Notes under the pieces: model-generated
Database searches by the model: none
What the model saw: the letters and a program-made list of their open reading frames with translations, nothing else
Told to the model about the DNA's origin: nothing
NCBI GenBank assembly: GCA_030611085.1
Contig: JAUWQI010000006.1
Coordinates: forward strand, 1 to 52,781
Length of the DNA: 52,781 nt
DNA from: Dehalococcoidia bacterium
GTDB taxonomy: Bacteria; Chloroflexota; Dehalococcoidia; GIF9; AB-539-J10
Direction: 5' to 3'
Position numbers and translations under genes: made by a program
Shown here: piece by piece, positions 1-52,781 of the stretch
Position numbering within the stretch: the stretch's first letter is position 1
Layout of the letters: each line of letters starts with the position of its first letter

Positions 1-397
1 CGCAATTATCAGAATGCCAGGATATGGCAGAAGTCTTTCTGAAGCGGTATCATTATCATAGACCACATATGGGGAAAGGTATGCTGCCACCGTTATCTGG
101 CAAGGAGAGAGACTGTCGGATATTAAAGTAGAATTAAGCGGTGCTGAGCTAATTCAAATTCTTTATTCCGCAGATAGCTTTCTACTGCTGCAGTAACCTG
201 TACCTCAGTATAACAAGGAAAGCAAATAAGTAGTTAGCGCGGAGGCTCAGTCAATATCGTTCACAAATCAAATGCTAAAATCCTAACTCATGCTTGCTTG
301 CGATACCCCCTATGGTGCATCCACTTTAAGCCAAATTACTTCATCGGCTATCTTATGTAACCTCTGCCTATATGCTAAAATTAGCCTGACAAGAAAC

Positions 398-1177
398 ATG
401 TTCACCCAACCCGACTATTCTGCATTAGACCGACCAGAAATCCTTCAATTTATCTTTTATCCCAGGAAGGATGTTACCAGGGCTCCACCTAATGCAAGCG
501 ACCACTTTATTCCTGTGGGTAATGAGGTTTCAATTTCTTGCCGCTTTTATACTCATAGTCAAAATTCGCCCTCTATCATATATTTCTATGGCAATGGTGA
601 GGTTGCTAGTGATTATGACTACATTGCCCCTATGTATAACCAGTTGGGTATCAATTTATTTGTGGCTGACTACCGAGGCTATGGCGCAAGCCAAGGTAGA
701 CCTACTTTTACCAATACGATTTCAGATGCCCCTATTATATTTAACGCGTTTACTGACCTACTAGGTGAGAGTCATTATAGTGGCAGTATCTTTGTGATGG
801 GTCGCTCTTTAGGAAGTATTCCTGCTATCGAAATAGCTCGCTGTTATCAAGAGCAAATAAAAGGGCTGATTATCGAGAGCGGGTTTGCTAGCATCGTTAA
901 GTTACTTTCGCATCTAGGCTTCCCTATAGAATACTTAGGGGTTGAAGACACTGACTTCCCCAATCTTGCCAAACTTCGAGCTATTACCAAGCCAATGCTT
1001 ATCATTCACGGAGAATATGACAGTCTCGTTCCTCCTTCTGAAGGTGAAGCTCTGTTTCACAATGCAGCCGCAAAGGATAAAAGGTTAGTCGTTATTCCCA
1101 AGGCTGACCATAATAATATAATGTGGGTAGGCATGGAGCGTTATTTACAAGCGATTAAAGAATTTGTTCTTGCTTAA
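398..1177 (+). CDS. Alpha/beta hydrolase (ABHD13/17-like)
   Basis: GRSLG nucleophile elbow, YRGYG, HGEYD and DHN. Start moved to ATG 398 (MFTQPDY) because the upstream extension looks non-coding. Confidence 0.85.
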   Translation: MFTQPDYSALDRPEILQFIFYPRKDVTRAPPNASDHFIPVGNEVSISCRFYTHSQNSPSIIYFYGNGEVASDYDYIAPMYNQLGINLFVADYRGYGASQGRPTFTNTISDAPIIFNAFTDLLGESHYSGSIFVMGRSLGSIPAIEIARCYQEQIKGLIIESGFASIVKLLSHLGFPIEYLGVEDTDFPNLAKLRAITKPMLIIHGEYDSLVPPSEGEALFHNAAAKDKRLVVIPKADHNNIMWVGMERYLQAIKEFVLA

Positions 1178-1207
1178 TGCCCATGTTAGCAAAGGAGAGA
1201 AACTGTT

Positions 1208-1404
1208 ATGTTAATTCAAGAGCCTGGCAAAATCACTGAGAGCATAGATTTACTCGGAACGCGAAAAATTTGCTTACATCTGATTATTTGAAGATGCAAT
1301 TCCCCCATGTTCAGGTAGTTGATTCGGCATACTCATTTGAACATCACGGCATTTTTGTCGGCGAGCAAGCTAAGAATGCCTTATATCAAGGGCTAGAACA
1401 GACT
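1208..1404 (+). pseudogene. Internally deleted MBL-fold hydrolase remnant
   Basis: SD AAGGAG precedes ATG 1208 (MLIQEPGKITESIDLLGT), which hits an early stop. Another frame gives YLKMQFPHVQV and FEHHGIFVGEQAK, resembling middle and C-terminal MBL segments. Confidence 0.45.
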
Positions 1405-1484
1405 CCCCTCCCTCAGCCTGGAACTCCAAACATCAGTCACCAGGGCAATAATCCGCAAGATACTACGCTAATTTATTTGGCAAA

Positions 1485-1784
1485 TCAGTACCTGTAGCGT
1501 CCTCCCCCTCCACCACCAAATCCTCCTCCTCTCCCGCCTGCAGGACGGGGACGTGCCTCACTGACTGTAATCGCTCGCTCTTTCATCGAAGTTCCATTAA
1601 GGCCGCTAATTGCAGCTTGAGCTTCGGACTTCGTTGACATCTCAATAAACCCAAACCCTCTAGATTCGCCACTATACCTATCTTTGATAATGTTTGCCGA
1701 GGTCACTTGCCCAAAGGCCTCAAATGCCTGACGCAACTCCTCTTCACTAACCTCACGTGACAAATTACCTACATATATATTCAT
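1485..1784 (-). CDS. RRM (RNP-1) RNA-binding protein with Gly-rich tail
   Basis: IYVGNL (RNP2), RGFGFIEM (RNP1), GGRGGGFGGGGGG tail; start at MNIYVG. Confidence 0.95.
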   Translation of the reverse strand: MNIYVGNLSREVSEEELRQAFEAFGQVTSANIIKDRYSGESRGFGFIEMSTKSEAQAAISGLNGTSMKERAITVSEARPRPAGGRGGGFGGGGGGRYRY

Positions 1785-1867
1785 AAACTTAACCCCCTTC
1801 TCCTTTTTGTCCCACAACCCTTATTTTCCACCCTAAGAAACTCTCTGAATTTCGAGGGGACTTATAT

Positions 1868-1895
1868 TCCCCTTCAAGGGAGAGGCTAAGTGGGG
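1868..1895. repeat. Degenerate family C palindrome
   Basis: TCCCCTTCAAGGGAGAGGCTAAGTGGGG resembles the CTCTCCCTTGAAGGGAGAGG..GTGAGGG copies at 5707, 26448 and 42280. Confidence 0.45.
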
Positions 1896-1934
1896 AATTA
1901 AAATACGCTGAAATTTCCCACTTCTAAATGTTGA

Positions 1935-1962
1935 GGGGGGCTAGAACTAAGTCCAGCCCCCC
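1935..1962 (-). terminator. GC-rich hairpin between the zinc-ribbon and RRM genes
   Basis: GGGGGGCT-N12-AGCCCCCC about 20 nt after the stop. No clear U tract, so it may be a stabilising or processing stem. Confidence 0.45.
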
Positions 1963-1983
1963 TGTCCCTAGCCCGACAGACTA

Positions 1984-2295
1984 TTACTGACTGTTCAATC
2001 TGAGCGTTCTGTAGCACTCCCTGCAATATACCGGTCTGCCCTCTCGAGGCTCGAAGGGTACTTCACATTCTTTACCACACTGAGCACATACCGCGGGATA
2101 CATTTGACGCATAGGCCTGTAAGCACCATAGCCACCAGAGTCATTGTGCTGGGATCTTCTTGCCTCACGGCAAGCAGGACAACGTTTGGGCTCGTTGGTA
2201 TATCCCTTAGCAGCATAAAACTCTTGCTCCTCAGCAGTAAAGGCAAAGCTAATGCCACAGTCGGAACATTGTAGTGTTTTTTCTGTAAAACCCAT
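1984..2295 (-). CDS. Zinc-ribbon / CxxC-x17-CxxC domain protein
   Basis: CSDCG..F.FT..EQ.FY...PKRCPACR and CAQCG..VPFEP...PVYCRECY; SD AGGAGG before ATG 2295. Confidence 0.92.
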   Translation of the reverse strand: MGFTEKTLQCSDCGISFAFTAEEQEFYAAKGYTNEPKRCPACREARRSQHNDSGGYGAYRPMRQMYPAVCAQCGKECEVPFEPREGRPVYCRECYRTLRLNSQ

Positions 2296-2344
2296 TGGAT
2301 GACCTCCTTTCTTATAATATTTGGCTTGAGTTCCGGTCATCCAA
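2295..2344 (-). promoter_or_regulatory. 5'UTR stem occluding the SD/start of the zinc-ribbon gene
   Basis: Perfect 10-bp inverted repeat TTGGATGACC / GGTCATCCAA. In the mRNA the 3' arm covers the end of the SD and the A of ATG. Confidence 0.6.
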
Positions 2345-2412
2345 CGCCTGGCAGGTAAACCTGAAAGAGTTTCCCCAGAGATTGATAACCTAGACTTGTA
2401 ACCACTACAATA

Positions 2413-2441
2413 AGCATATATGGTAATGGCGAAAATTGCAA
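2413..2441 (-). promoter_or_regulatory. Sigma70-like promoter
   Basis: On the minus strand TTGCAA-17 bp-TATGCT. Confidence 0.55.
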
Positions 2442-2479
2442 GTTCCCCTAATTTTGCTGACGGGAGCTAATCTTGGAAG

Positions 2480-3409
2480 ATGCATAAAGGAGAATTGAAA
2501 CCAAAATTCATTGGATGCTTGGTAGGAGCAGCCATAGGTGATGGACTTGGCGCCCAGCGAGAGGGAAGAGGGATGGCTAAAGAAGAAGCTATTGACTCCT
2601 TAGCTGAGAAGTTGGTAGAGCTGACTTATACCGATGATACTCATATGATAATCGGCGTCGCAGAATCCTTGATAGAGTGCAAAGGATTCGATGGAGAACA
2701 CATGGCCCAAGCCTTTATAAGAAACTATGAAAGTGAGCCATGGCGTGGCTACGGCCCCGGGCCCCCTATGATTTTTAGAATGATAAAGAGCGGCGAGCCG
2801 TGGTATAGCGCCGGGGCTAAACTTTATAAGGGTGGCTCCTTTGGGAATGGGTCAGCGATGAGAGCAGCACCAATAGGATTGCTATACTTCCGTGACCTGG
2901 AGAAACTGCGAGAGATTGCCTACAAATCTAGCGCTATCACACATTCTCATGAATTGGGCAAAGAGGGAGCAGTACTCCAAGCGTATGCCATAGCCCTAGC
3001 TCTCAATACACCTTCAAATGGAGAAATCAATCGGGAGTCCTTTCTTCTAAGACTCCAGAACTTCGCCCAAAACCACTTATATAAGGAAAAGATGGGCAGA
3101 ATAAAAAGGCTGCTGGGTGAGCAAGATAGTGCAAAGGTGGTTATCTTGCTGGGAAATGGGATAGAGGCACCAAGGTCAGTGCCAACTGCTATCTATTGCT
3201 TCCTGAAGCAGCCCAGGTCCTACAAGGACTCCGTGCTCTATGCCATAAGCTTAGGTGGTGACACTGATACTATAGCCTCTATGGCTGGCGCTATTTCGGG
3301 AGCATATCTTGGCATAGAAGCTATTCCACAAGAGTGGAAAGCAAAACTTGAGAACGAGGCTTACATCGAAGCCCTGGCGGAGGAATTGTGGCAACTCGCA
3401 ACCGATTAG
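2480..3409 (+). CDS. ADP-ribosylglycohydrolase (DraG/ARH family)
   Basis: G.AIGDGLG, YTDDT, GNGSAMR, THSH and GGDTDT motifs. Confidence 0.93.
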   Translation: MHKGELKPKFIGCLVGAAIGDGLGAQREGRGMAKEEAIDSLAEKLVELTYTDDTHMIIGVAESLIECKGFDGEHMAQAFIRNYESEPWRGYGPGPPMIFRMIKSGEPWYSAGAKLYKGGSFGNGSAMRAAPIGLLYFRDLEKLREIAYKSSAITHSHELGKEGAVLQAYAIALALNTPSNGEINRESFLLRLQNFAQNHLYKEKMGRIKRLLGEQDSAKVVILLGNGIEAPRSVPTAIYCFLKQPRSYKDSVLYAISLGGDTDTIASMAGAISGAYLGIEAIPQEWKAKLENEAYIEALAEELWQLATD

Positions 3410-3452
3410 ATGTCTGCGATAGGAATGTTCATATTAACTGGAGGCTTTGTTC

Positions 3453-4316
3453 ATGACAGTTAAAATAGTAACCGATAGTAGTTGTGACATCCCTCCCGAG
3501 ATAGCTCGTAAGCTTTCCATCACCATAGTGCCACTATATATCCAATTTGGTGACAAAACTTACCGCGATGGTATAGACCTCGACGTTGATAGGTTATATC
3601 ACGAACTAGCTCACAGCGGAGAGATTCCTAAAACATCCGTGCCTTCGCCGGGAGATTTCCTCAAAGTCTATAGCAATCTGGCTGCAGAAACTGACCAGAT
3701 TATCTCTATTCATCTCTCTTCGGGATATAGTGGCACATGTAATGTGGCAAAGTTAGCCCAGAGTTACCTGGATGATAAATGCCGAGTGGAGATAATAGAC
3801 TCGAACTCAGTTTCTGTAGGGCTAGGTCTCATAGTTATAGCTGCGGCTAAAGCAGCCCAGGAAGGCAAAAGTTTAGACCAGATTGTTGACCTAGTGCATC
3901 AAATTAGCCTGCGAAGTCATATCTTTGGAAAGATCGAGGATTTGGTTTCCGTTCTCAAAGGAAAGCGTTTTCGGCTAACAAGAGGGTTAATTCTCTTAGG
4001 GAAAATAAGCATGGCGCTGCATATCAAGCTGCTGGGCGAGGTCTATGATGGTGGCAAAATACGCTCTCCCGCTTATGTCATTGGTCACAAAATGGCACTG
4101 AATCAGTTAAAACGATGGGCAAAAGGCTGCAAAGGAATCAAAGACTTAGCAATCGCCTATTCCACAATGCCGCATGAAGCAGAGATGCTTGCTGAGTGCC
4201 TGGAACCATTATTCCCCAGAGAACGCATCCTTATTACCAGACTTGGCTGTGCCACATCCACATATGTAGGTCCTGGAACTTTGGTTATGGCTCTCGTCAC
4301 TGATAAGCAGTTGTAA
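3453..4316 (+). CDS. DegV family fatty-acid-binding protein
   Basis: KIVTDSSCD, PKTS.PS, HLSSGYSGT, IIDS.SVS.GLG, YVGPG; SD GGAGG. Confidence 0.92.
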   Translation: MTVKIVTDSSCDIPPEIARKLSITIVPLYIQFGDKTYRDGIDLDVDRLYHELAHSGEIPKTSVPSPGDFLKVYSNLAAETDQIISIHLSSGYSGTCNVAKLAQSYLDDKCRVEIIDSNSVSVGLGLIVIAAAKAAQEGKSLDQIVDLVHQISLRSHIFGKIEDLVSVLKGKRFRLTRGLILLGKISMALHIKLLGEVYDGGKIRSPAYVIGHKMALNQLKRWAKGCKGIKDLAIAYSTMPHEAEMLAECLEPLFPRERILITRLGCATSTYVGPGTLVMALVTDKQL

Positions 4317-4378
4317 GGATAATCAGTATTTGGTCAATGCAGCGAGTATTAATTCCTGAACTTAGTGGTAGTCACGCT

Positions 4379-5359
4379 CTATACATGAAACTCAACTATA
4401 TCGCCATCTTGAAGTATATGTTCCCTGCTGGCCCTCTGCCCATCATACTTCCCTGAGCCCCAAACAACAGCATACTTCAGCTTGCTCTTAAAATCCTTGT
4501 GGATAGACTCTGCGGCATCTTCTATTGTGCTGCCTTTCTTCAGAATCACAGGCTCAGTGAACTCAGCCTTGCTTCCCGGAGTTTTGGTGTGAACTCGGAT
4601 AATGTCCAGAGCTTCATAAACTGCTTCTCTCAATTCTTCTAGACTACTCTCTCCTTTGGCTGAGATAGAGACCATAGGAAGTAGCACCCCATATTGTGAA
4701 TTTAGTTTTCTCCAGTTATCGCTTGAGCCTTCTAAATCGTTCTTATTCCCCACGATTAACATCTTCTTGAGATAGCTTCCTGGAGTTGCCTCCCTGACAT
4801 TATCCATCAAAGGCTCTATTCTTGCTTCCTCCAATCCTTGAAGGGTAGCCTCTACCTGGCTTATTGGTTCCATACTTAAATCAATCACAAGGGCAATAAG
4901 GTCAGCATTTCTGAGGGTATTGCTTAGCAATATTCGCACATTTCTACGTCCTATAGGTGGTGTATCCACCAGTTGAATCTGAATATTCTCAAACTTCATC
5001 ATCCCTGGGATGAGAGTTTGAGTGGTGAAAGGATATGCTCCTATTTCAGGAGTTGCCTCAGTTACTGCTGCTAGTAACTGTGATTTCCCCACATTAGCTT
5101 GCCCCACCAACACTACCTGCCCAGCACCCTCCCTTCTGATATAAAAGCCTGCTCTTCTAGCTGTGGCATATTTCTTTTCCGCCTCTTGTGAAAGCTTAGC
5201 AATCTTCCGCCTTAGCCCGGCATGGAGCTTATCGGTGCCCTTATGTCTGGGCATAATGGCAAGCATCGCTTCTAAGGCTTCAATCTTTTCCTCCGGGTCC
5301 TTGGCTGACCTATACCTCTTCTCAGCCGCAAAATACTGTGGTGGTAAATTCGCTGGCAT
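4379..5359 (-). CDS. DRG/Obg-family GTPase with C-terminal TGS domain (COG1163-like)
   Basis: GQANVGKS, YPFTT, DTPP, NKND, ISA, TGS-like H.LQDGDIVE; MPANLPPQY N-terminus. Confidence 0.92.
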   Translation of the reverse strand: MPANLPPQYFAAEKRYRSAKDPEEKIEALEAMLAIMPRHKGTDKLHAGLRRKIAKLSQEAEKKYATARRAGFYIRREGAGQVVLVGQANVGKSQLLAAVTEATPEIGAYPFTTQTLIPGMMKFENIQIQLVDTPPIGRRNVRILLSNTLRNADLIALVIDLSMEPISQVEATLQGLEEARIEPLMDNVREATPGSYLKKMLIVGNKNDLEGSSDNWRKLNSQYGVLLPMVSISAKGESSLEELREAVYEALDIIRVHTKTPGSKAEFTEPVILKKGSTIEDAAESIHKDFKSKLKYAVVWGSGKYDGQRASREHILQDGDIVEFHV

Positions 5360-5469
5360 ATAGCCATTTTAGCATGCCCAATCTGGCAAAATCACACCTC
5401 GTGCCCTTTCCTCTCCATATCTTCTCCAATCTAAAAGCTTTAAGGTCGTTTAGTCCCCGACTGTAAGCT

Positions 5470-5550
5470 CTGAGCCCTCCGTATCTTGTCATTCTGAGCG
5501 AAGCGAAGAATCTCTCCACTCAGGACAGGCTCCGCGACCGAAGGATTTCT
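5470..5550 (+). repeat. Family A (TGTCA-tagged) palindromic repeat, nested form
   Basis: TGTCATTCTGAGCGAAGCGAAGAATCTC at 5487-5514 inside CTGAGCCCT...CTCAGGACAGGCTCCGCGA; same layout at 9742-9808. Confidence 0.85.
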
Positions 5551-5585
5551 AGCAAACTTTCTCTCACGGAGATCGTTTTTAAAAA

Positions 5586-5651
5586 TGTAGTTGCCCAATT
5601 TATTGGGCGATTCTGCCTGATGAATCAGGCAACTACAAGAATTTGAGGTGA
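5586..5651 (+). repeat. Family B GTAG-type REP doublet (REPIN-like)
   Basis: TGTAGTT-GCCCAATTTATTGGGC-gattct-GCCTGATGAATCAGGC-AACTACA plus a flank shared with the 11060 copy. Confidence 0.9.
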
Positions 5652-5706
5652 GGAGCTTCCAAAATGTCCCAATTTGAAGCTAAAACTAAAGTTAAACAGC
5701 CTTGCT

Positions 5707-5743
5707 TTCTCTCCCTTGATGGGAGAGGACTGAGGTGAGGGTG
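5707..5743 (+). repeat. Family C palindrome
   Basis: CTCTCCC-TTGAT-GGGAGAG-GACTGAGGTGAGGGTG. Confidence 0.8.
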
Positions 5744-5759
5744 TCTCTCACTTGCTAAG

Positions 5760-6065
5760 CTAATGCGCCAATTCTTTCCGCAGCGAGTCCACCTTGCCCC
5801 TCATGCTCAAGGCTTTATCTCGCCGCTCGTCAATTTCGATTGTGGTTATTACCCTGGCAACCCCTTCACCAAAAGTCTCTTCATGCATCTTCCTTACCAC
5901 CGTTAAAATCCTGTCCAAATCACCCTCTATAATCGTTCCCATTGCGGTTATCTCGTACTTTATACCCTTCTCTTGCTGCAGGACTTTAACTGCCCGAGCC
6001 ACATACTTGCTCACCGAAGGAGTTTTTGTCCCCATTGGGATAATACTTATCTTTGCTATCGCCAT
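5760..6065 (-). CDS. MTH1187/YkoF-like thiamine-binding protein
   Basis: ISIIPMGT..PSVSKYVA, TAMGTIIEGD, RVITTIEIDER. Confidence 0.9.
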   Translation of the reverse strand: MAIAKISIIPMGTKTPSVSKYVARAVKVLQQEKGIKYEITAMGTIIEGDLDRILTVVRKMHEETFGEGVARVITTIEIDERRDKALSMRGKVDSLRKELAH

Positions 6066-6513
6066 GATACCTCCCCCAGAAATATAGCCCCACTATTTTA
6101 TGGGTGAAATCAAATGGGACCTCTTGATTTGACAACGACAGAAAAGAAAAATCCTGAGGAACCTCACCCTTCCCTGCCTCCTCAGAGTTCCCCTGCTCCA
6201 CTTCCACCTACCTTGGGCACGGTTCTTACACCTCGCCTCTTTCAGCTTCCGCTATACAGGTCCTCTGAGGAAACTCACGCTCGGCCCCTCAGGACATCTT
6301 TAAATCTATCACACTTACTGCACTTTGTCAAATTTTTGTAGCTTTCGCGTCAAGAGAGCGTTTAAAAAATTTGCATATCGCCAGAGAAAGAAAAACCACG
6401 GTAAGAAGTTAGAAGGGAAAGTAAGCACCTGGCCAATTTCCAGATATACTTTATCAACCTTCTCTTGCAGTGCAATCGTGAGACGGATAGCTTTGGCTAC
6501 CCTCATATAATGG

Positions 6514-6753
6514 TTAATCTCTATATCCAAAGATAACCTTCGCCCTTTTCTGTCCTCCAAGTTCAATCTCATAGAATTTAGAGAGGTGGGCTATTGTCTC
6601 AGTTACAAGGTAAGTTGCCTTCAGGGCAACTGCCACTCCGACAAACTTCCCATATTCCTTCTCCATCCCTTCTATTTCCACTCCCTTGCTTCTAGCCTCG
6701 ATTCCGGAGGAGGTCATCATTGCCAGTTTTCTTTCCTCCGCCAGCTTTCGCAT
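6514..6753 (-). pseudogene. Possible PIN-domain toxin remnant
   Basis: KFVGVAVALKATYLVTE.IAHLSK resembles the PIN C-terminal KF..xA.A.kAdYLVTgD.HL motif, but the acidic catalytic residues and N-terminus are missing. Confidence 0.3.
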
Positions 6754-6755
6754 CT

Positions 6756-7544
6756 TTATTTTTTCTTAAAGTTCGCCTTCCTCTTTTCCACTCTCGCTTT
6801 AACTCCTTCTTGAAAGTCATAAGAAGAGATAAGGCTACTTTGTATGATACCTACTGACTCAAGACCTTCGGACGCACTCAGTCCGAAGCTTGCATCGATA
6901 TTTCTCTTTGCGAGTCCAACTGCTAATGGGCCATTGCTAATAATTTCCTCTGCCCAAGTTCTGGCCGTATTCTGTAGCTCCTCCAATGGTACCACCTTGT
7001 TGACCAAGCCAATGCGCTCGGCATCCAGAGCGGTGATTGTCTTTCCAGTTAAAATTAACTCCTTTGCCCTACCCACCCCTACTATCCTAGGAAGCCTCTG
7101 ATTCCCTCCCAAATCAGGAATTATTCCTATGCTTACCTCTGGCATCGTAAATGTTGCTTCCTGAGAAGCGATTCTAATGTCACAAGCTAAAGCCATCTCA
7201 AAGCCTGCCCCAATAGCACCTCCATGGATTGCTGCTATCACAGTCTTTTCTAAATATTCTATCTCCGAAAATGCTCTCTGGAATTTCCTTAAACTTCTCC
7301 GAAAATCCTGGCTACTGTTTCCTGCTATTCTCCCTAATTCAAATAAGTCAATACCAGCACAGAATGACTTCCCTTCCCCTGATATAACCACGGCTCTTAT
7401 GCTATCCTTAGCAGCCACCCCGGTAAAACATTGCTCAAGCTCAGCTAACATTTGTGGGGTGATAGCATTCCTCTTATCTGGTCTATTTAACCTAATGGAG
7501 AGAATCCCTTCGTTCTCTAGTAAGGAAAGCGTTTCAAAGTCCAT
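6756..7544 (-). CDS. Enoyl-CoA hydratase/isomerase
   Basis: LNRPDKRNA, FCAGIDL, GAIGAGFE, MPEVSIGIIPD.GG. Confidence 0.93.
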   Translation of the reverse strand: MDFETLSLLENEGILSIRLNRPDKRNAITPQMLAELEQCFTGVAAKDSIRAVVISGEGKSFCAGIDLFELGRIAGNSSQDFRRSLRKFQRAFSEIEYLEKTVIAAIHGGAIGAGFEMALACDIRIASQEATFTMPEVSIGIIPDLGGNQRLPRIVGVGRAKELILTGKTITALDAERIGLVNKVVPLEELQNTARTWAEEIISNGPLAVGLAKRNIDASFGLSASEGLESVGIIQSSLISSYDFQEGVKARVEKRKANFKKK

Positions 7545-7570
7545 TTAAAACCTCCTTTTATCAAAATCCA

Positions 7571-7672
7571 GTGAGAATATCCCTCGGCTTACTGGGGGGG
7601 GTGAATCGCTGGGGTGAGGTGGCTTTAGGCATCCCAGATGCCCCACAGCTTGCTGGGGGGGGGGTGATTCAC
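7571..7672. mobile_element. IS200/IS605-type non-autonomous remnant (PATE/MITE-like)
   Basis: Two subterminal hairpin-like ends (CCCTCGGCTTACTGGGGG and GCCCCACAGCTTGCTGGGGG) bounded by GTGA...TTCAC, with no ORF. Confidence 0.55.
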
Positions 7673-7700
7673 TATTTCGGTAAGTTCCTTCGTGATATCC

Positions 7701-7916
7701 TTAAGGAAGCCCTGTAGTCTTTCGGTATTCATTCACCGTTTGCATCATAGTTTGGAAATCCTTATCTCCCAGGGTCTTCTTCCTTTCAATCCATTGTTGG
7801 AGTACTTCGATAACGATTTCTCGAAGTGACTTACCTTGCTCAACAGCAGCAATCTTTACTGCTTTAAGGAGCTCCACATCCCCTAAATCTACTGTTACTC
7901 TCGTTCCTTTGGTCAT
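7701..7916 (-). CDS. Small ribbon-helix-helix/CopG-like DNA-binding protein
   Basis: RVTVDLGD.EL.KAVKIAAVEQGKSLREIVIE pattern; SD GAGGAG; upstream TGTTATAAT. Confidence 0.75.
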   Translation of the reverse strand: MTKGTRVTVDLGDVELLKAVKIAAVEQGKSLREIVIEVLQQWIERKKTLGDKDFQTMMQTVNEYRKTTGLP

Positions 7917-7998
7917 GTCTTTTCTCCTCTGTATTTATGTATTTACATTATAACACAAAGATGCAAAGGTGGATAATTGACACTGACTCCGTTTACCC

Positions 7999-8582
7999 TC
8001 AGTTGGAAAAAGGCTTTAGGCTTTCAGCTACCACCTCTGGCAGGATATCTATAACCCAGGCATCATATAACCTCTCAAATGGGACAGTATCGTTAGTATA
8101 GACTCCTTGGGGATATGGTCGGAGAAATGAGCTTTACATTTAGCCTGTAGTAATCCAGCTTCTCACCTACTCAGTCAATTCCTCCCAGTAATTCTGGCCA
8201 TTATGCTCAAAATACACCTCACTCTTTTTCAGAAGTTCGCTTTGCATTGGAAGTGGCTCTCGCTCCACCAAAATTTGGACATGGGGATGTATTATGCTCC
8301 CAGCACTGGGAGGCATATAGTTCCAGACATAGACAGGCCAAAGCGCCTCTTTATTCTTCCTTCCTTGCATATCTCCCTAGAAAACCAGGGGGCTTTCTCC
8401 TCCACCCTTACAGGACAAAATGGACATGTTTCCCTTGATTTGCTGGTTATCTCGCTAAGCCCGATGTCACTTCCAGTTTGCTTAAGCCTTTTGGCTCTAG
8501 CAGGATTTATTCGGCATTGTTCCTGAGTTAGCGGGTCAAATCTATATTCGACTCCATTTCTGGTAACTTTTCTAAATTCCAT
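7999..8582 (-). pseudogene. GalT-like (HIT-fold uridylyltransferase) pseudogene
   Basis: EYRFDPLT, CPFCP, NYMPPSAGSIIHPHVQ and a C-terminal piece DILPEVVAE lie in different frames with large deletions. Confidence 0.75.
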
Positions 8583-8584
8583 AT

Positions 8585-9691
8585 CTAGCCAAGGCATTTC
8601 CAGTAGTCTTTATGGTATTTTTTAATCTGCTCCACGACTTTCTTCGTGGCTTCAAATGAAGGGTCTGTTTGAAATCTTTGTGGAATGGGAAGTGGTTCCT
8701 CTACGCCGATTTTGAAATCAGCTAGTCCAGATATTAAAGCCAGCCAGGCATAAGGTAAAACTTCCTTGTTGTAGCCAGAACCAATTATGTCGATTTCTTT
8801 GCCCTGGCAGATTTGAACCATTTCTCTGACTTTCTCACCAATCATTCTGAACCCTTTTACAGATAGCCCCAAGTTGGTCAATCCGTCAGCGAAATGAGGG
8901 TCAGAGCCTCCATTTCTGATAATAATTTGAGGTTTGAATTCTCTGGCTACCGGTTGGACTATTTCCTCGAAAACCAATTGGTAAGAGTCATAGCCAGCAT
9001 AAATTGGCATGGGGAGATTGATAGTGTATCCTTTGCCAGCACCCTCTCCAATTTCATCAGCAAAACCCACTCCGGGATACAAAGTTCTTGGGTCCTGATG
9101 CAGATCGATAAATAGCACCTTTGGGTCGGAATAAAAATATTCACAGGTTCCATTTCCCTGGTGAGCATCAGTATCCAAAATTAAAATCCTTTCCACTCCG
9201 TACCTTTCCATTGAATATTTAGCGGCAAAGGCATTATCATTGTAAATGCAGAATCCTTCACCATAGCTTGGTTTAGCATGATGCATATTCCCACCAATAC
9301 ATATCACCTTTTCATATTCACCGGCCTGGATTAAGTCTACTGCCTTCTTTGCCTGGCCGATCATCAATCTTGCCGCTTCCTCCAATCTTCCTGGTTTGCC
9401 CCTTGGCATATTGTCTCCTGAATGGTATCGAGAAAAACTTCCGGGATAAGTTAAACCTAAATTGGCAGCCTTGAAATAACCCCTGGTGAAATCAATGTAA
9501 TCCTTATGGCAAATTAGCCCTAAATCCTCATCTATGGCTTGTTCTGCCTTCAGGATTCTATAGTTATCATCCTCAGGTAAGTTCTCTTCAAGAAACTTAG
9601 GGAATATTTCATATCTGTCGCCTCGAAAGGGATGACCAGGTCCGAAATCATATTCCTTTAGTTCTTCTCGATATAAAATTGCTATTGCCAT
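8585..9691 (-). CDS. Histone deacetylase / AcuC-like Zn-dependent deacylase
   Basis: GHPF, GGNMHHA, GFCIYND, DTDAHQGNG, GGSDPH, GSGY. Confidence 0.9.
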   Translation of the reverse strand: MAIAILYREELKEYDFGPGHPFRGDRYEIFPKFLEENLPEDDNYRILKAEQAIDEDLGLICHKDYIDFTRGYFKAANLGLTYPGSFSRYHSGDNMPRGKPGRLEEAARLMIGQAKKAVDLIQAGEYEKVICIGGNMHHAKPSYGEGFCIYNDNAFAAKYSMERYGVERILILDTDAHQGNGTCEYFYSDPKVLFIDLHQDPRTLYPGVGFADEIGEGAGKGYTINLPMPIYAGYDSYQLVFEEIVQPVAREFKPQIIIRNGGSDPHFADGLTNLGLSVKGFRMIGEKVREMVQICQGKEIDIIGSGYNKEVLPYAWLALISGLADFKIGVEEPLPIPQRFQTDPSFEATKKVVEQIKKYHKDYWKCLG

Positions 9692-9734
9692 TCCACCTCC
9701 TCTCCGAATAGGAGACTATTTTGCAAAACCTCTA

Positions 9735-9868
9735 TGTCATTCTGAGCCCTTCGCTTTTTGTCATTCTGCGCGTAGCGAAGAATCTCACCGCTCAGGACAG
9801 GCTCCGCGAAGAATCCAGGCCATTCGCTTGCCTCTTCGCTTCGCTCAGAGCTTCGGCTCAGGGTGACA
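9735..9868. repeat. Family A composite (nested) doublet
   Basis: TGTCATTCTGAG...[TGTCATTCTGCGCGTAGCGAAGAATCTC]...CTTCGGCTCAGGGTGACA. Confidence 0.88.
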
Positions 9869-9880
9869 AGATAAACAACC

Positions 9881-11038
9881 TCAATCAGGCGAAAGGAATC
9901 GGGAGATTATTTCAGCCAAATCCTCGATATCCTTCTGATAGACAAATTCATCCTTGCCGTGGATATTGCATTCCGCTCTGATTACCCCCAGTCCAAATTC
10001 CTTAGCCCCCCATTCCGAGGTAACGATGTAAGGCAAATCTCCGGAGCCCATTTCGCCAAACTTGCCACTTTGCCCGATAACTTCTTTGATTGTGCTGGCT
10101 AGCTCATCCACAATAGGGTCCTGGCAAGGGAGTACAGTGGGAATTCGGTAAATTCTTTCCACCTCCCAATTTACTCCTTTGACTGAGGCGAGAGTATCCA
10201 TCAATTCTTTTTCTGCCTCCTCTATATTTTCCTCAGGAATCAATCTTCTATCTACAGAAATTAGACATTGATCGGGAATAATGTTGACTTTGAGCCCGCC
10301 TTCAATCTTATTTATATTCAATCTCGATTCCATTTTGGCAAGTCCTGTGTCGGGATGGACAGCAATGGTTGATTTTCTCTGCGCCACCTTACTTTTAAGG
10401 TTGAGAAGGGTTGTCACCAAAAGGTTTGCTTTCTCTACAGCATTCTCTCCCAAGTGAGATAACCCTGAGTGAACTGACTTTCCGTTCACCTTGATATCCA
10501 TATGAATCACTCCAAGGTTAGCTATTCCCACATAACCGAAGCTAGAATCAAGACTAAAGATATAACCCCCAGCCACAGGTTGTAAAAATTGAGTTAAATA
10601 GCGAATTTGGCTAGCCTGGCTTATCTCCTCATCAGTGGTAATCATTACCGAGGTGTCGTATTTCAAAGGTTTCCCCTTGAGCTTTCCCAAACCGAGAAGC
10701 AAGGCGATAATTGCTCCTTTCATATCCGCTGCCCCTCGACCATAGATTTTCCCATCGGCCACTCTAGGACAGAAAGCATCCCATCCTTCGGCAGGAACTA
10801 CATCAATGTGACCATAGAAAATTAACCTTGGCTTTTGGGGCTCCCTCCTACGGCAGATAAGATTGACTCTTCCTTCTCTTCCCTCAGCATATTCTTCAGG
10901 AATATAAATCTTCTGAGCTTCGAAGTCTGCACCCTCAAACAAAGGTTGAAGATAATCAATTACCTTGCCATAATTCAAGCCCGGTGGAACAGAAGTATCA
11001 ATTGAAATAATATCTTTTAAAACTTTGACATAGTCCAT
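9881..11038 (-). CDS. M20 metallopeptidase/deacylase (ArgE/DapE-like)
   Basis: GHIDVVP, GRGAADMKG, TDEE, G.SVHSG, NIHGKDE. Confidence 0.92.
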   Translation of the reverse strand: MDYVKVLKDIISIDTSVPPGLNYGKVIDYLQPLFEGADFEAQKIYIPEEYAEGREGRVNLICRRREPQKPRLIFYGHIDVVPAEGWDAFCPRVADGKIYGRGAADMKGAIIALLLGLGKLKGKPLKYDTSVMITTDEEISQASQIRYLTQFLQPVAGGYIFSLDSSFGYVGIANLGVIHMDIKVNGKSVHSGLSHLGENAVEKANLLVTTLLNLKSKVAQRKSTIAVHPDTGLAKMESRLNINKIEGGLKVNIIPDQCLISVDRRLIPEENIEEAEKELMDTLASVKGVNWEVERIYRIPTVLPCQDPIVDELASTIKEVIGQSGKFGEMGSGDLPYIVTSEWGAKEFGLGVIRAECNIHGKDEFVYQKDIEDLAEIISRFLSPD

Positions 11039-11059
11039 CTTACGCCTCCCGATGATATC

Positions 11060-11123
11060 TCACCCTCCAATTTTTGTAGTTGTCTGATTCATCAGGCTTA
11101 GCCCAATAAATTGGGCAACTACA
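11060..11123 (-). repeat. Family B REP doublet (left flank of hicBA)
   Basis: Core 11075-11123 TGTAGTTGTCTGATTCATCAGGCTTAGCCCAATAAATTGGGCAACTACA. Confidence 0.9.
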
Positions 11124-11126
11124 TTT

Positions 11127-11328
11127 CTATACAGCTCTATACAGCTCTATACAGCCTCATTTTTTGTCTTCCCTTGCCCCTGCCAACTGCCAACTATTAA
11201 CCGCGTTTACAAGGTTCATAAAATTCATAAGGTTCAAAGGTTTGTAAAGTTTCACCCCCACCTTCAAACTTTCTAACCTGCAACCTTCTAACCTTCCAAC
11301 CTCTGTCTTTAACCTCCTAACTTGCCAG
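11127..11328. repeat. Patchwork of 10-, 7-, 9- and 8-bp degenerate tandem repeats
   Basis: (CTATACAGCT)x3; CTGCCAA CTGCCAA CTATTAA; GTTTACAAG GTTCATAAA ATTCATAAG; ACCTTCAA ACTTTCTA ACCTTCTA ACCTTCCA. Confidence 0.8.
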
Positions 11329-11351
11329 CCTTTTACCCTTTCTGCTATGCT
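11322..11351 (+). promoter_or_regulatory. Putative hicBA promoter
   Basis: TTGCCA-18 bp-TATGCT with an extended TG. Confidence 0.5.
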
Positions 11352-11367
11352 AAAGATGGAGGCTGTT

Positions 11368-11661
11368 ATGAAATTCACTGTTATTTTGGAGCCTGAGGAA
11401 ATTGGATACTCTATCCAGTGTCCTGCTCTGCCTGGCTGTGTTAGCCAGGGTGACAGCCGCGAGGAAGCCCTGTCTAATATTCGGGAGGCTATCGAGGGGA
11501 TTTTAGCTCTGAGAGAGAAGCACAATATGCCTTTCCCAAAAGAGACACCCGAACTTATGGCAAAGGAGATACGTTGCTGCCTTGAGGACCGCAGAGCAGA
11601 AGGACTTCCCCTCACAATTGAAACTGAGGAAGTAGAGGTGTCACCAAAGGTAGCAGTTTGA
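11368..11661 (+). CDS. hicB: HicB family antitoxin
   Basis: FTVILEPEE.GYS..CPALPGCVSQGDSREEAL.NIREAI; SD GGAGG. Confidence 0.92.
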   Translation: MKFTVILEPEEIGYSIQCPALPGCVSQGDSREEALSNIREAIEGILALREKHNMPFPKETPELMAKEIRCCLEDRRAEGLPLTIETEEVEVSPKVAV

Positions 11662-11882
11662 TGGCGAAGCTGCCTGTAGTAAAAGGAGATGCCGCCATCA
11701 AAGCTTTCGGGGAGGCTGGGTTTCACCTTGATCATTGGAGTGGAAGACATGCTATTCTTTATCATCCAGACAGGCGTCACCTTAGCATCCCAGGTGGAAA
11801 GAAAGAGCTTAAGGCGGGTACCTTGCGAACCTTGATCCGCAAAGCTGAACTTACCGTCGATGAATTTACCAAACTCCTCTAG
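11661..11882 (+). CDS. hicA: HicA family toxin (mRNA interferase)
   Basis: MAKLP...GF....SGRH..L....IP...EL.GTLR.LI..A.LTVDEF; start overlaps the hicB stop. Confidence 0.9.
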   Translation: MAKLPVVKGDAAIKAFGEAGFHLDHWSGRHAILYHPDRRHLSIPGGKKELKAGTLRTLIRKAELTVDEFTKLL

Positions 11883-11917
11883 TCCTCTCGTTGCTCTCAA
11901 CTTTCCCTCTTTACAAG

Positions 11918-12063
11918 ATTCTAATATCTAAGCTCTAAATACTAAGTTTCCTCTCTGTCATTGCGAGCATTTTGTAGGGGAGGATCTTGTACCCTCCCAA
12001 GGGATAAGGTGGGGATAAACCCCGCCACTACGGCTGCGAGGTGGAAGTTTTGCATTTTGATTG
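11918..12063. repeat. Stacked repeats: 7-mer arm, family A head, GTAG REP doublet (family D), TTTTGCATTTTGA arm
   Basis: ATTCTAATATCTAAGCTCTAAATACTAA; TGTCATTGCGAG at 11956; GTAGGGGAGGATCTTGTACCCTCCC...GGTGGGGATAAACCCCGCCACTAC at 11974-12031. Confidence 0.8.
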
Positions 12064-12083
12064 CTCGTTCAATTTACGCATTC

Positions 12084-12132
12084 TGTAGTTGCCTGATTCA
12101 TCAGGCTTAGCCCAATAAATTGGGCAACTACA
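12084..12132 (-). repeat. Family B REP doublet (right flank of hicBA)
   Basis: 48/49 identical to 11075-11123, same orientation. Confidence 0.92.
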
Positions 12133-12189
12133 TTTTTGGACAGTTTCTATTTCACAATTGCCTCAACCCATATTATAGTATAGCAGTAA

Positions 12190-12438
12190 ATGTCGCTGAC
12201 TGATGCCTTCCAGCACTCAGAAAACTGCGACCTTTTCATAGTCGTTGGCTCCAGCCTTGTGGTCACTCCGGCTGCCGACATACCCAAGGTGGCTCTAGCA
12301 CATGGAGCCAGACTGGTAATCATCAATCAAGGCGAAACTCCCTTCGACCGAGTGGCTCACTTGCAATTCCAGGAAAGCATAGGAGAGGTCCTGCCTCCAG
12401 TGGTGGCACAGCTAAAGGAACTAATGAAAGCATCATGA
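12190..12438 (+). pseudogene. C-terminal fragment of a Sir2/CobB sirtuin
   Basis: CDLFIVVGSSLVVTPAA and LVIINQGETPFD present; the GAGIS, QNID and Zn-ribbon parts are absent. Confidence 0.8.
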
Positions 12439-12677
12439 CCATCCAGGAAAAGCTCTCCCAGGGGGCAAGTTACTCTCAGGAACTGAGTCTGAACTTAAGA
12501 AAAGAAGAAGATAGGTTTAAGTAGTTTCTGGCTTCAATCCAGTGAAGCTAATCCATAAGCAGCATAGCTTCCTGCCGGTCCTGCTCCTACTATAATGCCA
12601 TCATAAAATTGGCTTGCCAACCTGGCACTACTTACCCAAATTCCTGTTCTCTATGTTAACATAGGAAACGGATGTAA

Positions 12678-14228
12678 ATGAATATCCTTCTCATTGACCC
12701 GAAAATTAACGCTTGGGGATATAGTGCTCCAAAAAGCATAGACCCCTTTGGCCTTATCTGCGTGGCTACATACCTTAACCACACTGGGCAAAAGACCGAA
12801 ATCCTCGATATGAATGCCAGCCAGGTGAGTTGGGAGAACCTTCCTTTAGTAATTAAAGAAAAGAACCCTGATATTGTGGGAGTTCCTAGCTCTATGAATT
12901 GCTATGTTCCTGAATCTTTGAGAGTGGTCAAAATAGCCAAATCAGTCAACCCCGCTATCATCACCCTTGGCGGGGGAATAAACTTTACTCTTAACAGCAT
13001 AAATATAATGAAGCAAGCCCCCGGGCTTGATTTTATTGTTAGAGGGGATGGGGAATATACCACATTGGAACTGATAAAGGCGCTAGAGAATGGAGGGAAA
13101 GAGTTAGACAAAATTTTGGGCATAACCTACCGCAGTGAGGGAGAAATTAGCGTCAACCCCGAGCGTTCCCCAATTATGGATTTAGATTCGCTTCCCCTGC
13201 CTGATTGGGACCTCTTAGATATGGACAAGTACGGGGTGAACGCATTCCCTCCACAGTGGGGGAAACAAATAATGCTTACTATATCCCGTGGCTGCCCTAA
13301 CCACTGTCGTTATTGTGCCCCAACTTTAGCTGCTCAGAGGTATCGGGAATTGAGCGCAGAAAGAGCCCTCGAGATACTTACTATCCTGAGGCGGAAGTAT
13401 GACCGCAGGATGATTTGGCTGAACGACCTCACTTTTGGCGTGAACGAGGAAAGGACAGTTAAGCTTTTAGAAGGGATTATCAGGGATAAACTGGATATCA
13501 ATGTTGTTGTTGATATGACAGCGGAGCTAGTCATTAAGCGGCAAAATTTGCTGCCTCTGATGAAGAGGGCAGGATTTCAGTATATAGATATCGGTGTGGA
13601 ATCCCCGATAGAGGAAGACCATAGAAAATACCAGGATAAAGCTAAGGGCTGGCATAAGGCTGAGGAGGCTTTTCGTCTCCTCAGGAAAAACAAAATACTC
13701 CCTGCGGGCTATTTTATGATTGGAGAGGTGGAACATACGGCAAAGGAAATCCGCCGTATTCGTGAGCTTGCTGAAAAACTCGACCCTGCCATAGCTTACT
13801 TTTGCTTTGTCAATCCTCAACCAGGCACTCCTTATCATGAAGATGTTAAGGACTATATTATCACCGAAGACCTCTCTTGTTATAACGAATCTGGGCCTGT
13901 GATGAAGTATCCCCATCTCAGTGATAACCAGATAAGGATGCTTTATCGAGAGGTATGGACAAGCTACTATGCCCGACCAACCAGGATATTACGAAGGCTC
14001 CTCTTTGGGGGAACCCAAGGGAGGTCATTTTATTCTACGGTAGCCTTCCAGAAGAAATGGGGCTGGGAGTTGGAGGAGGTTTGGAGGAGAACGGGATGGC
14101 AAGGTTGGGGGGAGAAATATGGCGAACTCAAGAAATGGGCAAGGAAGGAACTGGGACTTACAGGTTTCATTCCCTGGCTGGAAGAGCTAGGGAAATCTAT
14201 TCTAAAACGCCTGGGGAAGACAGGATAA
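12678..14228 (+). CDS. B12-binding domain radical SAM protein
   Basis: N-terminal cobalamin-binding domain (P.GL..VATYL, LGG, D.IVRGDGE), SRGCPNHCRYC, IGVES, PQPGTP. Confidence 0.9.
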   Translation: MNILLIDPKINAWGYSAPKSIDPFGLICVATYLNHTGQKTEILDMNASQVSWENLPLVIKEKNPDIVGVPSSMNCYVPESLRVVKIAKSVNPAIITLGGGINFTLNSINIMKQAPGLDFIVRGDGEYTTLELIKALENGGKELDKILGITYRSEGEISVNPERSPIMDLDSLPLPDWDLLDMDKYGVNAFPPQWGKQIMLTISRGCPNHCRYCAPTLAAQRYRELSAERALEILTILRRKYDRRMIWLNDLTFGVNEERTVKLLEGIIRDKLDINVVVDMTAELVIKRQNLLPLMKRAGFQYIDIGVESPIEEDHRKYQDKAKGWHKAEEAFRLLRKNKILPAGYFMIGEVEHTAKEIRRIRELAEKLDPAIAYFCFVNPQPGTPYHEDVKDYIITEDLSCYNESGPVMKYPHLSDNQIRMLYREVWTSYYARPTRILRRLLFGGTQGRSFYSTVAFQKKWGWELEEVWRRTGWQGWGEKYGELKKWARKELGLTGFIPWLEELGKSILKRLGKTG

Positions 14229-14331
14229 GGAAAGAAACGCTTAAGCTGATTCAGCTTAAGCCATCAAGACCAGCTTATTATCTTTCTTATTGCTGCTAGT
14301 TTAGTTAAAATAGGAATAACTGTTCAGATGG

Positions 14332-14397
14332 TGTCATTCTGAGGGAGCATAACGACCGAAGAATCTCTTGAGACCCTTCGCTTCGCTCAGAGTGACA
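14332..14397. repeat. Family A inverted doublet
   Basis: TGTCATTCTGAG...GAAGAATCTC-TT-GAGACCCTTCGCTTCGCTCAGAGTGACA. Confidence 0.9.
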
Positions 14398-14435
14398 CAA
14401 GGAGTGACTGAACATTTACAAATAGGATAGAAGCT

Positions 14436-15170
14436 ATGAGCAACTCATATAGCCAATTGGGCTTGGGATTAGCCTTAGCCGGAGCAGCCCTTATCCCAAC
14501 AGCATATCTGTTATTGAGCTCCATCCCGTTAACTGCTCTAGGAATTTCCCTGACGGTATTAGGGGTGATTTGCTTAGTTTTGGGGAGAACCCGCCCCAGG
14601 ATTCCCCCCGAAGTAAGCAGCCTTCTTATGGAAACTGGTTTGGAGAACCTAGCTTCGTTACTAGAGGAGTTAGGCTTAAAATCAAAGGGAATGTATTTGC
14701 CCTCCTCACTGACCAGCAATCAGCCTCAAGCTCTCATCCCCTTACATTCTAATCCGGAGTTCCCCCAATTAAAGCAAGCTGTGCCCAAAAGGCTGATAGT
14801 GCAATATGGCCCCAACCCAGAGAATATTGGCTTGCTGGTAACCACAGTTGGCTCAAACATCATAAATATGCTGGAATCCAAACCAGGCTCATCTTCAGAG
14901 GAGATAAGTGCTGCCCTCACCACTATTCTGGTGGGGACGCTCGATGTAGCTGATGGGGTTAAGGTTCATTTAGGTGATAATAGCACAGTGGTCACCATCT
15001 CTCACCCTCGACTGGAATACAAAAACACCTGGCTTTGTGAAAGTCTGGGAAGCCCTCTAGCTTGCGTAACTGCCTCTTTAGTTGCTGAGGCTCTAGATAC
15101 GCCTGTCATAGTGGAAAGGGAGGAGCAAAGGCGGGGAGAAAATCTTATCGAGCTACACATCTTAAGGTGA
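14436..15170 (+). CDS. Membrane protein, 2 N-terminal TM helices plus soluble domain (possibly V4R-like C-terminus)
   Basis: Two hydrophobic helices; C-terminal LGSPLAC..AS.VAEALD motif. Confidence 0.7.
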   Translation: MSNSYSQLGLGLALAGAALIPTAYLLLSSIPLTALGISLTVLGVICLVLGRTRPRIPPEVSSLLMETGLENLASLLEELGLKSKGMYLPSSLTSNQPQALIPLHSNPEFPQLKQAVPKRLIVQYGPNPENIGLLVTTVGSNIINMLESKPGSSSEEISAALTTILVGTLDVADGVKVHLGDNSTVVTISHPRLEYKNTWLCESLGSPLACVTASLVAEALDTPVIVEREEQRRGENLIELHILR

Positions 15171-15184
15171 AAAACTCTTGTATT

Positions 15185-15251
15185 TGTCATTCCGAATGAA
15201 CTGAAGCGGAATGAAGAATCTCAGAGATTCTTCGCTGCGCTCAGAATGACA
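15185..15251. repeat. Family A inverted doublet
   Basis: TGTCATTCCGAA...GAAGAATCTC-A-GAGATTCTTCGCTGCGCTCAGAATGACA. Confidence 0.9.
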
Positions 15252-15285
15252 GAATGGCGCAGAATGAGAGAAGGTAATATTAGGA

Positions 15286-15552
15286 ATGAAAATCTACGAC
15301 AAGTACATCCTCATATTAGCGGGCCTTCTCTTAGCGACTACCGTTATCGTGGCAGCCTTAGGTGAAGCTCAATTAGACCTTTACTTTTCCATATATGTCA
15401 TAGAAGCTCTGGTTCTCACCGAGCTATATGTTTATCTCAACCCCAAGGCAAAGAGAGGACTAAATAAGGTAAATTATGCGTTGTTCGCCGGGTTCCTGGT
15501 CATTGTAGCAGCAAAAGTAGTAGAGATACTCTGGGGCATCAAGATATTATGA
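15286..15552 (+). CDS. Small 3-TM membrane protein
   Basis: Three hydrophobic segments; ATGA overlap with the next gene. Confidence 0.75.
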   Translation: MKIYDKYILILAGLLLATTVIVAALGEAQLDLYFSIYVIEALVLTELYVYLNPKAKRGLNKVNYALFAGFLVIVAAKVVEILWGIKIL

Positions 15553-17504
15553 AAAGGCTAGCAGCAATCTCGCTTAGTATAATCCTGATATCTTTAGCTT
15601 CATGGGGAGCGATTACGGCAGCAACTAATAATATCCCCCACGAAAACCCTTCCACCACCGAAACTCGCTTTGCTTTTGTCTTACCTTCCTTGCTTCATTA
15701 CAGCGAAATCTTAAATCAAGTAGCGAAGGGGGATTACTCCGAGGCAAGAGCTCTAATCCAGCAATTGAATCTAGATTATGCTCACCTCCCTGAGGAGATA
15801 AGGTTCATTATGGCGAGGTATAACGATTTAATCACTGAGTTGACACAAAAGCTGGATAGACTGGATGGTACGCTTGATGAGTGTGAAGTTCTTCTTTCCC
15901 AAAACAAGCTTGAGGATGCCCGTCCTAAGCTTAGCCAAGCAAAATGGCTCATTGATGAGGCGGCAGGCATTGTAGAGGATACCAGCAAAGCTACAGATGA
16001 GCTGCTTCACCGCCTGGCGCCTTTTATTCCTCCCCAAGAGGTTAGAGTTGTAAATGAAGCAAAGGCACGACTTTACAAAGCAGTAGAGAGACTTAAGGAG
16101 CTTGAAAGCTGGTACAGAGATAAGTTACAAAGCTTTGAGACCACAATGGAGGAGAAAGAGGAGCTATTAAGCACTGAAGTGACTCTGGATGTGAATCCTG
16201 CTGAGGTTTGGGTAGGAGGTTCGGTTTATGTCTCTGGCACTCTTAAGGCTGACGGAAATACACCTCTGGGTACCCGAGATATATCTATACTTCTTGATGG
16301 TAGGTACTTCACCACTGCCACCACAATAAATAATGGCTCATTCATGGCAATGGTTGATATCCCCTACCACTATGTTCCCGAAATGATAGTTCGGGCATCA
16401 TATGTGCCAAAAGGCGAGGACAAAGATATTTTCTTGGCTTCATCGAGCCCCACAGAGAGAATAACTATGTTATTCCACTCCACCCAGCTTGGAGTAGAAA
16501 TCCCTGAAGAAGTGTATCCTGGATTGCCTATGGAGGTAAGCGGCAGGGTAACTTCGGAGGGCAACCTTGCCAACCGCGACATTAGAGCATCATTAGGCGG
16601 AGAAAGTTTCTTTCAAGCTGTTACTGACGAATATGGGTTATTTCGATATCAGGTAACGCTTAGTCCACACGCTTGGGTAGGAGAGCATAAATTGAGCCTC
16701 AGCGTCGCCCCCGAGGATAACTCTTGCTCTGCTGGTTGTTCGGTTGACAAGACCTTAACTGTGGTAAAGGCAATGCCTCAGATAGAGGTTCATGCTCCAA
16801 CTATCGTCGTTCTCCCTCGACCAATTGAAGTAAGTGGAGAGATATATTCTGACCTTCCCCTGCAAGGAGCTGTAGCAATCTTAGAAACAGAAGGGGCTAT
16901 AACCCAAGCAGCTGTGGAGAATGGGAGGTTTCAGGCATGCTTGCATTTGCCCTTTCAGTTTAGCCTCGTGGGCTTTCAAGAATTTAGATTAAGCATCAAA
17001 CCTATAGAGCCATGGCAACTCCCCGCAGGAACCGGGATACGCATTTTCGTTATAAACGCACCCCTTCTTGGAATCATTCTAGCAGTAGCTATTCCTTTGG
17101 GAATAGTGTCCATTAGAAAGAGAAGAAGACCCAGAAGCGAAGGTGGAATCTCCCCAATTCCACCGGAGGTGAGGAGCTTTGCTGAGAACACCCCACTTCT
17201 TCATAAGCCTGAGACAAAGTTAGAAGGCACCACGGGAACTATCTTACAGGCATATTTCAGGACTGTGAAGGGAGTGGAGAAGATGACCCGGATTTTTATG
17301 AAGCCACAGATGACATTGGGGGAGTTCTTGAAGGAAGTCACACCTAAGCTTAGCAGTGCTGCAGAAGCTTTTGCTGAGTTAACTAACCTTGCTGAAAGGG
17401 TTCTATATTCTCCCTATACGCCGGAAAAGGATGAAGCTTTGAGAGCAGAACAGCTAGCCTCACAAGTGAGGAGAACATGGCTAATAATGTCACCAGTGCC
17501 CTGA
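15549..17504 (+). CDS. DUF4129-domain membrane-anchored protein (helical bundle plus Ig-like repeats)
   Basis: Signal/TM N-terminus, coiled region, beta-rich repeats, TM, C-terminal PQMTLGEF...LT.LAERVLYS. Confidence 0.8.
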   Translation: MKRLAAISLSIILISLASWGAITAATNNIPHENPSTTETRFAFVLPSLLHYSEILNQVAKGDYSEARALIQQLNLDYAHLPEEIRFIMARYNDLITELTQKLDRLDGTLDECEVLLSQNKLEDARPKLSQAKWLIDEAAGIVEDTSKATDELLHRLAPFIPPQEVRVVNEAKARLYKAVERLKELESWYRDKLQSFETTMEEKEELLSTEVTLDVNPAEVWVGGSVYVSGTLKADGNTPLGTRDISILLDGRYFTTATTINNGSFMAMVDIPYHYVPEMIVRASYVPKGEDKDIFLASSSPTERITMLFHSTQLGVEIPEEVYPGLPMEVSGRVTSEGNLANRDIRASLGGESFFQAVTDEYGLFRYQVTLSPHAWVGEHKLSLSVAPEDNSCSAGCSVDKTLTVVKAMPQIEVHAPTIVVLPRPIEVSGEIYSDLPLQGAVAILETEGAITQAAVENGRFQACLHLPFQFSLVGFQEFRLSIKPIEPWQLPAGTGIRIFVINAPLLGIILAVAIPLGIVSIRKRRRPRSEGGISPIPPEVRSFAENTPLLHKPETKLEGTTGTILQAYFRTVKGVEKMTRIFMKPQMTLGEFLKEVTPKLSSAAEAFAELTNLAERVLYSPYTPEKDEALRAEQLASQVRRTWLIMSPVP

Positions 17505-17585
17505 CTCCTGATAGCATGTCCCGGAGGTTCTTTGCTCTGGATGACATTTTAAGAGTGGACTAAAGTAATGATTGAGGAGATATAA

Positions 17586-18467
17586 GTGGCTAGTCGTAAG
17601 CTGTGGCTGATGATTGCCCTGCCCATAATGGTAGCGCTGGCTTTACTGATATGGTTTTATCCTACCAATAGCGATTTTGGAAAGGAAAATCCTGGATGGA
17701 ATGGGGCTGAAGATTTCGCCACAGAGTTTGAAGTCTTGCCTTTAAGCTCTCTCAATAGCTTGCCTTCTGCTGCCCAGGAGACCACCTTAATGGTTATCCC
17801 CTACCTTGAGTTCGGTGATGCCGATTTGGAAAAACTGGAGCAGTATCTCTCTGACGGAGGAAGGCTTCTGCTACTGGATGATTATGGCTTTGGCAATGAG
17901 GTTCTGGAGTGGTTAGGATTGGGTGCTAGGTTTACCGGGAGTCAACTTTTGGACCCGCTTTTCAACTATAAGAACAAAAACCTTCCTAAGATAATTGATT
18001 TTACCCCTGACCCTGCCACCAACGGCGTGGAGAGCATTGTGTTCAATCATGCCACTAGCCTGGAAAATATTCCTAGTGGCCAGATTATAGCCCAGTCATC
18101 CCATTTCAGCTTTCTGGATGAAAACCAAAATGGCGAGTGGGATGATGGAGAGCCAAAAGGTTCCTTACCCATAATAGCTAATTTCAAGATAGGAAAGGGA
18201 GAGCTTGTCCTTATATCTGACCCCAGCATATTGATCAACAGCATGCTAGGGATGGAAGGTAACCAGCAATTTCTGGAAAATATTATTCAAGGGCAAATTT
18301 TCCTAGACCAGTCACATCTGCCCGAAGTTCCCCTGGATGAAGCCAAGGCTGCACTAAGAATAAGCCGCAATGTCCTGGCTACTATTGGGGCAACCCTGGC
18401 GTTAATAGTGTTACTATTAGTATTCACACTGAAACCTATATGGTATAAAGGAGGACAAAATGAGTAG
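17586..18467 (+). CDS. DUF4350-like membrane protein
   Basis: N-terminal TM, NPGWNG, GGRLLLLDDYG, ISDPSILINSM, FLDQSH, C-terminal TM. Confidence 0.8.
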   Translation: MASRKLWLMIALPIMVALALLIWFYPTNSDFGKENPGWNGAEDFATEFEVLPLSSLNSLPSAAQETTLMVIPYLEFGDADLEKLEQYLSDGGRLLLLDDYGFGNEVLEWLGLGARFTGSQLLDPLFNYKNKNLPKIIDFTPDPATNGVESIVFNHATSLENIPSGQIIAQSSHFSFLDENQNGEWDDGEPKGSLPIIANFKIGKGELVLISDPSILINSMLGMEGNQQFLENIIQGQIFLDQSHLPEVPLDEAKAALRISRNVLATIGATLALIVLLLVFTLKPIWYKGGQNE

Positions 18468-19398
18468 TAAGGCGTTTGCTATACCAGAGAAGATTCTGAG
18501 TGAGGTTTCCAAAGTCGTTATTGGCAAGGAGGACATCAAAGAGCTACTCTTAGTATCCCTGATGAGTGGTGGACATCTGTTGATTGAAGGATTGCCCGGC
18601 ACAGCCAAAACTACCATCTCCAGGGTCTTTGCTCAAGCCATCGGGGGCGAGTTCAAGAGAATCCAGTTCACCCCTGATATGCTGCCCGCAGATATTACTG
18701 GCTTCTACCTCTATTCCCCCGATGGTAATTCCAGGTTTGTACCTGGACCTATCTTTGCCAATGTAGTGCTGGCTGATGAGCTAAACCGGGCGACACCAAG
18801 AACCCAGGCAGCCCTTCTGGAAGCCATGCAGGAAAATCAAGTAAGCGTTGAGGGAATAACCCACCCATTACCCCATCCTTCCATGGTTATCGCCAGCCAG
18901 CTACCTTACGGCGGTGCCGGCACCTACCCCCTAACCGAGGTGCAAGCAGACCGCTTCTTGCTCCGAGCCTGGAGTGGTTATCCCTCACAAGAGGAGGAGA
19001 AAGAGATTATCACCAACATAGCTAGTATTGAGGAAAGAAAGGTGGAGTCAGTAACAGAGCCTCAGGAACTTTTAGAGCTTCGCCAGGCTGTTAAAAATAT
19101 TCACCTGTCGGAAAAAGTCAGGGATTACATCATATCTTTGGTAGCACATGTACGACAGAATCCCGATGTCCTCCAAAGTCCCAGCCCGAGAGCATCCATC
19201 ACCCTATATAAAGCTTCAAAGGCACTGGCATTGCTCAGGCAGAGAGACTTTGTTATACCTGATGATGTTAAAAGGCTTTCCCGCCCTGCTTTGGAACACC
19301 GCGTAAGGATAAAGCCAGAGGCAGAGATGGAAGAGGTAACGCCAAGAGATATCATTGAGAAAGTTTTATCCGAAGTTCCCGTACCCAAAGAACCATGA
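18460..19398 (+). CDS. MoxR family AAA+ ATPase
   Basis: EGLPGTAKT, RIQFTPDMLPADI.G, LADELNRATPRTQAALLEAMQE, SPRA. Confidence 0.95.
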   Translation: MSSKAFAIPEKILSEVSKVVIGKEDIKELLLVSLMSGGHLLIEGLPGTAKTTISRVFAQAIGGEFKRIQFTPDMLPADITGFYLYSPDGNSRFVPGPIFANVVLADELNRATPRTQAALLEAMQENQVSVEGITHPLPHPSMVIASQLPYGGAGTYPLTEVQADRFLLRAWSGYPSQEEEKEIITNIASIEERKVESVTEPQELLELRQAVKNIHLSEKVRDYIISLVAHVRQNPDVLQSPSPRASITLYKASKALALLRQRDFVIPDDVKRLSRPALEHRVRIKPEAEMEEVTPRDIIEKVLSEVPVPKEP

Positions 19399-19403
19399 TT
19401 TGT

Positions 19404-19590
19404 AAATTAAAGAGCAAAAGTAAAAATGCAAAGTGACAAAGCAAAAATTATGGTAAATCCTAAGCACGAAATCCTAAATTCTAAACAAACACAAAGCACT
19501 AATGACCAAAATTCAAAACAAAATAAGTTTTGGTATTTGAATTTGGAAATTCGAATTTGTTTAGGATTTAGAGCTTAGAATTTGGGATTT
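19404..19590. repeat. A-rich periodic arm plus 7-mer-periodic inverted repeat (family E)
   Basis: AAATCCTAAGCACGAAATCCTAAATTCTAAACAAA (19455) pairs imperfectly with TTTGTTTAGGATTTAGAGCTTAGAATTTGGGATTT (ends 19590). Confidence 0.8.
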
Positions 19591-21148
19591 GAATTTTTGG
19601 AGGTATGACATAGCTAGAAAAGGTTCCCAAATCTACCTCATTCTTGCCTTGCTGGCAGCAATACTGCTTTCACCATTGCCTCAATCAGCCATAGCCACAG
19701 GACTGCTCCTGCTAGCTTTATTCCTCTACTCAGGAAAGCTTCACTCTCACTGGGAAATCCCAATTATGCTGGGCTATTTCTTTGCCATACCACTTCTGTT
19801 TGAGCCAATCTTACATTTATTCTCACCCTTGGTAGCAATCTCCATCCTCCCTCTGATAGGCTCTAGCTTCAAGCAAAACGCTTTAATCCAAAGCATCGTT
19901 CCGCCAACAAAGCAAAGAGAGTTGACCTTCACTTCAAAATCGGTAATAGCAGCTACGGGAGCTATAATCCTTACCTCCCTTCTCCTGGGTAACTGGGTTT
20001 TGACAATAACCTGTGGCATAGCACTTCTCTTTATTGCTGGCATGTTGCTATACGTTCTAAGGAGCTTGCCTCTGTCCCCATTGGAGGTACAGCAAAAGGA
20101 AATCAGGCTCTTTGCTGGAAATACAAGCAAATTAGCAATCAAGCTCATGGGCAAGGCTAAATGTCCCTTCCATATCTCCGTCAACTCCAGCTACCCCTGG
20201 ATTTATCCAGCTAAGGACATCCTTCTGAATCTCACTAGCGAAGCAGAGCTAAATCTTACTATCACCCCCTCCTTATCAGGGCCTTCGGAACCTCACATCG
20301 AATTCCTTTCTACAGACCTCTGGGGACTAATCCAGATGAGGCAGGTGATTGAGCCGGTGAGGCTTTACGTTATCCCTCGTGCCAAATATGCTGAATGGCT
20401 GGCCAGGAAATATCTTGAAGAGACTGCGTCAGAGGCAGGAGCCCTCGCTGCCGCTTTCTCACCAGTCGCAGCAGGCACAACACCTAAGGGAGGAGTAGAG
20501 TATTGTGATAGCCGACCTTACCAACCAGGCGATAGATTAAAGGACATAGACTGGAAACACACTGCAAAGCTAAGAAAGCTCGTAATCAAAGAGTATGCGC
20601 AAGAGGCACGGCAGCTAGCCATAATCGCTGCTAACCTTGTGGCAGCAGATGCTGAAGAAGCGGATAAATTGGTGTATAACTTCATCACCGCGGCACTGAC
20701 TTTGGCTAAGGAGACTATCCCGACCGCTATAGCAGCTTATGATCAAGAGCAGGTACTAGCGGCAACTCCACTCCTGGATCCCAGGGGACTGGTGACAAAA
20801 GCACTGCAGTTGAGTCAAAAAGTAGTATTGCTCACACCTCTACAGCGATATATCCAGCCTCCTGACATCAGGCAGATTAAAATTTCGCTGAGACATCTGG
20901 AGAAGGCATCCACAGAACCGGCAAGAAAACTAAGAGAAATCCTCGATCTTGAGAGGAAGGCAATAGAAGAAGGAGTTAAGAAGCACCCAGCAAGAGAGGC
21001 ACTAAGTCGCGGTGCAGTTCATGTTTTGCCCCCAGCAACAATAACAGTGATTTCACCTTGGAGCTATGATTATGAAGCTTTATCGCTAACTCTAGAAGAG
21101 CTAAAAAGGCAAGGATATAATGCCACAGTAATAAAAGTAAACGGATGA
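19589..21148 (+). CDS. DUF58 domain membrane protein (start uncertain, possibly 19610)
   Basis: N-terminal TMs, D.WGL, R.YQPGDRLKDIDWKHTAK...L.IKEY. Confidence 0.88.
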   Translation: MNFWRYDIARKGSQIYLILALLAAILLSPLPQSAIATGLLLLALFLYSGKLHSHWEIPIMLGYFFAIPLLFEPILHLFSPLVAISILPLIGSSFKQNALIQSIVPPTKQRELTFTSKSVIAATGAIILTSLLLGNWVLTITCGIALLFIAGMLLYVLRSLPLSPLEVQQKEIRLFAGNTSKLAIKLMGKAKCPFHISVNSSYPWIYPAKDILLNLTSEAELNLTITPSLSGPSEPHIEFLSTDLWGLIQMRQVIEPVRLYVIPRAKYAEWLARKYLEETASEAGALAAAFSPVAAGTTPKGGVEYCDSRPYQPGDRLKDIDWKHTAKLRKLVIKEYAQEARQLAIIAANLVAADAEEADKLVYNFITAALTLAKETIPTAIAAYDQEQVLAATPLLDPRGLVTKALQLSQKVVLLTPLQRYIQPPDIRQIKISLRHLEKASTEPARKLREILDLERKAIEEGVKKHPAREALSRGAVHVLPPATITVISPWSYDYEALSLTLEELKRQGYNATVIKVNG

Positions 21149-21212
21149 TTAACTCTCAATATCCTTGCCATCGGCATCATAAAAGGCATTATCCCAAGGG
21201 TAGCCGTGCTCC

Positions 21213-21241
21213 TTGACAAATCCATGATTTTATGCTATATG
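21213..21241 (+). promoter_or_regulatory. Putative sigma70 promoter
   Basis: TTGACA-17 bp-TATATG with an extended TG. Confidence 0.45.
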
Positions 21242-21261
21242 TCAAACAATGTAGGGAAGCT

Positions 21262-21978
21262 ATGAGACAGAAAATATTTTCTAAGAGGGCAATACGACAT
21301 CTGGCAATTGCTTTAGTTTTGGCAGCATCCTTGATTCCTGTTAGCACCTCTCCAGTAGTAGCACTAGACCTGAATCCCTACAGTTACTTTGATGCCAATT
21401 ACTCCATCACCTTCAGTGATAATAAGGTGCAAGGGGAAGAAGTATTTTATCTCCTGGCTGAAGGCAGAGCGACATGCATCAAAGATTTACCGCTGGGAGT
21501 AGATGAAGTTGAGGTTATAGCAAGAGTTGTAGCACAGCATAAGGCAACTGGTGTTGAAGTAGTGCTAAATCCCACCTATAGCGTTGTTATTAGTCCCTTT
21601 CCCGACCGAGAAGGCGAAACTTGTGAGTTAAAGCGACAGGTAAAGCTAATTTTCCCCAGTGGAAGTCGGACGGGCGAATATAATGTAATTGGTCAGCTTA
21701 TTCAAGCCAAAGTTGATGATTGGGATGTTGCCGAACTTATTCCGGAGGTATATAAATCTCATCTACTCGGCTCGATATCTTATGTCGCCTCAGCTAGTAG
21801 TGACAGCCCTAATGGCACAGGAACGCCACCAGTAGAAGAGAAACCTTCATCTAGTAGTGGCAGCACTAATGGCACAGGAACACCACCAGTAGAAGAGAAA
21901 CCTTCATCTTGGCTTTCACAACATCGGTGGGTAGTAGCAATAGCAATTGTTTACTTTTTGTTGTTCGTTTTGTGGTAA
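21262..21978 (+). CDS. Exported protein with C-terminal TM anchor
   Basis: Signal peptide (AIRHLAIALVLAASLIP..VVA), beta-rich domain, Ser/Pro/Thr linker, WLSQHRWVVAIAIV anchor. Confidence 0.75.
   Translation: MRQKIFSKRAIRHLAIALVLAASLIPVSTSPVVALDLNPYSYFDANYSITFSDNKVQGEEVFYLLAEGRATCIKDLPLGVDEVEVIARVVAQHKATGVEVVLNPTYSVVISPFPDREGETCELKRQVKLIFPSGSRTGEYNVIGQLIQAKVDDWDVAELIPEVYKSHLLGSISYVASASSDSPNGTGTPPVEEKPSSSSGSTNGTGTPPVEEKPSSWLSQHRWVVAIAIVYFLLFVLW
21794..21907 (+). repeat. 57-bp in-frame tandem duplication
   Basis: 21794-21850 and 21851-21907 differ at 3 positions; encodes SS.S.NGTGTPPVEEKPS twice. Confidence 0.92.
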
Positions 21979-22039
21979 TATAGTGTATGAATCAACATAG
22001 AATTTCGCTATGTTATAATAGTAAAGAGGGGGGGGGAGA

Positions 22040-24058
22040 ATGAACAAAACAAAGTGGCACAGCAAGGTAATTTACCTAACAGTCACTCTGGCATTACTTC
22101 TATCATTGGGAATAATGGCAATGCCAATGAGGTCTCCGGTAGAGGCGGCTGAATCAGCGTATTATGACGCTGATACGATTGAGGAGTGGCTAATTTCCCA
22201 AATTGAGTCAACCGAAATATCATTCACTGCGCCAACTGCGAGCCTGGATGCCAGTGCTAATACAATGACAATAAATGCCAGTGCCACAGCTCGGGGCACG
22301 ACTGCGGAACTTAACGATGTTATATTCACCTTTGACGGGAGTAAGAATGTATCCATTGAGGGTGAGTCCTCAGTGGTAGGGAAAAACCCAAGATTTTCTT
22401 GCAAAGTTGAGATGGAATGCAAACTGTCAGATAAAATACCACAGCTAAAAAGCATCAGCGATATTCAGGTTGGCGGCTCCGAGCCTTCCTTATCGGAAGA
22501 TACTCTCAATAACATTGCTGACATTATCAACGAGGCTATCGAGGCAAGTGAACTGAAGATGGAATCGCTGGGGGGAGACCTAACTGGCATCGATGTTATT
22601 ACTGAGAGTGAGGAAGCGAAATTAGAATTAAAATGGAGTGGCGGTTCGGCGAAGTGGGATAAATCCACTATCGAAGACAAGTTAAATGAAGCTGCTGATG
22701 AGTTGGTTGACCAGGCTAACGATTATCTCAGCAATGGTTATGACGATGGGAGGTGGTCGCTCAATGTGACCATCGGCAGTGGCAAATTGACCTTCAATGC
22801 AGAAGCTACAGCTTTGAGCCAAACAGCAGAAATAGAAGACATGGTGGTTACCTTTAGCGATACAACAGCATCCATTAGCGACAAAATATCGATAGGGGGC
22901 AAACAAGTAACTGTAAATGGAACTGTTAAGATAACTTGCACAAACTATGTTCCTGACATAACAGTAAAAAGCATAGGTGTCGGCAATGAATATCCTGGAT
23001 TTAGAGACTGGATTGAGGACCCTGTGATAAACTCTGCCTTGGGGGATGCCCTGAGCAGGCTTGCTGAGAATATTATTGATGATACTGGTTTGGAGTGTCA
23101 CATCAAGAGGTTTAACCGTATCGCCATTGTTGGCGAAAGGTTAAAGGTATGGTGGCATAAGGCACCAACTCCAGGTCCCCTAGGTCCAACTTACTATTAC
23201 CTAAAGACTGACCTCTTCGACATAGAGAAGAGCTATCACATTAGCAGCACTGGCAAAATATCGATGACAATAGAAGCCACCTCTAGGGATGGCATGCTTA
23301 CCATTACTATTCCTAAAGACACCGTTGTTCTAGATAAATATGGTAAGCGGCTGGAAAGTTTAACAGTAGCTGTGGATAAAAGCCCACCTGAGCCACCTGC
23401 GGATGCTCGTATTATCGGTTTAGCCTACGATTTTGCTCCTGCCGGCGCTAAATTTGACCCGCTGATGACCTTAACCTGGAAATATGACCCTGATGACTTG
23501 CCAGAAGGAGTAGCTGAAGCGAATTTGTGCATAGCCTATTATAATGAAAATACCGGCAAGTGGAACATGCCATTAAAGAGTATCGCTGTTCCCGAAAAGA
23601 ACTTGCTCCTGGCTGATGTGAGCCATTTCACTACCTTTGCTATTGTTGGCTATCTCGTGCCGCCAGAAATAGCTATTTTTTCAATATCGAATCTCTCCAT
23701 TGAACCACCCGAGGTTTATTCCGGCAAGCCAGTGAGCATCACTGTACTAGTAACTAATACCGGTGGCAAGTCTGGCACCTATCCAATCACACTCAAGATA
23801 GCTGGTAAAGTGGAATCAACCAAAGATGTAATAGTTGCTGCTGGAAGTAACAAAACAGCCTCCTTCACCGTGATTAAAGAGGAGCTCGGCATATATCAGG
23901 TGGAGGTAGAAGGACTTAAAGGAAGCTTCACTGTCAAAGGGGGAGTAGCTCCAGCTCCACTGTCATGGATTTCCCACTATTGGTGGGCTATTCTAGTAGG
24001 GGTAGTGCTTATCGGACTTCTGGCCTACTTCCTGCGGAGAAGGAGAGCCTTAAGTTAG
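22040..24058 (+). CDS. Cell-surface protein: signal peptide, two internal repeats, ZU5/PGF-pre-PGF-like and CARDB-like domains, C-terminal TM
   Basis: AYDFAPAGAKFDP..TLTWKYD, VSHFTTFAI, V.NTGG.SG.Y; ends WWAILVGVVLIGLLAYFLRRRR. Confidence 0.8.
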   Translation: MNKTKWHSKVIYLTVTLALLLSLGIMAMPMRSPVEAAESAYYDADTIEEWLISQIESTEISFTAPTASLDASANTMTINASATARGTTAELNDVIFTFDGSKNVSIEGESSVVGKNPRFSCKVEMECKLSDKIPQLKSISDIQVGGSEPSLSEDTLNNIADIINEAIEASELKMESLGGDLTGIDVITESEEAKLELKWSGGSAKWDKSTIEDKLNEAADELVDQANDYLSNGYDDGRWSLNVTIGSGKLTFNAEATALSQTAEIEDMVVTFSDTTASISDKISIGGKQVTVNGTVKITCTNYVPDITVKSIGVGNEYPGFRDWIEDPVINSALGDALSRLAENIIDDTGLECHIKRFNRIAIVGERLKVWWHKAPTPGPLGPTYYYLKTDLFDIEKSYHISSTGKISMTIEATSRDGMLTITIPKDTVVLDKYGKRLESLTVAVDKSPPEPPADARIIGLAYDFAPAGAKFDPLMTLTWKYDPDDLPEGVAEANLCIAYYNENTGKWNMPLKSIAVPEKNLLLADVSHFTTFAIVGYLVPPEIAIFSISNLSIEPPEVYSGKPVSITVLVTNTGGKSGTYPITLKIAGKVESTKDVIVAAGSNKTASFTVIKEELGIYQVEVEGLKGSFTVKGGVAPAPLSWISHYWWAILVGVVLIGLLAYFLRRRRALS

Positions 24059-24078
24059 TACCTGGTATAAGGGACTAA

Positions 24079-25983
24079 ATGTCCAAGATATTAGACAAGA
24101 TTAATAGTCCTAGCGCTATTAAGGCGCTAAGCCAGAGTGAACTAACCCAGCTTTGTTCTGAGCTCAGGGAATTGCTGGTAAGCAGAGTAACCGAAAATGG
24201 TGGGCACCTGGCATCGAATCTAGGGGTAGTTGAACTCACTGTTGCCCTGCATCGGGTATTTGATAGCCCAAAAGACAAGATAATCTGGGATGTGGGACAT
24301 CAAAGCTATGTTCACAAGCTACTAACAGGAAGAAGGGAGCAGTTTTCCTCCCTTCGGCAGCATAATGGGTTGTCTGGTTTCCCTGACCCCAATGAAAGCC
24401 CTCACGACGCCTTCACTATGGGACACGGTGGCACCTCTATTTCAGCAGCTTTGGGCATGGCTTTGGCTCGTGACCTTGCCCACGATAATTATCATGTAGT
24501 GGCAGTTATCGGCGATGGTTGCCTTACCTGTGGCATGGCTTACGAAGCACTGAACCACGCTGGGTATCTGGGCACAAAACTTACTGTGGTGCTTAATGAC
24601 AATGGCATGTCCATCTCGCCCACAGTAGGAGCTATAGCCAAACAATTGAACATGCTGCGAGCAGGCTACCAATATAAGCAGGCTAAGGAAAGGACAAGGC
24701 GGTTGCTCTCCCTCATGCCTGGAGGAAAGAAGCTGCATTGGGTATTACGCCGACTTAAGGAAGGAGCTAAAGCAGTCATTATACCCTCCACGATGTGGGA
24801 ACAGCTTGGCTTCACTTATTTTGGTCCCATAAATGGTCATAACATCACCGACCTAGAAACTGCTCTAAAGCAAGCTAGAGATTACCCCAAGCCGGTCATT
24901 ATCCATGTGATGACCACCAAGGGTAAAGGCTATAAACCAGCAGAAGCTGACCCAGTTCGCTTCCATAGCTTACCCCCTGAAGACGATATTTCGGGAGCAA
25001 TACCCACTTATAGCGAAGTATTCGCTCAAACAGTGGGCAAACTGCTCCGGGATAACCCCAGGATAGTAGCGGTGACTGCCGCTATGGCTGAAGGCAACGG
25101 CTTATCTGCTCTAGTCCCGGAGTTTCCCCATCGCATCTACGATGTGGGGATTTCCGAGCAGCATGCTGTTACCCTAGCTGCTGGGCTAGCTACCCAGGGC
25201 TTTATACCCATCGTAGCTATATATTCTACCTTTTTACAGCGTGGCTTTGACCAGATTATCCACGATGTTTGTCTCCCTGACCTCCCTGTTATTTTTGCCC
25301 TTGACCGCAGCGGCATTGTAGGAGAGGATGGCAAAACACACCAGGGAATATTCGACCTCTCCTATCTTAGTTTAATGCCTAACATGATTGTCTCAGCTCC
25401 TAAGGATGAGAATGAACTTCAGCACTTGCTTTACACCGCTCTGGATACAAGTCATCCTATGGCTATTCGCTACCCTCGAGGGCAAGGAGTGGGAGTTGCT
25501 CTTGCCACTCAGTTTCACAAAGTTCCCATAGGCAAAGGCGAAGTAATCAGGCAAGGTAAAGATATAGCTATATTGGCTTTAGGGTCGACTGTTATGCCTT
25601 CCTTAGAGGCAGCACACAAGCTAGGAGAACAAGGTATTGACGTATCAGTAATCAATGCCCGTTTTGCCAAGCCCCTGGATGCAGAGCTTATTTTGGAGTT
25701 AGCCAACTATACTAAGAAGATAATCACCGTGGAGGAAAATGTTCTCAGTGGTGGCTTTGGCACTGCGGTGCTAGAACTATTGGGGAAATTTGGCATCCCT
25801 GATATCAAAGTGAAGCGATTAGGCATTCCGAATGAATTTGTGGAACAAGGAAGCCAGAGACTGCTTCGCTCCAACTACAATTTGGATGCTGAAGGGATAG
25901 CTCGGCAGGTTATTGCTCTTTTTCCCGAGTTTGGTAAAGACAGCCCAGAGAAATTTGGAGCCGCATTAACTTCTAGGAATTAG
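24079..25983 (+). CDS. dxs: 1-deoxy-D-xylulose-5-phosphate synthase
   Basis: GGHLASNLG, WDVGHQSY, GDG..T.G.AYEALN, YSTFLQR, DGKTHQG, IRYPRG. Confidence 0.97.
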   Translation: MSKILDKINSPSAIKALSQSELTQLCSELRELLVSRVTENGGHLASNLGVVELTVALHRVFDSPKDKIIWDVGHQSYVHKLLTGRREQFSSLRQHNGLSGFPDPNESPHDAFTMGHGGTSISAALGMALARDLAHDNYHVVAVIGDGCLTCGMAYEALNHAGYLGTKLTVVLNDNGMSISPTVGAIAKQLNMLRAGYQYKQAKERTRRLLSLMPGGKKLHWVLRRLKEGAKAVIIPSTMWEQLGFTYFGPINGHNITDLETALKQARDYPKPVIIHVMTTKGKGYKPAEADPVRFHSLPPEDDISGAIPTYSEVFAQTVGKLLRDNPRIVAVTAAMAEGNGLSALVPEFPHRIYDVGISEQHAVTLAAGLATQGFIPIVAIYSTFLQRGFDQIIHDVCLPDLPVIFALDRSGIVGEDGKTHQGIFDLSYLSLMPNMIVSAPKDENELQHLLYTALDTSHPMAIRYPRGQGVGVALATQFHKVPIGKGEVIRQGKDIAILALGSTVMPSLEAAHKLGEQGIDVSVINARFAKPLDAELILELANYTKKIITVEENVLSGGFGTAVLELLGKFGIPDIKVKRLGIPNEFVEQGSQRLLRSNYNLDAEGIARQVIALFPEFGKDSPEKFGAALTSRN

Positions 25984-25987
25984 CAAA

Positions 25988-26860
25988 TTAGGGTCTGCCC
26001 TCCTCGACATCTACCCAAAGGTGAGGTGGGGCTTTGAAATAGGGCTTTCCTTCTTTGTATAACACAAACTCCACCTTTTGTTTCTTGCCAATCTCCCGAG
26101 GCACAAAGCCAACCTCCCCCTCCCATTTCTCTTCATGGGACAGATCTACCTCTATCATATCTCTACCTTCATCTCCTATTCTCAGCTTCGCCTTTTCCCC
26201 ATCAATTCTCACCCCAATTCGATAGCTCACTTGCTCATGCTCATGATTCACTATTCCTAAAATAACTTTCCCTTCCTCCCCCACTTTTAGCGTCTCAGGG
26301 TAATCTTCAGCCTTGCCCTCAAGCCCTAAGATATAAAATTCGGTAAATTTCTCCCCCACCTTAGGCGTGGCAACAACATATCCCAGAGTTCCTATTACCC
26401 CTATTATGGCTAGAACCAAAACTACTGATAGCGCCTTATCCACTACTCCCTCTCCCTTGAAGGGAGAGGCCAGGTGAGGGTGAATTTCCACAGAAAATCT
26501 TTCCTCAGGGACAAGCCCCCTCCTGCGATGCCAGGCAACTCCAGACATAATCAAAATAAAGGACGAAAGTGAAATAAGAATGGGATAAAGCCTTATTCCC
26601 CAGGGAGTATAGTTCAAGATAAGTCCGATAAGTGGCACTACAGCAATGCTCAAACCAAAGCTTAAAGCTACTCTCTCCACCCCACCTAAACTCTCCCTCC
26701 TGGGAAATAAGGCGGCAATTAAAGTATATCCTGGGAAGAAGAGAATCAAAGGAAGCCCCAGAATAATACGAGCTATATTAGAGGGGAAAAAGATGATAAC
26801 CACAATGAGCAAGATAGTTAATATGGCGATAAGCCAGAGGTCGTTACTCCTAGTTTTCAT
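25988..26860 (-). CDS. DUF1616 membrane protein
   Basis: LFFPGY.L.AALFP, ERVALSFGLS, FTEFYILG..GKAEDYP, GIVNHE. Confidence 0.9.
   Translation of the reverse strand: MKTRSNDLWLIAILTILLIVVIIFFPSNIARIILGLPLILFFPGYTLIAALFPRRESLGGVERVALSFGLSIAVVPLIGLILNYTPWGIRLYPILISLSSFILIMSGVAWHRRRGLVPEERFSVEIHPHLASPFKGEGVVDKALSVVLVLAIIGVIGTLGYVVATPKVGEKFTEFYILGLEGKAEDYPETLKVGEEGKVILGIVNHEHEQVSYRIGVRIDGEKAKLRIGDEGRDMIEVDLSHEEKWEGEVGFVPREIGKKQKVEFVLYKEGKPYFKAPPHLWVDVEEGRP
26448..26482. repeat. Family C palindrome inside the DUF1616 CDS (in frame)
   Basis: CCCTCTCCCTTGAAGGGAGAGGCCAGGTGAGGGTG, read as HPHLASPFKGEG. Confidence 0.8.
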
Positions 26861-26969
26861 TATGAAGTCCGCTTATTCTGCCTCAGTTTAGCCTAAAGTT
26901 ACCCAAATTGGCTATTGCTTTGAGTTTACTGCATGATATACCATTTCAGGCGAGGAGTTAATTTTTTCC

Positions 26970-27563
26970 ATGTTGCTATGTGCCCACACGGGTTTGACTT
27001 TAGGAGCAGTGAAGAGTCTTTCGCTGGTCCGCTCTTTATCCAGAAGAAAAGGCGTTACTACTACATCAAATGTAAAAAAGGCTGCTACCACTCTGGGGCA
27101 TTGCTCGCTCAGGAACTTCATTGATTATAGGCTGGTGCTAGTTGGCTCCTTGCTCCCAGACATCATTGATAAGCCGCTGGGGATAATACTACTGGGCAAC
27201 GGACGGGCATTTGCACACAGTTTGCTCTTCAATTTCATTCTGATTTCTATAGGAATTTGGCTTTATTACAAGCGGAGGAGGTCTGGTTTCCTTATTTTTT
27301 CACTTTGCTCTGCAGGCCATCTCATCTTAGATGAAATGTGGCACAATCCAGTCACCCTATTTTGGCCGCTATATGGTCGCTTTGTTACAACTGAGGCACA
27401 CAGTTTCACCGGCTGGCTTGTGAAGTTGATGTACCAGGTCCCTGAAATGAGCCTCCATACTCAAGTTGCTGAAATTATAGGAGCTGTGGCACTTGTTTGC
27501 TTTCTTAGAGAGCTAATAACAAAAAGGGGGATTCTGGCTTTCGTCAAAACAGGCGAAGTTTAA
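26970..27563 (+). CDS. Membrane metal-dependent hydrolase (YdjM-like)
   Basis: AH, GSLLPDIIDKP, R.FAHSL, HLILD. Confidence 0.85.
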   Translation: MLLCAHTGLTLGAVKSLSLVRSLSRRKGVTTTSNVKKAATTLGHCSLRNFIDYRLVLVGSLLPDIIDKPLGIILLGNGRAFAHSLLFNFILISIGIWLYYKRRRSGFLIFSLCSAGHLILDEMWHNPVTLFWPLYGRFVTTEAHSFTGWLVKLMYQVPEMSLHTQVAEIIGAVALVCFLRELITKRGILAFVKTGEV

Positions 27564-27678
27564 CTCATCGATGCTACTTATGATGAAGCGGCAAAATGAA
27601 AGCGGAGAAGGAAGGTTATCATCCTTGCGGTTTATACTGATTATACTGAGGCTAGTCGGACAGCTTTATCTCCGCTCC

Positions 27679-28644
27679 TCAAATTGCTCTTATCTCCTCT
27701 CTCATAAATCTTATGTAGGAGACAGCGAAGCATATAACTGCCAAAGCTATTATGCCCATTACCTGAGGCCAGACAAGCAAAAGGCTCTGGTCGAAAGGAA
27801 GAGGAGTTAACATCCTACCAGAAGCATAAGTGCTTATCACCATTAGGGCTAGAAAACTGGCGCTTCCCAACGCAGGTACCGATAATATGGCAGCGACAGC
27901 TTCTCCATAAAGAGTGGACGGTGAAATGCGACTAATTATCCCGTGAACTTCAGCATTTTTACTTATCATTGCCATGCTAGAATTTTGGTCAATTGGCACT
28001 GCTGCGTTAGCAATAGCTCCAGGAATTACAGGAAACACAGACATAAAGAAGAAAAGGAATACCCATAAGCCTATCGAAGCCAACATAGAAGTAGCTGCCG
28101 ATTTGAACAAAATGGAGAAAAGCGTGGCCAGCGCCATCCAGAAGGCTCCGTAAATTACACTTATTAGCACAAAGACTAGAAGCCGCAAAACTTCCTCTGA
28201 GCTAGGTGGCACACCGATGATGCGTAGCCCCAATCCAGCAACAATAGCAATTACGCTTACTACCATGATGCTGAGAACAGCTAACCCAGCAAGAAACTTA
28301 CCATTTATTACCGAATCTCTGTAGATTGGCTGTGCTAAAAGGCGGCTTAAGTTGCCGCTAGCTCGTTCACTGTTTATGGCATCGAAGCCAAGAGCTATCC
28401 CTACGATGGGGATAAGGAGGGAAATAAAGAAGAGGAAGGGAGGCAAAAGGAAAGGCCATCCTTTTACAGAAGTGGTGAAGAGCTTGAGAAATACAAATTC
28501 AGTGGTTGGGGTTAGTTCACTCCTTATATTCTGAAAGGCTATATAAGTAGCAAACATCGCTGCCAGCAAAACCAGGATAAAGAGAATTGCGAACCTTCTA
28601 CTAGCAAAATGGTCAGCTAGTTCCTTGCGAAAAACAACATACAT
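27679..28644 (-). CDS. ABC-2 type transporter permease
   Basis: RKEL.DH, GFDAINSER.SG.L.RLLAQPI.R...INGKF; multiple TMs. Confidence 0.9.
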   Translation of the reverse strand: MYVVFRKELADHFASRRFAILFILVLLAAMFATYIAFQNIRSELTPTTEFVFLKLFTTSVKGWPFLLPPFLFFISLLIPIVGIALGFDAINSERASGNLSRLLAQPIYRDSVINGKFLAGLAVLSIMVVSVIAIVAGLGLRIIGVPPSSEEVLRLLVFVLISVIYGAFWMALATLFSILFKSAATSMLASIGLWVFLFFFMSVFPVIPGAIANAAVPIDQNSSMAMISKNAEVHGIISRISPSTLYGEAVAAILSVPALGSASFLALMVISTYASGRMLTPLPFDQSLLLVWPQVMGIIALAVICFAVSYIRFMREEIRAI

Positions 28645-28646
28645 AG

Positions 28647-29579
28647 CTAAATCTCCCTAAAATACTTTTTGTAAATCCTCTCCAGACTATATTCCTCTAT
28701 TTTCATTCCAATTAGTAGATTGCCACTATCAACAATCACTTTGGCTATTTGCCCTCTTAAATCCTTTTCACAGCTAATAAGCAGTGAGTTGCCAGAGGCT
28801 TGCACCTCTACTACCCCCTTAACTCGTTTTATAGAATCGCTAAGTTTAGAATCTAACTTGGCTACTTCAACTTCGATGCGATATCGCCCACCACCTATAC
28901 TTTGCCTTCCTAAGCGGTCCACCGAGCCTTCAGCTACCAAACGCCCCTTGGCTAATATCCCCACTCGGGTACATATCTTCTGAACTTGGTGCAGCTGGTG
29001 GGAGCAGAAGATGATGGTTATCCCCTTTTTAGCCATCCTCACCATGAGATTGAGAATGTCGTCGATGCCTTCGGGGTCTATGCCTGAGGTAGGTTCATCA
29101 AGGAAGGCGAGCTTTGGCTCCTTAATCCATATATCAACTATGCCTAACCTCTGTTTCATCCCTCGGGAGAGCTTGCTAACTTCTTCATCAGCTACTTTAG
29201 ACAGTCCCACTGTAGCTAAGAGGTTGCTTATCCTTTTCTCGGCTTCCCCCTGTGACAGACTATTTAGCTCGGCAGTGTACCTCAGATTTTGCTTAACAGT
29301 CATATCTTCGTAAAAACCAACCCTTTCTGGCAGATAGCTAACGATGCGCTTTACCTTTAGGGGTTCTCTAGTTGAGTTATAGCCACAAACCTGTGCTTCC
29401 CCCGAGCTAGGCTCGGTAAGCCCCATAAGCATCAACATAGTCGTTGTTTTACCCGCACCATTAGGACCGAGGAAACCAAAAATTTCCCCTTCCTCTATGC
29501 GGAGGTTAAGCCCATCAACAGCGGTGAAACCATCATAGGTCTTAGTTAAATCCTTTGTCTCAACAACCACTTGCCCCAC
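28647..29579 (-). CDS. ABC transporter ATP-binding protein
   Basis: GPNGAGKTT, LSRGMKQR, LDEPT, CSH. Confidence 0.95.
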   Translation of the reverse strand: MGQVVVETKDLTKTYDGFTAVDGLNLRIEEGEIFGFLGPNGAGKTTTMLMLMGLTEPSSGEAQVCGYNSTREPLKVKRIVSYLPERVGFYEDMTVKQNLRYTAELNSLSQGEAEKRISNLLATVGLSKVADEEVSKLSRGMKQRLGIVDIWIKEPKLAFLDEPTSGIDPEGIDDILNLMVRMAKKGITIIFCSHQLHQVQKICTRVGILAKGRLVAEGSVDRLGRQSIGGGRYRIEVEVAKLDSKLSDSIKRVKGVVEVQASGNSLLISCEKDLRGQIAKVIVDSGNLLIGMKIEEYSLERIYKKYFREI

Positions 29580-29582
29580 TCC

Positions 29583-30509
29583 TTACCTCCTGCCCAACTG
29601 CCTAAAGCCTACTACTAAACCAGCTATTACAGCAATTACAATTCCCAATCCTATCCACCCCCAATGACTAGGCGTCGATACTGCTACCCTTATCTCCAAT
29701 TTGGGGGGGGCGTTCACTGAAGATTTGGGTTCGCTATCAAAGTTTAGAGTAACAGGATAATCACCAGCTATAGTCTTGGACGGTGGCTTCACAACAACTT
29801 CAACCTCCTCGCTACTGCCGGGAGATAGAGATTCTATCTTCTCCGGTTTAAAAGTTATGCTCCATTCCTCACCACCGACTCCAGTCGGTTTGCTTGAGGA
29901 GAAAGTAACTTTATCCAAAACCGTAGTTCCAATATTAGTCACAATAATAGGTAGATAGCTAGATTCGCCAGCTTTTGCCTTGATATTGAGCCGACCGCTA
30001 GTCGTTTGAACCATGAAATCAGACCTGCCTGTGACCATAACTTTAAATTCTATGCTATCCTTGGGTTCCCCTGAACTGTCCTCTGCTACCTTCAGCCGTA
30101 TAGTGTACTCCCCTGGCTCTGGCAACCTCCAGGGCACCCCTCGAGCCACCACTGCTATTTGTTCCGCGTAACCCTTTTCAGGGTCAAGATAAATAGACGG
30201 TATGATTTTCTCTGTCTCCCCATAAGCTCCTGACCGAACATCTATTACCCAATCAGGAGGCCCCTCAGTATAAAAGTCAAAAAGCTTTTTTTGCTCTCCA
30301 CCCTCATAGGAAAGCTGAACATCGAATTTAAAATACTGCTCAGCCTCGCCAGATAATTCTGGAAACTTGCAGCTAAGTTCGACTTTTTCCTCAGGCAAAG
30401 AAGTAGGTTCCTCTGCTCCAACTATGGCTCGCTGATTTACCAACCCTCCAAACATTGCTAGGCATAAGGTAATACAAGCTACAAGACAAGCTAGCTTCAC
30501 TTTATTCAT
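29583..30509 (-). CDS. NEW3-domain exported protein associated with the ABC transporter
   Basis: Signal peptide, V.N.G, P.GW-like, I.SLSPG, AGDY, C-terminal WGWIG TM ending GRR. Confidence 0.8.
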   Translation of the reverse strand: MNKVKLACLVACITLCLAMFGGLVNQRAIVGAEEPTSLPEEKVELSCKFPELSGEAEQYFKFDVQLSYEGGEQKKLFDFYTEGPPDWVIDVRSGAYGETEKIIPSIYLDPEKGYAEQIAVVARGVPWRLPEPGEYTIRLKVAEDSSGEPKDSIEFKVMVTGRSDFMVQTTSGRLNIKAKAGESSYLPIIVTNIGTTVLDKVTFSSSKPTGVGGEEWSITFKPEKIESLSPGSSEEVEVVVKPPSKTIAGDYPVTLNFDSEPKSSVNAPPKLEIRVAVSTPSHWGWIGLGIVIAVIAGLVVGFRQLGRR

Positions 30510-30624
30510 CTTTACACTCTCCTAAAATCTACAATTCGATTTTACATCTTAGCTGAATTTGTTTATTATATCAAGTGAAAATGTTTAAGCAATCAAATAT
30601 GTATCTTAGTAGCATGGCATTTTT

Positions 30625-31338
30625 ATGACAAGAATAGACAATCGAGCTAATAACAAGCTTCGCCGGGTGCATATAGCGTTGGGCTATCAGAGTTTCGCTG
30701 AAGGTTCAGCCTTAATTGAACTCGGAAAGACGAGGGTGCTATGCTCTGTGAGTATGGAGGAGCGGGTGCCCCGTTTTCTTAAAGGCAACAGCCAGGGCTG
30801 GGTTACTGCCGAATATGCTATGTTGCCTCGCTCTACACTTACCCGTACACCACGTAATAGGACAGAAGGGAGAAGCCAGGAAATCCAGCGCTTTATTGGA
30901 CGCAGTTTAAGAGCAGCAACCAACTTAGCTGCTTTAGGAGAGAGAACCTTCGTTGTGGATTGCGATGTGCTGCAAGCAGATGGTGGCACCAGGACAGCAG
31001 CTATCACCGGCGGATATGTCGCCTTATATCAAGCTTTCCACAATTTGAGAAAGCAGGGCATTTTGCCATTTATGCCCCTCACCAAAATGATAGCTGCCAC
31101 CAGCACTGGCATTGTGCATGGGGATATGCTGCTTGACTTGTGCTATGAAGAGGACTCCCGAGCTGATGTTGATTTCAATGTAGTCATGACCGACAAGAAC
31201 GAGTTCGTGGAAATTCAAGGAACTGCCGAAGGCAAACCTTTCTCCAAAGAAGCTGCCGACTCGCTGCTTTCCCTGGCCCAGCAAGGAATAAATAAGCTAT
31301 TCAAAACTCAAAGGGAAGCTTTGCGAGCTTTGTCTTAA
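30625..31338 (+). CDS. rph: Ribonuclease PH
   Basis: GWVTAEYAMLPRST, GRSQEIQR.IGRSLRA, DCDVLQADGGTRTA, EIQGTAE. Confidence 0.97.
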   Translation: MTRIDNRANNKLRRVHIALGYQSFAEGSALIELGKTRVLCSVSMEERVPRFLKGNSQGWVTAEYAMLPRSTLTRTPRNRTEGRSQEIQRFIGRSLRAATNLAALGERTFVVDCDVLQADGGTRTAAITGGYVALYQAFHNLRKQGILPFMPLTKMIAATSTGIVHGDMLLDLCYEEDSRADVDFNVVMTDKNEFVEIQGTAEGKPFSKEAADSLLSLAQQGINKLFKTQREALRALS

Positions 31339-32627
31339 GGGCGAATCTGCCCACTACCAAAGATAATCCACTTGTAGCTGGTGAGCTCTTTAAGAGCCAT
31401 AGGCCCGCGAGCGTGGAATTTCTGGGTGCTTATGCCAAGCTCGGCGCCTAAGCCAAATTGCGCACCATCGGTAAATCTGGTGCTGGCATTGGCATAAACA
31501 CAGGCGGCATCCACTTCATTGAGAAACCTCATCGCTGCTGAATAATCTTCGGTAACAATAGCTTCAGAATGCCCCGAGCCATAGGTCTCAATATGTTCCA
31601 GAGCTTCATCTAAAGAATCAACCACCTTGATAGCTGCTTTTAGCGAAAGATATTCCTTTCCCCAATCTTCGTCTTCAGCCGGGACTAAGAGATTCTTCAC
31701 TTCGTTCAGAATGACATTGTTGGCTTTAAGGATAGCCAGTGCTCTCTCATCGCAATGCATTTCCACCCCAGCCTTTGCCCACTCTTTGGCAATGGAAGGT
31801 AGGTAATTGGGGGCAACCTGACTATGAACCAGAAGGCAATCCAGTGCATTGCACACAGTGGGACGCTGAACCTTGGCATTATAAGCGATGGCTACAGCTT
31901 TATTAAGGTCAGCAGATTTATCCACATAGGTGTGGCAAACACCTATCCCACCGGTAACCACTGGCATAGCAGCATTTTCCGAGACAAGCTTTATCAACCC
32001 AGCGCCACCACGGGGAATTATCAAGTCAATTATCCCTTTCATCCTAAGCATACGATTGACTAAAACCCGCTCTGTAGATTCAATAAATTGAATTGCCCCT
32101 TGAGGCACTCCAGCTCGATAACAGGCTTCTTGAGCTACTTTGGCTAATGCAGTATTGGAATTTACAGCCTCTCTGCCACCACGAAGGACGACGGCATTGC
32201 CTGATTTAAGGCACAAAGATGATATATCTATGGTAACATTGGGGCGACTCTCGTATATGGCTCCAATCACCCCTAAAGGGACTCGCTTCTTGCCTATCTG
32301 CAAACCATTGGGCAGAGTCTTCATCTCAATTATCTCGCCCACAGGGTCGGGCAAGACAGCTACTGTTCTTGTGTCCTGTGACATACTTTCCAGGCGGTCT
32401 TCTGATAACATAAGCCTATCCAGCATAGCTTCGTTCATCCCTGAAGCTTTAGCCTCGCCATAGTCAACTTTATTGGCAGCTAAAATTTCATCCTGTTTAG
32501 TAACAAGAGCATCAGCGACATTGAGCAAAGCCTTATTCTTGATTTCCGTAGAAAGGAAAGCCAGCTTCTTCGAAGCTGCCTTGGCAGCCTTTCCTTTTTC
32601 TTCCAGTTCTTTTATAGCTGATTTCAT
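31335..32627 (-). CDS. proA: Gamma-glutamyl phosphate reductase
   Basis: VPLGVIGAIYESRPNVT, VCNA, SGHSEAI, NASTRFTDG, HARGPM. Confidence 0.97.
   Translation of the reverse strand: MKSAIKELEEKGKAAKAASKKLAFLSTEIKNKALLNVADALVTKQDEILAANKVDYGEAKASGMNEAMLDRLMLSEDRLESMSQDTRTVAVLPDPVGEIIEMKTLPNGLQIGKKRVPLGVIGAIYESRPNVTIDISSLCLKSGNAVVLRGGREAVNSNTALAKVAQEACYRAGVPQGAIQFIESTERVLVNRMLRMKGIIDLIIPRGGAGLIKLVSENAAMPVVTGGIGVCHTYVDKSADLNKAVAIAYNAKVQRPTVCNALDCLLVHSQVAPNYLPSIAKEWAKAGVEMHCDERALAILKANNVILNEVKNLLVPAEDEDWGKEYLSLKAAIKVVDSLDEALEHIETYGSGHSEAIVTEDYSAAMRFLNEVDAACVYANASTRFTDGAQFGLGAELGISTQKFHARGPMALKELTSYKWIIFGSGQIRP
31689..31716 (-). repeat. Family A unit inside proA (in frame)
   Basis: Minus strand TGTCATTCTGAACGAAGTGAAGAATCTC, read as VILNEVKNL. 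Confidence 0.85.
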
Positions 32628-32643
32628 GGTTCTTCTCCTTATT

Positions 32644-32696
32644 TGTGGTTGCCTGATTTATCAGGCATAATTCGCCCAATAAATTGGGCAACTACA
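32644..32696 (-). repeat. Family B REP doublet between the MTase and proA
   Basis: TGTGGTTGCCTGATTTATCAGGC-ataattc-GCCCAATAAATTGGGCAACTACA, abutting the MTase stop. Confidence 0.9.
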
Positions 32697-33668
32697 TTAC
32701 TTTTCAGCCTTAGATTGCCCTTCATATACACCCATATCTGCTCTGCCTTCTTTAACTATAAAATCGAATAAAGTGGGGATATTCTGGACATAGCTAACCC
32801 TTCTAATTCTTCTCTCCGCTAACTTAACATATTCCTCGTTTATGTCATAACCTACATAGTGTCGTTTTGTTTTTATCGCCGCTAAACCCGCTTGCCCACT
32901 CCCCATAAAGGGGTCTAAAACAACCTCTCCTTCATAAGTATAGAGCTGGATAAGCCTATATGGTAACTCTACAGGGAAAGGGGCAGGATGCCCGATGCTC
33001 CTTGCCTGCTCCGCCGGGAATGTCCATACACTTTTAGTAAATTCAAGGAATTCCTCTCTAGATATAGTGTTATGCTTATCTGGGTACTTCCTGTGGCTAA
33101 ATGTCCCTTTAGAAAAAACCAGGATATATTCGTGAATATCCCTCAGTGTAGGATTAGCTGCAGAGAGCCAACTTCCCCAAGCTGTGGAAGGGCTAGAACT
33201 TGAAGCCTTGTTCCAGATAATCTCTCCTCGCATCAGAAAACCTAATTCAAGCATATCTTCGATAATAAAAGTGTGAAGGGGGATATATGGTTTTCTCCCC
33301 AAGTTGGCAATATTTATGCAAGCTCTGCCCCCTGGCACAAGCACTCTGTAAACCTCTCGCCATACCCTTTTGAGGAATTCTTTGTATCCTTCCAGCGTCA
33401 AATCTTCATCATACTCTTTCCCCACGTTGTAAGGTGGAGAGGTAACCATCAAGTGAACGCTATTATCAGGCAATTCCGCCATTTTCTCACTTGATCTACA
33501 AAATATCTTATCTAGAAATTCAGGAGGAATGAGATTCTCTTCATATTTGACCTTTTCTTCTTTAGGTAAGCCTTCGTAAAGCTTGCTAGCATAGAATCGA
33601 GTGGAATCGTGATTTATCCGACCTGGCGAACCAAATGAACTCGTCTTAGTGCCCCTGCTCTTATTCAT
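32697..33668 (-). CDS. Beta-class amino (probably N4-cytosine) DNA methyltransferase
   Basis: TSPPY before HPAPFP and LDPFMGSG. Confidence 0.92.
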   Translation of the reverse strand: MNKSRGTKTSSFGSPGRINHDSTRFYASKLYEGLPKEEKVKYEENLIPPEFLDKIFCRSSEKMAELPDNSVHLMVTSPPYNVGKEYDEDLTLEGYKEFLKRVWREVYRVLVPGGRACINIANLGRKPYIPLHTFIIEDMLELGFLMRGEIIWNKASSSSPSTAWGSWLSAANPTLRDIHEYILVFSKGTFSHRKYPDKHNTISREEFLEFTKSVWTFPAEQARSIGHPAPFPVELPYRLIQLYTYEGEVVLDPFMGSGQAGLAAIKTKRHYVGYDINEEYVKLAERRIRRVSYVQNIPTLFDFIVKEGRADMGVYEGQSKAEK

Positions 33669-34297
33669 TCCTCCCTCCAGTGATCAACCCATCTCTCGTA
33701 TGGATCATAGTCTATTTCCATTCTTCGCCAGTATATCCCAATGGCTTTGGAATCCTTATCTGCAACTAAAGCTTCTAAGGCCTCTTTGCTAATTTCCACG
33801 CCTCGGGGATTTGTTCCTGGCTTGGGGAGCTTGATATATCTTTCTTTGCCAATCTTTGTAAACACTTTCCTTTGAATCTCTAAAGGTAAGTAATAAAATC
33901 CACCCTCAGCATCCCAATTAATCTGTACAAGTAAAACATCACAGCAAGGATAGTAACTCTCACAAAATTCCCTTGCTTTTTGAGTGTCAACCGTCCATGT
34001 TAGCTTAACTCCACTAAGTCCTTTGCCTGTAATTGTTTTGATGGAAATAGATTGTCCGAACAACTTCAGGTCAACCTCGGGTTCAGTGATGGGAATTCCT
34101 GTCTCTACATTCTCCTCTCCAAACTTATAAATAAGCAAAGCTATTATTATGTTTTCCCTAAGCGAACCCACTTGCATTCCAATGTTTCCTGCTCGTGAGC
34201 TTTCTAGCTCAGCAATGCGAAATAAGCGAGGTAATTTCTTCTGTATTCTAGCTTTGAGCTCTTTATCCTTAAAGACTTCTATGAGATGGCTATTCAC
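33665..34297 (-). CDS. Type II restriction endonuclease, ThaI-like
   Basis: KLPRLF.IAELESSRAG.IGM.VGS.RE, EPEVD...ISIKT (PD-D/ExK variant); ATGA overlap with the MTase. Confidence 0.75.
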   Translation of the reverse strand: MNSHLIEVFKDKELKARIQKKLPRLFRIAELESSRAGNIGMQVGSLRENIIIALLIYKFGEENVETGIPITEPEVDLKLFGQSISIKTITGKGLSGVKLTWTVDTQKAREFCESYYPCCDVLLVQINWDAEGGFYYLPLEIQRKVFTKIGKERYIKLPKPGTNPRGVEISKEALEALVADKDSKAIGIYWRRMEIDYDPYERWVDHWREE

Positions 34298-34329
34298 TTA
34301 TTTACTCCTCAAGCAACTCATCGAATCAT

Positions 34330-34391
34330 TCATAACACCACCATGATTGTTTCCATGAATCACCTCGCCGCCATAATCATAGTGCCAGAAG
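34330..34391 (-). pseudogene. Duplicated, degenerate 3' end of proB
   Basis: Reads LL-YDYGGEVIHGNN-MVVL* (two +1 indels) versus proB LLGHEYGDEVIHRNNMVVL* at 34720-34779. Confidence 0.85.
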
Positions 34392-34392
34392 G

Positions 34393-34692
34393 CTATGCCC
34401 AGGCTCCTATGGGATGAAACATAAATATTGCGCTCAGAGTTAGTCCCAGCAATACCAAACATCCCATAACTATCCCGGCAACCAATAACCCTCTTATCTG
34501 AGCACTTCTAGCATCGGTCACTGTAATGACTTGTCTGTGGATTATCCCGCTGTAGATACAAAAGATGGCACAAACGCCTGATACGACCCAAAGGATACTC
34601 CCAACAGTGCCCCAAAAGTGCGCCATATATGTGGCTATTGAGATACAACTAACGATATAGCTCGCTAGAGCCCATTTCTCTTCTGTTTTCAT
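34393..34692 (-). CDS. Small 3-TM hypothetical membrane protein
   Basis: SD AAGGAGG; three hydrophobic segments. Confidence 0.7.
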   Translation of the reverse strand: MKTEEKWALASYIVSCISIATYMAHFWGTVGSILWVVSGVCAIFCIYSGIIHRQVITVTDARSAQIRGLLVAGIVMGCLVLLGLTLSAIFMFHPIGAWA

Positions 34693-34719
34693 CTTGCCTC
34701 CTTAATAATTTTTAATTCG

Positions 34720-35832
34720 CTACAATACTACCATATTATTTCTATGAATCACCTCGTCGCCATATTCATGGCCTAGAAGAGCCAGGATTTTATCGGAATG
34801 CGCTCCTTCAATAACAAGAATATCACTGGAATCGTAGTTTGAGATGCCGCAGGCAACATGCTTGCCCCGCTTATCAAAGATGTCCACGATGTCACCACGC
34901 TGGAAATCTCCTTCTGCACTTAGCACACCCGCAGGCAGTAAGCTTTTATTTTGCTCCTTAAGAGCTAGCATAGCACCTTTGTCCACTACTATCTTGCCTT
35001 TAGAAGCCAGCCCTGAGAGCATCCACCGCTTTTTACTTTCCATCTTACTCTGTCGTGGGAGGAAAAGTGTGCCTATTTCTTCGCCCCGGCTAATTCTCAC
35101 CAGAACATCAGGTTCTCGCCCATTGGCAATAATTACGCTCACTCCCGAAGAGATTGCTAATTTAGCCGCTTCTATTTTGGTTATCATGCCTCCAGTTCCG
35201 TAACGGTTAGTGGTATCTCTAGCCAGATTTTCGATTTCAGCATCAATCTCATCTACTCGTCGAATGAGTTGCGCTTCAGGATTATAATGTGGGTCGGCAG
35301 TATACAAGCCACCGGTATCGGTAAGCAGCACTAAAAGGTCGGCATCAACCAGGTTAGCCACCATAGCGGAAAGATTATCATTATCTCCGAATTTAAGCTG
35401 CCCAATCTCATCAGTGGCAACGACATCGTTTTCATTGACGATGCAGATTACACCAAGCTCGATAAGAGCCAGCAAAGTATTACGAGCATTAAGATAACCA
35501 CTGCGCTCAGACATATCCACCTTAGTAAGCAATGCCTGGGCTATGGTTATGTCATGTTGACTAAAGAGCTGCTCGTAAGTGTGGATAAGATGACCTTGCC
35601 CTACCGAAGCCAGAATCTGCTTAAAAGGTGTATTTTTGCTCTCGGGAACTCCTTTAAGTTTTTCCCTTCCAGCAGCAATGGCTCCTGAGGAAACTATTAT
35701 TATCTCCCTTCCCTGCCGGTGAAGCAGAGCTACCTGCTCTGCCAAATTAGCCATAAGAGGCAAATCAAGATGGTTAGCACCTGAGGTAAGGAGATTTGTG
35801 CCAACTTTAGCTACTATACGGTGATAAAGCAT
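34720..35832 (-). CDS. proB: Glutamate 5-kinase with PUA domain
   Basis: KVGTN, VSSGAI, NEND, FGDND.LSA, GTGGM.TK, SLLPAG. Confidence 0.97.
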   Translation of the reverse strand: MLYHRIVAKVGTNLLTSGANHLDLPLMANLAEQVALLHRQGREIIIVSSGAIAAGREKLKGVPESKNTPFKQILASVGQGHLIHTYEQLFSQHDITIAQALLTKVDMSERSGYLNARNTLLALIELGVICIVNENDVVATDEIGQLKFGDNDNLSAMVANLVDADLLVLLTDTGGLYTADPHYNPEAQLIRRVDEIDAEIENLARDTTNRYGTGGMITKIEAAKLAISSGVSVIIANGREPDVLVRISRGEEIGTLFLPRQSKMESKKRWMLSGLASKGKIVVDKGAMLALKEQNKSLLPAGVLSAEGDFQRGDIVDIFDKRGKHVACGISNYDSSDILVIEGAHSDKILALLGHEYGDEVIHRNNMVVL

Positions 35833-35904
35833 TATGCTGAATTATAGCAGGAATAAAAGTCGACAGAGAAGACTATAAGATGTTGGACATATTGAAGCAA
35901 AACT

Positions 35905-37332
35905 TTATTTAGGTCTGTTATCCACCACCTTGACTGTCTTATAGCCACCTGCTTGGGTAGGAATAGTGCCAGCAGCAACCAGCTCCAGCTCTATTGGAAC
36001 ATCGAGTCTAGTTTCCAGAATAGTTTTTACCTCTTTCTCATACTCCAGGTCTGGCAACTTGCGCAATGTTTCCATCCTTAATTTTAGCTTGTCCATATCC
36101 CAACTATCTAAGATTAGCTGATACACCAAAGTGGCATCGGGAATGTCGCCAACGACCACCTCAACATCCCAGGGTAGCAGTTCCTTTCCCTTCACCTTAA
36201 ATATGTCCTTCAATCTGCCTGGACACAACTTCGACCACCTTTTGTTTGTTCTGCCACACTCGCAAATTTCGGTGCTATAAGAATTCTCAAATACATCTTC
36301 CATACCAAAACGGATAAGTGGTGCTGCATGGTTAAAGAATGTAGTAAACACAAGCTCTCCCCTCTCACCCATAGAACACCTTTTACTAGAGCCTGGTTTA
36401 ACCACTTCGATAGCATAAAGGTCTTCACTCTCATGCAAGTCTTCTCTTCCATGCTCACTCGCTGGCTGACACCCATAGAGCACCACGCCATCGTTAGAAC
36501 TCATTATGTTTACAAAGTATTTGGGCTTCTTAAAAAGTGCCAGCAATTCCCGGGCCCCCTTAGGTGTAAGGGGCATGCCACCCGGGAGTGCCACATCGTA
36601 GGGCGCTTCCTCTCCCATCTTTTCAAATTGCCGCCCCAATGTCATCAGAAATTCAGGTGTCATCATAGTGCATAGAGGAGTATAAAACTTCCCAAGCTCG
36701 ATTTGAGTGCGAGCGCTCGCTTCTGGGTCAGGCAAGTAGCCAAATATCTCCTCTGCATAATAAAAAAGGCCAATATTCTCTGCCACCCTCTCCATCCAGT
36801 CTGGAACTATCTGTCCTTTAGCTTTGGGGAAAAAATCTATAAAAGCGCCTCCTGGTCTACAACCCCCAGACCAAAACTCCCTGCACAGAGTTTCCCCGAT
36901 AACTTTAAAGTCATCTGCTGTCCATAAGTAGCTAGTGGGGTTGCCGCTGGTTCCAGTGGATCTGTAGAGTCTGGGAACATCCGGCATTAATTCTTTCACT
37001 GCTCTGGAGCCGAAGGGCGGGAATTCCGCCTCATCTTTGCGTTGCTGGTCTTTTCTCCATACCGGCAATTTCTCCAGGTCATCATATCCCTTTATTTCAT
37101 AAGGGTTTACCCCAGCTCCATCCCAAAGCTTCTTATAGAACTTAGATTTCTCATAAGCCCATCTCACAATATGACGCAGGTGCTTATCCCTAAGTTGTTC
37201 TAACTTCTCCCTGGGAGCACCTTCAATCGGATTATAGAATTTTTCATTAGCCTTCGGCGGCAAATTTGCCCTTAGAGAGCCTTCTTCCTCAAGTTCCTTA
37301 ATATTTTGCCTTGCTTCATCAATAGTAGCCAT
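35905..37332 (-). CDS. Phenylacetate-CoA ligase-like ANL enzyme (paralog 2)
   Basis: STGTSGNP, GERGELVFT, PLIRF..ED, C.CGRT, GR..D...VKG; start at MATIDE after AGGAGG. Confidence 0.85.
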   Translation of the reverse strand: MATIDEARQNIKELEEEGSLRANLPPKANEKFYNPIEGAPREKLEQLRDKHLRHIVRWAYEKSKFYKKLWDGAGVNPYEIKGYDDLEKLPVWRKDQQRKDEAEFPPFGSRAVKELMPDVPRLYRSTGTSGNPTSYLWTADDFKVIGETLCREFWSGGCRPGGAFIDFFPKAKGQIVPDWMERVAENIGLFYYAEEIFGYLPDPEASARTQIELGKFYTPLCTMMTPEFLMTLGRQFEKMGEEAPYDVALPGGMPLTPKGARELLALFKKPKYFVNIMSSNDGVVLYGCQPASEHGREDLHESEDLYAIEVVKPGSSKRCSMGERGELVFTTFFNHAAPLIRFGMEDVFENSYSTEICECGRTNKRWSKLCPGRLKDIFKVKGKELLPWDVEVVVGDIPDATLVYQLILDSWDMDKLKLRMETLRKLPDLEYEKEVKTILETRLDVPIELELVAAGTIPTQAGGYKTVKVVDNRPK

Positions 37333-37366
37333 TTCCTTCCTCCTTCCATTGCCATATTGCAAAAAG

Positions 37367-38800
37367 TTAAGCCCTTTTAGGGCGTTTATCCACTACTTTC
37401 ACCGACTTATATCCCCCGGGAGGTGGAGGGAGAGCTCCTTCTGGAACCCAAGTTGCTTCCACGGGAACGCCAAGTTCACTCTCCAGAATAGCCTTCGCTT
37501 CCCTTTCATATTCAGGGTTGGGTAACTCTCTAGAGGTTTCTATCTTCACTTTTAGTTTATCCATATCCCAACCATCCAAAAATATCTGATACATCAATGT
37601 TGTATCAGGTATCTCCCCTATAACTAACTCGACATCCCAGGGCATCAGTTCTTTGCTTCTTACCTTAAAAACATCCTTCAACCTTCCAGGACAAGGTCTG
37701 AGCCATCTCAGGCTTGTCCTGCCACATTCACAGGGCTCAGTGGTAGATAGATTTTCAAATACATCTTCTGTGGAGAATCGAACAAGAGGTAAAACATGGT
37801 TGTAGAAAACAGTGACGACAAGCTCGCCTCTCTCTCCTTCAGCAGCCTTCTCCCCTGTCCCTGGTTTAACCACCTCATATACATATAAGTCCTCGCTTTC
37901 GTGCAAATAATTTAGTCCCTTCTGAGCTGAGAAAGGACACTCAAAATCCACACCACCCTCAATTGAACCGATTAAATTCGGGAATCCCTTCGGCTTTTTA
38001 TACAAGGAGCGCAATTCTTGACGCAATCTTGACGAAAGGGGCATCCCTCCAGGTAGGATTACATCAAAGGGTGGCTCCTTACCCATCTTCTCAAACTGCC
38101 GTCCCAATGCCATCAGAAACTCTGGAGTGGAAAAGGCGCACAAAGGTTCGTAAACTTCTCCCAACTTTATTTGAAAAGTGGCGCTAACCTCAGGGTCAAG
38201 CAGGTAGCCAGCCACCTCTTCATCATAGTAAACAACCCCTATCTTTCTTGCGCTTGATTCAATTATTTCCGGGGCCATTTGACCCCTGGCTGAGGTAGCA
38301 AATCCTATGTAGGCTCCCCCTGCTCTAAAGCCAGCAGCATACATCCACCTGGCACGAGACTCTGCCATTACCTCTAAATCTTCGGGAATCCAAAGAAGCA
38401 TAGTAGGAAATCCAGAGGTTCCTGTTGACCTATATATTCGAGGGACATAAGGGATTAGTTCCTTCACTGCCCTGGAACCAAAGGGGGAATTTTCCGCTTC
38501 ATCCTTCCGCTGCTGCTCTTTGTTCCAAACTGGCAACTTGCCCAAGTCACCGTACCCCTTGATATCACCGGGCTTCACCCCTGCCTCATCCCATAGCTTG
38601 CGGTAGAATGGAGAATACTTGTAAGCCCAACTTATTATATGGCGAAGATGCTTATCTCTGAGCTCCTCTATCCTCTCTCGTGGTGCACATTCGATAGAAT
38701 TGTAGTATTCCGCTTCAACTCTGGGAGGAACATTAGTTCTCACTGAACCTTCCACCTCAAGCTGTGCCAAATATTCCCTTACCTCATCAATAGCAGCCAT
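37367..38800 (-). CDS. Phenylacetate-CoA ligase-like ANL enzyme (paralog 1)
   Basis: STGTSGFP, GERGELVVT, PLVRF..ED, CECGRT. Confidence 0.85.
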   Translation of the reverse strand: MAAIDEVREYLAQLEVEGSVRTNVPPRVEAEYYNSIECAPRERIEELRDKHLRHIISWAYKYSPFYRKLWDEAGVKPGDIKGYGDLGKLPVWNKEQQRKDEAENSPFGSRAVKELIPYVPRIYRSTGTSGFPTMLLWIPEDLEVMAESRARWMYAAGFRAGGAYIGFATSARGQMAPEIIESSARKIGVVYYDEEVAGYLLDPEVSATFQIKLGEVYEPLCAFSTPEFLMALGRQFEKMGKEPPFDVILPGGMPLSSRLRQELRSLYKKPKGFPNLIGSIEGGVDFECPFSAQKGLNYLHESEDLYVYEVVKPGTGEKAAEGERGELVVTVFYNHVLPLVRFSTEDVFENLSTTEPCECGRTSLRWLRPCPGRLKDVFKVRSKELMPWDVELVIGEIPDTTLMYQIFLDGWDMDKLKVKIETSRELPNPEYEREAKAILESELGVPVEATWVPEGALPPPPGGYKSVKVVDKRPKRA

Positions 38801-38926
38801 TGTCCCTCCGAATTAAAGTGGCAATACAAATTCTATCACTTCTTCGCTCGTATTGGCAACCCATGTTACAATATAAGCGCTCAGCAAATTACTAACAACC
38901 GTTAGCTAGCTGCTGAAAGTAAAGGT

Positions 38927-41900
38927 ATGGAGCTTTCCGGTTTACTTTCCTTGCTTAGAAAAGTCCCCTTTTACAAACAACTGGTGCGGCAAATATCCAC
39001 AGCCAAAGGTGAACACAGTATATCAGTGCTCGATGCCGCCAGGCCTTACTTTATAGCTGCTCTCCATAAAGAGCTTAGTTTACCTTTGATTGTGGTAACC
39101 ACCCAACCTGAGAATGCCAGGACGCTCTATGAGCAACTTCAAGCATGGTGTTCTCCTTCATCCAATTTGCACCGTTTCCCGGAAGTCGGTTCCCCCCCTT
39201 CCACCAACACCATGTCGGAAAGATTACAGGTGCTAGCTTCTTTAGCCCTTTATAAGCCCTCCGCCCCTTGTCATTCTGAGGGAAGCGAAGAATCTAGAGG
39301 CCCTATGGTGGGGATGAACCCTGCTACTACGTTTGGGGTGACAGCTAAACGACCTCCTTTGATAGTAACCTCAGCCTTAGCAGCTATAATTAAAACCGCT
39401 CCTCAAGGAGATTTTGCCTCTGCTTGCCATACTTTAAATCAAGGCATGCATATTGACCCCATAGAACTACTACATAAATGGCAAAGTATCGGCTATGAAA
39501 TGGAGGATGCTGTTGAGGTGCCTGGGCAAGTAAGCAAACGAGGTGGCATTATTGATGTTTTTCCTCCTTGTAGCTCATCACCAGCTCGAATAGAGTTTTT
39601 TGGCAACCAGATTGAGAGCATAAGGCTTTTCGACCCAGAGAGCCAACGCTCCACCACGCCAATACATTCAATAACCATCACTCCAGCTAAAGAGCTTCTC
39701 AACAATGGAAGTATCCTTGACTACCTGGGTGATAATGCTCTTCTTATTCTTGATGACCCAGAGGAAATCAAAGTTGCCATCCAGAGGCTTTATGCCCAAA
39801 GCCAGGAGCTGGAGCAAGGCGAATCACCTCAGTGCTCTCCTCCTCCTTATCTTGCCTGGGAGAAATTAGAGCCCAAAATAAGGGTAAGGCATCGTCTGAT
39901 GTTGAAATCCACCTCGGAGACCCTTCGCTTCGCCCAGGGTGACAAAGGAGACACTCAGAGTGACATAATTGAGAGCAATGGAAGGTTGCTTCGCACCGCT
40001 CGCAATGACATTGCTTTGCCTTTCTCCCCTTGTCAAAGTTATGGAGGCAAATTGGAACGATTCCTCAAGGCAGCCAGGCAAATGCTCCAACAAAGACAAT
40101 CCGTGCTCGTAGTTAGCCATCAAGCAAATCGCCTGGCTGAGCTTCTTCAGGAAGAAGGTATTTATCCCGCATTACAAATGGAACAAGCTCCCCCTCCTGG
40201 TTCAGTCACTGTGCTTCGAGGTTCACTGGCTGAAGGTTGGGAGTTACCAAATATTTTAAATTTAATCACCGATGCTGAGCTCTTTGGCTTTGTGAAGCAA
40301 GCACGCCCAGGTAGAAAAACGCCAGTGCGAACTAGCTTGCTCCTTCCTCAGTCAATGCCAGGAGATTATGTAGTCCATGTTGACCACGGCATTGCCAGAT
40401 TTAATGGTTTAACACGAATGTCCACCGATGGAATTGAGCAGGAATACCTTGTTTTAGAGTACGCTGGCAGCGACAGGCTTTATGTACCCACAGAGCAAAT
40501 AGAGCGCGTCAGTCGCTATATTGGAAGTGGTGACCAGGCACCAATTTTGAGTCGACTGGGAACGCAGGAATGGCAAAGAACAAAGGAACGGGTTAGACAA
40601 TCAGTGGTTGATATGGCTCAGGACTTGCTTGAGCTCTACGCTGCCAGGGAGGTAGCTCCAGGCTTTGCCTTCTCTCCTGACACATTATGGCAGCAGGAAT
40701 TGGAAGCATCATTCCCTTATATGGAAACGCCAGACCAGCTTGAAGCAATTACGGCCGTCAAAGAGGATATGGGAAAAAATAAGCCCATGGACCGGCTCAT
40801 CTGTGGAGATGTGGGCTATGGCAAAACTGAGGTGGCTTTGCGCGCTGCCTTCAAAGCAGTGATGGACAACAAGCAAGTAGCTATACTGGCACCCACCACT
40901 GTGCTGGCTCAGCAACATTTCACTACCTTCACCGAGAGATTGCAAGCTTTTCCTCTAAGAGTGGAAATACTGAGCCGCTTTTGTTCCTCAGAAAAAGAAG
41001 AGAAAATTCGTGAAAGCTTAGCTAATGGCACCACAGATATATGCATCGGCACTCATCGCTTATTGCAAAAAGACATCGTATTCAAAGACCTGGGACTGGT
41101 GGTAATTGATGAAGAGCAACAATTCGGCGTGGCGCAAAAGGAGAGGCTTAAACAAGTGAGAAAAGAGGTAGATACTATCGCCCTGAGCGCCACCCCCATC
41201 CCACGCACCCTCCATATGTCCTTAACCGGAATCAGGGATATGAGCATCATGGAAACACCACCCGAAGAACGCTTATCCATTAAGACCTCTGTTGGTGTTT
41301 ATGATGATACCCTGGTTAGGCAGGCGGTATTGCGTGAGTTGGAGAGAAATGGTCAGGTCTTTTTTGTTCATAATCGAGTTCAGAGCATCGTTTTAGCCGC
41401 CAGCAAGTTACAGGCTCTGGTGCCCGAAGCCAGAATCGCCATTGCTCATGGGCAAATGCCCGAGGAAGAACTAGAAAAAGTGATGGCAGATTTTATCGCT
41501 GGCACTTATGATGTCTTGGTCACCACCACTATTATCCAGTTGGGCTTGGATATGCCCAATGTCAACACGCTAATTATTGACCAGGCTGACAAATTTGGTT
41601 TAGCTCAGCTTTATCAGTTGAGAGGCAGAATAGGCCGTGGCATCAACCAGGCTTATGCTTATTTCCTATATGATAAAGGCAAGCAGCTAACTGCCCAAGC
41701 CCATAAAAGGCTTAAGACTATCTTCGAGGCTACAGAGTTGGGTGCTGGGTTTGGTATTGCTATGAAAGATTTGGAGATTCGTGGCGCGGGGAATCTTCTG
41801 GGTGTTAAGCAGAGTGGGCATATAGTTGCTATAGGTTTTGACCTTTATTGCCAGATGATGGCTGAGGCAGTAGAGGAGGTCAAAAAAGTCAGGAGTCAAA

Positions 41901-42469
41901 GGAGCCGGGAGTCAGGGGAGACTCTGGACTCTCGCCTATCGACTATCTGGACTAATGATGGGAGAGGAACAAGTGAGGGTGAAATTAGGAAGAGCGAAGC
42001 GAAGCAATCTCCCACCATATCCCTACCATTAACCGCCCATATATCGGAGGAGTATGTGCCAAATTTGAACACTCGCTTATCTCTTTACCGCAGATTGGCA
42101 GCCATAGAGCGCATTGAGGAAGTAACGGATGTAACGCAGGAGATCAAGGATAGATTTGGCGCCTTGCCAGAGCCGGTGAAAAATCTCCTTTATATAGTAA
42201 AAACCAGGATTTTAGCCAGCCAGGCTAACCTGAGCTCCATCTCCACTCATGGGAAGCAAATTGTAATAAAGCCGAAACTCCCTCACTTTGCCTCTCCCTT
42301 GAAGGGAGAGGAACAAGGTGAGGGTGAACTACAATCTCTAAGCAGGCATTATGATGGAGCAGTTAAAATAGGAGCTACACAAATAAAATTAGACACCAGT
42401 CGCCCAGGAATTGAATGGACGAAGGTGCTGGAAGAAATATTACTGAGTATAACCTGCCCTTCAACGTAA
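38927..42469 (+). CDS. mfd: Transcription-repair coupling factor
   Basis: UvrB-like N-terminus, VHVDHG RID, GDVGYGKT, DEEQ, SATPIPRT, QLRGRIGR, DLEIRGAGNLLG. Confidence 0.97.
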   Translation: MELSGLLSLLRKVPFYKQLVRQISTAKGEHSISVLDAARPYFIAALHKELSLPLIVVTTQPENARTLYEQLQAWCSPSSNLHRFPEVGSPPSTNTMSERLQVLASLALYKPSAPCHSEGSEESRGPMVGMNPATTFGVTAKRPPLIVTSALAAIIKTAPQGDFASACHTLNQGMHIDPIELLHKWQSIGYEMEDAVEVPGQVSKRGGIIDVFPPCSSSPARIEFFGNQIESIRLFDPESQRSTTPIHSITITPAKELLNNGSILDYLGDNALLILDDPEEIKVAIQRLYAQSQELEQGESPQCSPPPYLAWEKLEPKIRVRHRLMLKSTSETLRFAQGDKGDTQSDIIESNGRLLRTARNDIALPFSPCQSYGGKLERFLKAARQMLQQRQSVLVVSHQANRLAELLQEEGIYPALQMEQAPPPGSVTVLRGSLAEGWELPNILNLITDAELFGFVKQARPGRKTPVRTSLLLPQSMPGDYVVHVDHGIARFNGLTRMSTDGIEQEYLVLEYAGSDRLYVPTEQIERVSRYIGSGDQAPILSRLGTQEWQRTKERVRQSVVDMAQDLLELYAAREVAPGFAFSPDTLWQQELEASFPYMETPDQLEAITAVKEDMGKNKPMDRLICGDVGYGKTEVALRAAFKAVMDNKQVAILAPTTVLAQQHFTTFTERLQAFPLRVEILSRFCSSEKEEKIRESLANGTTDICIGTHRLLQKDIVFKDLGLVVIDEEQQFGVAQKERLKQVRKEVDTIALSATPIPRTLHMSLTGIRDMSIMETPPEERLSIKTSVGVYDDTLVRQAVLRELERNGQVFFVHNRVQSIVLAASKLQALVPEARIAIAHGQMPEEELEKVMADFIAGTYDVLVTTTIIQLGLDMPNVNTLIIDQADKFGLAQLYQLRGRIGRGINQAYAYFLYDKGKQLTAQAHKRLKTIFEATELGAGFGIAMKDLEIRGAGNLLGVKQSGHIVAIGFDLYCQMMAEAVEEVKKVRSQRSRESGETLDSRLSTIWTNDGRGTSEGEIRKSEAKQSPTISLPLTAHISEEYVPNLNTRLSLYRRLAAIERIEEVTDVTQEIKDRFGALPEPVKNLLYIVKTRILASQANLSSISTHGKQIVIKPKLPHFASPLKGEEQGEGELQSLSRHYDGAVKIGATQIKLDTSRPGIEWTKVLEEILLSITCPST
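39269..39343 (+). repeat. Family A/D composite, 75 bp, in frame in mfd
   Basis: TGTCATTCTGAGGGAAGCGAAGAATCT...GGTGGGGATGAACCCTGCTACTAC...GGGTGACA; 25 codons. Confidence 0.88.
39917..40010 (-). repeat. Family A units in frame in mfd
   Basis: GAGACCCTTCGCTTCGCCCAGGGTGACA (26/28 to 14370-14397), then CTCAGAGTGACA and TTGCTTCGCACCGCTCGCAATGACA. Confidence 0.88.
41887..42011. repeat. Stacked AGTC/GACT periodic IR, half family C and partial family A, in frame in mfd
   Basis: AGTCAGGAGTC..GAGTCAGG / GACTCTGGACT..GACT; TGATGGGAGAGGAACAAGTGAGGGTG; GAGCGAAGCGAAGCAATCTC. Confidence 0.75.
42280..42324. repeat. Full family C hairpin in frame in mfd
   Basis: CCCTCACTTTG-CCTCTCCCTT-G-AAGGGAGAGG-AA-CAAGGTGAGGG. 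Confidence 0.85.
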
Positions 42470-42514
42470 GAAGCACCAACAGCTTATCGTCCTCCGCACA
42501 CTTCCATAATAAAG

Positions 42515-42539
42515 TACCCCTCCCTAGAAGGGAGGGGTA
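42515..42539 (-). terminator. Intrinsic terminator between convergent mfd and MFS genes
   Basis: TACCCCTCCCT-AGA-AGGGAGGGGTA, followed by CTTTATT on the minus strand. Confidence 0.7.
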
Positions 42540-42576
42540 TCAAAAAAAAGCTAAGAGCCCCTTTTCAACACTTTTG

Positions 42577-43797
42577 TTATTTTGAATGTTTGGATTTGAA
42601 AGCAAAAGCCAGTCCCACTGCTACAAAAACAAGTACAGCGGCGATGGTAAATGCTATAGCATAGCTTTCCGTAGTATCGTAGACATACGAGCCCATAATA
42701 GGTCCGATAGTACCGCCTACTCCATAAGCCGTGAAAACCAACCCGTAATTGACCCCGAGGTTCTTAATGCCGAAAATATCAGCTGTTACCGTTGGGAACA
42801 AGGCGAAGTTGGCTCCATAAATAAATCCTACTACTGCTACCGAGACGAATATTGCTGCCAAACTTGTTGCAAAGTGGGGAAATGCCAACATCATTACGCC
42901 CTGTATCGCAAAGAGAATAAGCATGGCCTTCGGTACGCCGATTTTATCAGCAAGAGCTCCGCCTCCAGGCCTCCCAACAGCATTGAATGCAGAAAGAACA
43001 CCAGCAGCAATAGCAGCATACATAGCCACTACACCGATCTCTTCAGTATAAGCTGCAACATGCCCTATAACCATCAGTCCAGCTGCCGACGTGAAAACGA
43101 ACATCAGCCAAAGCATCCAGAACCGCCCCGATTTGAGAACTTCTCCCGGGCTGCAATCCCTTACCGCAGGTGTGACGGAGGAGGTTGTTGCTTTAGGCGG
43201 GGTCCATCCTGCGGGCTTCCATCCCTCAGGTGGGTTCTTCAACATGGAAGCTGCCGAAATAGAAACAACGAGGAGCACCGCACCTACTATGAGAAAGGCC
43301 ATTTGCAGTCCCTGCGTATCTAACAAGTACCTCTGAAGAGGAGCAAACAACAGGGCGCTCAAGCCAAATCCACCAACGACGATTCCCACTGACAAACCCG
43401 GCTTGTCAGGAAACCATTTCCGCGTTGCTGGAATGGCACAGGCGTATCCCAAGCCACAGCCCGACCCCGCTATAATCCCGTAGCTAAAGTATAACCAGAA
43501 AGGACTCCCAAAATGTCCGATAAACGAGGCTAGAATAAACCCTAAACCAAGCAGAGAGCCTCCAATCATGGCTACTTTTCTTGGCCCCATTTTGTCTTGG
43601 GCCCTCCCTGCAGGGATCATCATCAAGGCGAAAAACACCAGGAATATCGTGAATGGCAAGGTAGCTGTCGTTTTTGTCCACTCAAACGATTCCATCAACG
43701 GACGAACAAAAACACTCCACGCATACACGATTCCCAACATCAGATTTAGCAGAAAGCCGGCAATAACAATGGTCCATCTATTAGTTGATGTTGCCAA
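42577..43797 (-). CDS. MFS transporter, oxalate/formate antiporter (OFA) family
   Basis: G.VYAWSVF, KWFPDKPG...G.VVGGFG, GVNYG; likely TTG start after AAGGAGG. Confidence 0.9.
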   Translation of the reverse strand: MATSTNRWTIVIAGFLLNLMLGIVYAWSVFVRPLMESFEWTKTTATLPFTIFLVFFALMMIPAGRAQDKMGPRKVAMIGGSLLGLGFILASFIGHFGSPFWLYFSYGIIAGSGCGLGYACAIPATRKWFPDKPGLSVGIVVGGFGLSALLFAPLQRYLLDTQGLQMAFLIVGAVLLVVSISAASMLKNPPEGWKPAGWTPPKATTSSVTPAVRDCSPGEVLKSGRFWMLWLMFVFTSAAGLMVIGHVAAYTEEIGVVAMYAAIAAGVLSAFNAVGRPGGGALADKIGVPKAMLILFAIQGVMMLAFPHFATSLAAIFVSVAVVGFIYGANFALFPTVTADIFGIKNLGVNYGLVFTAYGVGGTIGPIMGSYVYDTTESYAIAFTIAAVLVFVAVGLAFAFKSKHSK

Positions 43798-43983
43798 GAT
43801 TCGCCTCCTTTCAAATTCCAAGGCTGCTTAATTTTGTCCTAGCCTTAGATTTGTCTTTGTTATACCAGAAAATTTGCACTTTCAGCTTTTTGAGCGCATC
43901 CTTTTAGACTCATACGGTACGAAGAAAATCTCGCACTATATTTCTACCACCCCCCTGAATTCTCTTAGTGGTCCTACTATATA

Positions 43984-44014
43984 ATTAGAGGGGGTTAGAA
44001 GAACCCCCTCTAAT
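43984..44014 (-). terminator. 13-bp hairpin downstream of acs
   Basis: ATTAGAGGGGGTT-AGAAG-AACCCCCTCTAAT; weak U tail. Confidence 0.55.
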
Positions 44015-44102
44015 ATCTCATATCTCTTGCTTAAATCTACCTTCGATGCTTTATTTGCTTGTCTTGGATAAATCGCCTGCCTCTGCAAAATCGGCCAAAG
44101 CT

Positions 44103-46070
44103 TTATACTCTCCCCTTTATCAAATCATCAACAACACTAGCATCAGCTAAAGTAGAGGTGTCTCCAAGTTCGTTTATCTTACCCTCAGCGATTTTGACCA
44201 AAATCCTCCGCATAATCTTGCCGCTCCTGGTCTTGGGCAAGCCATCAGCAAATTGAATTTTGTCCGGACTAGCAATGGGTCCAATCTCTTTCCGTACATG
44301 AGCCACAAGCTCTTTCTTGAGCGCATCGCTCTTCTCTACTCCTACATTCGTGGTGACATAGGCATATATACCTTGACCCTTAATATCGTGTGGCATGCCC
44401 ACCACTGCAGCCTCAGCAATCTTCTCATGAGATACCAGGGCGCTCTCAACCTCCGCCGTTCCGATACGATGTCCCGAAACATTGATGACATCATCCATCC
44501 GCCCCATTAGCCAGTAGTAGCCATCTTCATCCACCCTGGCACCATCACCACAAGTATACAGCCCAGGGAGCTGAATAAAGTATGTTTCCTTGAACTTTTT
44601 CGGCTCTTGATATACTCCTCTCATTAGCCCTGGCCACGGTTTCCTAAAGCAAAGCCATCCACCTTCATTAACATCGCAAGGAGTGCCGTCAGCTCTCAGT
44701 ATTACTGGGTCTATTCCAGGGAGTGGGAAGGTAGCTGAACCCGGCTTGAGCGGAGTTGCACCAGGCATCGGAGAGATGATATGACCACCTGTCTCTGTCT
44801 GCCAAAAACAATCCGAAATGGGGCATCTCTCTTTGCCTATTACGTTGTAATACCACATCCAGGCTTCAGGATTGATGGGTTCACCCACTGAACCCAGTAC
44901 CCGTAAGCAGCTCATGTCGTGCTTATTGGGCCATTCCTCTCCTTCTCTCATCAACGACCGAAGGACAGTGGGAGCAGTATAGAACACACTTACCTTGTTT
45001 TTCTCCACGATTTCCCAGAATTTATCTGGATGTGGATAATTAGGTACCCCTTCAAATATCAGGCTCGTGGCACCAAGTCCCAGAGGACCATAGACACAAT
45101 AAGTTTGCCCCGTTACCCAACCAATGTCTGCGGTGCACCAGTATGTGTCCTCCTCTTTGAGGTCAAAGCTCCATTTCATGGTCTCCATGCCAAAGAGAAG
45201 ATATCCCGCCTGCGTATGCACCACCCCTTTTGGTTTACCAGTAGTGCCGCTGGTATACATAAACATGAGGTAATCTTCAGCATCCATCACCTCTGGCTCG
45301 CAGTAGGGTTTGATATCATCAGCCGCCATCAACTCATGCCACCACTGGTCGCGTCCCTCTTTGAATTCAATCTCATTCCCGCATCTCTTGACAACTACGG
45401 CCCTTTTTACATCAGGACACATTGCCATGGCTGCATCGGCATTAGTTTTGCTCGCGATGACTCTTCCACTGCGATAATAGCCATCACAGCAAACAAGGGT
45501 CTCGGCTCCGCTAGCTTGTATTCTATCTCGAAGGGCCTCAGCGCTGAAGCCACCAAAAACTACAACGTGGACGGCGCCAATTCTGGCACAAGCCAACAGA
45601 GCTATGGGCAACTCAGGAATCATAGGCAAATACATAGCAACTCGGTCGCCTTTCTTTACCCCAAGCTTTTTCAAAACATTGGCAAACTTGCATACCTCGT
45701 AATAAAGCTGCTGGTAGGTATAAGTCTTACTTTCTCCTGCCGGTTCTCCTTCCCAAATGATGGCTGCTTTATTCCTACGCCAGGTCTTTAGATGCCTATC
45801 GAGACAGTTGTAACTAACATTGAGCTTGCCACCCACAAACCATTCGTGTTTAGCATTAGCAAAATCCTCAACTAAAACCTTATCCCATTTTTTATACCAG
45901 TCAAGCTCCTCAGCAAGCTTCCCCCAGAATTTCTCTGGATTCTCAATGGACTCTTTATAGATTTTCTTGTACTCCTCCATGCTTTTAACATAAGCTTTTT
46001 CACTCAGTTCCTTTGGCGGAGGGAATACACGCTTCTCCTCCATCATGGAAATCATACCTTTTTCTGCCAT
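44103..46070 (-). CDS. acs: Acetyl-CoA synthetase (AMP-forming)
   Basis: YTSGTTGKPKG, GEPINPEAW, WQTETGG, GHRIGTAEVESA, PKTRSGKIMRR. Confidence 0.96.
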   Translation of the reverse strand: MAEKGMISMMEEKRVFPPPKELSEKAYVKSMEEYKKIYKESIENPEKFWGKLAEELDWYKKWDKVLVEDFANAKHEWFVGGKLNVSYNCLDRHLKTWRRNKAAIIWEGEPAGESKTYTYQQLYYEVCKFANVLKKLGVKKGDRVAMYLPMIPELPIALLACARIGAVHVVVFGGFSAEALRDRIQASGAETLVCCDGYYRSGRVIASKTNADAAMAMCPDVKRAVVVKRCGNEIEFKEGRDQWWHELMAADDIKPYCEPEVMDAEDYLMFMYTSGTTGKPKGVVHTQAGYLLFGMETMKWSFDLKEEDTYWCTADIGWVTGQTYCVYGPLGLGATSLIFEGVPNYPHPDKFWEIVEKNKVSVFYTAPTVLRSLMREGEEWPNKHDMSCLRVLGSVGEPINPEAWMWYYNVIGKERCPISDCFWQTETGGHIISPMPGATPLKPGSATFPLPGIDPVILRADGTPCDVNEGGWLCFRKPWPGLMRGVYQEPKKFKETYFIQLPGLYTCGDGARVDEDGYYWLMGRMDDVINVSGHRIGTAEVESALVSHEKIAEAAVVGMPHDIKGQGIYAYVTTNVGVEKSDALKKELVAHVRKEIGPIASPDKIQFADGLPKTRSGKIMRRILVKIAEGKINELGDTSTLADASVVDDLIKGRV

Positions 46071-46340
46071 AAATACCTCCTTTTTCTTCTATATTTGCAT
46101 TTTCTCGCTACAAACTGCCTCGAATTGTAGCACAACAAAAATCCAAACCGAAATAATAACATGCTGCCCAAGATAATGCAACTTCGCGTGCTGGCTGACC
46201 ACATCGCCACCAAAGAGGTCGCTTAGCAATCTATTTGTCATTACTAGTTAATAAACAAACTCCTGCCAAACTCTTCCTTGTCTAAACGCCTTTTCTTTAC
46301 TAGAATACACCAATATAACCAGTAATTTTATAGATAGATT

Positions 46341-48110
46341 GTGCTAAAAAGACATAAGAGTGCCATTAATAGCAAACTAGTTTCACCGCTGAGGTATTTA
46401 CGCGCCCATAGATTCACCTCTGGCATCATTCTTAGCATTATTGTTGGGCTCGGTGGTGGGCTCGGTGCTGTTATCTTCAGGTGGCTCATCAAGACATTTC
46501 ACCAGCTCTTTTTTACCGGAATGAGTGATTCTTTAACCCTTTTAGGGCATTACTCCGTCATTTTAGCGCCTGTAGTGGGTGGACTCATCGTTGGTTGCAT
46601 CATTTACTTCACTAAAACTGGAGAGACGAAAGGCCATGGCGTCCCTGAGGTAATGGAAGCAGTATGGCGAGAAGGAGGACGCATCCGTCCCAGAGTAGCA
46701 GCAATTAAGGTGCTAACTTCATCAATATGCCTTGGCAGTGGAGGTTCTGCAGGAAGAGAAGGACCAATCGTCCAGATTGGCTCCAGCATCGGCTCAACTG
46801 TAGCACAATGGTTTCGCTTGCCAGAGGATTGGGTAAAAACTCTGGTTGCCTGTGGAACAGCAGCAGGCATTTCAGCCACATTTAATGCCCCTATAGGCGG
46901 TATATTTTTTGCTTTGGAAGTTATTTTAGGCCGGGTTGTAAACCCACGCCTGGGCTTTGTTGTCCTGAGTTCAGTGGTAGCCGACCTTATCGCTCACCTT
47001 TTCCTGGGCGATTTCCGAACCTTCAATATGCCGGTGGAATATACTCTAAATAGCTACAGCGAATTACCCTTATATATCTTATTAGGCGTATTTTGTGCTC
47101 TTGTCGCTGCTCTTTTCATTCGTTCACTGTACAAAATGGAAGACGGTTTTAATGCCTTAAAACTTCCCGAATACTTAAAACCAGCTTTGGGTGGCATTGC
47201 CGTTGGGCTCATCGGTTTCTACAATCCTTATCTTTTTGGAGTTGGCTATGATGGAATAGACCAGGTTCTATTGGGTAATATTGGCCTTCTCTCCTTGATA
47301 GCATTGCTATTTCTGAAAATATTAGCTACTTCATTCACTCTAGGAAGCGGGGGTAGTGGCGGCATTTTTGCCCCCAGTTTATTTATGGGAGCTATGTTTG
47401 GTGGGCTCTTCGGAGAAATAGCTCACGGTTTCCTGCCCGGCGTCGTCGCCCCTGCAGGTGCTTACGCACTGGTAGGTATGGCGGCAGTCTTTGCTGGAGC
47501 AACACAGGCACCAATAACATCTTTCATCATCCTTTTTGAGATGACCCAGGATTACGCTATCATCCTGCCCTTACTGCTGGCAGTAGTAACTAGCACTTTG
47601 CTTTCTCGCCGACTTAGCCGCGAAACCATATACACCCTTAAATTAGCACGGCGCGGCATAAGTACACAACGCCCCGAAGAGGCTGCTTTCTTGAGAAGTA
47701 TTACTGTCGGTGAGACGATGACACGCAATTTCCCCAGCGTTTCACCCCAAATGAGCGTTCCTAAGCTAATAGACAAGCTGAACAAAACTGGCCATCATGG
47801 ACTCCCTGTGGTGGATGAAAATGGTCACCTTTATGGCATGGTTACCTTGACCGATGTTGAATCCAGAATAACAGGAGACATTAAGAAGCTTACTGTAGCT
47901 GATATTGCTACTAAAAGACTGACTACAGCCTATCCCGACCAGCTTTTGAGTGAACTGGTTGAGCATTTGGGCATGGGAACCAGTGAAATTCCACGAATTC
48001 CTGTCGTCAGCAGGCGAGACCCTACCAAGCTCCTGGGAGTGCTGCGCCGCCAGGATATTGTTAAGGGTTACGCCAGAGCAGTGTCAGGAATACACGGAAA
48101 CGAAGTATGA
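46341..48110 (+). CDS. ClC chloride channel/antiporter with CBS domains
   Basis: GHGVPE, GREGP, FNAP, GGIFAP, C-terminal CBS pair. Confidence 0.93.
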
Positions 48111-49123
48111 AAATCTTAGGCATTGAAACCTCCTGTGATGAAACTGCCGCCGCAGTGGTTGCCGATGGCAGCAAAATTATCTCCAATATCATAGCTTCAC
48201 AGATAGACATTCATGCTCGCTACGGCGGCATAGTGCCAGAAATTGCCTCAAGACAGCACCTGCTCACCATTATCCCTGTGGTGCAAAAGGCAATGTCTGA
48301 AGCCAATGCCGGTTGGCAAGATATAGATGGCATTGCCATAACTTACGGCCCAGGCTTGGCAGGCTCACTGCTCGTGGGGGTTAATGTAGCCAAGGCAATC
48401 GCCCTGGCTACAGGATTGCCTATTACCGGGGTTAACCATCTCGAAGGGCATATCTATGCCAACTGGTTATCTTCTCCATCCAATTGTAGTTGCCCAATTC
48501 ATTGGGCGAATGGCGCGGGCAAGGTGAGATTCCCCTGCCTCTGCCTTATCATTTCCGGTGGGCACAGCGACTTGATAGTAATGAAAGGACATGGGCAATT
48601 TGAGAAGCTAGGACGAACTCGTGATGATGCCGCCGGAGAGGCATTTGACAAAGCGGCTCGAATTTTGGGCTTAGGCTATCCCGGAGGCCCAGCCGTGGAA
48701 CAAGCAGCTACCACCGGAACCCCTTGCATTCCTCTTCCCCGAGCCTGGCTCAAAGGAAGCCACGATTTCAGCTTCAGCGGCTTAAAGACAGCCCTCTGGC
48801 ATCTCGCCCAAAAGGAACAAATTTCGGCAACCGACGCTGCCGCAAGCTTCCAGCTAGCAGTAGTAGATGTCCTGGTTGGTAAAACAATCGAGGCAGCAAA
48901 GGAATTACAGGTAAAACAAATTTTGCTCAGTGGTGGTGTAGCATCAAATAAGTTTTTAACAGAGCGTTTCCTGAACTCCTCGCCTATCCCCGTCCTCATT
49001 CCCCCTCCCGACTTATGCACTGATAATGCCGCTATGGTCGCCGCTTGTGGCTACTACCATTTTCAAGCTGGTAACGCAAGCAGCTATGACTTAGATGTAG
49101 TTCCCAGCCTCAGCCTGGGCTAG
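48107..49123 (+). CDS. tsaD: tRNA N6-threonylcarbamoyladenosine synthesis protein TsaD
   Basis: [48 protein letters not shown]. Confidence 0.97.
48485..48508 (+). repeat. Half family B REP in frame in tsaD
   Basis: TGTAGTTGCCCAATTCATTGGGCG (23/24 to 5586-5609), read as CSCPIHWA. Confidence 0.85.
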
Positions 49124-49282
49124 CTAAGCCAGAGGACATGCGCCACCTTTCTCCTCATTGGACTACCCTCCGGGCAAGGCCGGTTATGTATTGTACTTAT
49201 TGAATTGCACGAAATGACGGAATGTGTCTCCTAATTGCAGGTCAATAGCTGTTAGGCAATCAAGGTTAAATATATGCGAAGG

Positions 49283-52200
49283 CTAGATTAGTGCCTCACT
49301 GCAAATTATGCGCGGTATCTCTTCGGTTTCAATGAAAACGGCCTTTTGCTCCAAACGCTCCTGGAGGCTATGTTCGTAATAAATGTCGGTAAGGCTCTTT
49401 AGCAGATTTTCGCCAACTACACCATTTCGCCTCAGGAAGTTCAACTTTTTATTCACAGCGGGCGATGGACTCATCCGAAATGCTTTTTCCAGAATATTTA
49501 ACCGTTCCTTAGTCACATCGTCAGCATGTTCAAAAAGTATACGAAGTTCACGCAAAACATACCGCTGTGCCTGGGTCAAAGACAGGGTCTGAGCCCGTTC
49601 TGCTCTCCTGTGCTTAACCTCCTCTTCAAAGAGGTGTTTAATCTTCATTGTGTTGCGGTTATACCCGGCAGGGAGCTTTCGTGCCGGCTCGAGAGCAGAG
49701 CATCTTATGGCGTTGATGGCTCTTGGAGCATCACGAGAGATAATCTTCCCCGCATCATCAGTCAGGAAGAGCTGCTGAAAGCGCCCAGCCTGGCAGAAAA
49801 CATAATGCCCCTTAAAATCGGATTCCTTTGCAGCCCGAATACCATCCCTGAGTTCTGCTATTCTCTGGAACTCCTCTGGTTTTTCACTCTTTAGATGACG
49901 AAGCATCTCCTCTGCCTCATTAAGGTCTATAATGTCCTTTGTATCCTCTTCAAACAATGATAATTGCCCCTCTTTGCCTTCGTAGATGGCATACATAGCT
50001 TGCTCATTAAGTTGCTCACTCTGGTCAAGAATGGCTGCATCCTCTCCAATAGTGTCGTGGATTTCCTGAATGCGCCTTTGTAGGACGCCTTTAATGCCTA
50101 AGCCTTTATCAAGCTCGGTCTCGGGAAGAAAGTTGAATGCCCAGACTATGTCGTTCTCAGAACCAATCCTGTCAATACGACCGATGCGCTGTATCAGCTT
50201 AACCGGGTTCCAGTGCAGGTCGTAGTTGATGACCTTATCACAATCCTGGAGGTTAAGTCCTTCAGAGAGGACATCGGTGGAGACAAGAATACGAACCTCG
50301 CACTCCCCTTTTTGGAAGCTAAATTCAGGGTTGGCTTTAGGAGCAAAACGACCCACCATCCTGGACTTGCTTTTATCTGCGCCATAGATAACATCAATAT
50401 CAGGCATCTTGCTGTCAGGATTAAGGTTATCGTAGAGATATCTGGCTGTATCGGCATATTGGGTAAAGATTAGACATTTACCATTATTTAGTGGCTCCTG
50501 TTTCATCCTGGTAAAGAGCCTTTGCAGCTTGGCATCTTTGTCGGGTGTAATTGGCTCTACTAGCTCAAATATATGTTTAAGCAATTTCTTATCTGCCTCT
50601 ATATGTTGGCGTAGTCTTGCCTCATCGAAATCCTTTATATCGTAGCGCCCTGACATTTCGCGCAACCGGTCAATAAGGTCAGTTTCCTCATAACGGTCTG
50701 ACTCATACAAAAGTCGCTGAGCATCTTCACCCGCTGGTACAATGCCAGCATCAAGAGATTTAAGGAAGTCTTGATGGATGCGAACAAGGCGACCTATCGT
50801 TTCTCTAAAGGCGTAAACGCTGGACTCAAATCGTTTGAACAGAAGCACCCTGATTAATCCTCGCAGGTTAATCCCGGCACGATGAAGGTCGCTATAAGGC
50901 ATCTGCTTTCGTTTCTCAGGAAGAACATAGTTATACAGTCCATAGCGGGCATAGGTAATCTCCTGTCCTGGCTTTGGTCGGTAATGCTCTCCGCGAGGCC
51001 GACCAAGGTATGTCCGAATCTGCTGATAGAGACCACTATATGTCTCCTCTATGCTGTATCTGAGTGATTCAAGCTCCCTCTTGGGGAAGAACTGGTGTTT
51101 CTCACCTACGATGATATATGCCCTCTTGGTGCCATTGAGATATTGCCTGCATTCCATATCAGACATTTCTCGTAGAGGCTGGTGAGTATCCTCAGCGTAT
51201 CCATACCACCGAAGAACATGCCTTCGGGTCCTGCGGATCAGTACATGAACCAATAAATCCTGGAGCTCCCTTTCTCCATTATCAACCAGTTTGAAATACC
51301 TCTTGAGGTCCGGAGGGTCTATGGGAAGGTCCGTCTTATCCTCTTGATGAAACAGTTTTATCTGGTTATAAATATCTCCCGCTGACTTGTTGCGCGGTGT
51401 AGCCGTCAAAAAGCAACACTTCCGTCCTGTGGAGAGGAATGTATGCAGAACCTCGTAACGCTGTGTAGTGTGGTGACGGAAGTTATGGCTCTCATCTACC
51501 AGAACCACATTCCGGTCGCGGTATCTAACATCCTGTAGAAGCCCATTGACGTCTGACTCACCCGTTTCTTTAAGAAGGCTCATGGGCAGGACTCGAGCAT
51601 TGAGATGGTAAATCTCATTGTAGCCTTCCCACATATCCTCCAGTGTTTTAGGACAGATAATGAGTGGGCGAGCATGCTCCGTCCGCTCAAAGTGCTTCAG
51701 GATAGCTGCACCAATATAGCTTTTACCCAATCCGACCACATCAGATACAAAACACCCGCCATTATCCCTTATTTTTTGTATCGCCTGGCGGACGGCAACC
51801 TTCTGGAAATCAGCGAGGTCTTGCGTTATCTCATCATCCCAAAGAATTTCTACTCCCTCTCCCTCCTCAAGGCGGTCTTTCACCAGGGTGTAGAGGGTTT
51901 TCATATAGACATCGTAGGGACGCACCGGGCGAGCTGCCCAGGATTGGTTCAGTTCATTCATCAAGTAGGCTTCGAAGTCTTGGGCTTCATTCCACAGCTC
52001 ATCAAACCACCTGGTAAGTTCAGCATGATTGCTATCTCCCTCGATTCTTACATTGAGTTCCGTGTTATCTGATATCCCGGCCAAGCTTAGATTTGAGGAA
52101 CCAACAATAGCAGTTCCTGTACTGGGTAGAGTGACAAGATTGCCCTTATCATCATAAAGCTGCTTATAGTCAAAGATATATGCTTTGGCGTGGAGGCGTC

Positions 52201-52624
52201 CCTTAGTGTATATCCTCACCTTAAGCCGCTTCTCCTCTATCAGATTAATCAGCGTTTTAACCAGGGCTTCTCCCTCATCAGTCTGGTCCATAAGAGCAAC
52301 GGCTTCTTGAAGATTCTCCCTGGTCTCGTTTGCTCGCTGCCTTTGGTCTGCTTTCTTGCTTAACCTGATATCCTCCAACGCCTGGTCAACCAGCTCAAGA
52401 CGCTTGTATCCCTCACTAATTTGCTCCAGCGTTTCACGGTTAGTGGTGTTGCCTATAAGTAGCTTCAGCTCTGATACTTCCTGAAGGTTCTTCTGTATTG
52501 GCTCGAAGCCAGACAAAAAGAAATAGCCCACGGCGAACTTAGCCCGCTCCGTAGAGGGAAGAATGCGGTTTATGTGGTCGACTAGTTTCTCGCTGCGATT
52601 ATCTATAATATCGTGGGTGGGCAT
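49283..52624 (-). CDS. PLD-nuclease/SNF2-like helicase fusion (R-M/defence associated)
   Basis: HAKAYIFD plus GSSNLS (HKD), DVVGLGKS, DESH, TATP, SEGLNLQ, QRIGRIDRIG. Confidence 0.88.
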   Translation of the reverse strand: MPTHDIIDNRSEKLVDHINRILPSTERAKFAVGYFFLSGFEPIQKNLQEVSELKLLIGNTTNRETLEQISEGYKRLELVDQALEDIRLSKKADQRQRANETRENLQEAVALMDQTDEGEALVKTLINLIEEKRLKVRIYTKGRLHAKAYIFDYKQLYDDKGNLVTLPSTGTAIVGSSNLSLAGISDNTELNVRIEGDSNHAELTRWFDELWNEAQDFEAYLMNELNQSWAARPVRPYDVYMKTLYTLVKDRLEEGEGVEILWDDEITQDLADFQKVAVRQAIQKIRDNGGCFVSDVVGLGKSYIGAAILKHFERTEHARPLIICPKTLEDMWEGYNEIYHLNARVLPMSLLKETGESDVNGLLQDVRYRDRNVVLVDESHNFRHHTTQRYEVLHTFLSTGRKCCFLTATPRNKSAGDIYNQIKLFHQEDKTDLPIDPPDLKRYFKLVDNGERELQDLLVHVLIRRTRRHVLRWYGYAEDTHQPLREMSDMECRQYLNGTKRAYIIVGEKHQFFPKRELESLRYSIEETYSGLYQQIRTYLGRPRGEHYRPKPGQEITYARYGLYNYVLPEKRKQMPYSDLHRAGINLRGLIRVLLFKRFESSVYAFRETIGRLVRIHQDFLKSLDAGIVPAGEDAQRLLYESDRYEETDLIDRLREMSGRYDIKDFDEARLRQHIEADKKLLKHIFELVEPITPDKDAKLQRLFTRMKQEPLNNGKCLIFTQYADTARYLYDNLNPDSKMPDIDVIYGADKSKSRMVGRFAPKANPEFSFQKGECEVRILVSTDVLSEGLNLQDCDKVINYDLHWNPVKLIQRIGRIDRIGSENDIVWAFNFLPETELDKGLGIKGVLQRRIQEIHDTIGEDAAILDQSEQLNEQAMYAIYEGKEGQLSLFEEDTKDIIDLNEAEEMLRHLKSEKPEEFQRIAELRDGIRAAKESDFKGHYVFCQAGRFQQLFLTDDAGKIISRDAPRAINAIRCSALEPARKLPAGYNRNTMKIKHLFEEEVKHRRAERAQTLSLTQAQRYVLRELRILFEHADDVTKERLNILEKAFRMSPSPAVNKKLNFLRRNGVVGENLLKSLTDIYYEHSLQERLEQKAVFIETEEIPRIICSEALI

Positions 52625-52781
52625 TTAAATCTCCCTGGCGAGTTCTGAGTGGTTATTTCGTATCCACGCCTCAACCTGCTGGCGTATTTGTTTTGCCAGT
52701 TCAACCATCTCCTGTGCTTCCTGCTCAGTAACTACGCCGGGGCGCTCGTAGTCGCTAATATTTCGTTTGCGGCGTAGTTTA
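52625..52781 (-). CDS. C-terminal part of a HEPN-like protein (runs off the window)
   Basis: My translation: KLRRKRNISDYERPGVVTEQEAQEMVELAKQIRQQVEAW...*; its stop abuts the helicase ATG (TAAATG). Confidence 0.65.
   Translation of the reverse strand, partial: KLRRKRNISDYERPGVVTEQEAQEMVELAKQIRQQVEAWIRNNHSELAREI

Follow-up and report, generated by a model that had tools for sequence, protein, structure and literature searches.

A small GIY-YIG nuclease gene bracketed by TGTC-tagged hairpin repeats in a Dehalococcoidia genome colonised by at least five repeat families

We identified one clade of 95-aa GIY-YIG nucleases whose genes are bracketed by units of a TGTC-tagged hairpin repeat, here called family A, with the tagged heads facing outward. 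The repeat is one of at least five families of small structured repeats (A to E) that have colonised the genome of a Dehalococcoidia bacterium, a 1.16 Mb draft in 30 contigs that is 83% complete; the window analysed here, the 52,781 nucleotides of contig JAUWQI010000006.1, is part of this genome-wide colonisation. Family A is a TGTC-tagged two-tier hairpin and a member of the CGTC/TGTC-tagged REP superfamily, and families B and D consist of GTAG REP doublets (REPINs) of the classical RAYT type. The best overall explanation, to which we give a probability of roughly 0.55, is that B and D have been moved by RAYT enzymes and that A consists of gene-less derivatives of a GIY-YIG element. REP-like repeats rank among the commonest non-coding features of bacterial genomes, and to our knowledge the CGTC/TGTC-tagged superfamily, one of the two large REP superfamilies, has had no known enzyme since its definition in 2013.

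A genome-wide scan detected approximately 332 A, 69 + 68 B (B1 + B2 arms), 39 C, 26 D, and 57 E elements. Based on gene calls from a custom ORF scorer, with a homologue check for mfd, tsaD, and proA only, 224/332 A elements and 125/137 B arms are intergenic. The A head motif TGTCAYYSYGAG has 146 + 104 genome copies, compared with 0 + 2 for its reversed control, and the commonest 12-mer of the genome is TGTCATTCTGAG, with 139 copies. Single-linkage clustering of the repeat intervals was unusable for family definition, as 480/537 merged into one component because the families abut. The copies listed in an earlier note on this DNA all proved to be real (A at 9/9 sites, B at 5/5, C at 5/5, and D at 2/2; Table 1); the C copy at 1868 falls outside the start that the note had given, 5470. 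Neither Rfam at the gathering threshold nor a tRNA search gave a match within the window, and Pfam searches of its 44 ORFs returned no mobiliser, in agreement with the note.

Table 1. Repeat elements and associated genes in the window.
Position	Strand	Feature	Details
1868..1895	+	C, intergenic	
5469..5537	+	A	complete TGTC-tagged unit 5487-5514 within longer composite copy
5585..5637	.	B doublet	B1 arm 5585-5609 (+), B2 arm 5614-5637 (-); fold z -6.3
5707..5743	+	C hairpin (CCTCTCCC/GGGAGAGG) and GTGAGGG arm	
9734..9869	.	A cluster	head 9735; unit 9759-9786 (+); reverse units 9832-9869
11075..11124	.	B doublet, left of hicAB cassette	
11126..11328	+	periodic 7- to 10-mer arrays	imperfect palindrome upstream of hicB
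11347..11882	+	hicB 11347-11661, hicA 11658-11882	small cassette with a B doublet on either side
11902..11969	+	weakly periodic AT-rich arm, then truncated A head (11956-11969)	
11973..12035	.	D doublet	two different hairpins, GTAG heads outward; RAYT-flanking type in G081
12084..12133	.	B doublet, right of hicAB cassette	
14332..14397	.	A doublet, heads outward	long-loop and short-loop arm; fold z -3.7
15185..15252	.	A doublet, heads outward	fold z -3.8
19409..19599	.	E, AT-rich periodic palindrome	~190 nt
26448..26483	+	C inside DUF1616 ORF (25988-26860, - strand)	common to G001
31689..31716	-	A unit in frame in proA (31335-32627)	G001 copy: loop 27 nt longer
32645..32697	.	B doublet beside restriction-modification gene pair	local gene content differs in G001
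38927..42469	+	mfd ORF, 1180 aa	repeats inserted in frame at four linker sites
39269..39343	+	mfd site 1	A unit 39269-39296, half D 39307-39332, reverse A head 39332-39343
39917..40010	-	mfd site 2	three reverse A heads/units: 39917-39945, 39954-39965, 39999-40010
41887..42012	+	mfd site 3	GAGTC/GACTC periodic palindrome, partial C 41956-41985, A 3' half 41992-42012
42280..42327	.	mfd site 4	C two-tier hairpin; A unit at same place in G001
48485..48508	+	single B1 REP arm in frame in tsaD	14-residue insertion vs solved TsaD 6nak

The A unit consists of a TGTC tag, a 5-bp outer stem starting A-T, T-A, a conserved GA/GA, a variable inner mini-hairpin, and a CTC tail (CTC in 44 and CTA in 17 of 98 units). 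The inner hairpin has either a 2-bp stem with a 3-nt loop or loops of up to ~40 nt, and its variants include GCGAAGC (29), GCAAAGC (15), and ACGAAGT (9). T-headed hairpins with an unpaired tag numbered 296, compared with 52 in the reversed control. The outer stems fell into compensatory classes (ATTCT/AGAAT 40, ATTGC/GCAAT 19, ACCCT/AGGGT 13), and 59 units were fully paired, a number that none of 1000 shuffles reached (mean 31.9, maximum 39). A single unit folded no more stably than its shuffles (-1.9 kcal/mol, z +0.65), so the structural case rests on covariation. Adjacent units were oriented heads outward in 42/46 pairs, and both inverted arms and a gene-bearing relative were found for the family. 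Copy numbers ranged from 0 to 344 in 121 genomes of the order and from 5 to 180 inside one genus, and an identical 28-mer occurred in records whose titles span at least 13 phylum-level names. At the place syntenic to 9734..9869, the congener G001 also carries an A cluster. A literature text search with A sequence strings returned only unrelated primer matches; repeat consensus sequences may be listed in the figures and supplements of PMC3733652.

CGTC/TGTC REPs have been described as an unpaired tag, an 8-9-bp stem starting A-T, a 4-5-nt loop, and a 3-nt tail, CCA; they are listed in 5 phyla, with frequent dimers, common heterodimers, intragenic copies notably in DNA-repair genes, and a patchy copy number, and the passages of that survey drawn on here report no dedicated enzyme (PMC3733652, Di Nocera et al. 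2013). Family A shares the unpaired (C/T)GTC tag, the A-T stem start, the 3-nt tail, the dimers, the intragenic copies, and the patchy copy number, but lacks the canonical stem of 8-9 bp with its 4-5-nt loop, and its tail is CTC rather than CCA. The canonical form is seen in relatives, S. meliloti, and Rhizobium. CGTC/TGTC REPs have no associated transposase gene, and A likewise shows no Y1 association. The GIY-YIG family, with which A is associated, is not among the transposase classes in the same passages of the survey (PMC3733652).

The source genome contains a single A-bracketed GIY-YIG gene of ~95 aa, located at C17:10435-10719 between inverted A units. Its product matched PF01541 with an E-value of 9e-14, and residues Y8, Y19, G21, R29, H33, and E66 were invariant in 18 members of the clade. 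We analysed 57 small GIY-YIG ORFs, in which the 54 relatives' loci came from the top of the hit list rather than a random draw, and found that the A clade in this order (n = 27, support 99/97) comprised 16 loci bracketed heads outward, 9 bracketed in part, and 2 with no bracket. The flanks of other clades were F repeats in 5/5, tRNA-adjacent in 9/10, and none in 13/13. As controls, an A bracket of the GIY-YIG type surrounded 8/1120 genes of the source genome and 0/32 four-helix-bundle loci. Among the best 80 of at least 592 metagenome loci, 41 were bracketed on both sides, 26 in part, and 13 not at all. A-type brackets around a GIY-YIG gene also occur in Nitrospirales, Prolixibacteraceae, and Acidobacteriota; the GIY-YIG genes of S. 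meliloti and Rhizobium are bracketed by canonical CGTC REPs, and those of N. gonorrhoeae and Planktothrix sit within arrays of the repeat. The N. gonorrhoeae ORF carries no annotation in its sequence record. This clade-specific bracket, found across phyla, strongly supports for A what the earlier note had offered as a candidate, a GIY-YIG enzyme as the partner of a repeat family.

The association is also visible in gene counts: at least two PF01541 matches were present in 59/88 genomes with at least 10 A copies, versus 4/33 with fewer than 10, although related genomes are not independent in this comparison. Two A-rich genomes, G005 (181 copies, 98% complete) and G012 (141 copies), gave no small GIY-YIG match, and G123 has 7 PF01541 matches but 6 A heads. 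No relative of the protein was found in a phage collection. Our literature searches yielded no link between GIY-YIG and REP, MITE, or palindromic repeats; the REP/RAYT literature retrieved made no mention of GIY-YIG, and COG2827, UPF0213, and YhbQ returned nothing relevant. Among solved structures, the protein is closest to those of UPF0213 members BH0048 (E 1.6e-7) and EF2693 (PDB 1zg2, 1ywl), which have no recorded function. The A-bracketed protein shares its GIY-YIG catalytic domain with UPF0213 proteins and with GIY-YIG homing endonucleases; it differs in having only ~95 aa and no separate DNA-binding domain, intron, or intein, and in being surrounded by tagged hairpins.

Families B and D have an unpaired 5' GTAG tag preceding the hairpin and form inverted REP doublets in many copies. 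RAYT genes lie between B doublets in two genomes (G033:C2, G007:C18) and between D doublets in another (G081:C26), and one of these three REPtron RAYTs passed the cut-off of NCBIfam REP_Tyr_transpos. The attribution of both families to RAYT-type REPINs is supported by these sister-genus RAYT genes. They resemble known REPIN/RAYT systems (PMC6006769) in the GTAG tag, the hairpin, the two-arm inverted doublets, and the mostly intergenic placement, but differ in that no RAYT was recovered in the genome and in that a B arm lies in tsaD and half a D in mfd. Since no RAYT was found in the source genome, at its 83% completeness, B and D may be inactive there. In comparison with REPIN/RAYT, family A likewise surrounds an enzyme gene with its own repeats, although the enzyme superfamily is different.

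The proposal that each family has its own mobiliser was supported for RAYT with B and D in sister genera and, as an association, for GIY-YIG with A; the DUF559/Vsr-like and four-helix-bundle candidates were not borne out. No DUF559 or PDDEXK_3 gene was matched in the source genome. As parents of E, the four-helix-bundle genes also failed, since the E model flanked 0/32 on both sides and 3 on one side; a link between them had been suggested by one orthologous site. The flanks of these genes showed inverted complementarity with z of at least 5 in 12/30, which indicates the involvement of arms other than E. A Y1 transposase as the mobiliser of A was also rejected, as it showed no association across the 121 genomes.

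Element E folds as a long palindrome at 19405-19600 (z -4.3). Tandem Repeats Finder (TRF) detected arrays at 11126-11155, 11180-11195, 11211-11242, 11260-11302, and 19417-19445, and none at 11918 or 41887 at a score of at least 30. The periodic arms of the earlier note are accordingly retained at 11127-11328 and 19404, and those at 11918 and 41887 are weakly periodic palindromes recognised by eye only. A units were found within E arms, as was one C within an E. The piling up of families at 5470-5743, at 11060-12132, and at the four sites of mfd is real, as is nesting (A and C in E, and 83 nt extra inside the loop of the mfd A unit of G001).

Repeats also occur inside genes. Among ORFs of 250 aa or longer, 63 contain family A, with 100 elements in either orientation, and comparison with homologues confirmed in-frame insertion for mfd, tsaD, and proA. 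Among the matches listed, site 1 of mfd is empty in 7 full-length orthologues and otherwise filled in 3; in G001 it has 83 nt extra within the A loop, and site 2 has a further periodic-plus-A insertion just upstream. Rickettsia palindromic elements (RPEs) are small palindromes that lie in frame in many protein-coding genes without breaking them. The likeness to the repeats described here is one of behaviour, as insertion is in frame and the ORFs (mfd, tsaD, proA) stay open; host lineage and sequence differ, several unrelated families insert, and the load on the 1.16 Mb amounts to 63 ORFs of 250 aa or longer.

Regions holding at least three families numbered 15, compared with 1.6 expected under a uniform null and 6.7 under a length-weighted null, whereas regions with at least two families (41) showed no excess over the length-weighted expectation of 42.1. 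The idea that the families share hot spots is thus only partly supported. Among family pairs, D-E, B-C, B-D, and A-D were enriched, and A-B, A-C, and A-E were not. The meeting of families at the same gene sites may reflect insertion-tolerant linkers and not targeting. Genes flanked on both sides by any repeat (60/1153 in the source genome) were mostly housekeeping genes, and included no "REPtron" for A beyond the GIY-YIG locus. The turnover of small cargo genes at repeat-laden junctions was evident, as the earlier note had anticipated: hicAB is present in the source genome (G000) only, with no counterpart at the syntenic site of G001; a DUF4258/MqsA-like pair is present in G001 only; and one orthologous site is empty in G010, contains a four-helix-bundle gene in G007 and G015, and contains the GIY-YIG gene in G000. 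Sites thus vary among relatives, with mfd fills that differ between congeners and orthologous sites that are empty, filled, or differently filled.

We propose the following explanation. B and D would owe both their formation and their movement to RAYT (Y1 HUH) enzymes, which would act in trans on hairpins in single-stranded DNA. For A, the minimal selfish element would be a ~95-aa GIY-YIG gene between two A units with their tags outward, and singlets and heads-outward doublets would be its gene-less derivatives. We infer from the bracket that the GIY-YIG protein is the mobiliser of A. After recognition of the tagged hairpin or a cruciform, the nuclease would nick or cleave it, and the A ends would then spread through repair or copying, either together with the gene or alone. 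At the A and GIY-YIG sites examined, we identified neither a target-site duplication nor a defined insertion junction. Four of the six reading frames of the A unit are open, so that copies inserted into surface linkers that tolerate them could survive as in-frame peptides in the manner of Rickettsia palindromic elements, and such survival would lead different families to end at the same few gene sites.

The A bracket would be equally expected if the GIY-YIG gene encoded a free-standing homing endonuclease for which A doublets, spread by another route, are the target. GIY-YIG homing endonucleases are an established class, the gene always lies between the two tails of an otherwise gene-less A doublet, and its copies are few (0 to 6 per genome) beside hundreds of A units. 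However, the empty G010 allele, at the one orthologous site examined, has no A doublet, which suggests that gene and ends arrived together. The protein clades also match the repeat types (A, F, tRNA-adjacent), as expected for cognate ends, and no other candidate mobiliser correlates with A. We consider homing unlikely. Less probable still is the movement of A by a Y1 HUH enzyme (RAYT or IS200-like) with an incidental GIY-YIG bracket. A is built like a REP, with inverted doublets and a hairpin behind an unpaired 4-nt tag; Y1 genes occur in 28/121 genomes of the order, and a truncated Y1-like remnant is present at C7:3893-4321 of the source genome. Nonetheless, genomes with and without a Y1 gene had median A counts of 34 and 27, respectively (p 0.52), the A-rich and nearly complete G005, G010, and G045 gave no Y1 match, and the doublets around the three REPtron RAYTs belong to B or D and not to A. 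The consulted passages of the 2013 survey also place no CGTC repeats beside tyrosine transposase genes (PMC3733652).

The repeats might instead serve the host as terminators, mRNA stabilisers, or protein-binding sites, being selected and spread by descent and recombination only. Most copies of A and B are intergenic, compensatory changes preserve the hairpins, and roles of REPs in termination and mRNA stability have been discussed (PMC3733652). Selected host function is nonetheless hard to reconcile with copy numbers from 0 to 344 among close relatives, with ~100 copies inside ORFs in either orientation, with fills that differ between congeners at the same sites, and with the occurrence of the identical 28-mer under at least 13 phylum-level names in record titles, and we judge it about as improbable as a Y1 mobiliser. 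Assembly or binning artefacts, such as chimeric contigs or collapsed repeats, might be suspected in a 30-contig draft in which several contig ends share repeats; their probability is negligible, given that the elements occur at syntenic places in an independent congeneric genome and also in complete genomes of named species.

The proposal of a GIY-YIG-derived A could extend beyond this order. Neisseria dRS3 has been equated with CGTC-1, and RPE-4 and RPE-6 with CGTC-4 and CGTC-1, respectively (PMC3733652). The CGTCATTCCCGC...GCGGGAATC units of dRS3 resemble those beside the GIY-YIG genes in Acidobacteriota, G081/G083, and N. gonorrhoeae; in print, our searches revealed no connection of dRS3 with a GIY-YIG gene. 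We tentatively suggest, at somewhat less than even odds, that pan-bacterial ~95-aa GIY-YIG elements between (T/C)GTC-tagged hairpins are the autonomous parent of the whole CGTC/TGTC REP superfamily, including its dRS3-like and RPE-like members.

The clade-matched GIY-YIG bracket, seen in this draft genome and in Sinorhizobium, Rhizobium, Neisseria, and cyanobacteria, provides a concrete pair of protein and substrate for testing at the bench. If the proposal is true, these would be prokaryotic mobile elements of a new kind, with a GIY-YIG nuclease in place of a transposase, and would account for thousands of in-frame peptide insertions in bacterial proteins. The proposal would explain stereotyped peptides such as CHSE.SEES, VIASEAKQS, and RFAQNDK in metagenome-predicted proteins, would alert those who annotate genomes or predict structures to the origin of such stretches as repeat insertions, and would supply natural markers for the permissive linkers of Mfd, TsaD, and other conserved proteins.

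The window corresponds to C27, one of 30 contigs that make up a draft genome of 1,160,811 bases (about 45% G+C, 83% complete by marker genes), in which a home-made ORF scorer made 1153 calls (86% coding). Across the 44 ORFs of the window, Pfam identified ordinary chromosomal genes, among them those for an obg-like GTPase and a ClC channel, dxs, proA, proB, mfd, tsaD, acs, hicAB, and a restriction-modification pair. The earlier note had stated that the window encodes no mobiliser, and no transposase, RAYT (REP-associated transposase), or GIY-YIG gene was found among them; Rfam and tRNA scans of the window gave no match. Shared repeats of 30-140 nt occur at contig ends of the draft (both ends of C25, ends of C24 and C21, starts of C5, C12, C15, and C22). 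They are probably collapsed insertion sequences or rRNA flanks, so the assembly may understate the number of mobile genes.

All window sites that the earlier note had assigned to family A (9/9), B (5/5), C (5/5), and D (2/2) were recovered, three of them as partial copies, and TRF detected two of its four periodic arrays (see table). With nhmmer models built iteratively on seeds from the window, and with the A head motif in addition, we counted 332 A, 39 C, 26 D, and 57 E elements and 69 B1 and 68 B2 arms in the genome. The most frequent 12-mer of the genome is TGTCATTCTGAG (139 copies), and the A head motif TGTCAYYSYGAG occurs 250 times, versus twice for the reversed control. Family B is a doublet of two unlike hairpins with the GTAG tags outermost (fold z -6.3), and family D has the same build with other stems. 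Family C is a CCTCTCCC/GGGAGAGG hairpin, which in full copies lies inside an outer stem (CCCTCAC/GTGAGGG). Family E comprises periodic AT-rich palindromes, 60-220 nt long (z -4.3).

In the A unit, TGTC is followed by an outer stem whose two complementary 5-nt arms enclose a variable inner mini-hairpin set between two GA dinucleotides; CTC closes the unit. Among 145 units picked without a pairing requirement (TGTC-N5-GA-N7-GA-N5; 98 with a paired inner stem), 59 were fully paired; in 1000 shuffles of the partners, the mean was 31.9 and the highest value 39. The outer stems included ATTCT/AGAAT (40), ATTGC/GCAAT (19, one base out of register), and ACCCT/AGGGT (13), and the inner hairpins GCGAAGC (29), GCAAAGC (15), and ACGAAGT (9). 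A single unit is not predicted to fold stably (-1.9 kcal/mol, z +0.65); doublets are (z -3.7 and -3.8). Of neighbors no more than 40 nt apart, 42 pairs had their heads outward, one had them inward, and three were tandem; the two arms carried different stems in 33 of the 42 heads-outward pairs. A 2013 survey (PMC3733652) established GTAG- and CGTC-tagged REP superfamilies; there, the CGTC tag is often TGTC, the stems start with A-T pairs, intragenic copies occur, and there is no associated transposase. Family A is a new variant within this CGTC/TGTC-tagged superfamily and is unusually abundant inside genes.

The invasion of genes proposed earlier was evident throughout the genome, with 98 of 332 A elements lying entirely within called ORFs. 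Furthermore, 63 ORFs of at least 250 aa contain 100 internal elements, almost all of them A. The A heads use five of the six reading frames and never the sixth; one further frame is open only in the ATTGC variant, from which the TGA is missing. We compared three genes with homologues. Mfd carries repeat insertions at four linker sites, the first of which is empty in seven and filled with other repeat-derived sequence in three of the legible full-length orthologues. In TsaD, a B1 arm encodes a 14-residue insertion relative to the solved protein 6nak, and ProA has additional residues at an A unit.

Of 905 intergenic regions, 212 contained at least one family (171 one, 26 two, 13 three, one four, and one five). 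We redistributed the occupied regions over the 699 that had 20 or more non-repeat bases, either uniformly or weighted by non-repeat length. Two or more families were present in 41 regions (expected 28.0 uniform, 42.1 weighted) and three or more in 15 (expected 1.6 uniform, 6.7 weighted; weighted maximum 16 in 2000 trials). The D-E, B-C, B-D, and A-D pairs were enriched under both nulls, and A-B, A-C, and A-E showed no enrichment under the weighted null, which is conservative because undetected degenerate copies inflate non-repeat length. These counts thus bear out the proposed shared hot spots where several families pile up and for some pairs, though not as a general rule. Families are also nested directly in each other, with A at the same E-arm position in several copies and one C in the middle of an E; B or D abuts E ends.

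Across 121 genomes of the order, A heads ranged from 0 to 344 (controls 0-9), and from 5 to 180 within one genus; B-type heads occurred in 54 genomes and were high in few. The congener G001 shares 75-89% DNA identity with our genome in syntenic blocks. Both carry the B arm in tsaD, the C copy in the DUF1616 gene, and the A unit in proA, whose loop is 27 nt longer in the congener. In mfd, the congener has 83 extra bases nested within the A loop at site 1, an additional periodic-plus-A insertion at site 2, and A in place of C at site 4. Gene content changes at repeat-laden junctions, as had been anticipated: hicAB, between two B doublets here, is missing from the congener, where a DUF4258/MqsA-like pair accompanied by A units separates the RNase PH gene from proA.

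Coordinates of repeats and associated genes in the window and in other contigs of the draft genome
Contig	Position	Feature	Observation
Window	8585-9691	Histone-deacetylase-family gene	No syntenic counterpart in G001, just a cluster of three A heads; G001 has a Sir2-like gene across the M20 peptidase gene
Window	11126-11302	Periodic array	TRF match
Window	11918	Proposed periodic array	No TRF match
Window	11956	Family A	Head only
Window	19417-19445	Periodic array	TRF match
Window	21790-21909	57-nt tandem repeat, 2.1 copies, 93% matches	Within ORF 21232-21978, without Pfam match
Window	32645	B doublet	Neighbor genes differ in G001
Window	32697-34297	ThaI-like restriction endonuclease and N6/N4 DNA methylase	Adjoin B doublet; G001 has a different methylase-like gene (505 aa)
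Window	35905-38800	Two neighboring AMP-binding_C_2 paralogues	71% identity over 230 nt; other content in G001
Window	41887	Proposed periodic array	No TRF match
Window	41992	Family A	3' half
Window	48485	Family B	Single arm
C7	3893-4321	Truncated Y1/RAYT-like remnant	Matches residues 79-207 of a 267-aa protein from G017, a relative, at 91% identity; no N-terminal HUH part; among small genes
C11	38237-38668	Sole four-helix-bundle gene (23S rRNA IVS protein family; L307)	6-7-mer arrays on both flanks (GACTAA..., AATCTG...)
C17	10435-10719	Sole small GIY-YIG gene (Pfam E 9e-14)	Between inverted A units, tags outward

RAYTs had been named as partners of the GTAG repeats, and relatives bear this out. 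A 132-aa RAYT in G033 and its homologue in G007 have B doublets on both sides, and in G081 D doublets flank a RAYT of 155 aa. The NCBIfam REP-associated tyrosine transposase model (cut-off 80) scored the G081 protein at 103 bits and was the best match of the G033 protein, at 68 bits and thus under the cut-off. B and D are known REPIN systems. In our genome, Y1_Tnp had no match, and tblastn with the relatives' RAYTs returned just the remnant on C7. Y1 genes did not track family A (median 34 A copies in genomes with one, 27 in those without). Four-helix-bundle genes, present in up to six copies in relatives with often inverted-complementary flanks, had been considered as parents of family E; this idea, prompted by one site, failed the flank test.

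Family A was associated with small GIY-YIG nuclease genes. Two or more PF01541 hits, taken as more than uvrC alone, occurred in 59 of 88 genomes with at least 10 A heads versus 4 of 33 with fewer (Fisher p 4e-8, Spearman 0.52, the genomes being kin and not independent). We inspected 54 loci from the top of the small-hit list and the locus of our genome, 57 ORFs together. Heads-outward A-type hairpins bracketed 16 ORFs and were partial at 10; 9 lay beside tRNA-like ends, 5 had repeat F, and 17 had none. A maximum-likelihood tree placed all 16 bracketed loci, 9 partial, and 2 without flanks in a single clade of 27 proteins (95-110 aa; support 99/97). The other clades comprised F-flanked (5/5), tRNA-adjacent (9/10), and flankless (13/13) loci. 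In the controls, such brackets occurred around 8 of 1120 genes of our genome, which has more A per megabase than any other in the set, and around 0 of 32 four-helix-bundle loci.

The F-flanked clade includes L158, L162, L164, L170, and L183 from relatives and L217 from Prolixibacteraceae, and the cosmopolitan repeat F has motifs such as CTTCGACA.GCTCAGG and GTCGAACCA. This clade suggests that the gene-plus-ends logic extends to other repeat families. Proteins of the third clade (79-90 aa) are encoded beside tRNA-like 3' ends duplicated on either side (L159, L167, L175, L184, L185, L190, L197, and L198; tandem gene copies in L175 and L184).

The intergenic site of the GIY-YIG element varies among relatives: it is empty in G010 (110 nt without repeat), is occupied in G007 and G015 by a four-helix-bundle gene with AT-rich periodic arms on either side, and contains a truncated copy of this gene with a C element in the congener. 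These tenants support hot spots with changing small genes, and the comparison also shows that the GIY-YIG gene and its A ends came jointly.

The exact 28-base A unit of the window was found in at least 123 stretches from, by record titles, at least 13 phylum-level groups, including Nitrospirota, Acidobacteriota, Cyanobacteria, Bacteroidota, Bacillota, and Patescibacteria. The clade profile detected relatives in four of five examined genomes carrying it. A-type units bracket those of Nitrospirales and Prolixibacteraceae, and units of CGTC, an 8-bp stem, and GAAA bracket those of an acidobacterium; in Calothrix the flanks are less regularly arranged. A metagenome scan yielded at least 592 relatives; the best 80 loci were bracketed on both sides in 41 cases, partially in 26, and not in 13 (40, 25, and 8 for the 73 with at least 150 nt on each side), usually with one stem class common to both arms. 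The phage collection contained no relative, and PLSDB had one in 32 records (Rhizobium 9, Sphingobium 6, Shinella 4, Sinorhizobium 4, Neisseria 2, and others), four of which we inspected. S. meliloti and Rhizobium sp. CIAT894 have an annotated GIY-YIG gene with a CGTC REP on either side, heads outward; each REP has a stem of 9 bp, a loop of 5 nt, and a CC tail. An unannotated ORF of N. gonorrhoeae lies within an array of CGTCATTCCCGC...GCGGGAATC units, and the Planktothrix gene is flanked by TGTCATTCTGAG-type doublets. These lineages are CGTC hosts named in PMC3733652. Directly 5' of the S. meliloti gene (L345) is the 3' end of a second GIY-YIG copy with its REP, implying tandem elements, at two places in the record.

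The GIY-YIG nuclease had been listed among candidate mobilisers. Its specific bracket by A-type units holds across phyla, and from this arrangement we infer mobilisation itself, giving a probability of roughly 0.55 that the nuclease mobilises the A repeats. The main rival is a homing gene that just targets A doublets. The solved structures closest to the protein are two UPF0213 proteins with no recorded function. A literature search, in which figures and supplements were not searchable, returned no paper tying GIY-YIG genes to CGTC/TGTC-type repeats. As far as our searches show, the A bracket around the GIY-YIG gene across phyla is not in print, and we regard it as the most valuable outcome of this analysis.

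Follow-up and report, generated by a model that had tools for sequence, protein, structure and literature searches.

A hicBA toxin–antitoxin module within a REPIN-ended insertion in the M20 peptidase–Sir2 intergenic region of a Dehalococcoidia genome

REP sequences are short imperfect palindromes that follow a conserved GTAG-type tetranucleotide, with a cognate RAYT flanked by the same REPs, and their doublets (REPINs) are usually viewed as gene-free passengers marking old, stable DNA. The IS200/IS605 family and its gene-less derivatives have same-strand hairpin ends, generate no target duplication, and rely on a RAYT-related Y1 HUH transposase. The REPIN–RAYT system described by Bertels and Rainey (2011, PMC3116915; NF047646) comprises an inverted REP doublet present in many extragenic copies and in tandem clusters that include flanking sequence, together with a Y1 transposase gene flanked by the same repeats; for P. 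fluorescens SBW25, the same paper gives a REP spacing that does not deviate from random above 200 bp (PMC3116915), and mobile elements in Pseudomonas are described as falling in "REP deserts" (PMC3390384). The locus analyzed here, in a window of 52,781 nucleotides covering contig JAUWQI010000006.1 (C27) of a Dehalococcoidia bacterium (G000), has the inverted doublets, the many extragenic copies and the tandem clusters of such a system, with a REPIN-flanked Y1 transposase gene in relatives; it differs in that same-variant doublets 0.5–2.2 kb apart enclose genes, that a recent insertion is bounded by one such pair, and that no RAYT was found in the genome.

Three further systems offer instructive comparisons. 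The account of ccdO157 places this toxin–antitoxin (TA) module in the E. coli folA–apaH spacer, where other strains hold REP sequences (Fraikin et al. 2020, PMC7167474), and states that the mechanisms of chromosomal TA movement and integration "remain unelucidated" (PMC7167474). Our locus is similar in being a type II TA module in a short spacer that holds small mobile or repeated DNA in relatives, whereas here the repeats flank the module and form the insert ends, while there the REPs are described as alternative occupants (PMC7167474). ParE/RelE 26 of Photorhabdus laumondii, as described, is likewise bracketed by two nearly identical palindromes and absent from the site in relatives, but these palindromes, which resemble a Tn3 res site, serve a known transposon family as resolvase sites, in contrast to the 53-copy chromosomal REPINs found here (PMC13617665). 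As in integron cassettes, one or two small genes, often TA, lie between structured direct repeats; however, the contig carries no integrase, there is no array at attI, and the repeat is dispersed genome-wide and also flanks housekeeping genes in relatives. Compared to IS200/IS605 elements, the insertion shares the same-strand hairpin ends and the lack of target duplication, but no transposase lies in the unit, none was found elsewhere in the genome, and the cargo is a TA pair. In the literature searched, supplementary files aside, we found no description of REPIN-bounded cargo.

The features of the locus are listed in Table 1. The hicBA module is part of a lineage-specific insertion of 1,090 bp (11059–12148) in the divergent M20–Sir2 promoter region, which spans 58–170 bp. 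In the intergenic alignment, sequence shared with relatives breaks off at 11058 and returns at 12149, and the termini of the insert are exactly the outer arms of two REPINs, with a left arm at its start and a right arm at its end. There is no target-site duplication at 11058/12149 and the two REPINs are in direct orientation, giving the same-strand hairpin ends typical of IS200/IS605-like elements. The M20 peptidase, with its start codon 20 bp from the insertion, shares 88% amino-acid identity with its counterpart in the congener G001, while Sir2 lacks about 150 codons in frame relative to G001 (235 aa) and G011 (233 aa). In both of these genomes, M20 and full-length Sir2 are divergent, with spacers of 167 bp and 67 bp, respectively, and with neither hicBA nor a REPIN between them. 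More broadly, none of the six related genome loci and none of the 57 metagenome M20 loci examined has hicBA here (M20–Sir2 adjacency being seen in 11 of the latter), which bears out the original prediction that the cassette was gained. The same prediction looked for relatives with a single repeat copy and no hicBA; this expectation is not supported, as relatives with a single REPIN near M20 have it elsewhere and in the opposite orientation. No relative compared has a tandem REPIN pair at the site. At the same point, G001, L114 and L102 have a hairpin repeat of another kind, while L089, L110, L101 and L096 are bare; on these alignments, the M20–Sir2 spacer is a hotspot where other lineages gained other hairpin repeats.

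Table 1. Coordinates of features at the hicBA insertion (positions within the window)
Feature	Position	Strand	Remarks
M20/M25/M40 peptidase gene	9881..11038	-	Pfam Peptidase_M20 1.8e-25 and M20_dimer; conserved left flank
REPIN 1 left arm, ctcaccctccaattttt	11059..11075	+	11059 is the first insertion base; shared sequence ends at 11058 (M20–Sir2 intergenic alignment)
REPIN 1 core: GTAG-hairpin A unit, tta spacer, inverted GTAG-hairpin B unit	11076..11122	+	T variant at 11083
REPIN 1 right arm	11123..11155	+	10-bp unit tctatacagc, three copies (family D4)
Low-complexity non-coding filler	11156..11336	.	Candidate -35 box 11322-11327
hicB antitoxin, 97 aa	11368..11661	+	ATG after GGAGG; longest ORF from 11347; Pfam HicB_lk_antitox 3e-08
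hicA toxin, 73 aa	11661..11882	+	Start overlaps hicB stop by 1 base (TGATG); Pfam HicA_toxin 3.5e-11
3' flank of hicBA	11883..12046	.	11883-11945 accompanies hicBA in G015
REPIN 2 left arm, long-arm variant	12047..12084	+	Compared with arms of C13:17682, C29:12388, C28:27834
REPIN 2 core	12085..12131	+	47/47 identical to C4:2795, C19:1459, C19:3729
REPIN 2 right arm, atttttggacagtttct	12132..12148	+	12148 is the last insertion base
Conserved Sir2 promoter and start codon, then 82-aa Sir2 remnant	12149..12438	+	Promoter 12151-12179

The two repeats that bracket hicBA were originally described as near-identical, co-oriented REP-type elements, closer to each other than to two further copies in the window and enclosing only hicB–hicA with repeat debris, and each part of this description holds. 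The stretches 11075–11123 and 12084–12132 match at 48/49 positions in direct orientation, the sole mismatch being a T at 11083 against a C at 12092, and a longer match of 63 nt (11072–11134 against 12081–12143) retains 92% identity. Both of the other copies are more distant from the pair, namely 5587–5636 (spacer agaatc, opposite orientation) and 32645–32695 (spacer ataattc). The interval between the repeats contains hicB and hicA, both assigned by Pfam, and non-coding repeat debris, with no other content. A candidate promoter (TTGCCA-18-TATGCT), with its -35 box in the filler, precedes hicBA. The filler itself is unmatched at the DNA level in relatives, where matches begin only to the right of query position 214, and the 3' flank after 11945 is made up of fragments from other dispersed repeat families (gtcattgcgagc..., ggggataaaccccgccact), with many short matches in relatives.

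Each repeat copy is a REPIN, comprising two GTAG-hairpin REP units inverted to each other, with both arms reading GTAGTTGCC followed by a hairpin with a 6-bp stem. As single-stranded DNA, each copy is predicted to fold into a 7-bp outer stem enclosing two 6-bp hairpins, with fold energies of -11.4 and -14.8 kcal/mol for the two copies (z of -4.5 and -5.8, with 0/200 shuffles as stable). Both belong to an eight-copy "tta-spacer" subfamily in which four of the 47-nt cores are identical, and the left-arm type of REPIN 1 recurs in at least 12 of the 53 REPINs. Within this subfamily, the pair flanking hicBA is not special in sequence. Over 63 nt, its members are mutually nearest (58/63, compared to ≤56 for other copies), but two copies on C19 match the right-hand copy at 49/49, exceeding the match of the left-hand copy, and at longer spans C15:48915 surpasses the right copy as a match to the left one (65 vs 63 over 77 nt and 74 vs 70 over 107 nt). 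Thus, the finding named in advance as speaking against the cassette, that most family B copies genome-wide would be equally identical, does obtain within the tta subfamily. When the arms of this pair were compared with those of the remaining 51 copies, no pattern identifying a crossover emerged.

At the level of the genome (1.16 Mb), the family amounts to 138 REP units and 53 doublets, with doublet spacers of 3–24 nt. Matches to the B unit number 47 in G001, 66 in G007 and 31 in G023, with none for reversed-pattern controls, in keeping with the many dispersed, mostly extragenic copies of a REP/REPIN family; an Rfam search returned only two sub-threshold, chance-level matches. Among adjacent REPIN pairs, 8/34 lie less than 100 bp apart, all of them direct and with identical or near-identical spacers, although none of these tandem pairs in G000 is of the tta type. 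Ten adjacent pairs lie 150–3000 bp apart, four of which have a common spacer, all four being direct, compared to 0/16 of the pairs further apart (binomial P 2.6e-4; 17/100,000 label shuffles reach four). These four same-variant pairs are 0.5–2.2 kb apart, and all four loci are structurally rearranged relative to relatives. Two of them enclose hicBA-type modules, the genome as a whole having only 11 HicA matches, in line with the suggestion that other repeat pairs might enclose TA genes. At the C19 and C4 loci, however, the segment that distinguishes them from relatives and the interval between the REPINs are not the same.

A Y1 transposase gene flanked directly by these REPINs is present between the same two neighbor genes in G007 and G023, which represent two related genera. 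The stop codon of this gene falls within the GTAG of its 3' REPIN; in G023, that REPIN is of the 47-nt tta type. The protein scores 69.7 and 68.4 bits in these genomes against NCBIfam NF047646, below the cutoff of 80. G007 carries a second RAYT that exceeds this cutoff (95.3 bits vs 80) and that lies, with several TA genes, within a run of eight co-oriented REPINs. No Y1 transposase was found in the 83%-complete genome G000, and the gene has been lost from the syntenic locus, which retains two tandem REPINs with the RAYT 5' leader and ATG. Tandem REPIN arrays have this leader as their standard linker, and derivatives of the RAYT unit that lack the gene have therefore spread. The proposal of movement by RAYT or by homologous recombination through the repeats is thus only partly sustained, with a REPIN-flanked RAYT-like gene in relatives in its favor and an empty syntenic locus, with no RAYT found in G000, against it. 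Integron-type mobility had been set aside at the outset, and we agree, since the repeats are REPINs and no PF00589 match lies on this contig (four matches lie on C11, C29, C15 and C28), and neither an IntI with attI beside an array nor attC at the cassette ends was found.

The original prediction also viewed the cassette as excisable. We searched four public runs for excised or empty-site forms using contig-level data, with rare variants lying beyond contig resolution, and found neither an excised nor a circular form; in the two source-like runs, there was neither a joint between 11058 and 12149 nor a single-REPIN form. The many short joints in these data (one side under 30) derive from other copies of the repeat, and the one contig that skips from 11022 to 12170 (run X5) belongs to a more distant relative and represents an empty site there. 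A second copy of the REPIN–hicBA–REPIN unit was likewise not found in G000, and whole-unit movement with an available Y1 is not seen. The element looks fixed at present rather than actively excising.

Our preferred explanation, which we put forward tentatively, is that REPIN-mediated recombination placed the hicBA module here, both the route and its timing being inferred. Two complete REPINs form the exact ends of an insert that carries hicBA into the divergent promoter region, and REPIN copies could have served as portable homology, such that a REPIN-bearing hicBA segment would have recombined with a REPIN at or near the site, by either Campbell-type homologous recombination or template switching at the hairpins, leaving one REPIN per side in direct orientation. 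Several observations weigh against this route. Over more than 63 nt the two REPINs are no longer mutually nearest, and they differ in left-arm type; they therefore bear no mark of one duplication or crossover event. In addition, a homology of 47–63 bp would be short for a RecA-dependent process. No REPIN that could act as a landing site is present at the nearest empty sites (G001, L114 and L089), the single REPIN of the G023-like arrangement being inverted and 155 bp from M20, and the mismatch between interval and differing segment at C19 and C4 counts against the route as well, as does the lack of any donor locus or scar found in G000, where the response-regulator neighborhood of hicBA orthologues has no clear counterpart (matches of 27–35% identity only). 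Furthermore, direct REPIN pairs with matching spacers in G007 also enclose the housekeeping genes aspS and tig, and direct orientation alone is thus a regional property of the family. Were a tandem REPIN pair to have arrived first, with hicBA and debris entering its linker later by illegitimate recombination, the common subfamily and orientation would be explained without any REPIN-mediated move, as would the completeness of both REPINs, each with its own arms, and the abundance of tandem arrays with near-identical spacers, as well as a direct tta/tta pair in G001 (366 bp apart, with no gene between), provides precedent. We nevertheless regard this order of events as rather unlikely, as it lacks a tta-type tandem pair under 100 bp in G000 and a relative with a tandem pair at the site, and needs two independent events in a 58-bp target along with an unknown insertion mechanism. 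That hicBA came by an unrelated route and that two REPINs inserted later on either side, matching through regional bias, is quite improbable: in its favor, the chance of a second REPIN being both tta and direct is ~0.07 (7/52 x 0.5), G007 has REPINs in long co-oriented blocks, and the insertion site is a repeat hotspot, but no inserted non-REPIN DNA lies outside the REPINs, four same-spacer direct pairs at 150–3000 bp are very unlikely by chance, and two of these hold hicBA-type modules despite the scarcity of HicA matches.

It is also conceivable, although unlikely, that the direct REPINs acted as IS200/IS605-type ends and that a RAYT, supplied in trans, moved REPIN–hicBA–REPIN before the RAYT was lost. 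The RAYT-like gene of G007 and G023 has matching architecture, with co-oriented REPINs on both sides and its stop in the 3' GTAG; the derivative at the syntenic site of G000 and the spread of its kind, the exact REPIN ends of the insert without target-site duplication, and the TA genes beside the second RAYT of G007 would all fit such a transfer. Set against this are the Y1 transposase missing from the available 83% of G000, hicBA orthologues that stand elsewhere without REPIN ends, the lack of an identical unit at a second site, a REPIN-flanked protein scoring below the RAYT cutoff, and a searched literature in which we found no account of cargo transport by RAYT. By extension, REPIN pairs might be the ends of cargo-carrying, non-autonomous ssDNA transposons moved in trans by RAYT, with the transposase swapped for a TA module, and could represent one missing vehicle for TA modules in streamlined Dehalococcoidia chromosomes, a generalization that we consider improbable on present evidence. 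Finally, the cassette unitig might in truth belong elsewhere and have been misjoined to its M20 and Sir2 neighbors by way of identical REPIN cores, given that public contigs break exactly within REPINs (pieces 10300–11113, 11100–12110 and 12109–12900) and that four 47-nt cores are identical. We consider such an artifact highly improbable, as cassette depth equals flank depth in two runs (13.9 vs 15.2 and 11.7; 21.6 vs 26.1 and 21.8), the private T variant and private arms of REPIN 1 continue into unique sequence on both sides, and the repeat, at 47–63 nt, is shorter than ordinary reads.

A recent TA insert that ends in REPINs, a second bracketed module and the rearranged loci lead to a testable hypothesis, in which REPINs would provide ends or homology for the shuffling of one- to two-gene blocks. 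If host recombination at dispersed repeats alone is responsible, the case would be ordinary, yet it would still usefully illustrate how repeats drive micro-rearrangement in a small genome dense with them. In either event, the REPIN termini hint at how TA pairs move, without proving it.

As for the cargo itself, PADLOC matched neither of the hicBA genes nor anything carried by the other REPIN pairs. Pfam assigns a HicA-fold toxin beside a HicB-fold antitoxin, as expected for a type II HicAB system, with HicB_lk_antitox (PF15919) at 34.3 bits and HicA_toxin (PF07927) at 43.5 bits (cutoff 27 for both). DNA of hicBA in six genomes of other genera is 78–84% identical, and the orthologues adjoin response-regulator genes in five of these six, with a REPIN within 1 kb in none. 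The lengths of 97 and 73 aa are conserved across six genomes, hicB being identical in length in five orthologues with dN/dS of 0.08–0.14, while hicA gives dN/dS of 0.03–0.15 in four of five comparisons, the fifth having saturated dS. These ratios indicate that the module is intact and under purifying selection, and a stabilizing effect of the TA pair ("TA addiction"), as originally suggested, might contribute to its persistence. The nearest solved chain to HicA is 1whz_A (E 1e-4).

The two direct repeats that bracket the hicBA genes (hicB antitoxin, hicA toxin) are identical at 48 of 49 positions, with the match stretching to 63 nt at 92%, and the interval between them holds hicB, hicA and otherwise only noncoding DNA, in line with the original prediction. 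HicB matches the Pfam family HicB_lk_antitox (34.3 bits, cutoff 27) and most likely comprises 97 aa, starting from an ATG at 11368 that is preceded by GGAGG, while HicA (73 aa) matches HicA_toxin (43.5 bits, cutoff 27) and its start codon shares one base with the stop codon of hicB. Both lengths are kept across orthologues, dN/dS is 0.03–0.15 against five of these (excepting one hicA comparison in which dS is saturated), and by these ratios both genes are evidently under purifying selection. The source genome (1.16 Mb in 30 contigs, 83% complete) includes the window as the whole of contig C27; public runs labelled cold seep metagenome contain the window sequence and may represent its source. 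Shared 60-nt sequences at contig ends of this genome (starts of C4, C23 and C24; starts of C20, C28 and C29; ends of C24 and C25) are probably insertion-sequence copies that broke the assembly.

Comparison with relatives shows that the hicBA block is an insertion between genes for an M20 peptidase (left) and a Sir2 protein (right). In G001, a congener with an M20 protein 88% identical to that of the window, and in the related genome G011, M20 and full-length Sir2 genes (235 and 233 aa) are divergent neighbors, with spacers of 167 and 67 bp that contain neither hicBA nor a REPIN (a REP doublet of two inverted GTAG-hairpin units). hicBA adjoins M20 at none of the six related genome loci compared. 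In metagenomes, 57 loci with a gene for an M20 relative carry neither HicA nor HicB; at 11 of them Sir2 lies 55–292 bp from M20, and at five, which resemble the related genome G023, a single REPIN in the opposite orientation lies 155 bp upstream of M20 and Sir2 is absent. In the spacer alignment, common sequence stops at 11058 and restarts at 12149, so that a 1,090-bp insert runs from the left arm of REPIN 1 to the right arm of REPIN 2, with neither a target duplication nor further foreign DNA outside the REPINs at its edges. A gained cassette bounded by REP repeats, as originally proposed, is a correct description of this lineage-specific insert, both ends of which are REPIN arms. The same point holds another hairpin repeat (TGTCATTCTGAG...), of a second dispersed family (TGTCATTCTGAGCGAAGCGAAGAATC...), in G001 and the related loci L114 and L102, and is bare in L089, L110, L101 and L096; the M20–Sir2 spacer is a hotspot for small repeats.

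The cargo itself is 78–84% identical, as DNA, to hicBA of six genomes from other genera (G015, G007, G066, G020, G006 and G075), and was not found in G001 (72% complete). hicBA adjoins response-regulator genes in five of the six and has a REPIN within 1 kb in none, and the best seven hicBA loci of a wider search, four of these six genomes among them, contain no REP unit. Homology to the orthologues starts ~30 bp upstream of hicB, such that the source genome retains the −10 box and ribosome-binding site and has a new −35 region. In G020, hicBA lies between the two identical copies of a 25-bp direct repeat that contains a different small palindromic motif; related sequence in G007 lies only upstream of hicBA.

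Each window repeat consists of a GTAGTTGCC-hairpin, a 3-nt spacer (tta) and a second, inverted GTAGTTGCC-hairpin, and as single-stranded DNA forms an outer stem of 7 bp that encloses two 6-bp hairpins (z of −4.5 and −5.8; 0 of 200 shuffles equally good). The source genome has 138 REP units (72 and 66 of the two hairpin types) and 53 complete doublets with 33 spacer variants, the tta variant having eight members; most copies have a left outer arm ...cttcacccccaaattttt, or the longer ggctgtttaattttgatttctcgttcaaatttct, and a right outer arm atttttaaacagcc. The REPIN family is common to other genera within the same taxonomic family, and B-unit matches number 47 in G001, 66 in G007 and 31 in G023 (0 for a reversed-pattern control). 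The notion that the two window copies are uniquely alike did not hold, as the REPIN 2 core is identical (47/47) to copies at C4:2795, C19:1459 and C19:3729, and all 49 nt to both C19 copies, with REPIN 1 differing from these four by the same single base. REPIN 1 and REPIN 2 are each other's closest copies over 63 nt (58/63). When 77 or 107 nt are compared, REPIN 1 is closer to C15:48915 than to REPIN 2. The two also have left arms of different types. The pair is unexceptional in sequence and special in arrangement.

Coordinates and contents of repeat-associated features (window positions unless a contig or locus is named)
Feature	Location	Detail
REPIN 1	11075–11123	left copy
Tandem units in REPIN 1 right arm	11126–11155	10-bp unit (tctatacagc), three in tandem
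hicBA block	11337–11945	
REPIN 2	12084–12132	right copy
Sir2-family remnant	12149–12438	82 aa; ~150 internal codons missing in frame; relatives 233–235 aa
Sir2 promoter	12151–12179	conserved, as is the start codon
Intact Sir2 paralogue	C24 28559–29098	
Second hairpin family	5469–5537, 9741–9809, 14370–14397, 15224–15251, 39251–39319; L019 7805–7880	
Syntenic RAYT site	C18:22890–23088	radical SAM–AMMECR1 gap 199 bp; compare L069, L070
G020 25-bp repeat	L149 2396–2420, 3040–3064	
Same-spacer pair	C4	512 bp; 155-aa protein, weak RsbRD_N match
Same-spacer pair	C16:1–1260 (L048)	897 bp; UPF0150-type HicB (92.9 bits), weak HicA (20.4 bits, cutoff 27)
Same-spacer pair	C27	962 bp; hicBA
Same-spacer pair	C19	2,223 bp; proteins of 244 and 295 aa, no Pfam match
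G007 REPIN array	L072 (G007 contig C4:184–195 kb)	

A Y1 transposase (PF01797) was not found in the 83%-complete source genome, and is present in 24 of the 81 genomes of the taxonomic family. In G007 and G023, the gap between AMMECR1 and a radical SAM gene of AmmeMemoRadiSam type encodes a Y1 protein of 132–165 aa. Among NCBIfam models this protein fits the REP-associated tyrosine transposase (RAYT) best, with scores of 69.7 and 68.4 bits that fall short of the cutoff (80); the IS200 model gives 37 and 31 bits. REPINs of one orientation lie directly on both flanks of this gene, and its stop codon falls within the GTAG of the 3′ REPIN, which in G023 belongs to the 47-nt tta variant. The syntenic gap in the source genome contains no Y1 gene; it holds a tandem pair of REPINs together with what remains of the transposase leader, ATG included. 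This leader is the standard linker of tandem REPIN arrays (C8, C13, C18 and C26). Taken together, the REPIN-flanked Y1 of relatives, the empty site and the leader as linker indicate that the lineage once had a REPIN-flanked RAYT-like gene and that gene-less versions of the unit have spread; the source genome itself appears to have lost the gene.

Among the 34 adjacent REPIN pairs of the source genome, all eight tandem pairs (<100 bp) are direct. Four of the ten pairs 150–3000 bp apart share a spacer, all four being direct, and none of 16 more distant pairs does (binomial P 2.6e-4; 17 of 100,000 spacer-label shuffles reach four). Their repeated blocks are longer than the REPIN itself: C16 has the longest (265 bp, 86% identity), followed by C19 (159 bp), C4 (77 bp) and C27 (63 bp); the C16 spacer (gggctc) occurs nowhere else in this genome. 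Besides C27, one further pair, that on C16, encloses a hicBA-type module, and of the 11 HicA matches, two are bracketed by a same-spacer pair and seven lie more than 3 kb from any REP unit. All four loci differ from relatives: tRNA-Arg and tRNA-Ala, 1,066 bp apart at the C4 locus, are adjacent in G007 and G015; in G001, 124 bp separate the 244-aa gene of C19 from the next conserved gene, the 295-aa gene and second repeat being absent, and the orthologous hicBA of C16 (86%) has a REPIN upstream only, the orientation of the block relative to plsX being inverted between the two genomes.

REPIN–RAYT systems have been described well, tandem clusters with flanking sequence included, and for SBW25 pairs are reported not to be in excess beyond 200 bp (PMC3116915), whereas the source genome has same-spacer direct pairs 512–2,223 bp apart. 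Two further papers describe toxin–antitoxin modules in intergenic hotspots where other strains hold REPs (PMC7167474) and a ParE/RelE module with a res-like palindrome on either side (PMC13617665). Our literature search, supplements aside, returned no account of REPINs bounding a toxin–antitoxin module or any other cargo.

Several observations argue against a dedicated cassette system: in G007, housekeeping genes, aspS and tig among them, also lie within same-spacer direct pairs, and REPINs form long co-oriented blocks, the variable segment and the REPIN-to-REPIN interval do not coincide on C4 and C19, C27 has no integrase (including, as anticipated, no integron integrase), and contig-level public data contain no excised or empty form. 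The proposed excisable, RAYT-mediated cassette is unproven and, for the source genome, currently unlikely. The most likely reading, which we hold tentatively, is that host recombination, or else template switching, used REPIN copies as portable homology and would in this way have placed a REPIN-carrying hicBA segment at M20–Sir2. Insertion of hicBA into a pre-existing tandem REPIN pair seems doubtful; the window repeats share the direct orientation of tandem pairs, and the M20–Sir2 spacers of G001 and G011 are REPIN-free. Somewhat less probable is that a RAYT once moved the REPIN–hicBA–REPIN unit in its entirety; such a unit would recall the REPIN-flanked Y1 gene of relatives, and the move would have left no target duplication. 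We consider it unlikelier still that REPINs arrived later and independently around hicBA, a scenario set against an insert that ends in REPIN arms on both sides. Misassembly is very improbable, the depth of the cassette piece equaling that of its flanks in contig-level public data.

Compared with these explanations, recombination or template switching through REPIN homology remains our preferred reading. In G007, L072 is a REPIN-punctuated accessory island, in which eight co-oriented REPINs in ~10 kb separate small blocks of pilin, prepilin peptidase, HicB-like, nucleotidyltransferase (HEPN partner presumed), PaREP1 and LuxR-type regulator genes, alongside a second RAYT (95.3 bits).

Follow-up and report, generated by a model that had tools for sequence, protein, structure and literature searches.

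The mfd gene of the Dehalococcoidia genome studied here carries four in-frame inserts, and most of the inserted sequence derives from repeats that are dispersed in the genome. The inserts are mosaics of 45-125 bp, made up of at least three dispersed repeat families and one low-copy segment, and they affect about a tenth of Mfd. That dispersed repeat DNA was inserted in frame is supported by three observations: the same sequences are mostly intergenic, the four segments are gaps in most relatives, and their presence or absence is clean among close relatives. It is very probable that dispersed hairpin repeats have inserted repeatedly in mfd and have been tolerated at four loop sites, with nearly neutral consequences for the protein. 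The features lie in a window of 52,781 nt, the whole stretch of DNA analysed (Table 1). The genome (G000) is a MAG of 30 contigs, 83% complete, and its congener (G001) is a separate assembly. The first-pass annotation had described four in-frame segments from several repeat families in an intact 1180-aa Mfd, and both its coordinates and its peptides were reproduced.

Table 1. Location of mfd, its inserts and the related intergenic repeat copy in the window.
Feature	Position	Strand	Description
mfd (transcription-repair coupling factor)	38927..42469	+	intact ORF, 1180 aa
Insert 1, aa 109-139	39251..39343	+	half-unit remnant, TGTCA unit, nested GTAG-REP, closing GGGGTGACA
Forward TGTCA unit in insert 1	39269-39299	+	23-mer at 39271 with 66 genome matches (<=4 substitutions)
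GTAG-tagged REP nested in insert 1	39307..39330	-	+ strand reading 'MVGMNPATT'
Insert 2, aa 331-361	39917..40010	+	reverse unit 39917-39944; partial unit 39954-39966; reverse ATTGC-type unit 39983-40010
Insert 3, part 1 ('VRSQRSRESGETLDSRLSTIW...')	41887..41960 (first ~75 nt, 41884-41962)	+	low-copy segment without dispersed copies in G000
Insert 3, parts 2 and 3	41956..42013	+	tail of CCTCTCCC-hairpin family ('GRGTSEGE') and half TGTCA unit ('SEAKQSP')
Insert 4, aa 1118-1134	42278..42328	+	intact 20-bp hairpin of the CCTCTCCCTTGAAGGGAGAGG family; loop in D7
Intergenic reference copy	14331..14397	+	inverted unit pair, TGTCA...TGACA

The host protein

Pfam domains were found at 170-256 (UvrB_inter, E 3.8e-22), 478-532 (CarD_TRCF_RID), 601-762 (DEAD), 801-904 (Helicase_C) and 1033-1115 (TRCF). 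The UvrB-homology N-terminal module with the UvrA-interacting D2 is therefore present, with UvrB chains aligning to 129-266, as are the RNA-polymerase interaction domain, the SF2 translocase and the C-terminal TRCF domain (D7). In addition, the Walker A motif GDVGYGKT and the DExx motif DEEQ are invariant alignment columns. The AlphaFold model that was retained, built on 68 more diverse sequences (98 close homologues gave a pLDDT of 54), reaches a pLDDT of 86 and a pTM of 0.80, and this AF2 model matches the full-length Mfd structures 6ac8_A (TM 0.73/0.74) and 2eyq_B (TM 0.67/0.69). Mfd evolves under purifying selection, with a dN/dS of 0.19 over 1060 non-insert codons between G000 and G001, and is presumably a working protein.

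Four in-frame inserts

In a genome-wide 12-mer profile, high-copy 12-mers within mfd are confined to the four sites, and the remainder of the gene stays at five copies or fewer. The maxima are 139 and 10 copies in insert 1, 31, 17, 12 and 55 in insert 2, 40 at the end of insert 3 (12-mers at 41992-42012) and 26 in insert 4. In an alignment of 139 distant Mfd representatives (<=53% identity), mean column occupancy is 0.06 for insert 1, 0.28 for insert 2, 0.21 and 0.38 for insert 3 and 0.25 for insert 4, versus 0.74-0.99 in the flanks. All runs of at least 6 aa with an occupancy below 0.15 (114-141, 345-357, 988-993, 1005-1021 and 1117-1128) lie inside the inserts, as expected of lineage-specific segments. 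Five of the seven Mfd segments with a pLDDT below 50 also fall within the inserts, which are mostly coil in the model; the sixth, aa 299-303, is where the Mfd of G001 carries an additional insert. The expectation that the segments would occupy surface loops or linkers thus agrees with the predicted structure, in which the four inserts take up loop positions compatible with the Mfd fold.

Insert 1 occupies the helix-to-strand loop that ends domain D1a, where successive 10-residue blocks have a pLDDT of 56, 43 and 48 between flanks of 93 and 94, and relatives with an empty site show a gap across it. The TGTCA...TGACA segment from 39269 was as first annotated, but the insert extends some 18 nt further upstream, to 39251 (aa 109): the additional 'YKPSAP' is absent from empty-site relatives and looks like the half-unit found ahead of intergenic copies.

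Insert 2 is located at the junction preceding D3 (blocks of 60, 51 and 51; flanks of 91 and 93). Its first 28 nt match 14370-14397 at 26 positions, as had been noted before, and BLAST found further matching loci. That intergenic copy sits between ORFs ending at 14228/14299 and an ORF starting at 14436, and it folds with z scores of -3.7 and -3.6, one value per strand. Among 118 homologues, the 51-aa form of the site 2 region was found in two, the mode being 26 aa.

Insert 3 (aa 988-1029) forms the D6-D7 linker, takes the place of E. coli Mfd residues 992-999 and has a pLDDT below 50 at aa 1002-1023. It had been read as three stacked families; the CCTCTCCC tail and the half TGTCA unit hold, but the first ~75 nt are not dispersed. 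Convincing other copies of this first part are found only at the orthologous site of G001 (91%) and at a second site in the G001 mfd (84%), besides one weak 30-nt match in C10 of G000, and its repeat origin is unproven since G000 has no dispersed copies of it. Parts 2 and 3 match 42304-42328 in insert 4 at 96%. The 'SEAKQSP' end is older and widespread in the clade: 'VIASEAKQS' occupies the D6-D7 linker in most of its members, with the 38-aa form in 79 of the 118 homologues.

Insert 4 has a block pLDDT of 52 between 87 and 75. Its hairpin family gives 64 strand-hits in the genome, mainly intergenic, and it is the sole insert that still folds as a palindrome (20-bp stem, -34.6 kcal/mol, z -5.5). 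Inserts 1 to 3 now fold as RNA no better than shuffled sequences (z 0.08, -0.60 and -1.30). Intein, intron and recoding were dropped as explanations: the segments are short, show no Pfam signatures of this kind and match dispersed non-coding repeats.

Dispersed repeat families

The dispersed families represented in mfd are a 27-nt TGTCA hairpin unit, a GTAG-tagged REP and the CCTCTCCC hairpin. The core of the TGTCA unit, GAGCGAAGCGAAG, occurs 203 times in the genome with up to two mismatches versus 9 times in a shuffled genome; although crude ORFs span 86% of the genome, 102 of the 203 matches are intergenic. High-copy 12-mers make up 8.5% of non-coding DNA versus 0.58% of coding DNA, and the units are ~15-fold denser outside genes. 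These counts are approximate because they include chance matches (about 5 of 29 core matches checked in 20 ORFs resemble such matches in native sequence) and because the crude ORFs may contain upstream non-coding DNA at some N-termini. The arms of the unit covary (ATTCT/AGAAT 44, ATTGC/GCAAT about 32, ACCCT/AGGGT 15, ACTCT/AGAGT 6), and they pair fully in 71 units; shuffling the partners gives a mean of 25. The 5' consensus T-G-T-C is seen, position by position, in 135, 140, 152 and 128 of the 203 units. Inverted pairs of units measure ~57-67 nt, and intergenic copies are also arranged in arrays. Meanwhile, the GTAG-REP, GTAGTGGCGGGGTTYATCCCCGCC, has 27 genome copies (<=4 mismatches), 24 of them intergenic and two at ORF edges; the copy in insert 1 is the only one inside an ORF.

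The TGTCA unit measures nine codons, and dozens of unrelated genes contain it, in three frames and in either orientation. Within ORFs the sense orientation prevails (65:16), a bias not obviously predicted by pure tolerance. High-copy repeat of at least 20 nt was found inside 64 of 1064 crude ORFs. Mfd ranks first in load but does not stand alone: UvrA is a close second, and PolA, RecG, DnaE, IleRS, ProRS and TruA are loaded too. Of 36 further ORFs with repeats that were tested, 35 gave Pfam matches, and peptides such as CHSERSEES and VIASEAKQS recur in many of these ORFs. The UvrA inserts are gaps in all ten relatives that gave a match.

REPINs are mobilised by RAYT transposases. A RAYT (Y1 transposase) was sought as a candidate mover of the TGTCA units: the search for PF01797 in the 83% complete G000 gave no match, and the RAYT of G001 (NF047646, 104 bits versus a cut-off of 80) is flanked by another GTAG-REP type and is not associated with TGTCA units. 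RAYTs are also present in G007, G017 and G020. Rfam at gathering thresholds gave no match within the window, and our literature search, which covered few subscription journals, found no reports of these repeats in Dehalococcoidia or Chloroflexi.

Turnover and origin of the inserts

Site 1 is empty in 60 of the 118 homologues, the commonest state, and filled in 58 with differing mosaics. When the insert columns are left out of the tree, the history of the site takes 19 changes, and well-supported branches demand at least 8 of these, although recombination may blur the Mfd gene tree and inflate the number of independent changes. The proteins P0069 and P0085 are identical at 1047 residues, but a clean indel of 47 aa separates them at this site. 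At site 4, the repeat in G001 belongs to another family but sits at precisely the same position, after ...ATAAAGCCGAAA. Both site 1 and site 4 are clade-wide hotspots with rapid turnover.

We suggest that short hairpin-forming repeats abundant in the genome have landed inside mfd again and again, and that the surviving copies are those whose length is a multiple of three, which read no stop codon and whose extra loop the protein tolerates, there being four such places. The inserts would be translated, and their peptides would form disordered loops on the protein surface that are nearly neutral for Mfd. Newer insertions may stack on or beside older ones while copies decay in place, which would produce mosaics differing even between near-identical relatives.

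The strongest competitor, which we regard as possible but less likely than not, is that the repeats are targeted: they would prefer existing copies, or the sequence or structure of a site, and a founding insertion would seed more. The stacking of families at sites 1 and 3, the GTAG-REP nested inside a TGTCA...TGACA pair, the different families of the two congeners at site 4, the arrays of intergenic copies and the repeated filling or emptying of site 1 are all compatible with it. However, neither a target-site duplication nor a common target motif was seen by eye at the mfd junctions. If the fold tolerates these four sites best, as the model suggests, the recurrence is explained without targeting, and we infer that the hotspots reflect tolerance.

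Another reading, unlikely in our judgement, is that the longer loops and the D6-D7 linker tune Mfd autoinhibition or partner contacts and are kept by selection. It would account for 'PMAGMNPATTFG' staying in frame across several genera and for the clade majority of 'VIASEAKQS' in the linker, and the relevant passages of PMC3733652 consider the presence of REPs in repair genes perhaps not fortuitous. The dN/dS of inserts 1 to 3 between G000 and G001 is also below one (0.59-0.68, from only 4 synonymous differences per insert). However, dS is 0.15-0.22 in these inserts versus 0.50 outside, suggesting that the DNA, rather than the peptide, is constrained or homogenised. The predominance of empty site 1, the low-pLDDT coil and the fast turnover of insert content and length, even between ~94% identical proteins, likewise argue against selection for the inserts.

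A bolder version, which we hold to be improbable, makes the TGTCA units Chloroflexota-wide, coding-compatible mobile modules that home to landing pads in repair, replication and translation proteins and vary Mfd autoinhibition. Were it true, transcription-coupled repair and mutagenesis would vary heritably through rapid gain and loss at sites 1 and 4 and in the D6-D7 linker, and the units would be a built-in source of evolvability instead of neutral junk.

It is very unlikely that repeat-induced mis-joins during assembly or binning of the MAG created one or more of the inserts. The fragmented and incomplete state of the genome would permit this, and in a few cases single public contigs do join repeat copies chimerically. 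However, inserts 1 to 3 are bridged by contigs of four public runs with no differences and at the depth of the gene (all four runs are from one study, and three may be the source of the assembly), and G001 carries them at the same codons. No single public contig bridges insert 4, within whose hairpin the contigs break and overlap by 22 nt; we do not count this against the insert. The reading frame is kept at all four sites, and the homologues with a filled site 1 come from many assemblies.

The reverse direction, in which native lineage-specific Mfd linkers gave rise to the dispersed copies as gene fragments, would suit part 1 of insert 3, convincing only in the mfd of the G000/G001 genus, and the near fixation of 'SEAKQSP' in the clade, but it is hardly credible given units that are far denser outside genes, palindromic with covarying arms, scattered over dozens of unrelated genes in three frames and either orientation, and greatly expanded in other, distant members of the phylum (862 copies in G113 versus 3 for the control).

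The allele series at site 1 allows the absorption of random peptides by proteins to be studied, together with repeat targeting versus selective filtering and the functional meaning of the link between REPs and repair genes touched on in PMC3733652. In practice, such repeats lengthen proteins and break assemblies inside genes, as in insert 4. They can also give rise to spurious ORFs and suggest false homology when metagenomes are annotated.

Comparison with known systems

In-frame coding palindromes are usually seen as a peculiarity of Rickettsia, with REP cases scattered elsewhere; the Rickettsia palindromic elements (RPEs) were reportedly described by Ogata et al. in 2000 and 2002. According to the parts of the literature consulted, RPEs measure ~150 bp and comprise ten families (PMC10969869), and they are CGTC-tagged at one end (PMC3733652). 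Like RPEs, the repeats studied here are dispersed palindromes that occur in frame in many unrelated housekeeping genes as well as between genes, in small genomes, and their extra peptides are presumed to fit the fold. In contrast, 27-nt TGTC-tagged units, 24-nt GTAG-REPs and a 21-nt hairpin are set apart by description from CGTC-tagged elements of ~100-150 bp, the host is a free-living uncultured member of the Dehalococcoidia, and several families are stacked per site. Of the Rickettsia-like process that had been proposed, the in-frame insertion of dispersed repeats is upheld; the likeness lies in the outcome, on a comparable scale, and the mfd elements are not RPEs by size and tag.

Intragenic GTAG- and CGTC-tagged REPs, as treated in the relevant passages of Di Nocera et al. 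(2013, PMC3733652), are often dimers or groups encoding 20-30 aa; they are common in uvrA, uvrB, recB, polA, dnaE/dnaE2, tRNA synthetases and pseudouridine synthases, and those in Xanthomonas recB lie at about the same site. The genes loaded here, from Mfd, UvrA, PolA, RecG and DnaE to IleRS, ProRS and TruA, resemble that list, and a GTAG-REP makes up the inner part of insert 1. However, 'mfd' is absent from the main text of that paper, and its relevant passages hold no clade-wide hotspot with turnover such as that seen here. The description of GTAG-REPs as high-copy, mainly extragenic imperfect palindromes of 20-40 bp with GTAG at the end fits only the inner part of insert 1; the TGTCA units and the CCTCTCCC hairpin have no GTAG, and the TGTCA units, the main family here, have no CGTC either.

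The REPIN/RAYT system is similar in its hairpin units, mostly in inverted pairs, its extragenic preference and a copy number that varies widely between relatives, but differs in the RAYT association described above. MITEs are IS-derived and have terminal inverted repeats and target-site duplications; here TGTCA...TGACA ends are present, and inspection of the mfd junctions by eye showed no duplication. ERIC and RU of enterobacteria and QMITE of Coxiella are also small mobile repeats with open frames, at times fused in frame to host genes, but in the portions of PMC2759123 and PMC5896051 consulted they are larger and MITE-like with terminal inverted repeats, and their insertions are sporadic, versus four in one gene here. 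The mfd case therefore joins the known RPEs and intragenic REPs, and it extends in-frame coding repeats to free-living, uncultured Dehalococcoidia.

Repeat-derived segments of Mfd

The mfd gene (window 38927-42469, forward strand) belongs to a genome, G000, of 1.16 Mb in 30 contigs (45% G+C, 83% complete), in which the window is contig C27. It is a single open reading frame of 1180 aa carrying the complete Mfd domain set in Pfam (UvrB_inter, CarD_TRCF_RID, DEAD, Helicase_C and TRCF), and its nearest named homologues come from MAGs labelled Dehalococcoidia or Chloroflexota. The first-pass annotation had described four in-frame insertions of palindromic repeat DNA in Mfd, resembling the palindromic elements (RPEs) of Rickettsia. 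Our analysis shows that the observation of in-frame repeat insertions is real and its interpretation essentially correct. The four inserts (aa ~109-139, 331-361, 988-1029 and 1118-1134) leave the frame open throughout.

A 12-mer census was taken over the whole G000 genome, and 12-mers of mfd with at least 10 genomic copies were classed as high-copy. They occur only in the four segments; 12-mers in the rest of mfd have at most 5 copies. BLAST against the genome found partial copies of the segments by the dozen, and recovered the expected match of insert 2 to 14370-14397 at 26 of 28 positions. The initial ~75 nt of insert 3 do not belong to a dispersed repeat, other convincing copies being found only in mfd of the congener G001 (at the orthologous site and at a second site). 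Of the four inserts, insert 4 alone retains a strong palindromic fold (z -5.5); inserts 1-3 fold no better than shuffles or control stretches of mfd.

High-copy 12-mer runs in mfd, with maximum copy numbers in the G000 genome
Window positions	Maximum copies
39266-39299	139
39307-39321	10
39913-39966	31, 17, 12
39996-40023	55
41992-42012	40
42291-42328	26

Repeat families

The main family is a 27-nt TGTCA unit, consisting of TGTCA, a 5-nt arm, GAGCGAAGCGA, the complementary arm and TC. Its 13-nt core has 203 matches with at most two mismatches in G000, against 9 in a shuffled genome. The arms covary as pairs (ATTCT/AGAAT 44, ATTGC/GCAAT ~32, ACCCT/AGGGT 15 and ACTCT/AGAGT 6), and 71 units have fully paired arms, whereas shuffling the partners gives 25 on average and 34 at most. 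Most often, two units form an inverted pair, TGTCA...TGACA; one such pair, intergenic at 14331-14397, has a fold z of -3.7. The inner part of insert 1 is, on the minus strand, a classical GTAG-tagged REP (GTAG-REP). Of 27 such copies in G000, 24 are intergenic and two lie at ORF edges, the mfd copy alone being inside an ORF. The third family is the CCTCTCCC hairpin (CCTCTCCCTTGAAGGGAGAGG), which includes insert 4 as well as the central part of insert 3 and gives 64 strand-hits in G000, mainly intergenic. Directly past the mfd stop codon, at 42517-42541, a hairpin related to the insert-4 family (CCCCTCCC-TAGAA-GGGAGGGG, followed by an A-run) lies between mfd and the convergent ORF 42577-43821 (minus strand).

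Comparison with relatives, assembly and structure

The segments were expected to be lineage-specific, and when Mfd from 29 related genomes was aligned, each of the four was indeed a gap in most relatives. Among a closer set of 118 homologues, each of at least 1000 aa, only Mfd of G000 and G001 have 51 aa in the site-2 window (mode 26) and 61 aa in the site-3 window (mode 38), while the length at site 4 varies between 32 and 63 aa. An independent test with 139 representatives at no more than 53% identity gave 114-141, 345-357, 988-993, 1005-1021 and 1117-1128 as the sole runs of at least 6 aa with column occupancy below 0.15. In the alignment with E. coli Mfd, residues 396-991 are matched by query 401-990 and residues 1000-1122 by query 1027-1151; therefore, insert 3 stands in place of an 8-residue linker between D6 and D7, in the domain naming of E. 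coli structure work. A ~45-aa segment ('...LDLDSC..EVKQRF.EDI.RLQQGQWF.GAEFYFPLF') present in several same-family relatives is absent from G000 Mfd at window ~39700 (aa ~258), which suggests a deletion or variable region native to the protein, not one derived from repeats.

An assembly artefact was considered using four public runs with this stretch, labelled cold seep metagenome and all from one study, three of which may be the source. Inserts 1-3 are bridged by run contigs with no differences and at gene-level depth, and are present at the same codons in the separately assembled G001. No single public contig crosses insert 4: within the hairpin, some run out at 42319 and others begin at 42298, so that this insert is backed solely by overlapping pieces. 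A TATCAGCTGATAGCT-like palindrome was also seen among the loose ends of public contigs.

Structure prediction agrees with placement in loops or linkers. With 68 diverse sequences as input, AlphaFold gave a model of pLDDT 86 and pTM 0.80 (an earlier model from close homologues was poor, with pLDDT 54), and this model matches solved full-length Mfd 6ac8_A (TM 0.73/0.74) and 2eyq_B (TM 0.67/0.69). Five of the model's seven segments with pLDDT below 50 (115-117, 122-135, 299-303, 351-357, 468-472, 1002-1023 and 1124-1126) fall within the inserts, which are modelled for the most part as coil; two helices, at 329-336 and 352-360, have weak support. The low-confidence loop 299-303 corresponds to the site of a fifth insert in G001 Mfd (aa ~296-340; L002, G001:C9), absent from G000; this insert combines a further copy of the insert-3 'SQKSQKS...GLWTLGS' segment with a 'RASAHRND' unit.

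Turnover at the insertion sites

Between G000 and G001, dN/dS is 0.59-0.68 in inserts 1-3, compared with 0.19 across the 1060 codons outside inserts, and synonymous divergence is lower in the inserts (0.15-0.22) than elsewhere (0.50); the substitutions behind these values are few. At site 4 dN/dS is meaningless because the two sequences differ: each genome has a different repeat family there, immediately after ...ATAAAGCCGAAA. Of the 118 homologues, 60 have an empty site 1 ('LALYEESDKPPLIVT' type); in the other 58 the site is filled with 14-77 extra residues that form mosaics of repeat-derived peptides, for example CHSERSEES, VIASEAKQS, PRLLRPDKSGLAMT, PMAGMNPATTFG and RPFTPFRVT. On a tree built without insert columns, 19 changes are needed to account for the empty or filled state of site 1; branches with good support force at least 8 of these, although the count may be raised by recombination. 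The homologues P0069 and P0085 have 1047 identical residues in common, yet a clean indel of 47 aa separates them at site 1, and their site-4 fillings are different. Other short site-2 fillings, 'LLNAVSYQLSATSNGQ' and 'DRGRKGALFLALATW', were seen in P0027, P0040, P0061 and other homologues, and may come from further repeat families.

Repeats in other genes

Several families had been proposed to converge on one repair gene. Mfd does rank first among 1064 crude ORFs by raw content of high-copy repeat (158 nt, spread over 9 runs), but UvrA is close behind (139 nt) and 64 ORFs carry at least 20 nt. By raw bases, the most loaded ORFs after Mfd include UvrA, PolA, RecG, DnaE, HypF, TilS, CarA, ProRS and TruA; FtsK, IleRS, LeuRS, PheT, RNR and ACS/CODH are also repeat-bearing. 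Pfam matches were found for 35 of 36 other repeat-bearing ORFs tested, most of which contain characteristic repeat peptides, and about 5 of 29 core matches examined inside ORFs appear to be chance. In UvrA, which is encoded outside the window (G000:C26:8051-11077; loci L036 / L073), ~57 extra repeat-peptide residues ('CHSDPLTSCHSDPERSEGEES...', 'CHSERVSRSPEHSEGEES') lie between the UvrA_inter domain and the DNA-binding domain. All 10 relatives giving a match are gapped there, with alignments breaking at aa 209-213 and resuming at 242-245 or 297-298. Units within ORFs are mostly sense-oriented (65 vs 16; 30 vs 6 at no more than one mismatch) and use all three sense frames; the encoded peptides are charged and hydrophilic, and may for this reason be better tolerated.

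Distribution and relation to known elements

In 31 relatives, the number of core copies spans 1-111. G001, G007, G012 and G015 combine a long Mfd with a repeat-rich genome, and G003 has a decayed site-1 insert and few repeat copies. In a sample of 151 genomes from the phylum, the core has a patchy distribution and is near background in most, with massive expansions in a few distant genomes, namely G113 (862 copies vs 3 for the control), G135 (479 vs 14), G092 (129), G081 (117) and G167 (114), controls ranging from 3 to 24. No Y1 transposase of the REP-associated (RAYT) class was found in G000, which is 83% complete; RAYT-class genes are present in G001, G007, G017 and G020. On either side of the G001 gene (L055:1402-2091, on G001:C51; NF047646, 104 bits) lie paired GTAG-REPs of the GTAGCGCAGGTCT..AGACCTGC type and no TGTCA units, and the whole looks like a REPtron. 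G000 has essentially no REPs of that type (one weak match).

Literature searches on such repeats in Dehalococcoidia or Chloroflexi, or on the motifs themselves, gave nothing relevant. In-frame insertion is described for the Rickettsia RPEs in parts of PMC10969869. The loaded genes of G000, ranked here by raw bases, fall into the same functional classes as those with intragenic REPs in other phyla, as far as given in portions of PMC3733652, where the main text available makes no mention of mfd. The Mfd case is a new and rich example of a known phenomenon and not a new kind of system.
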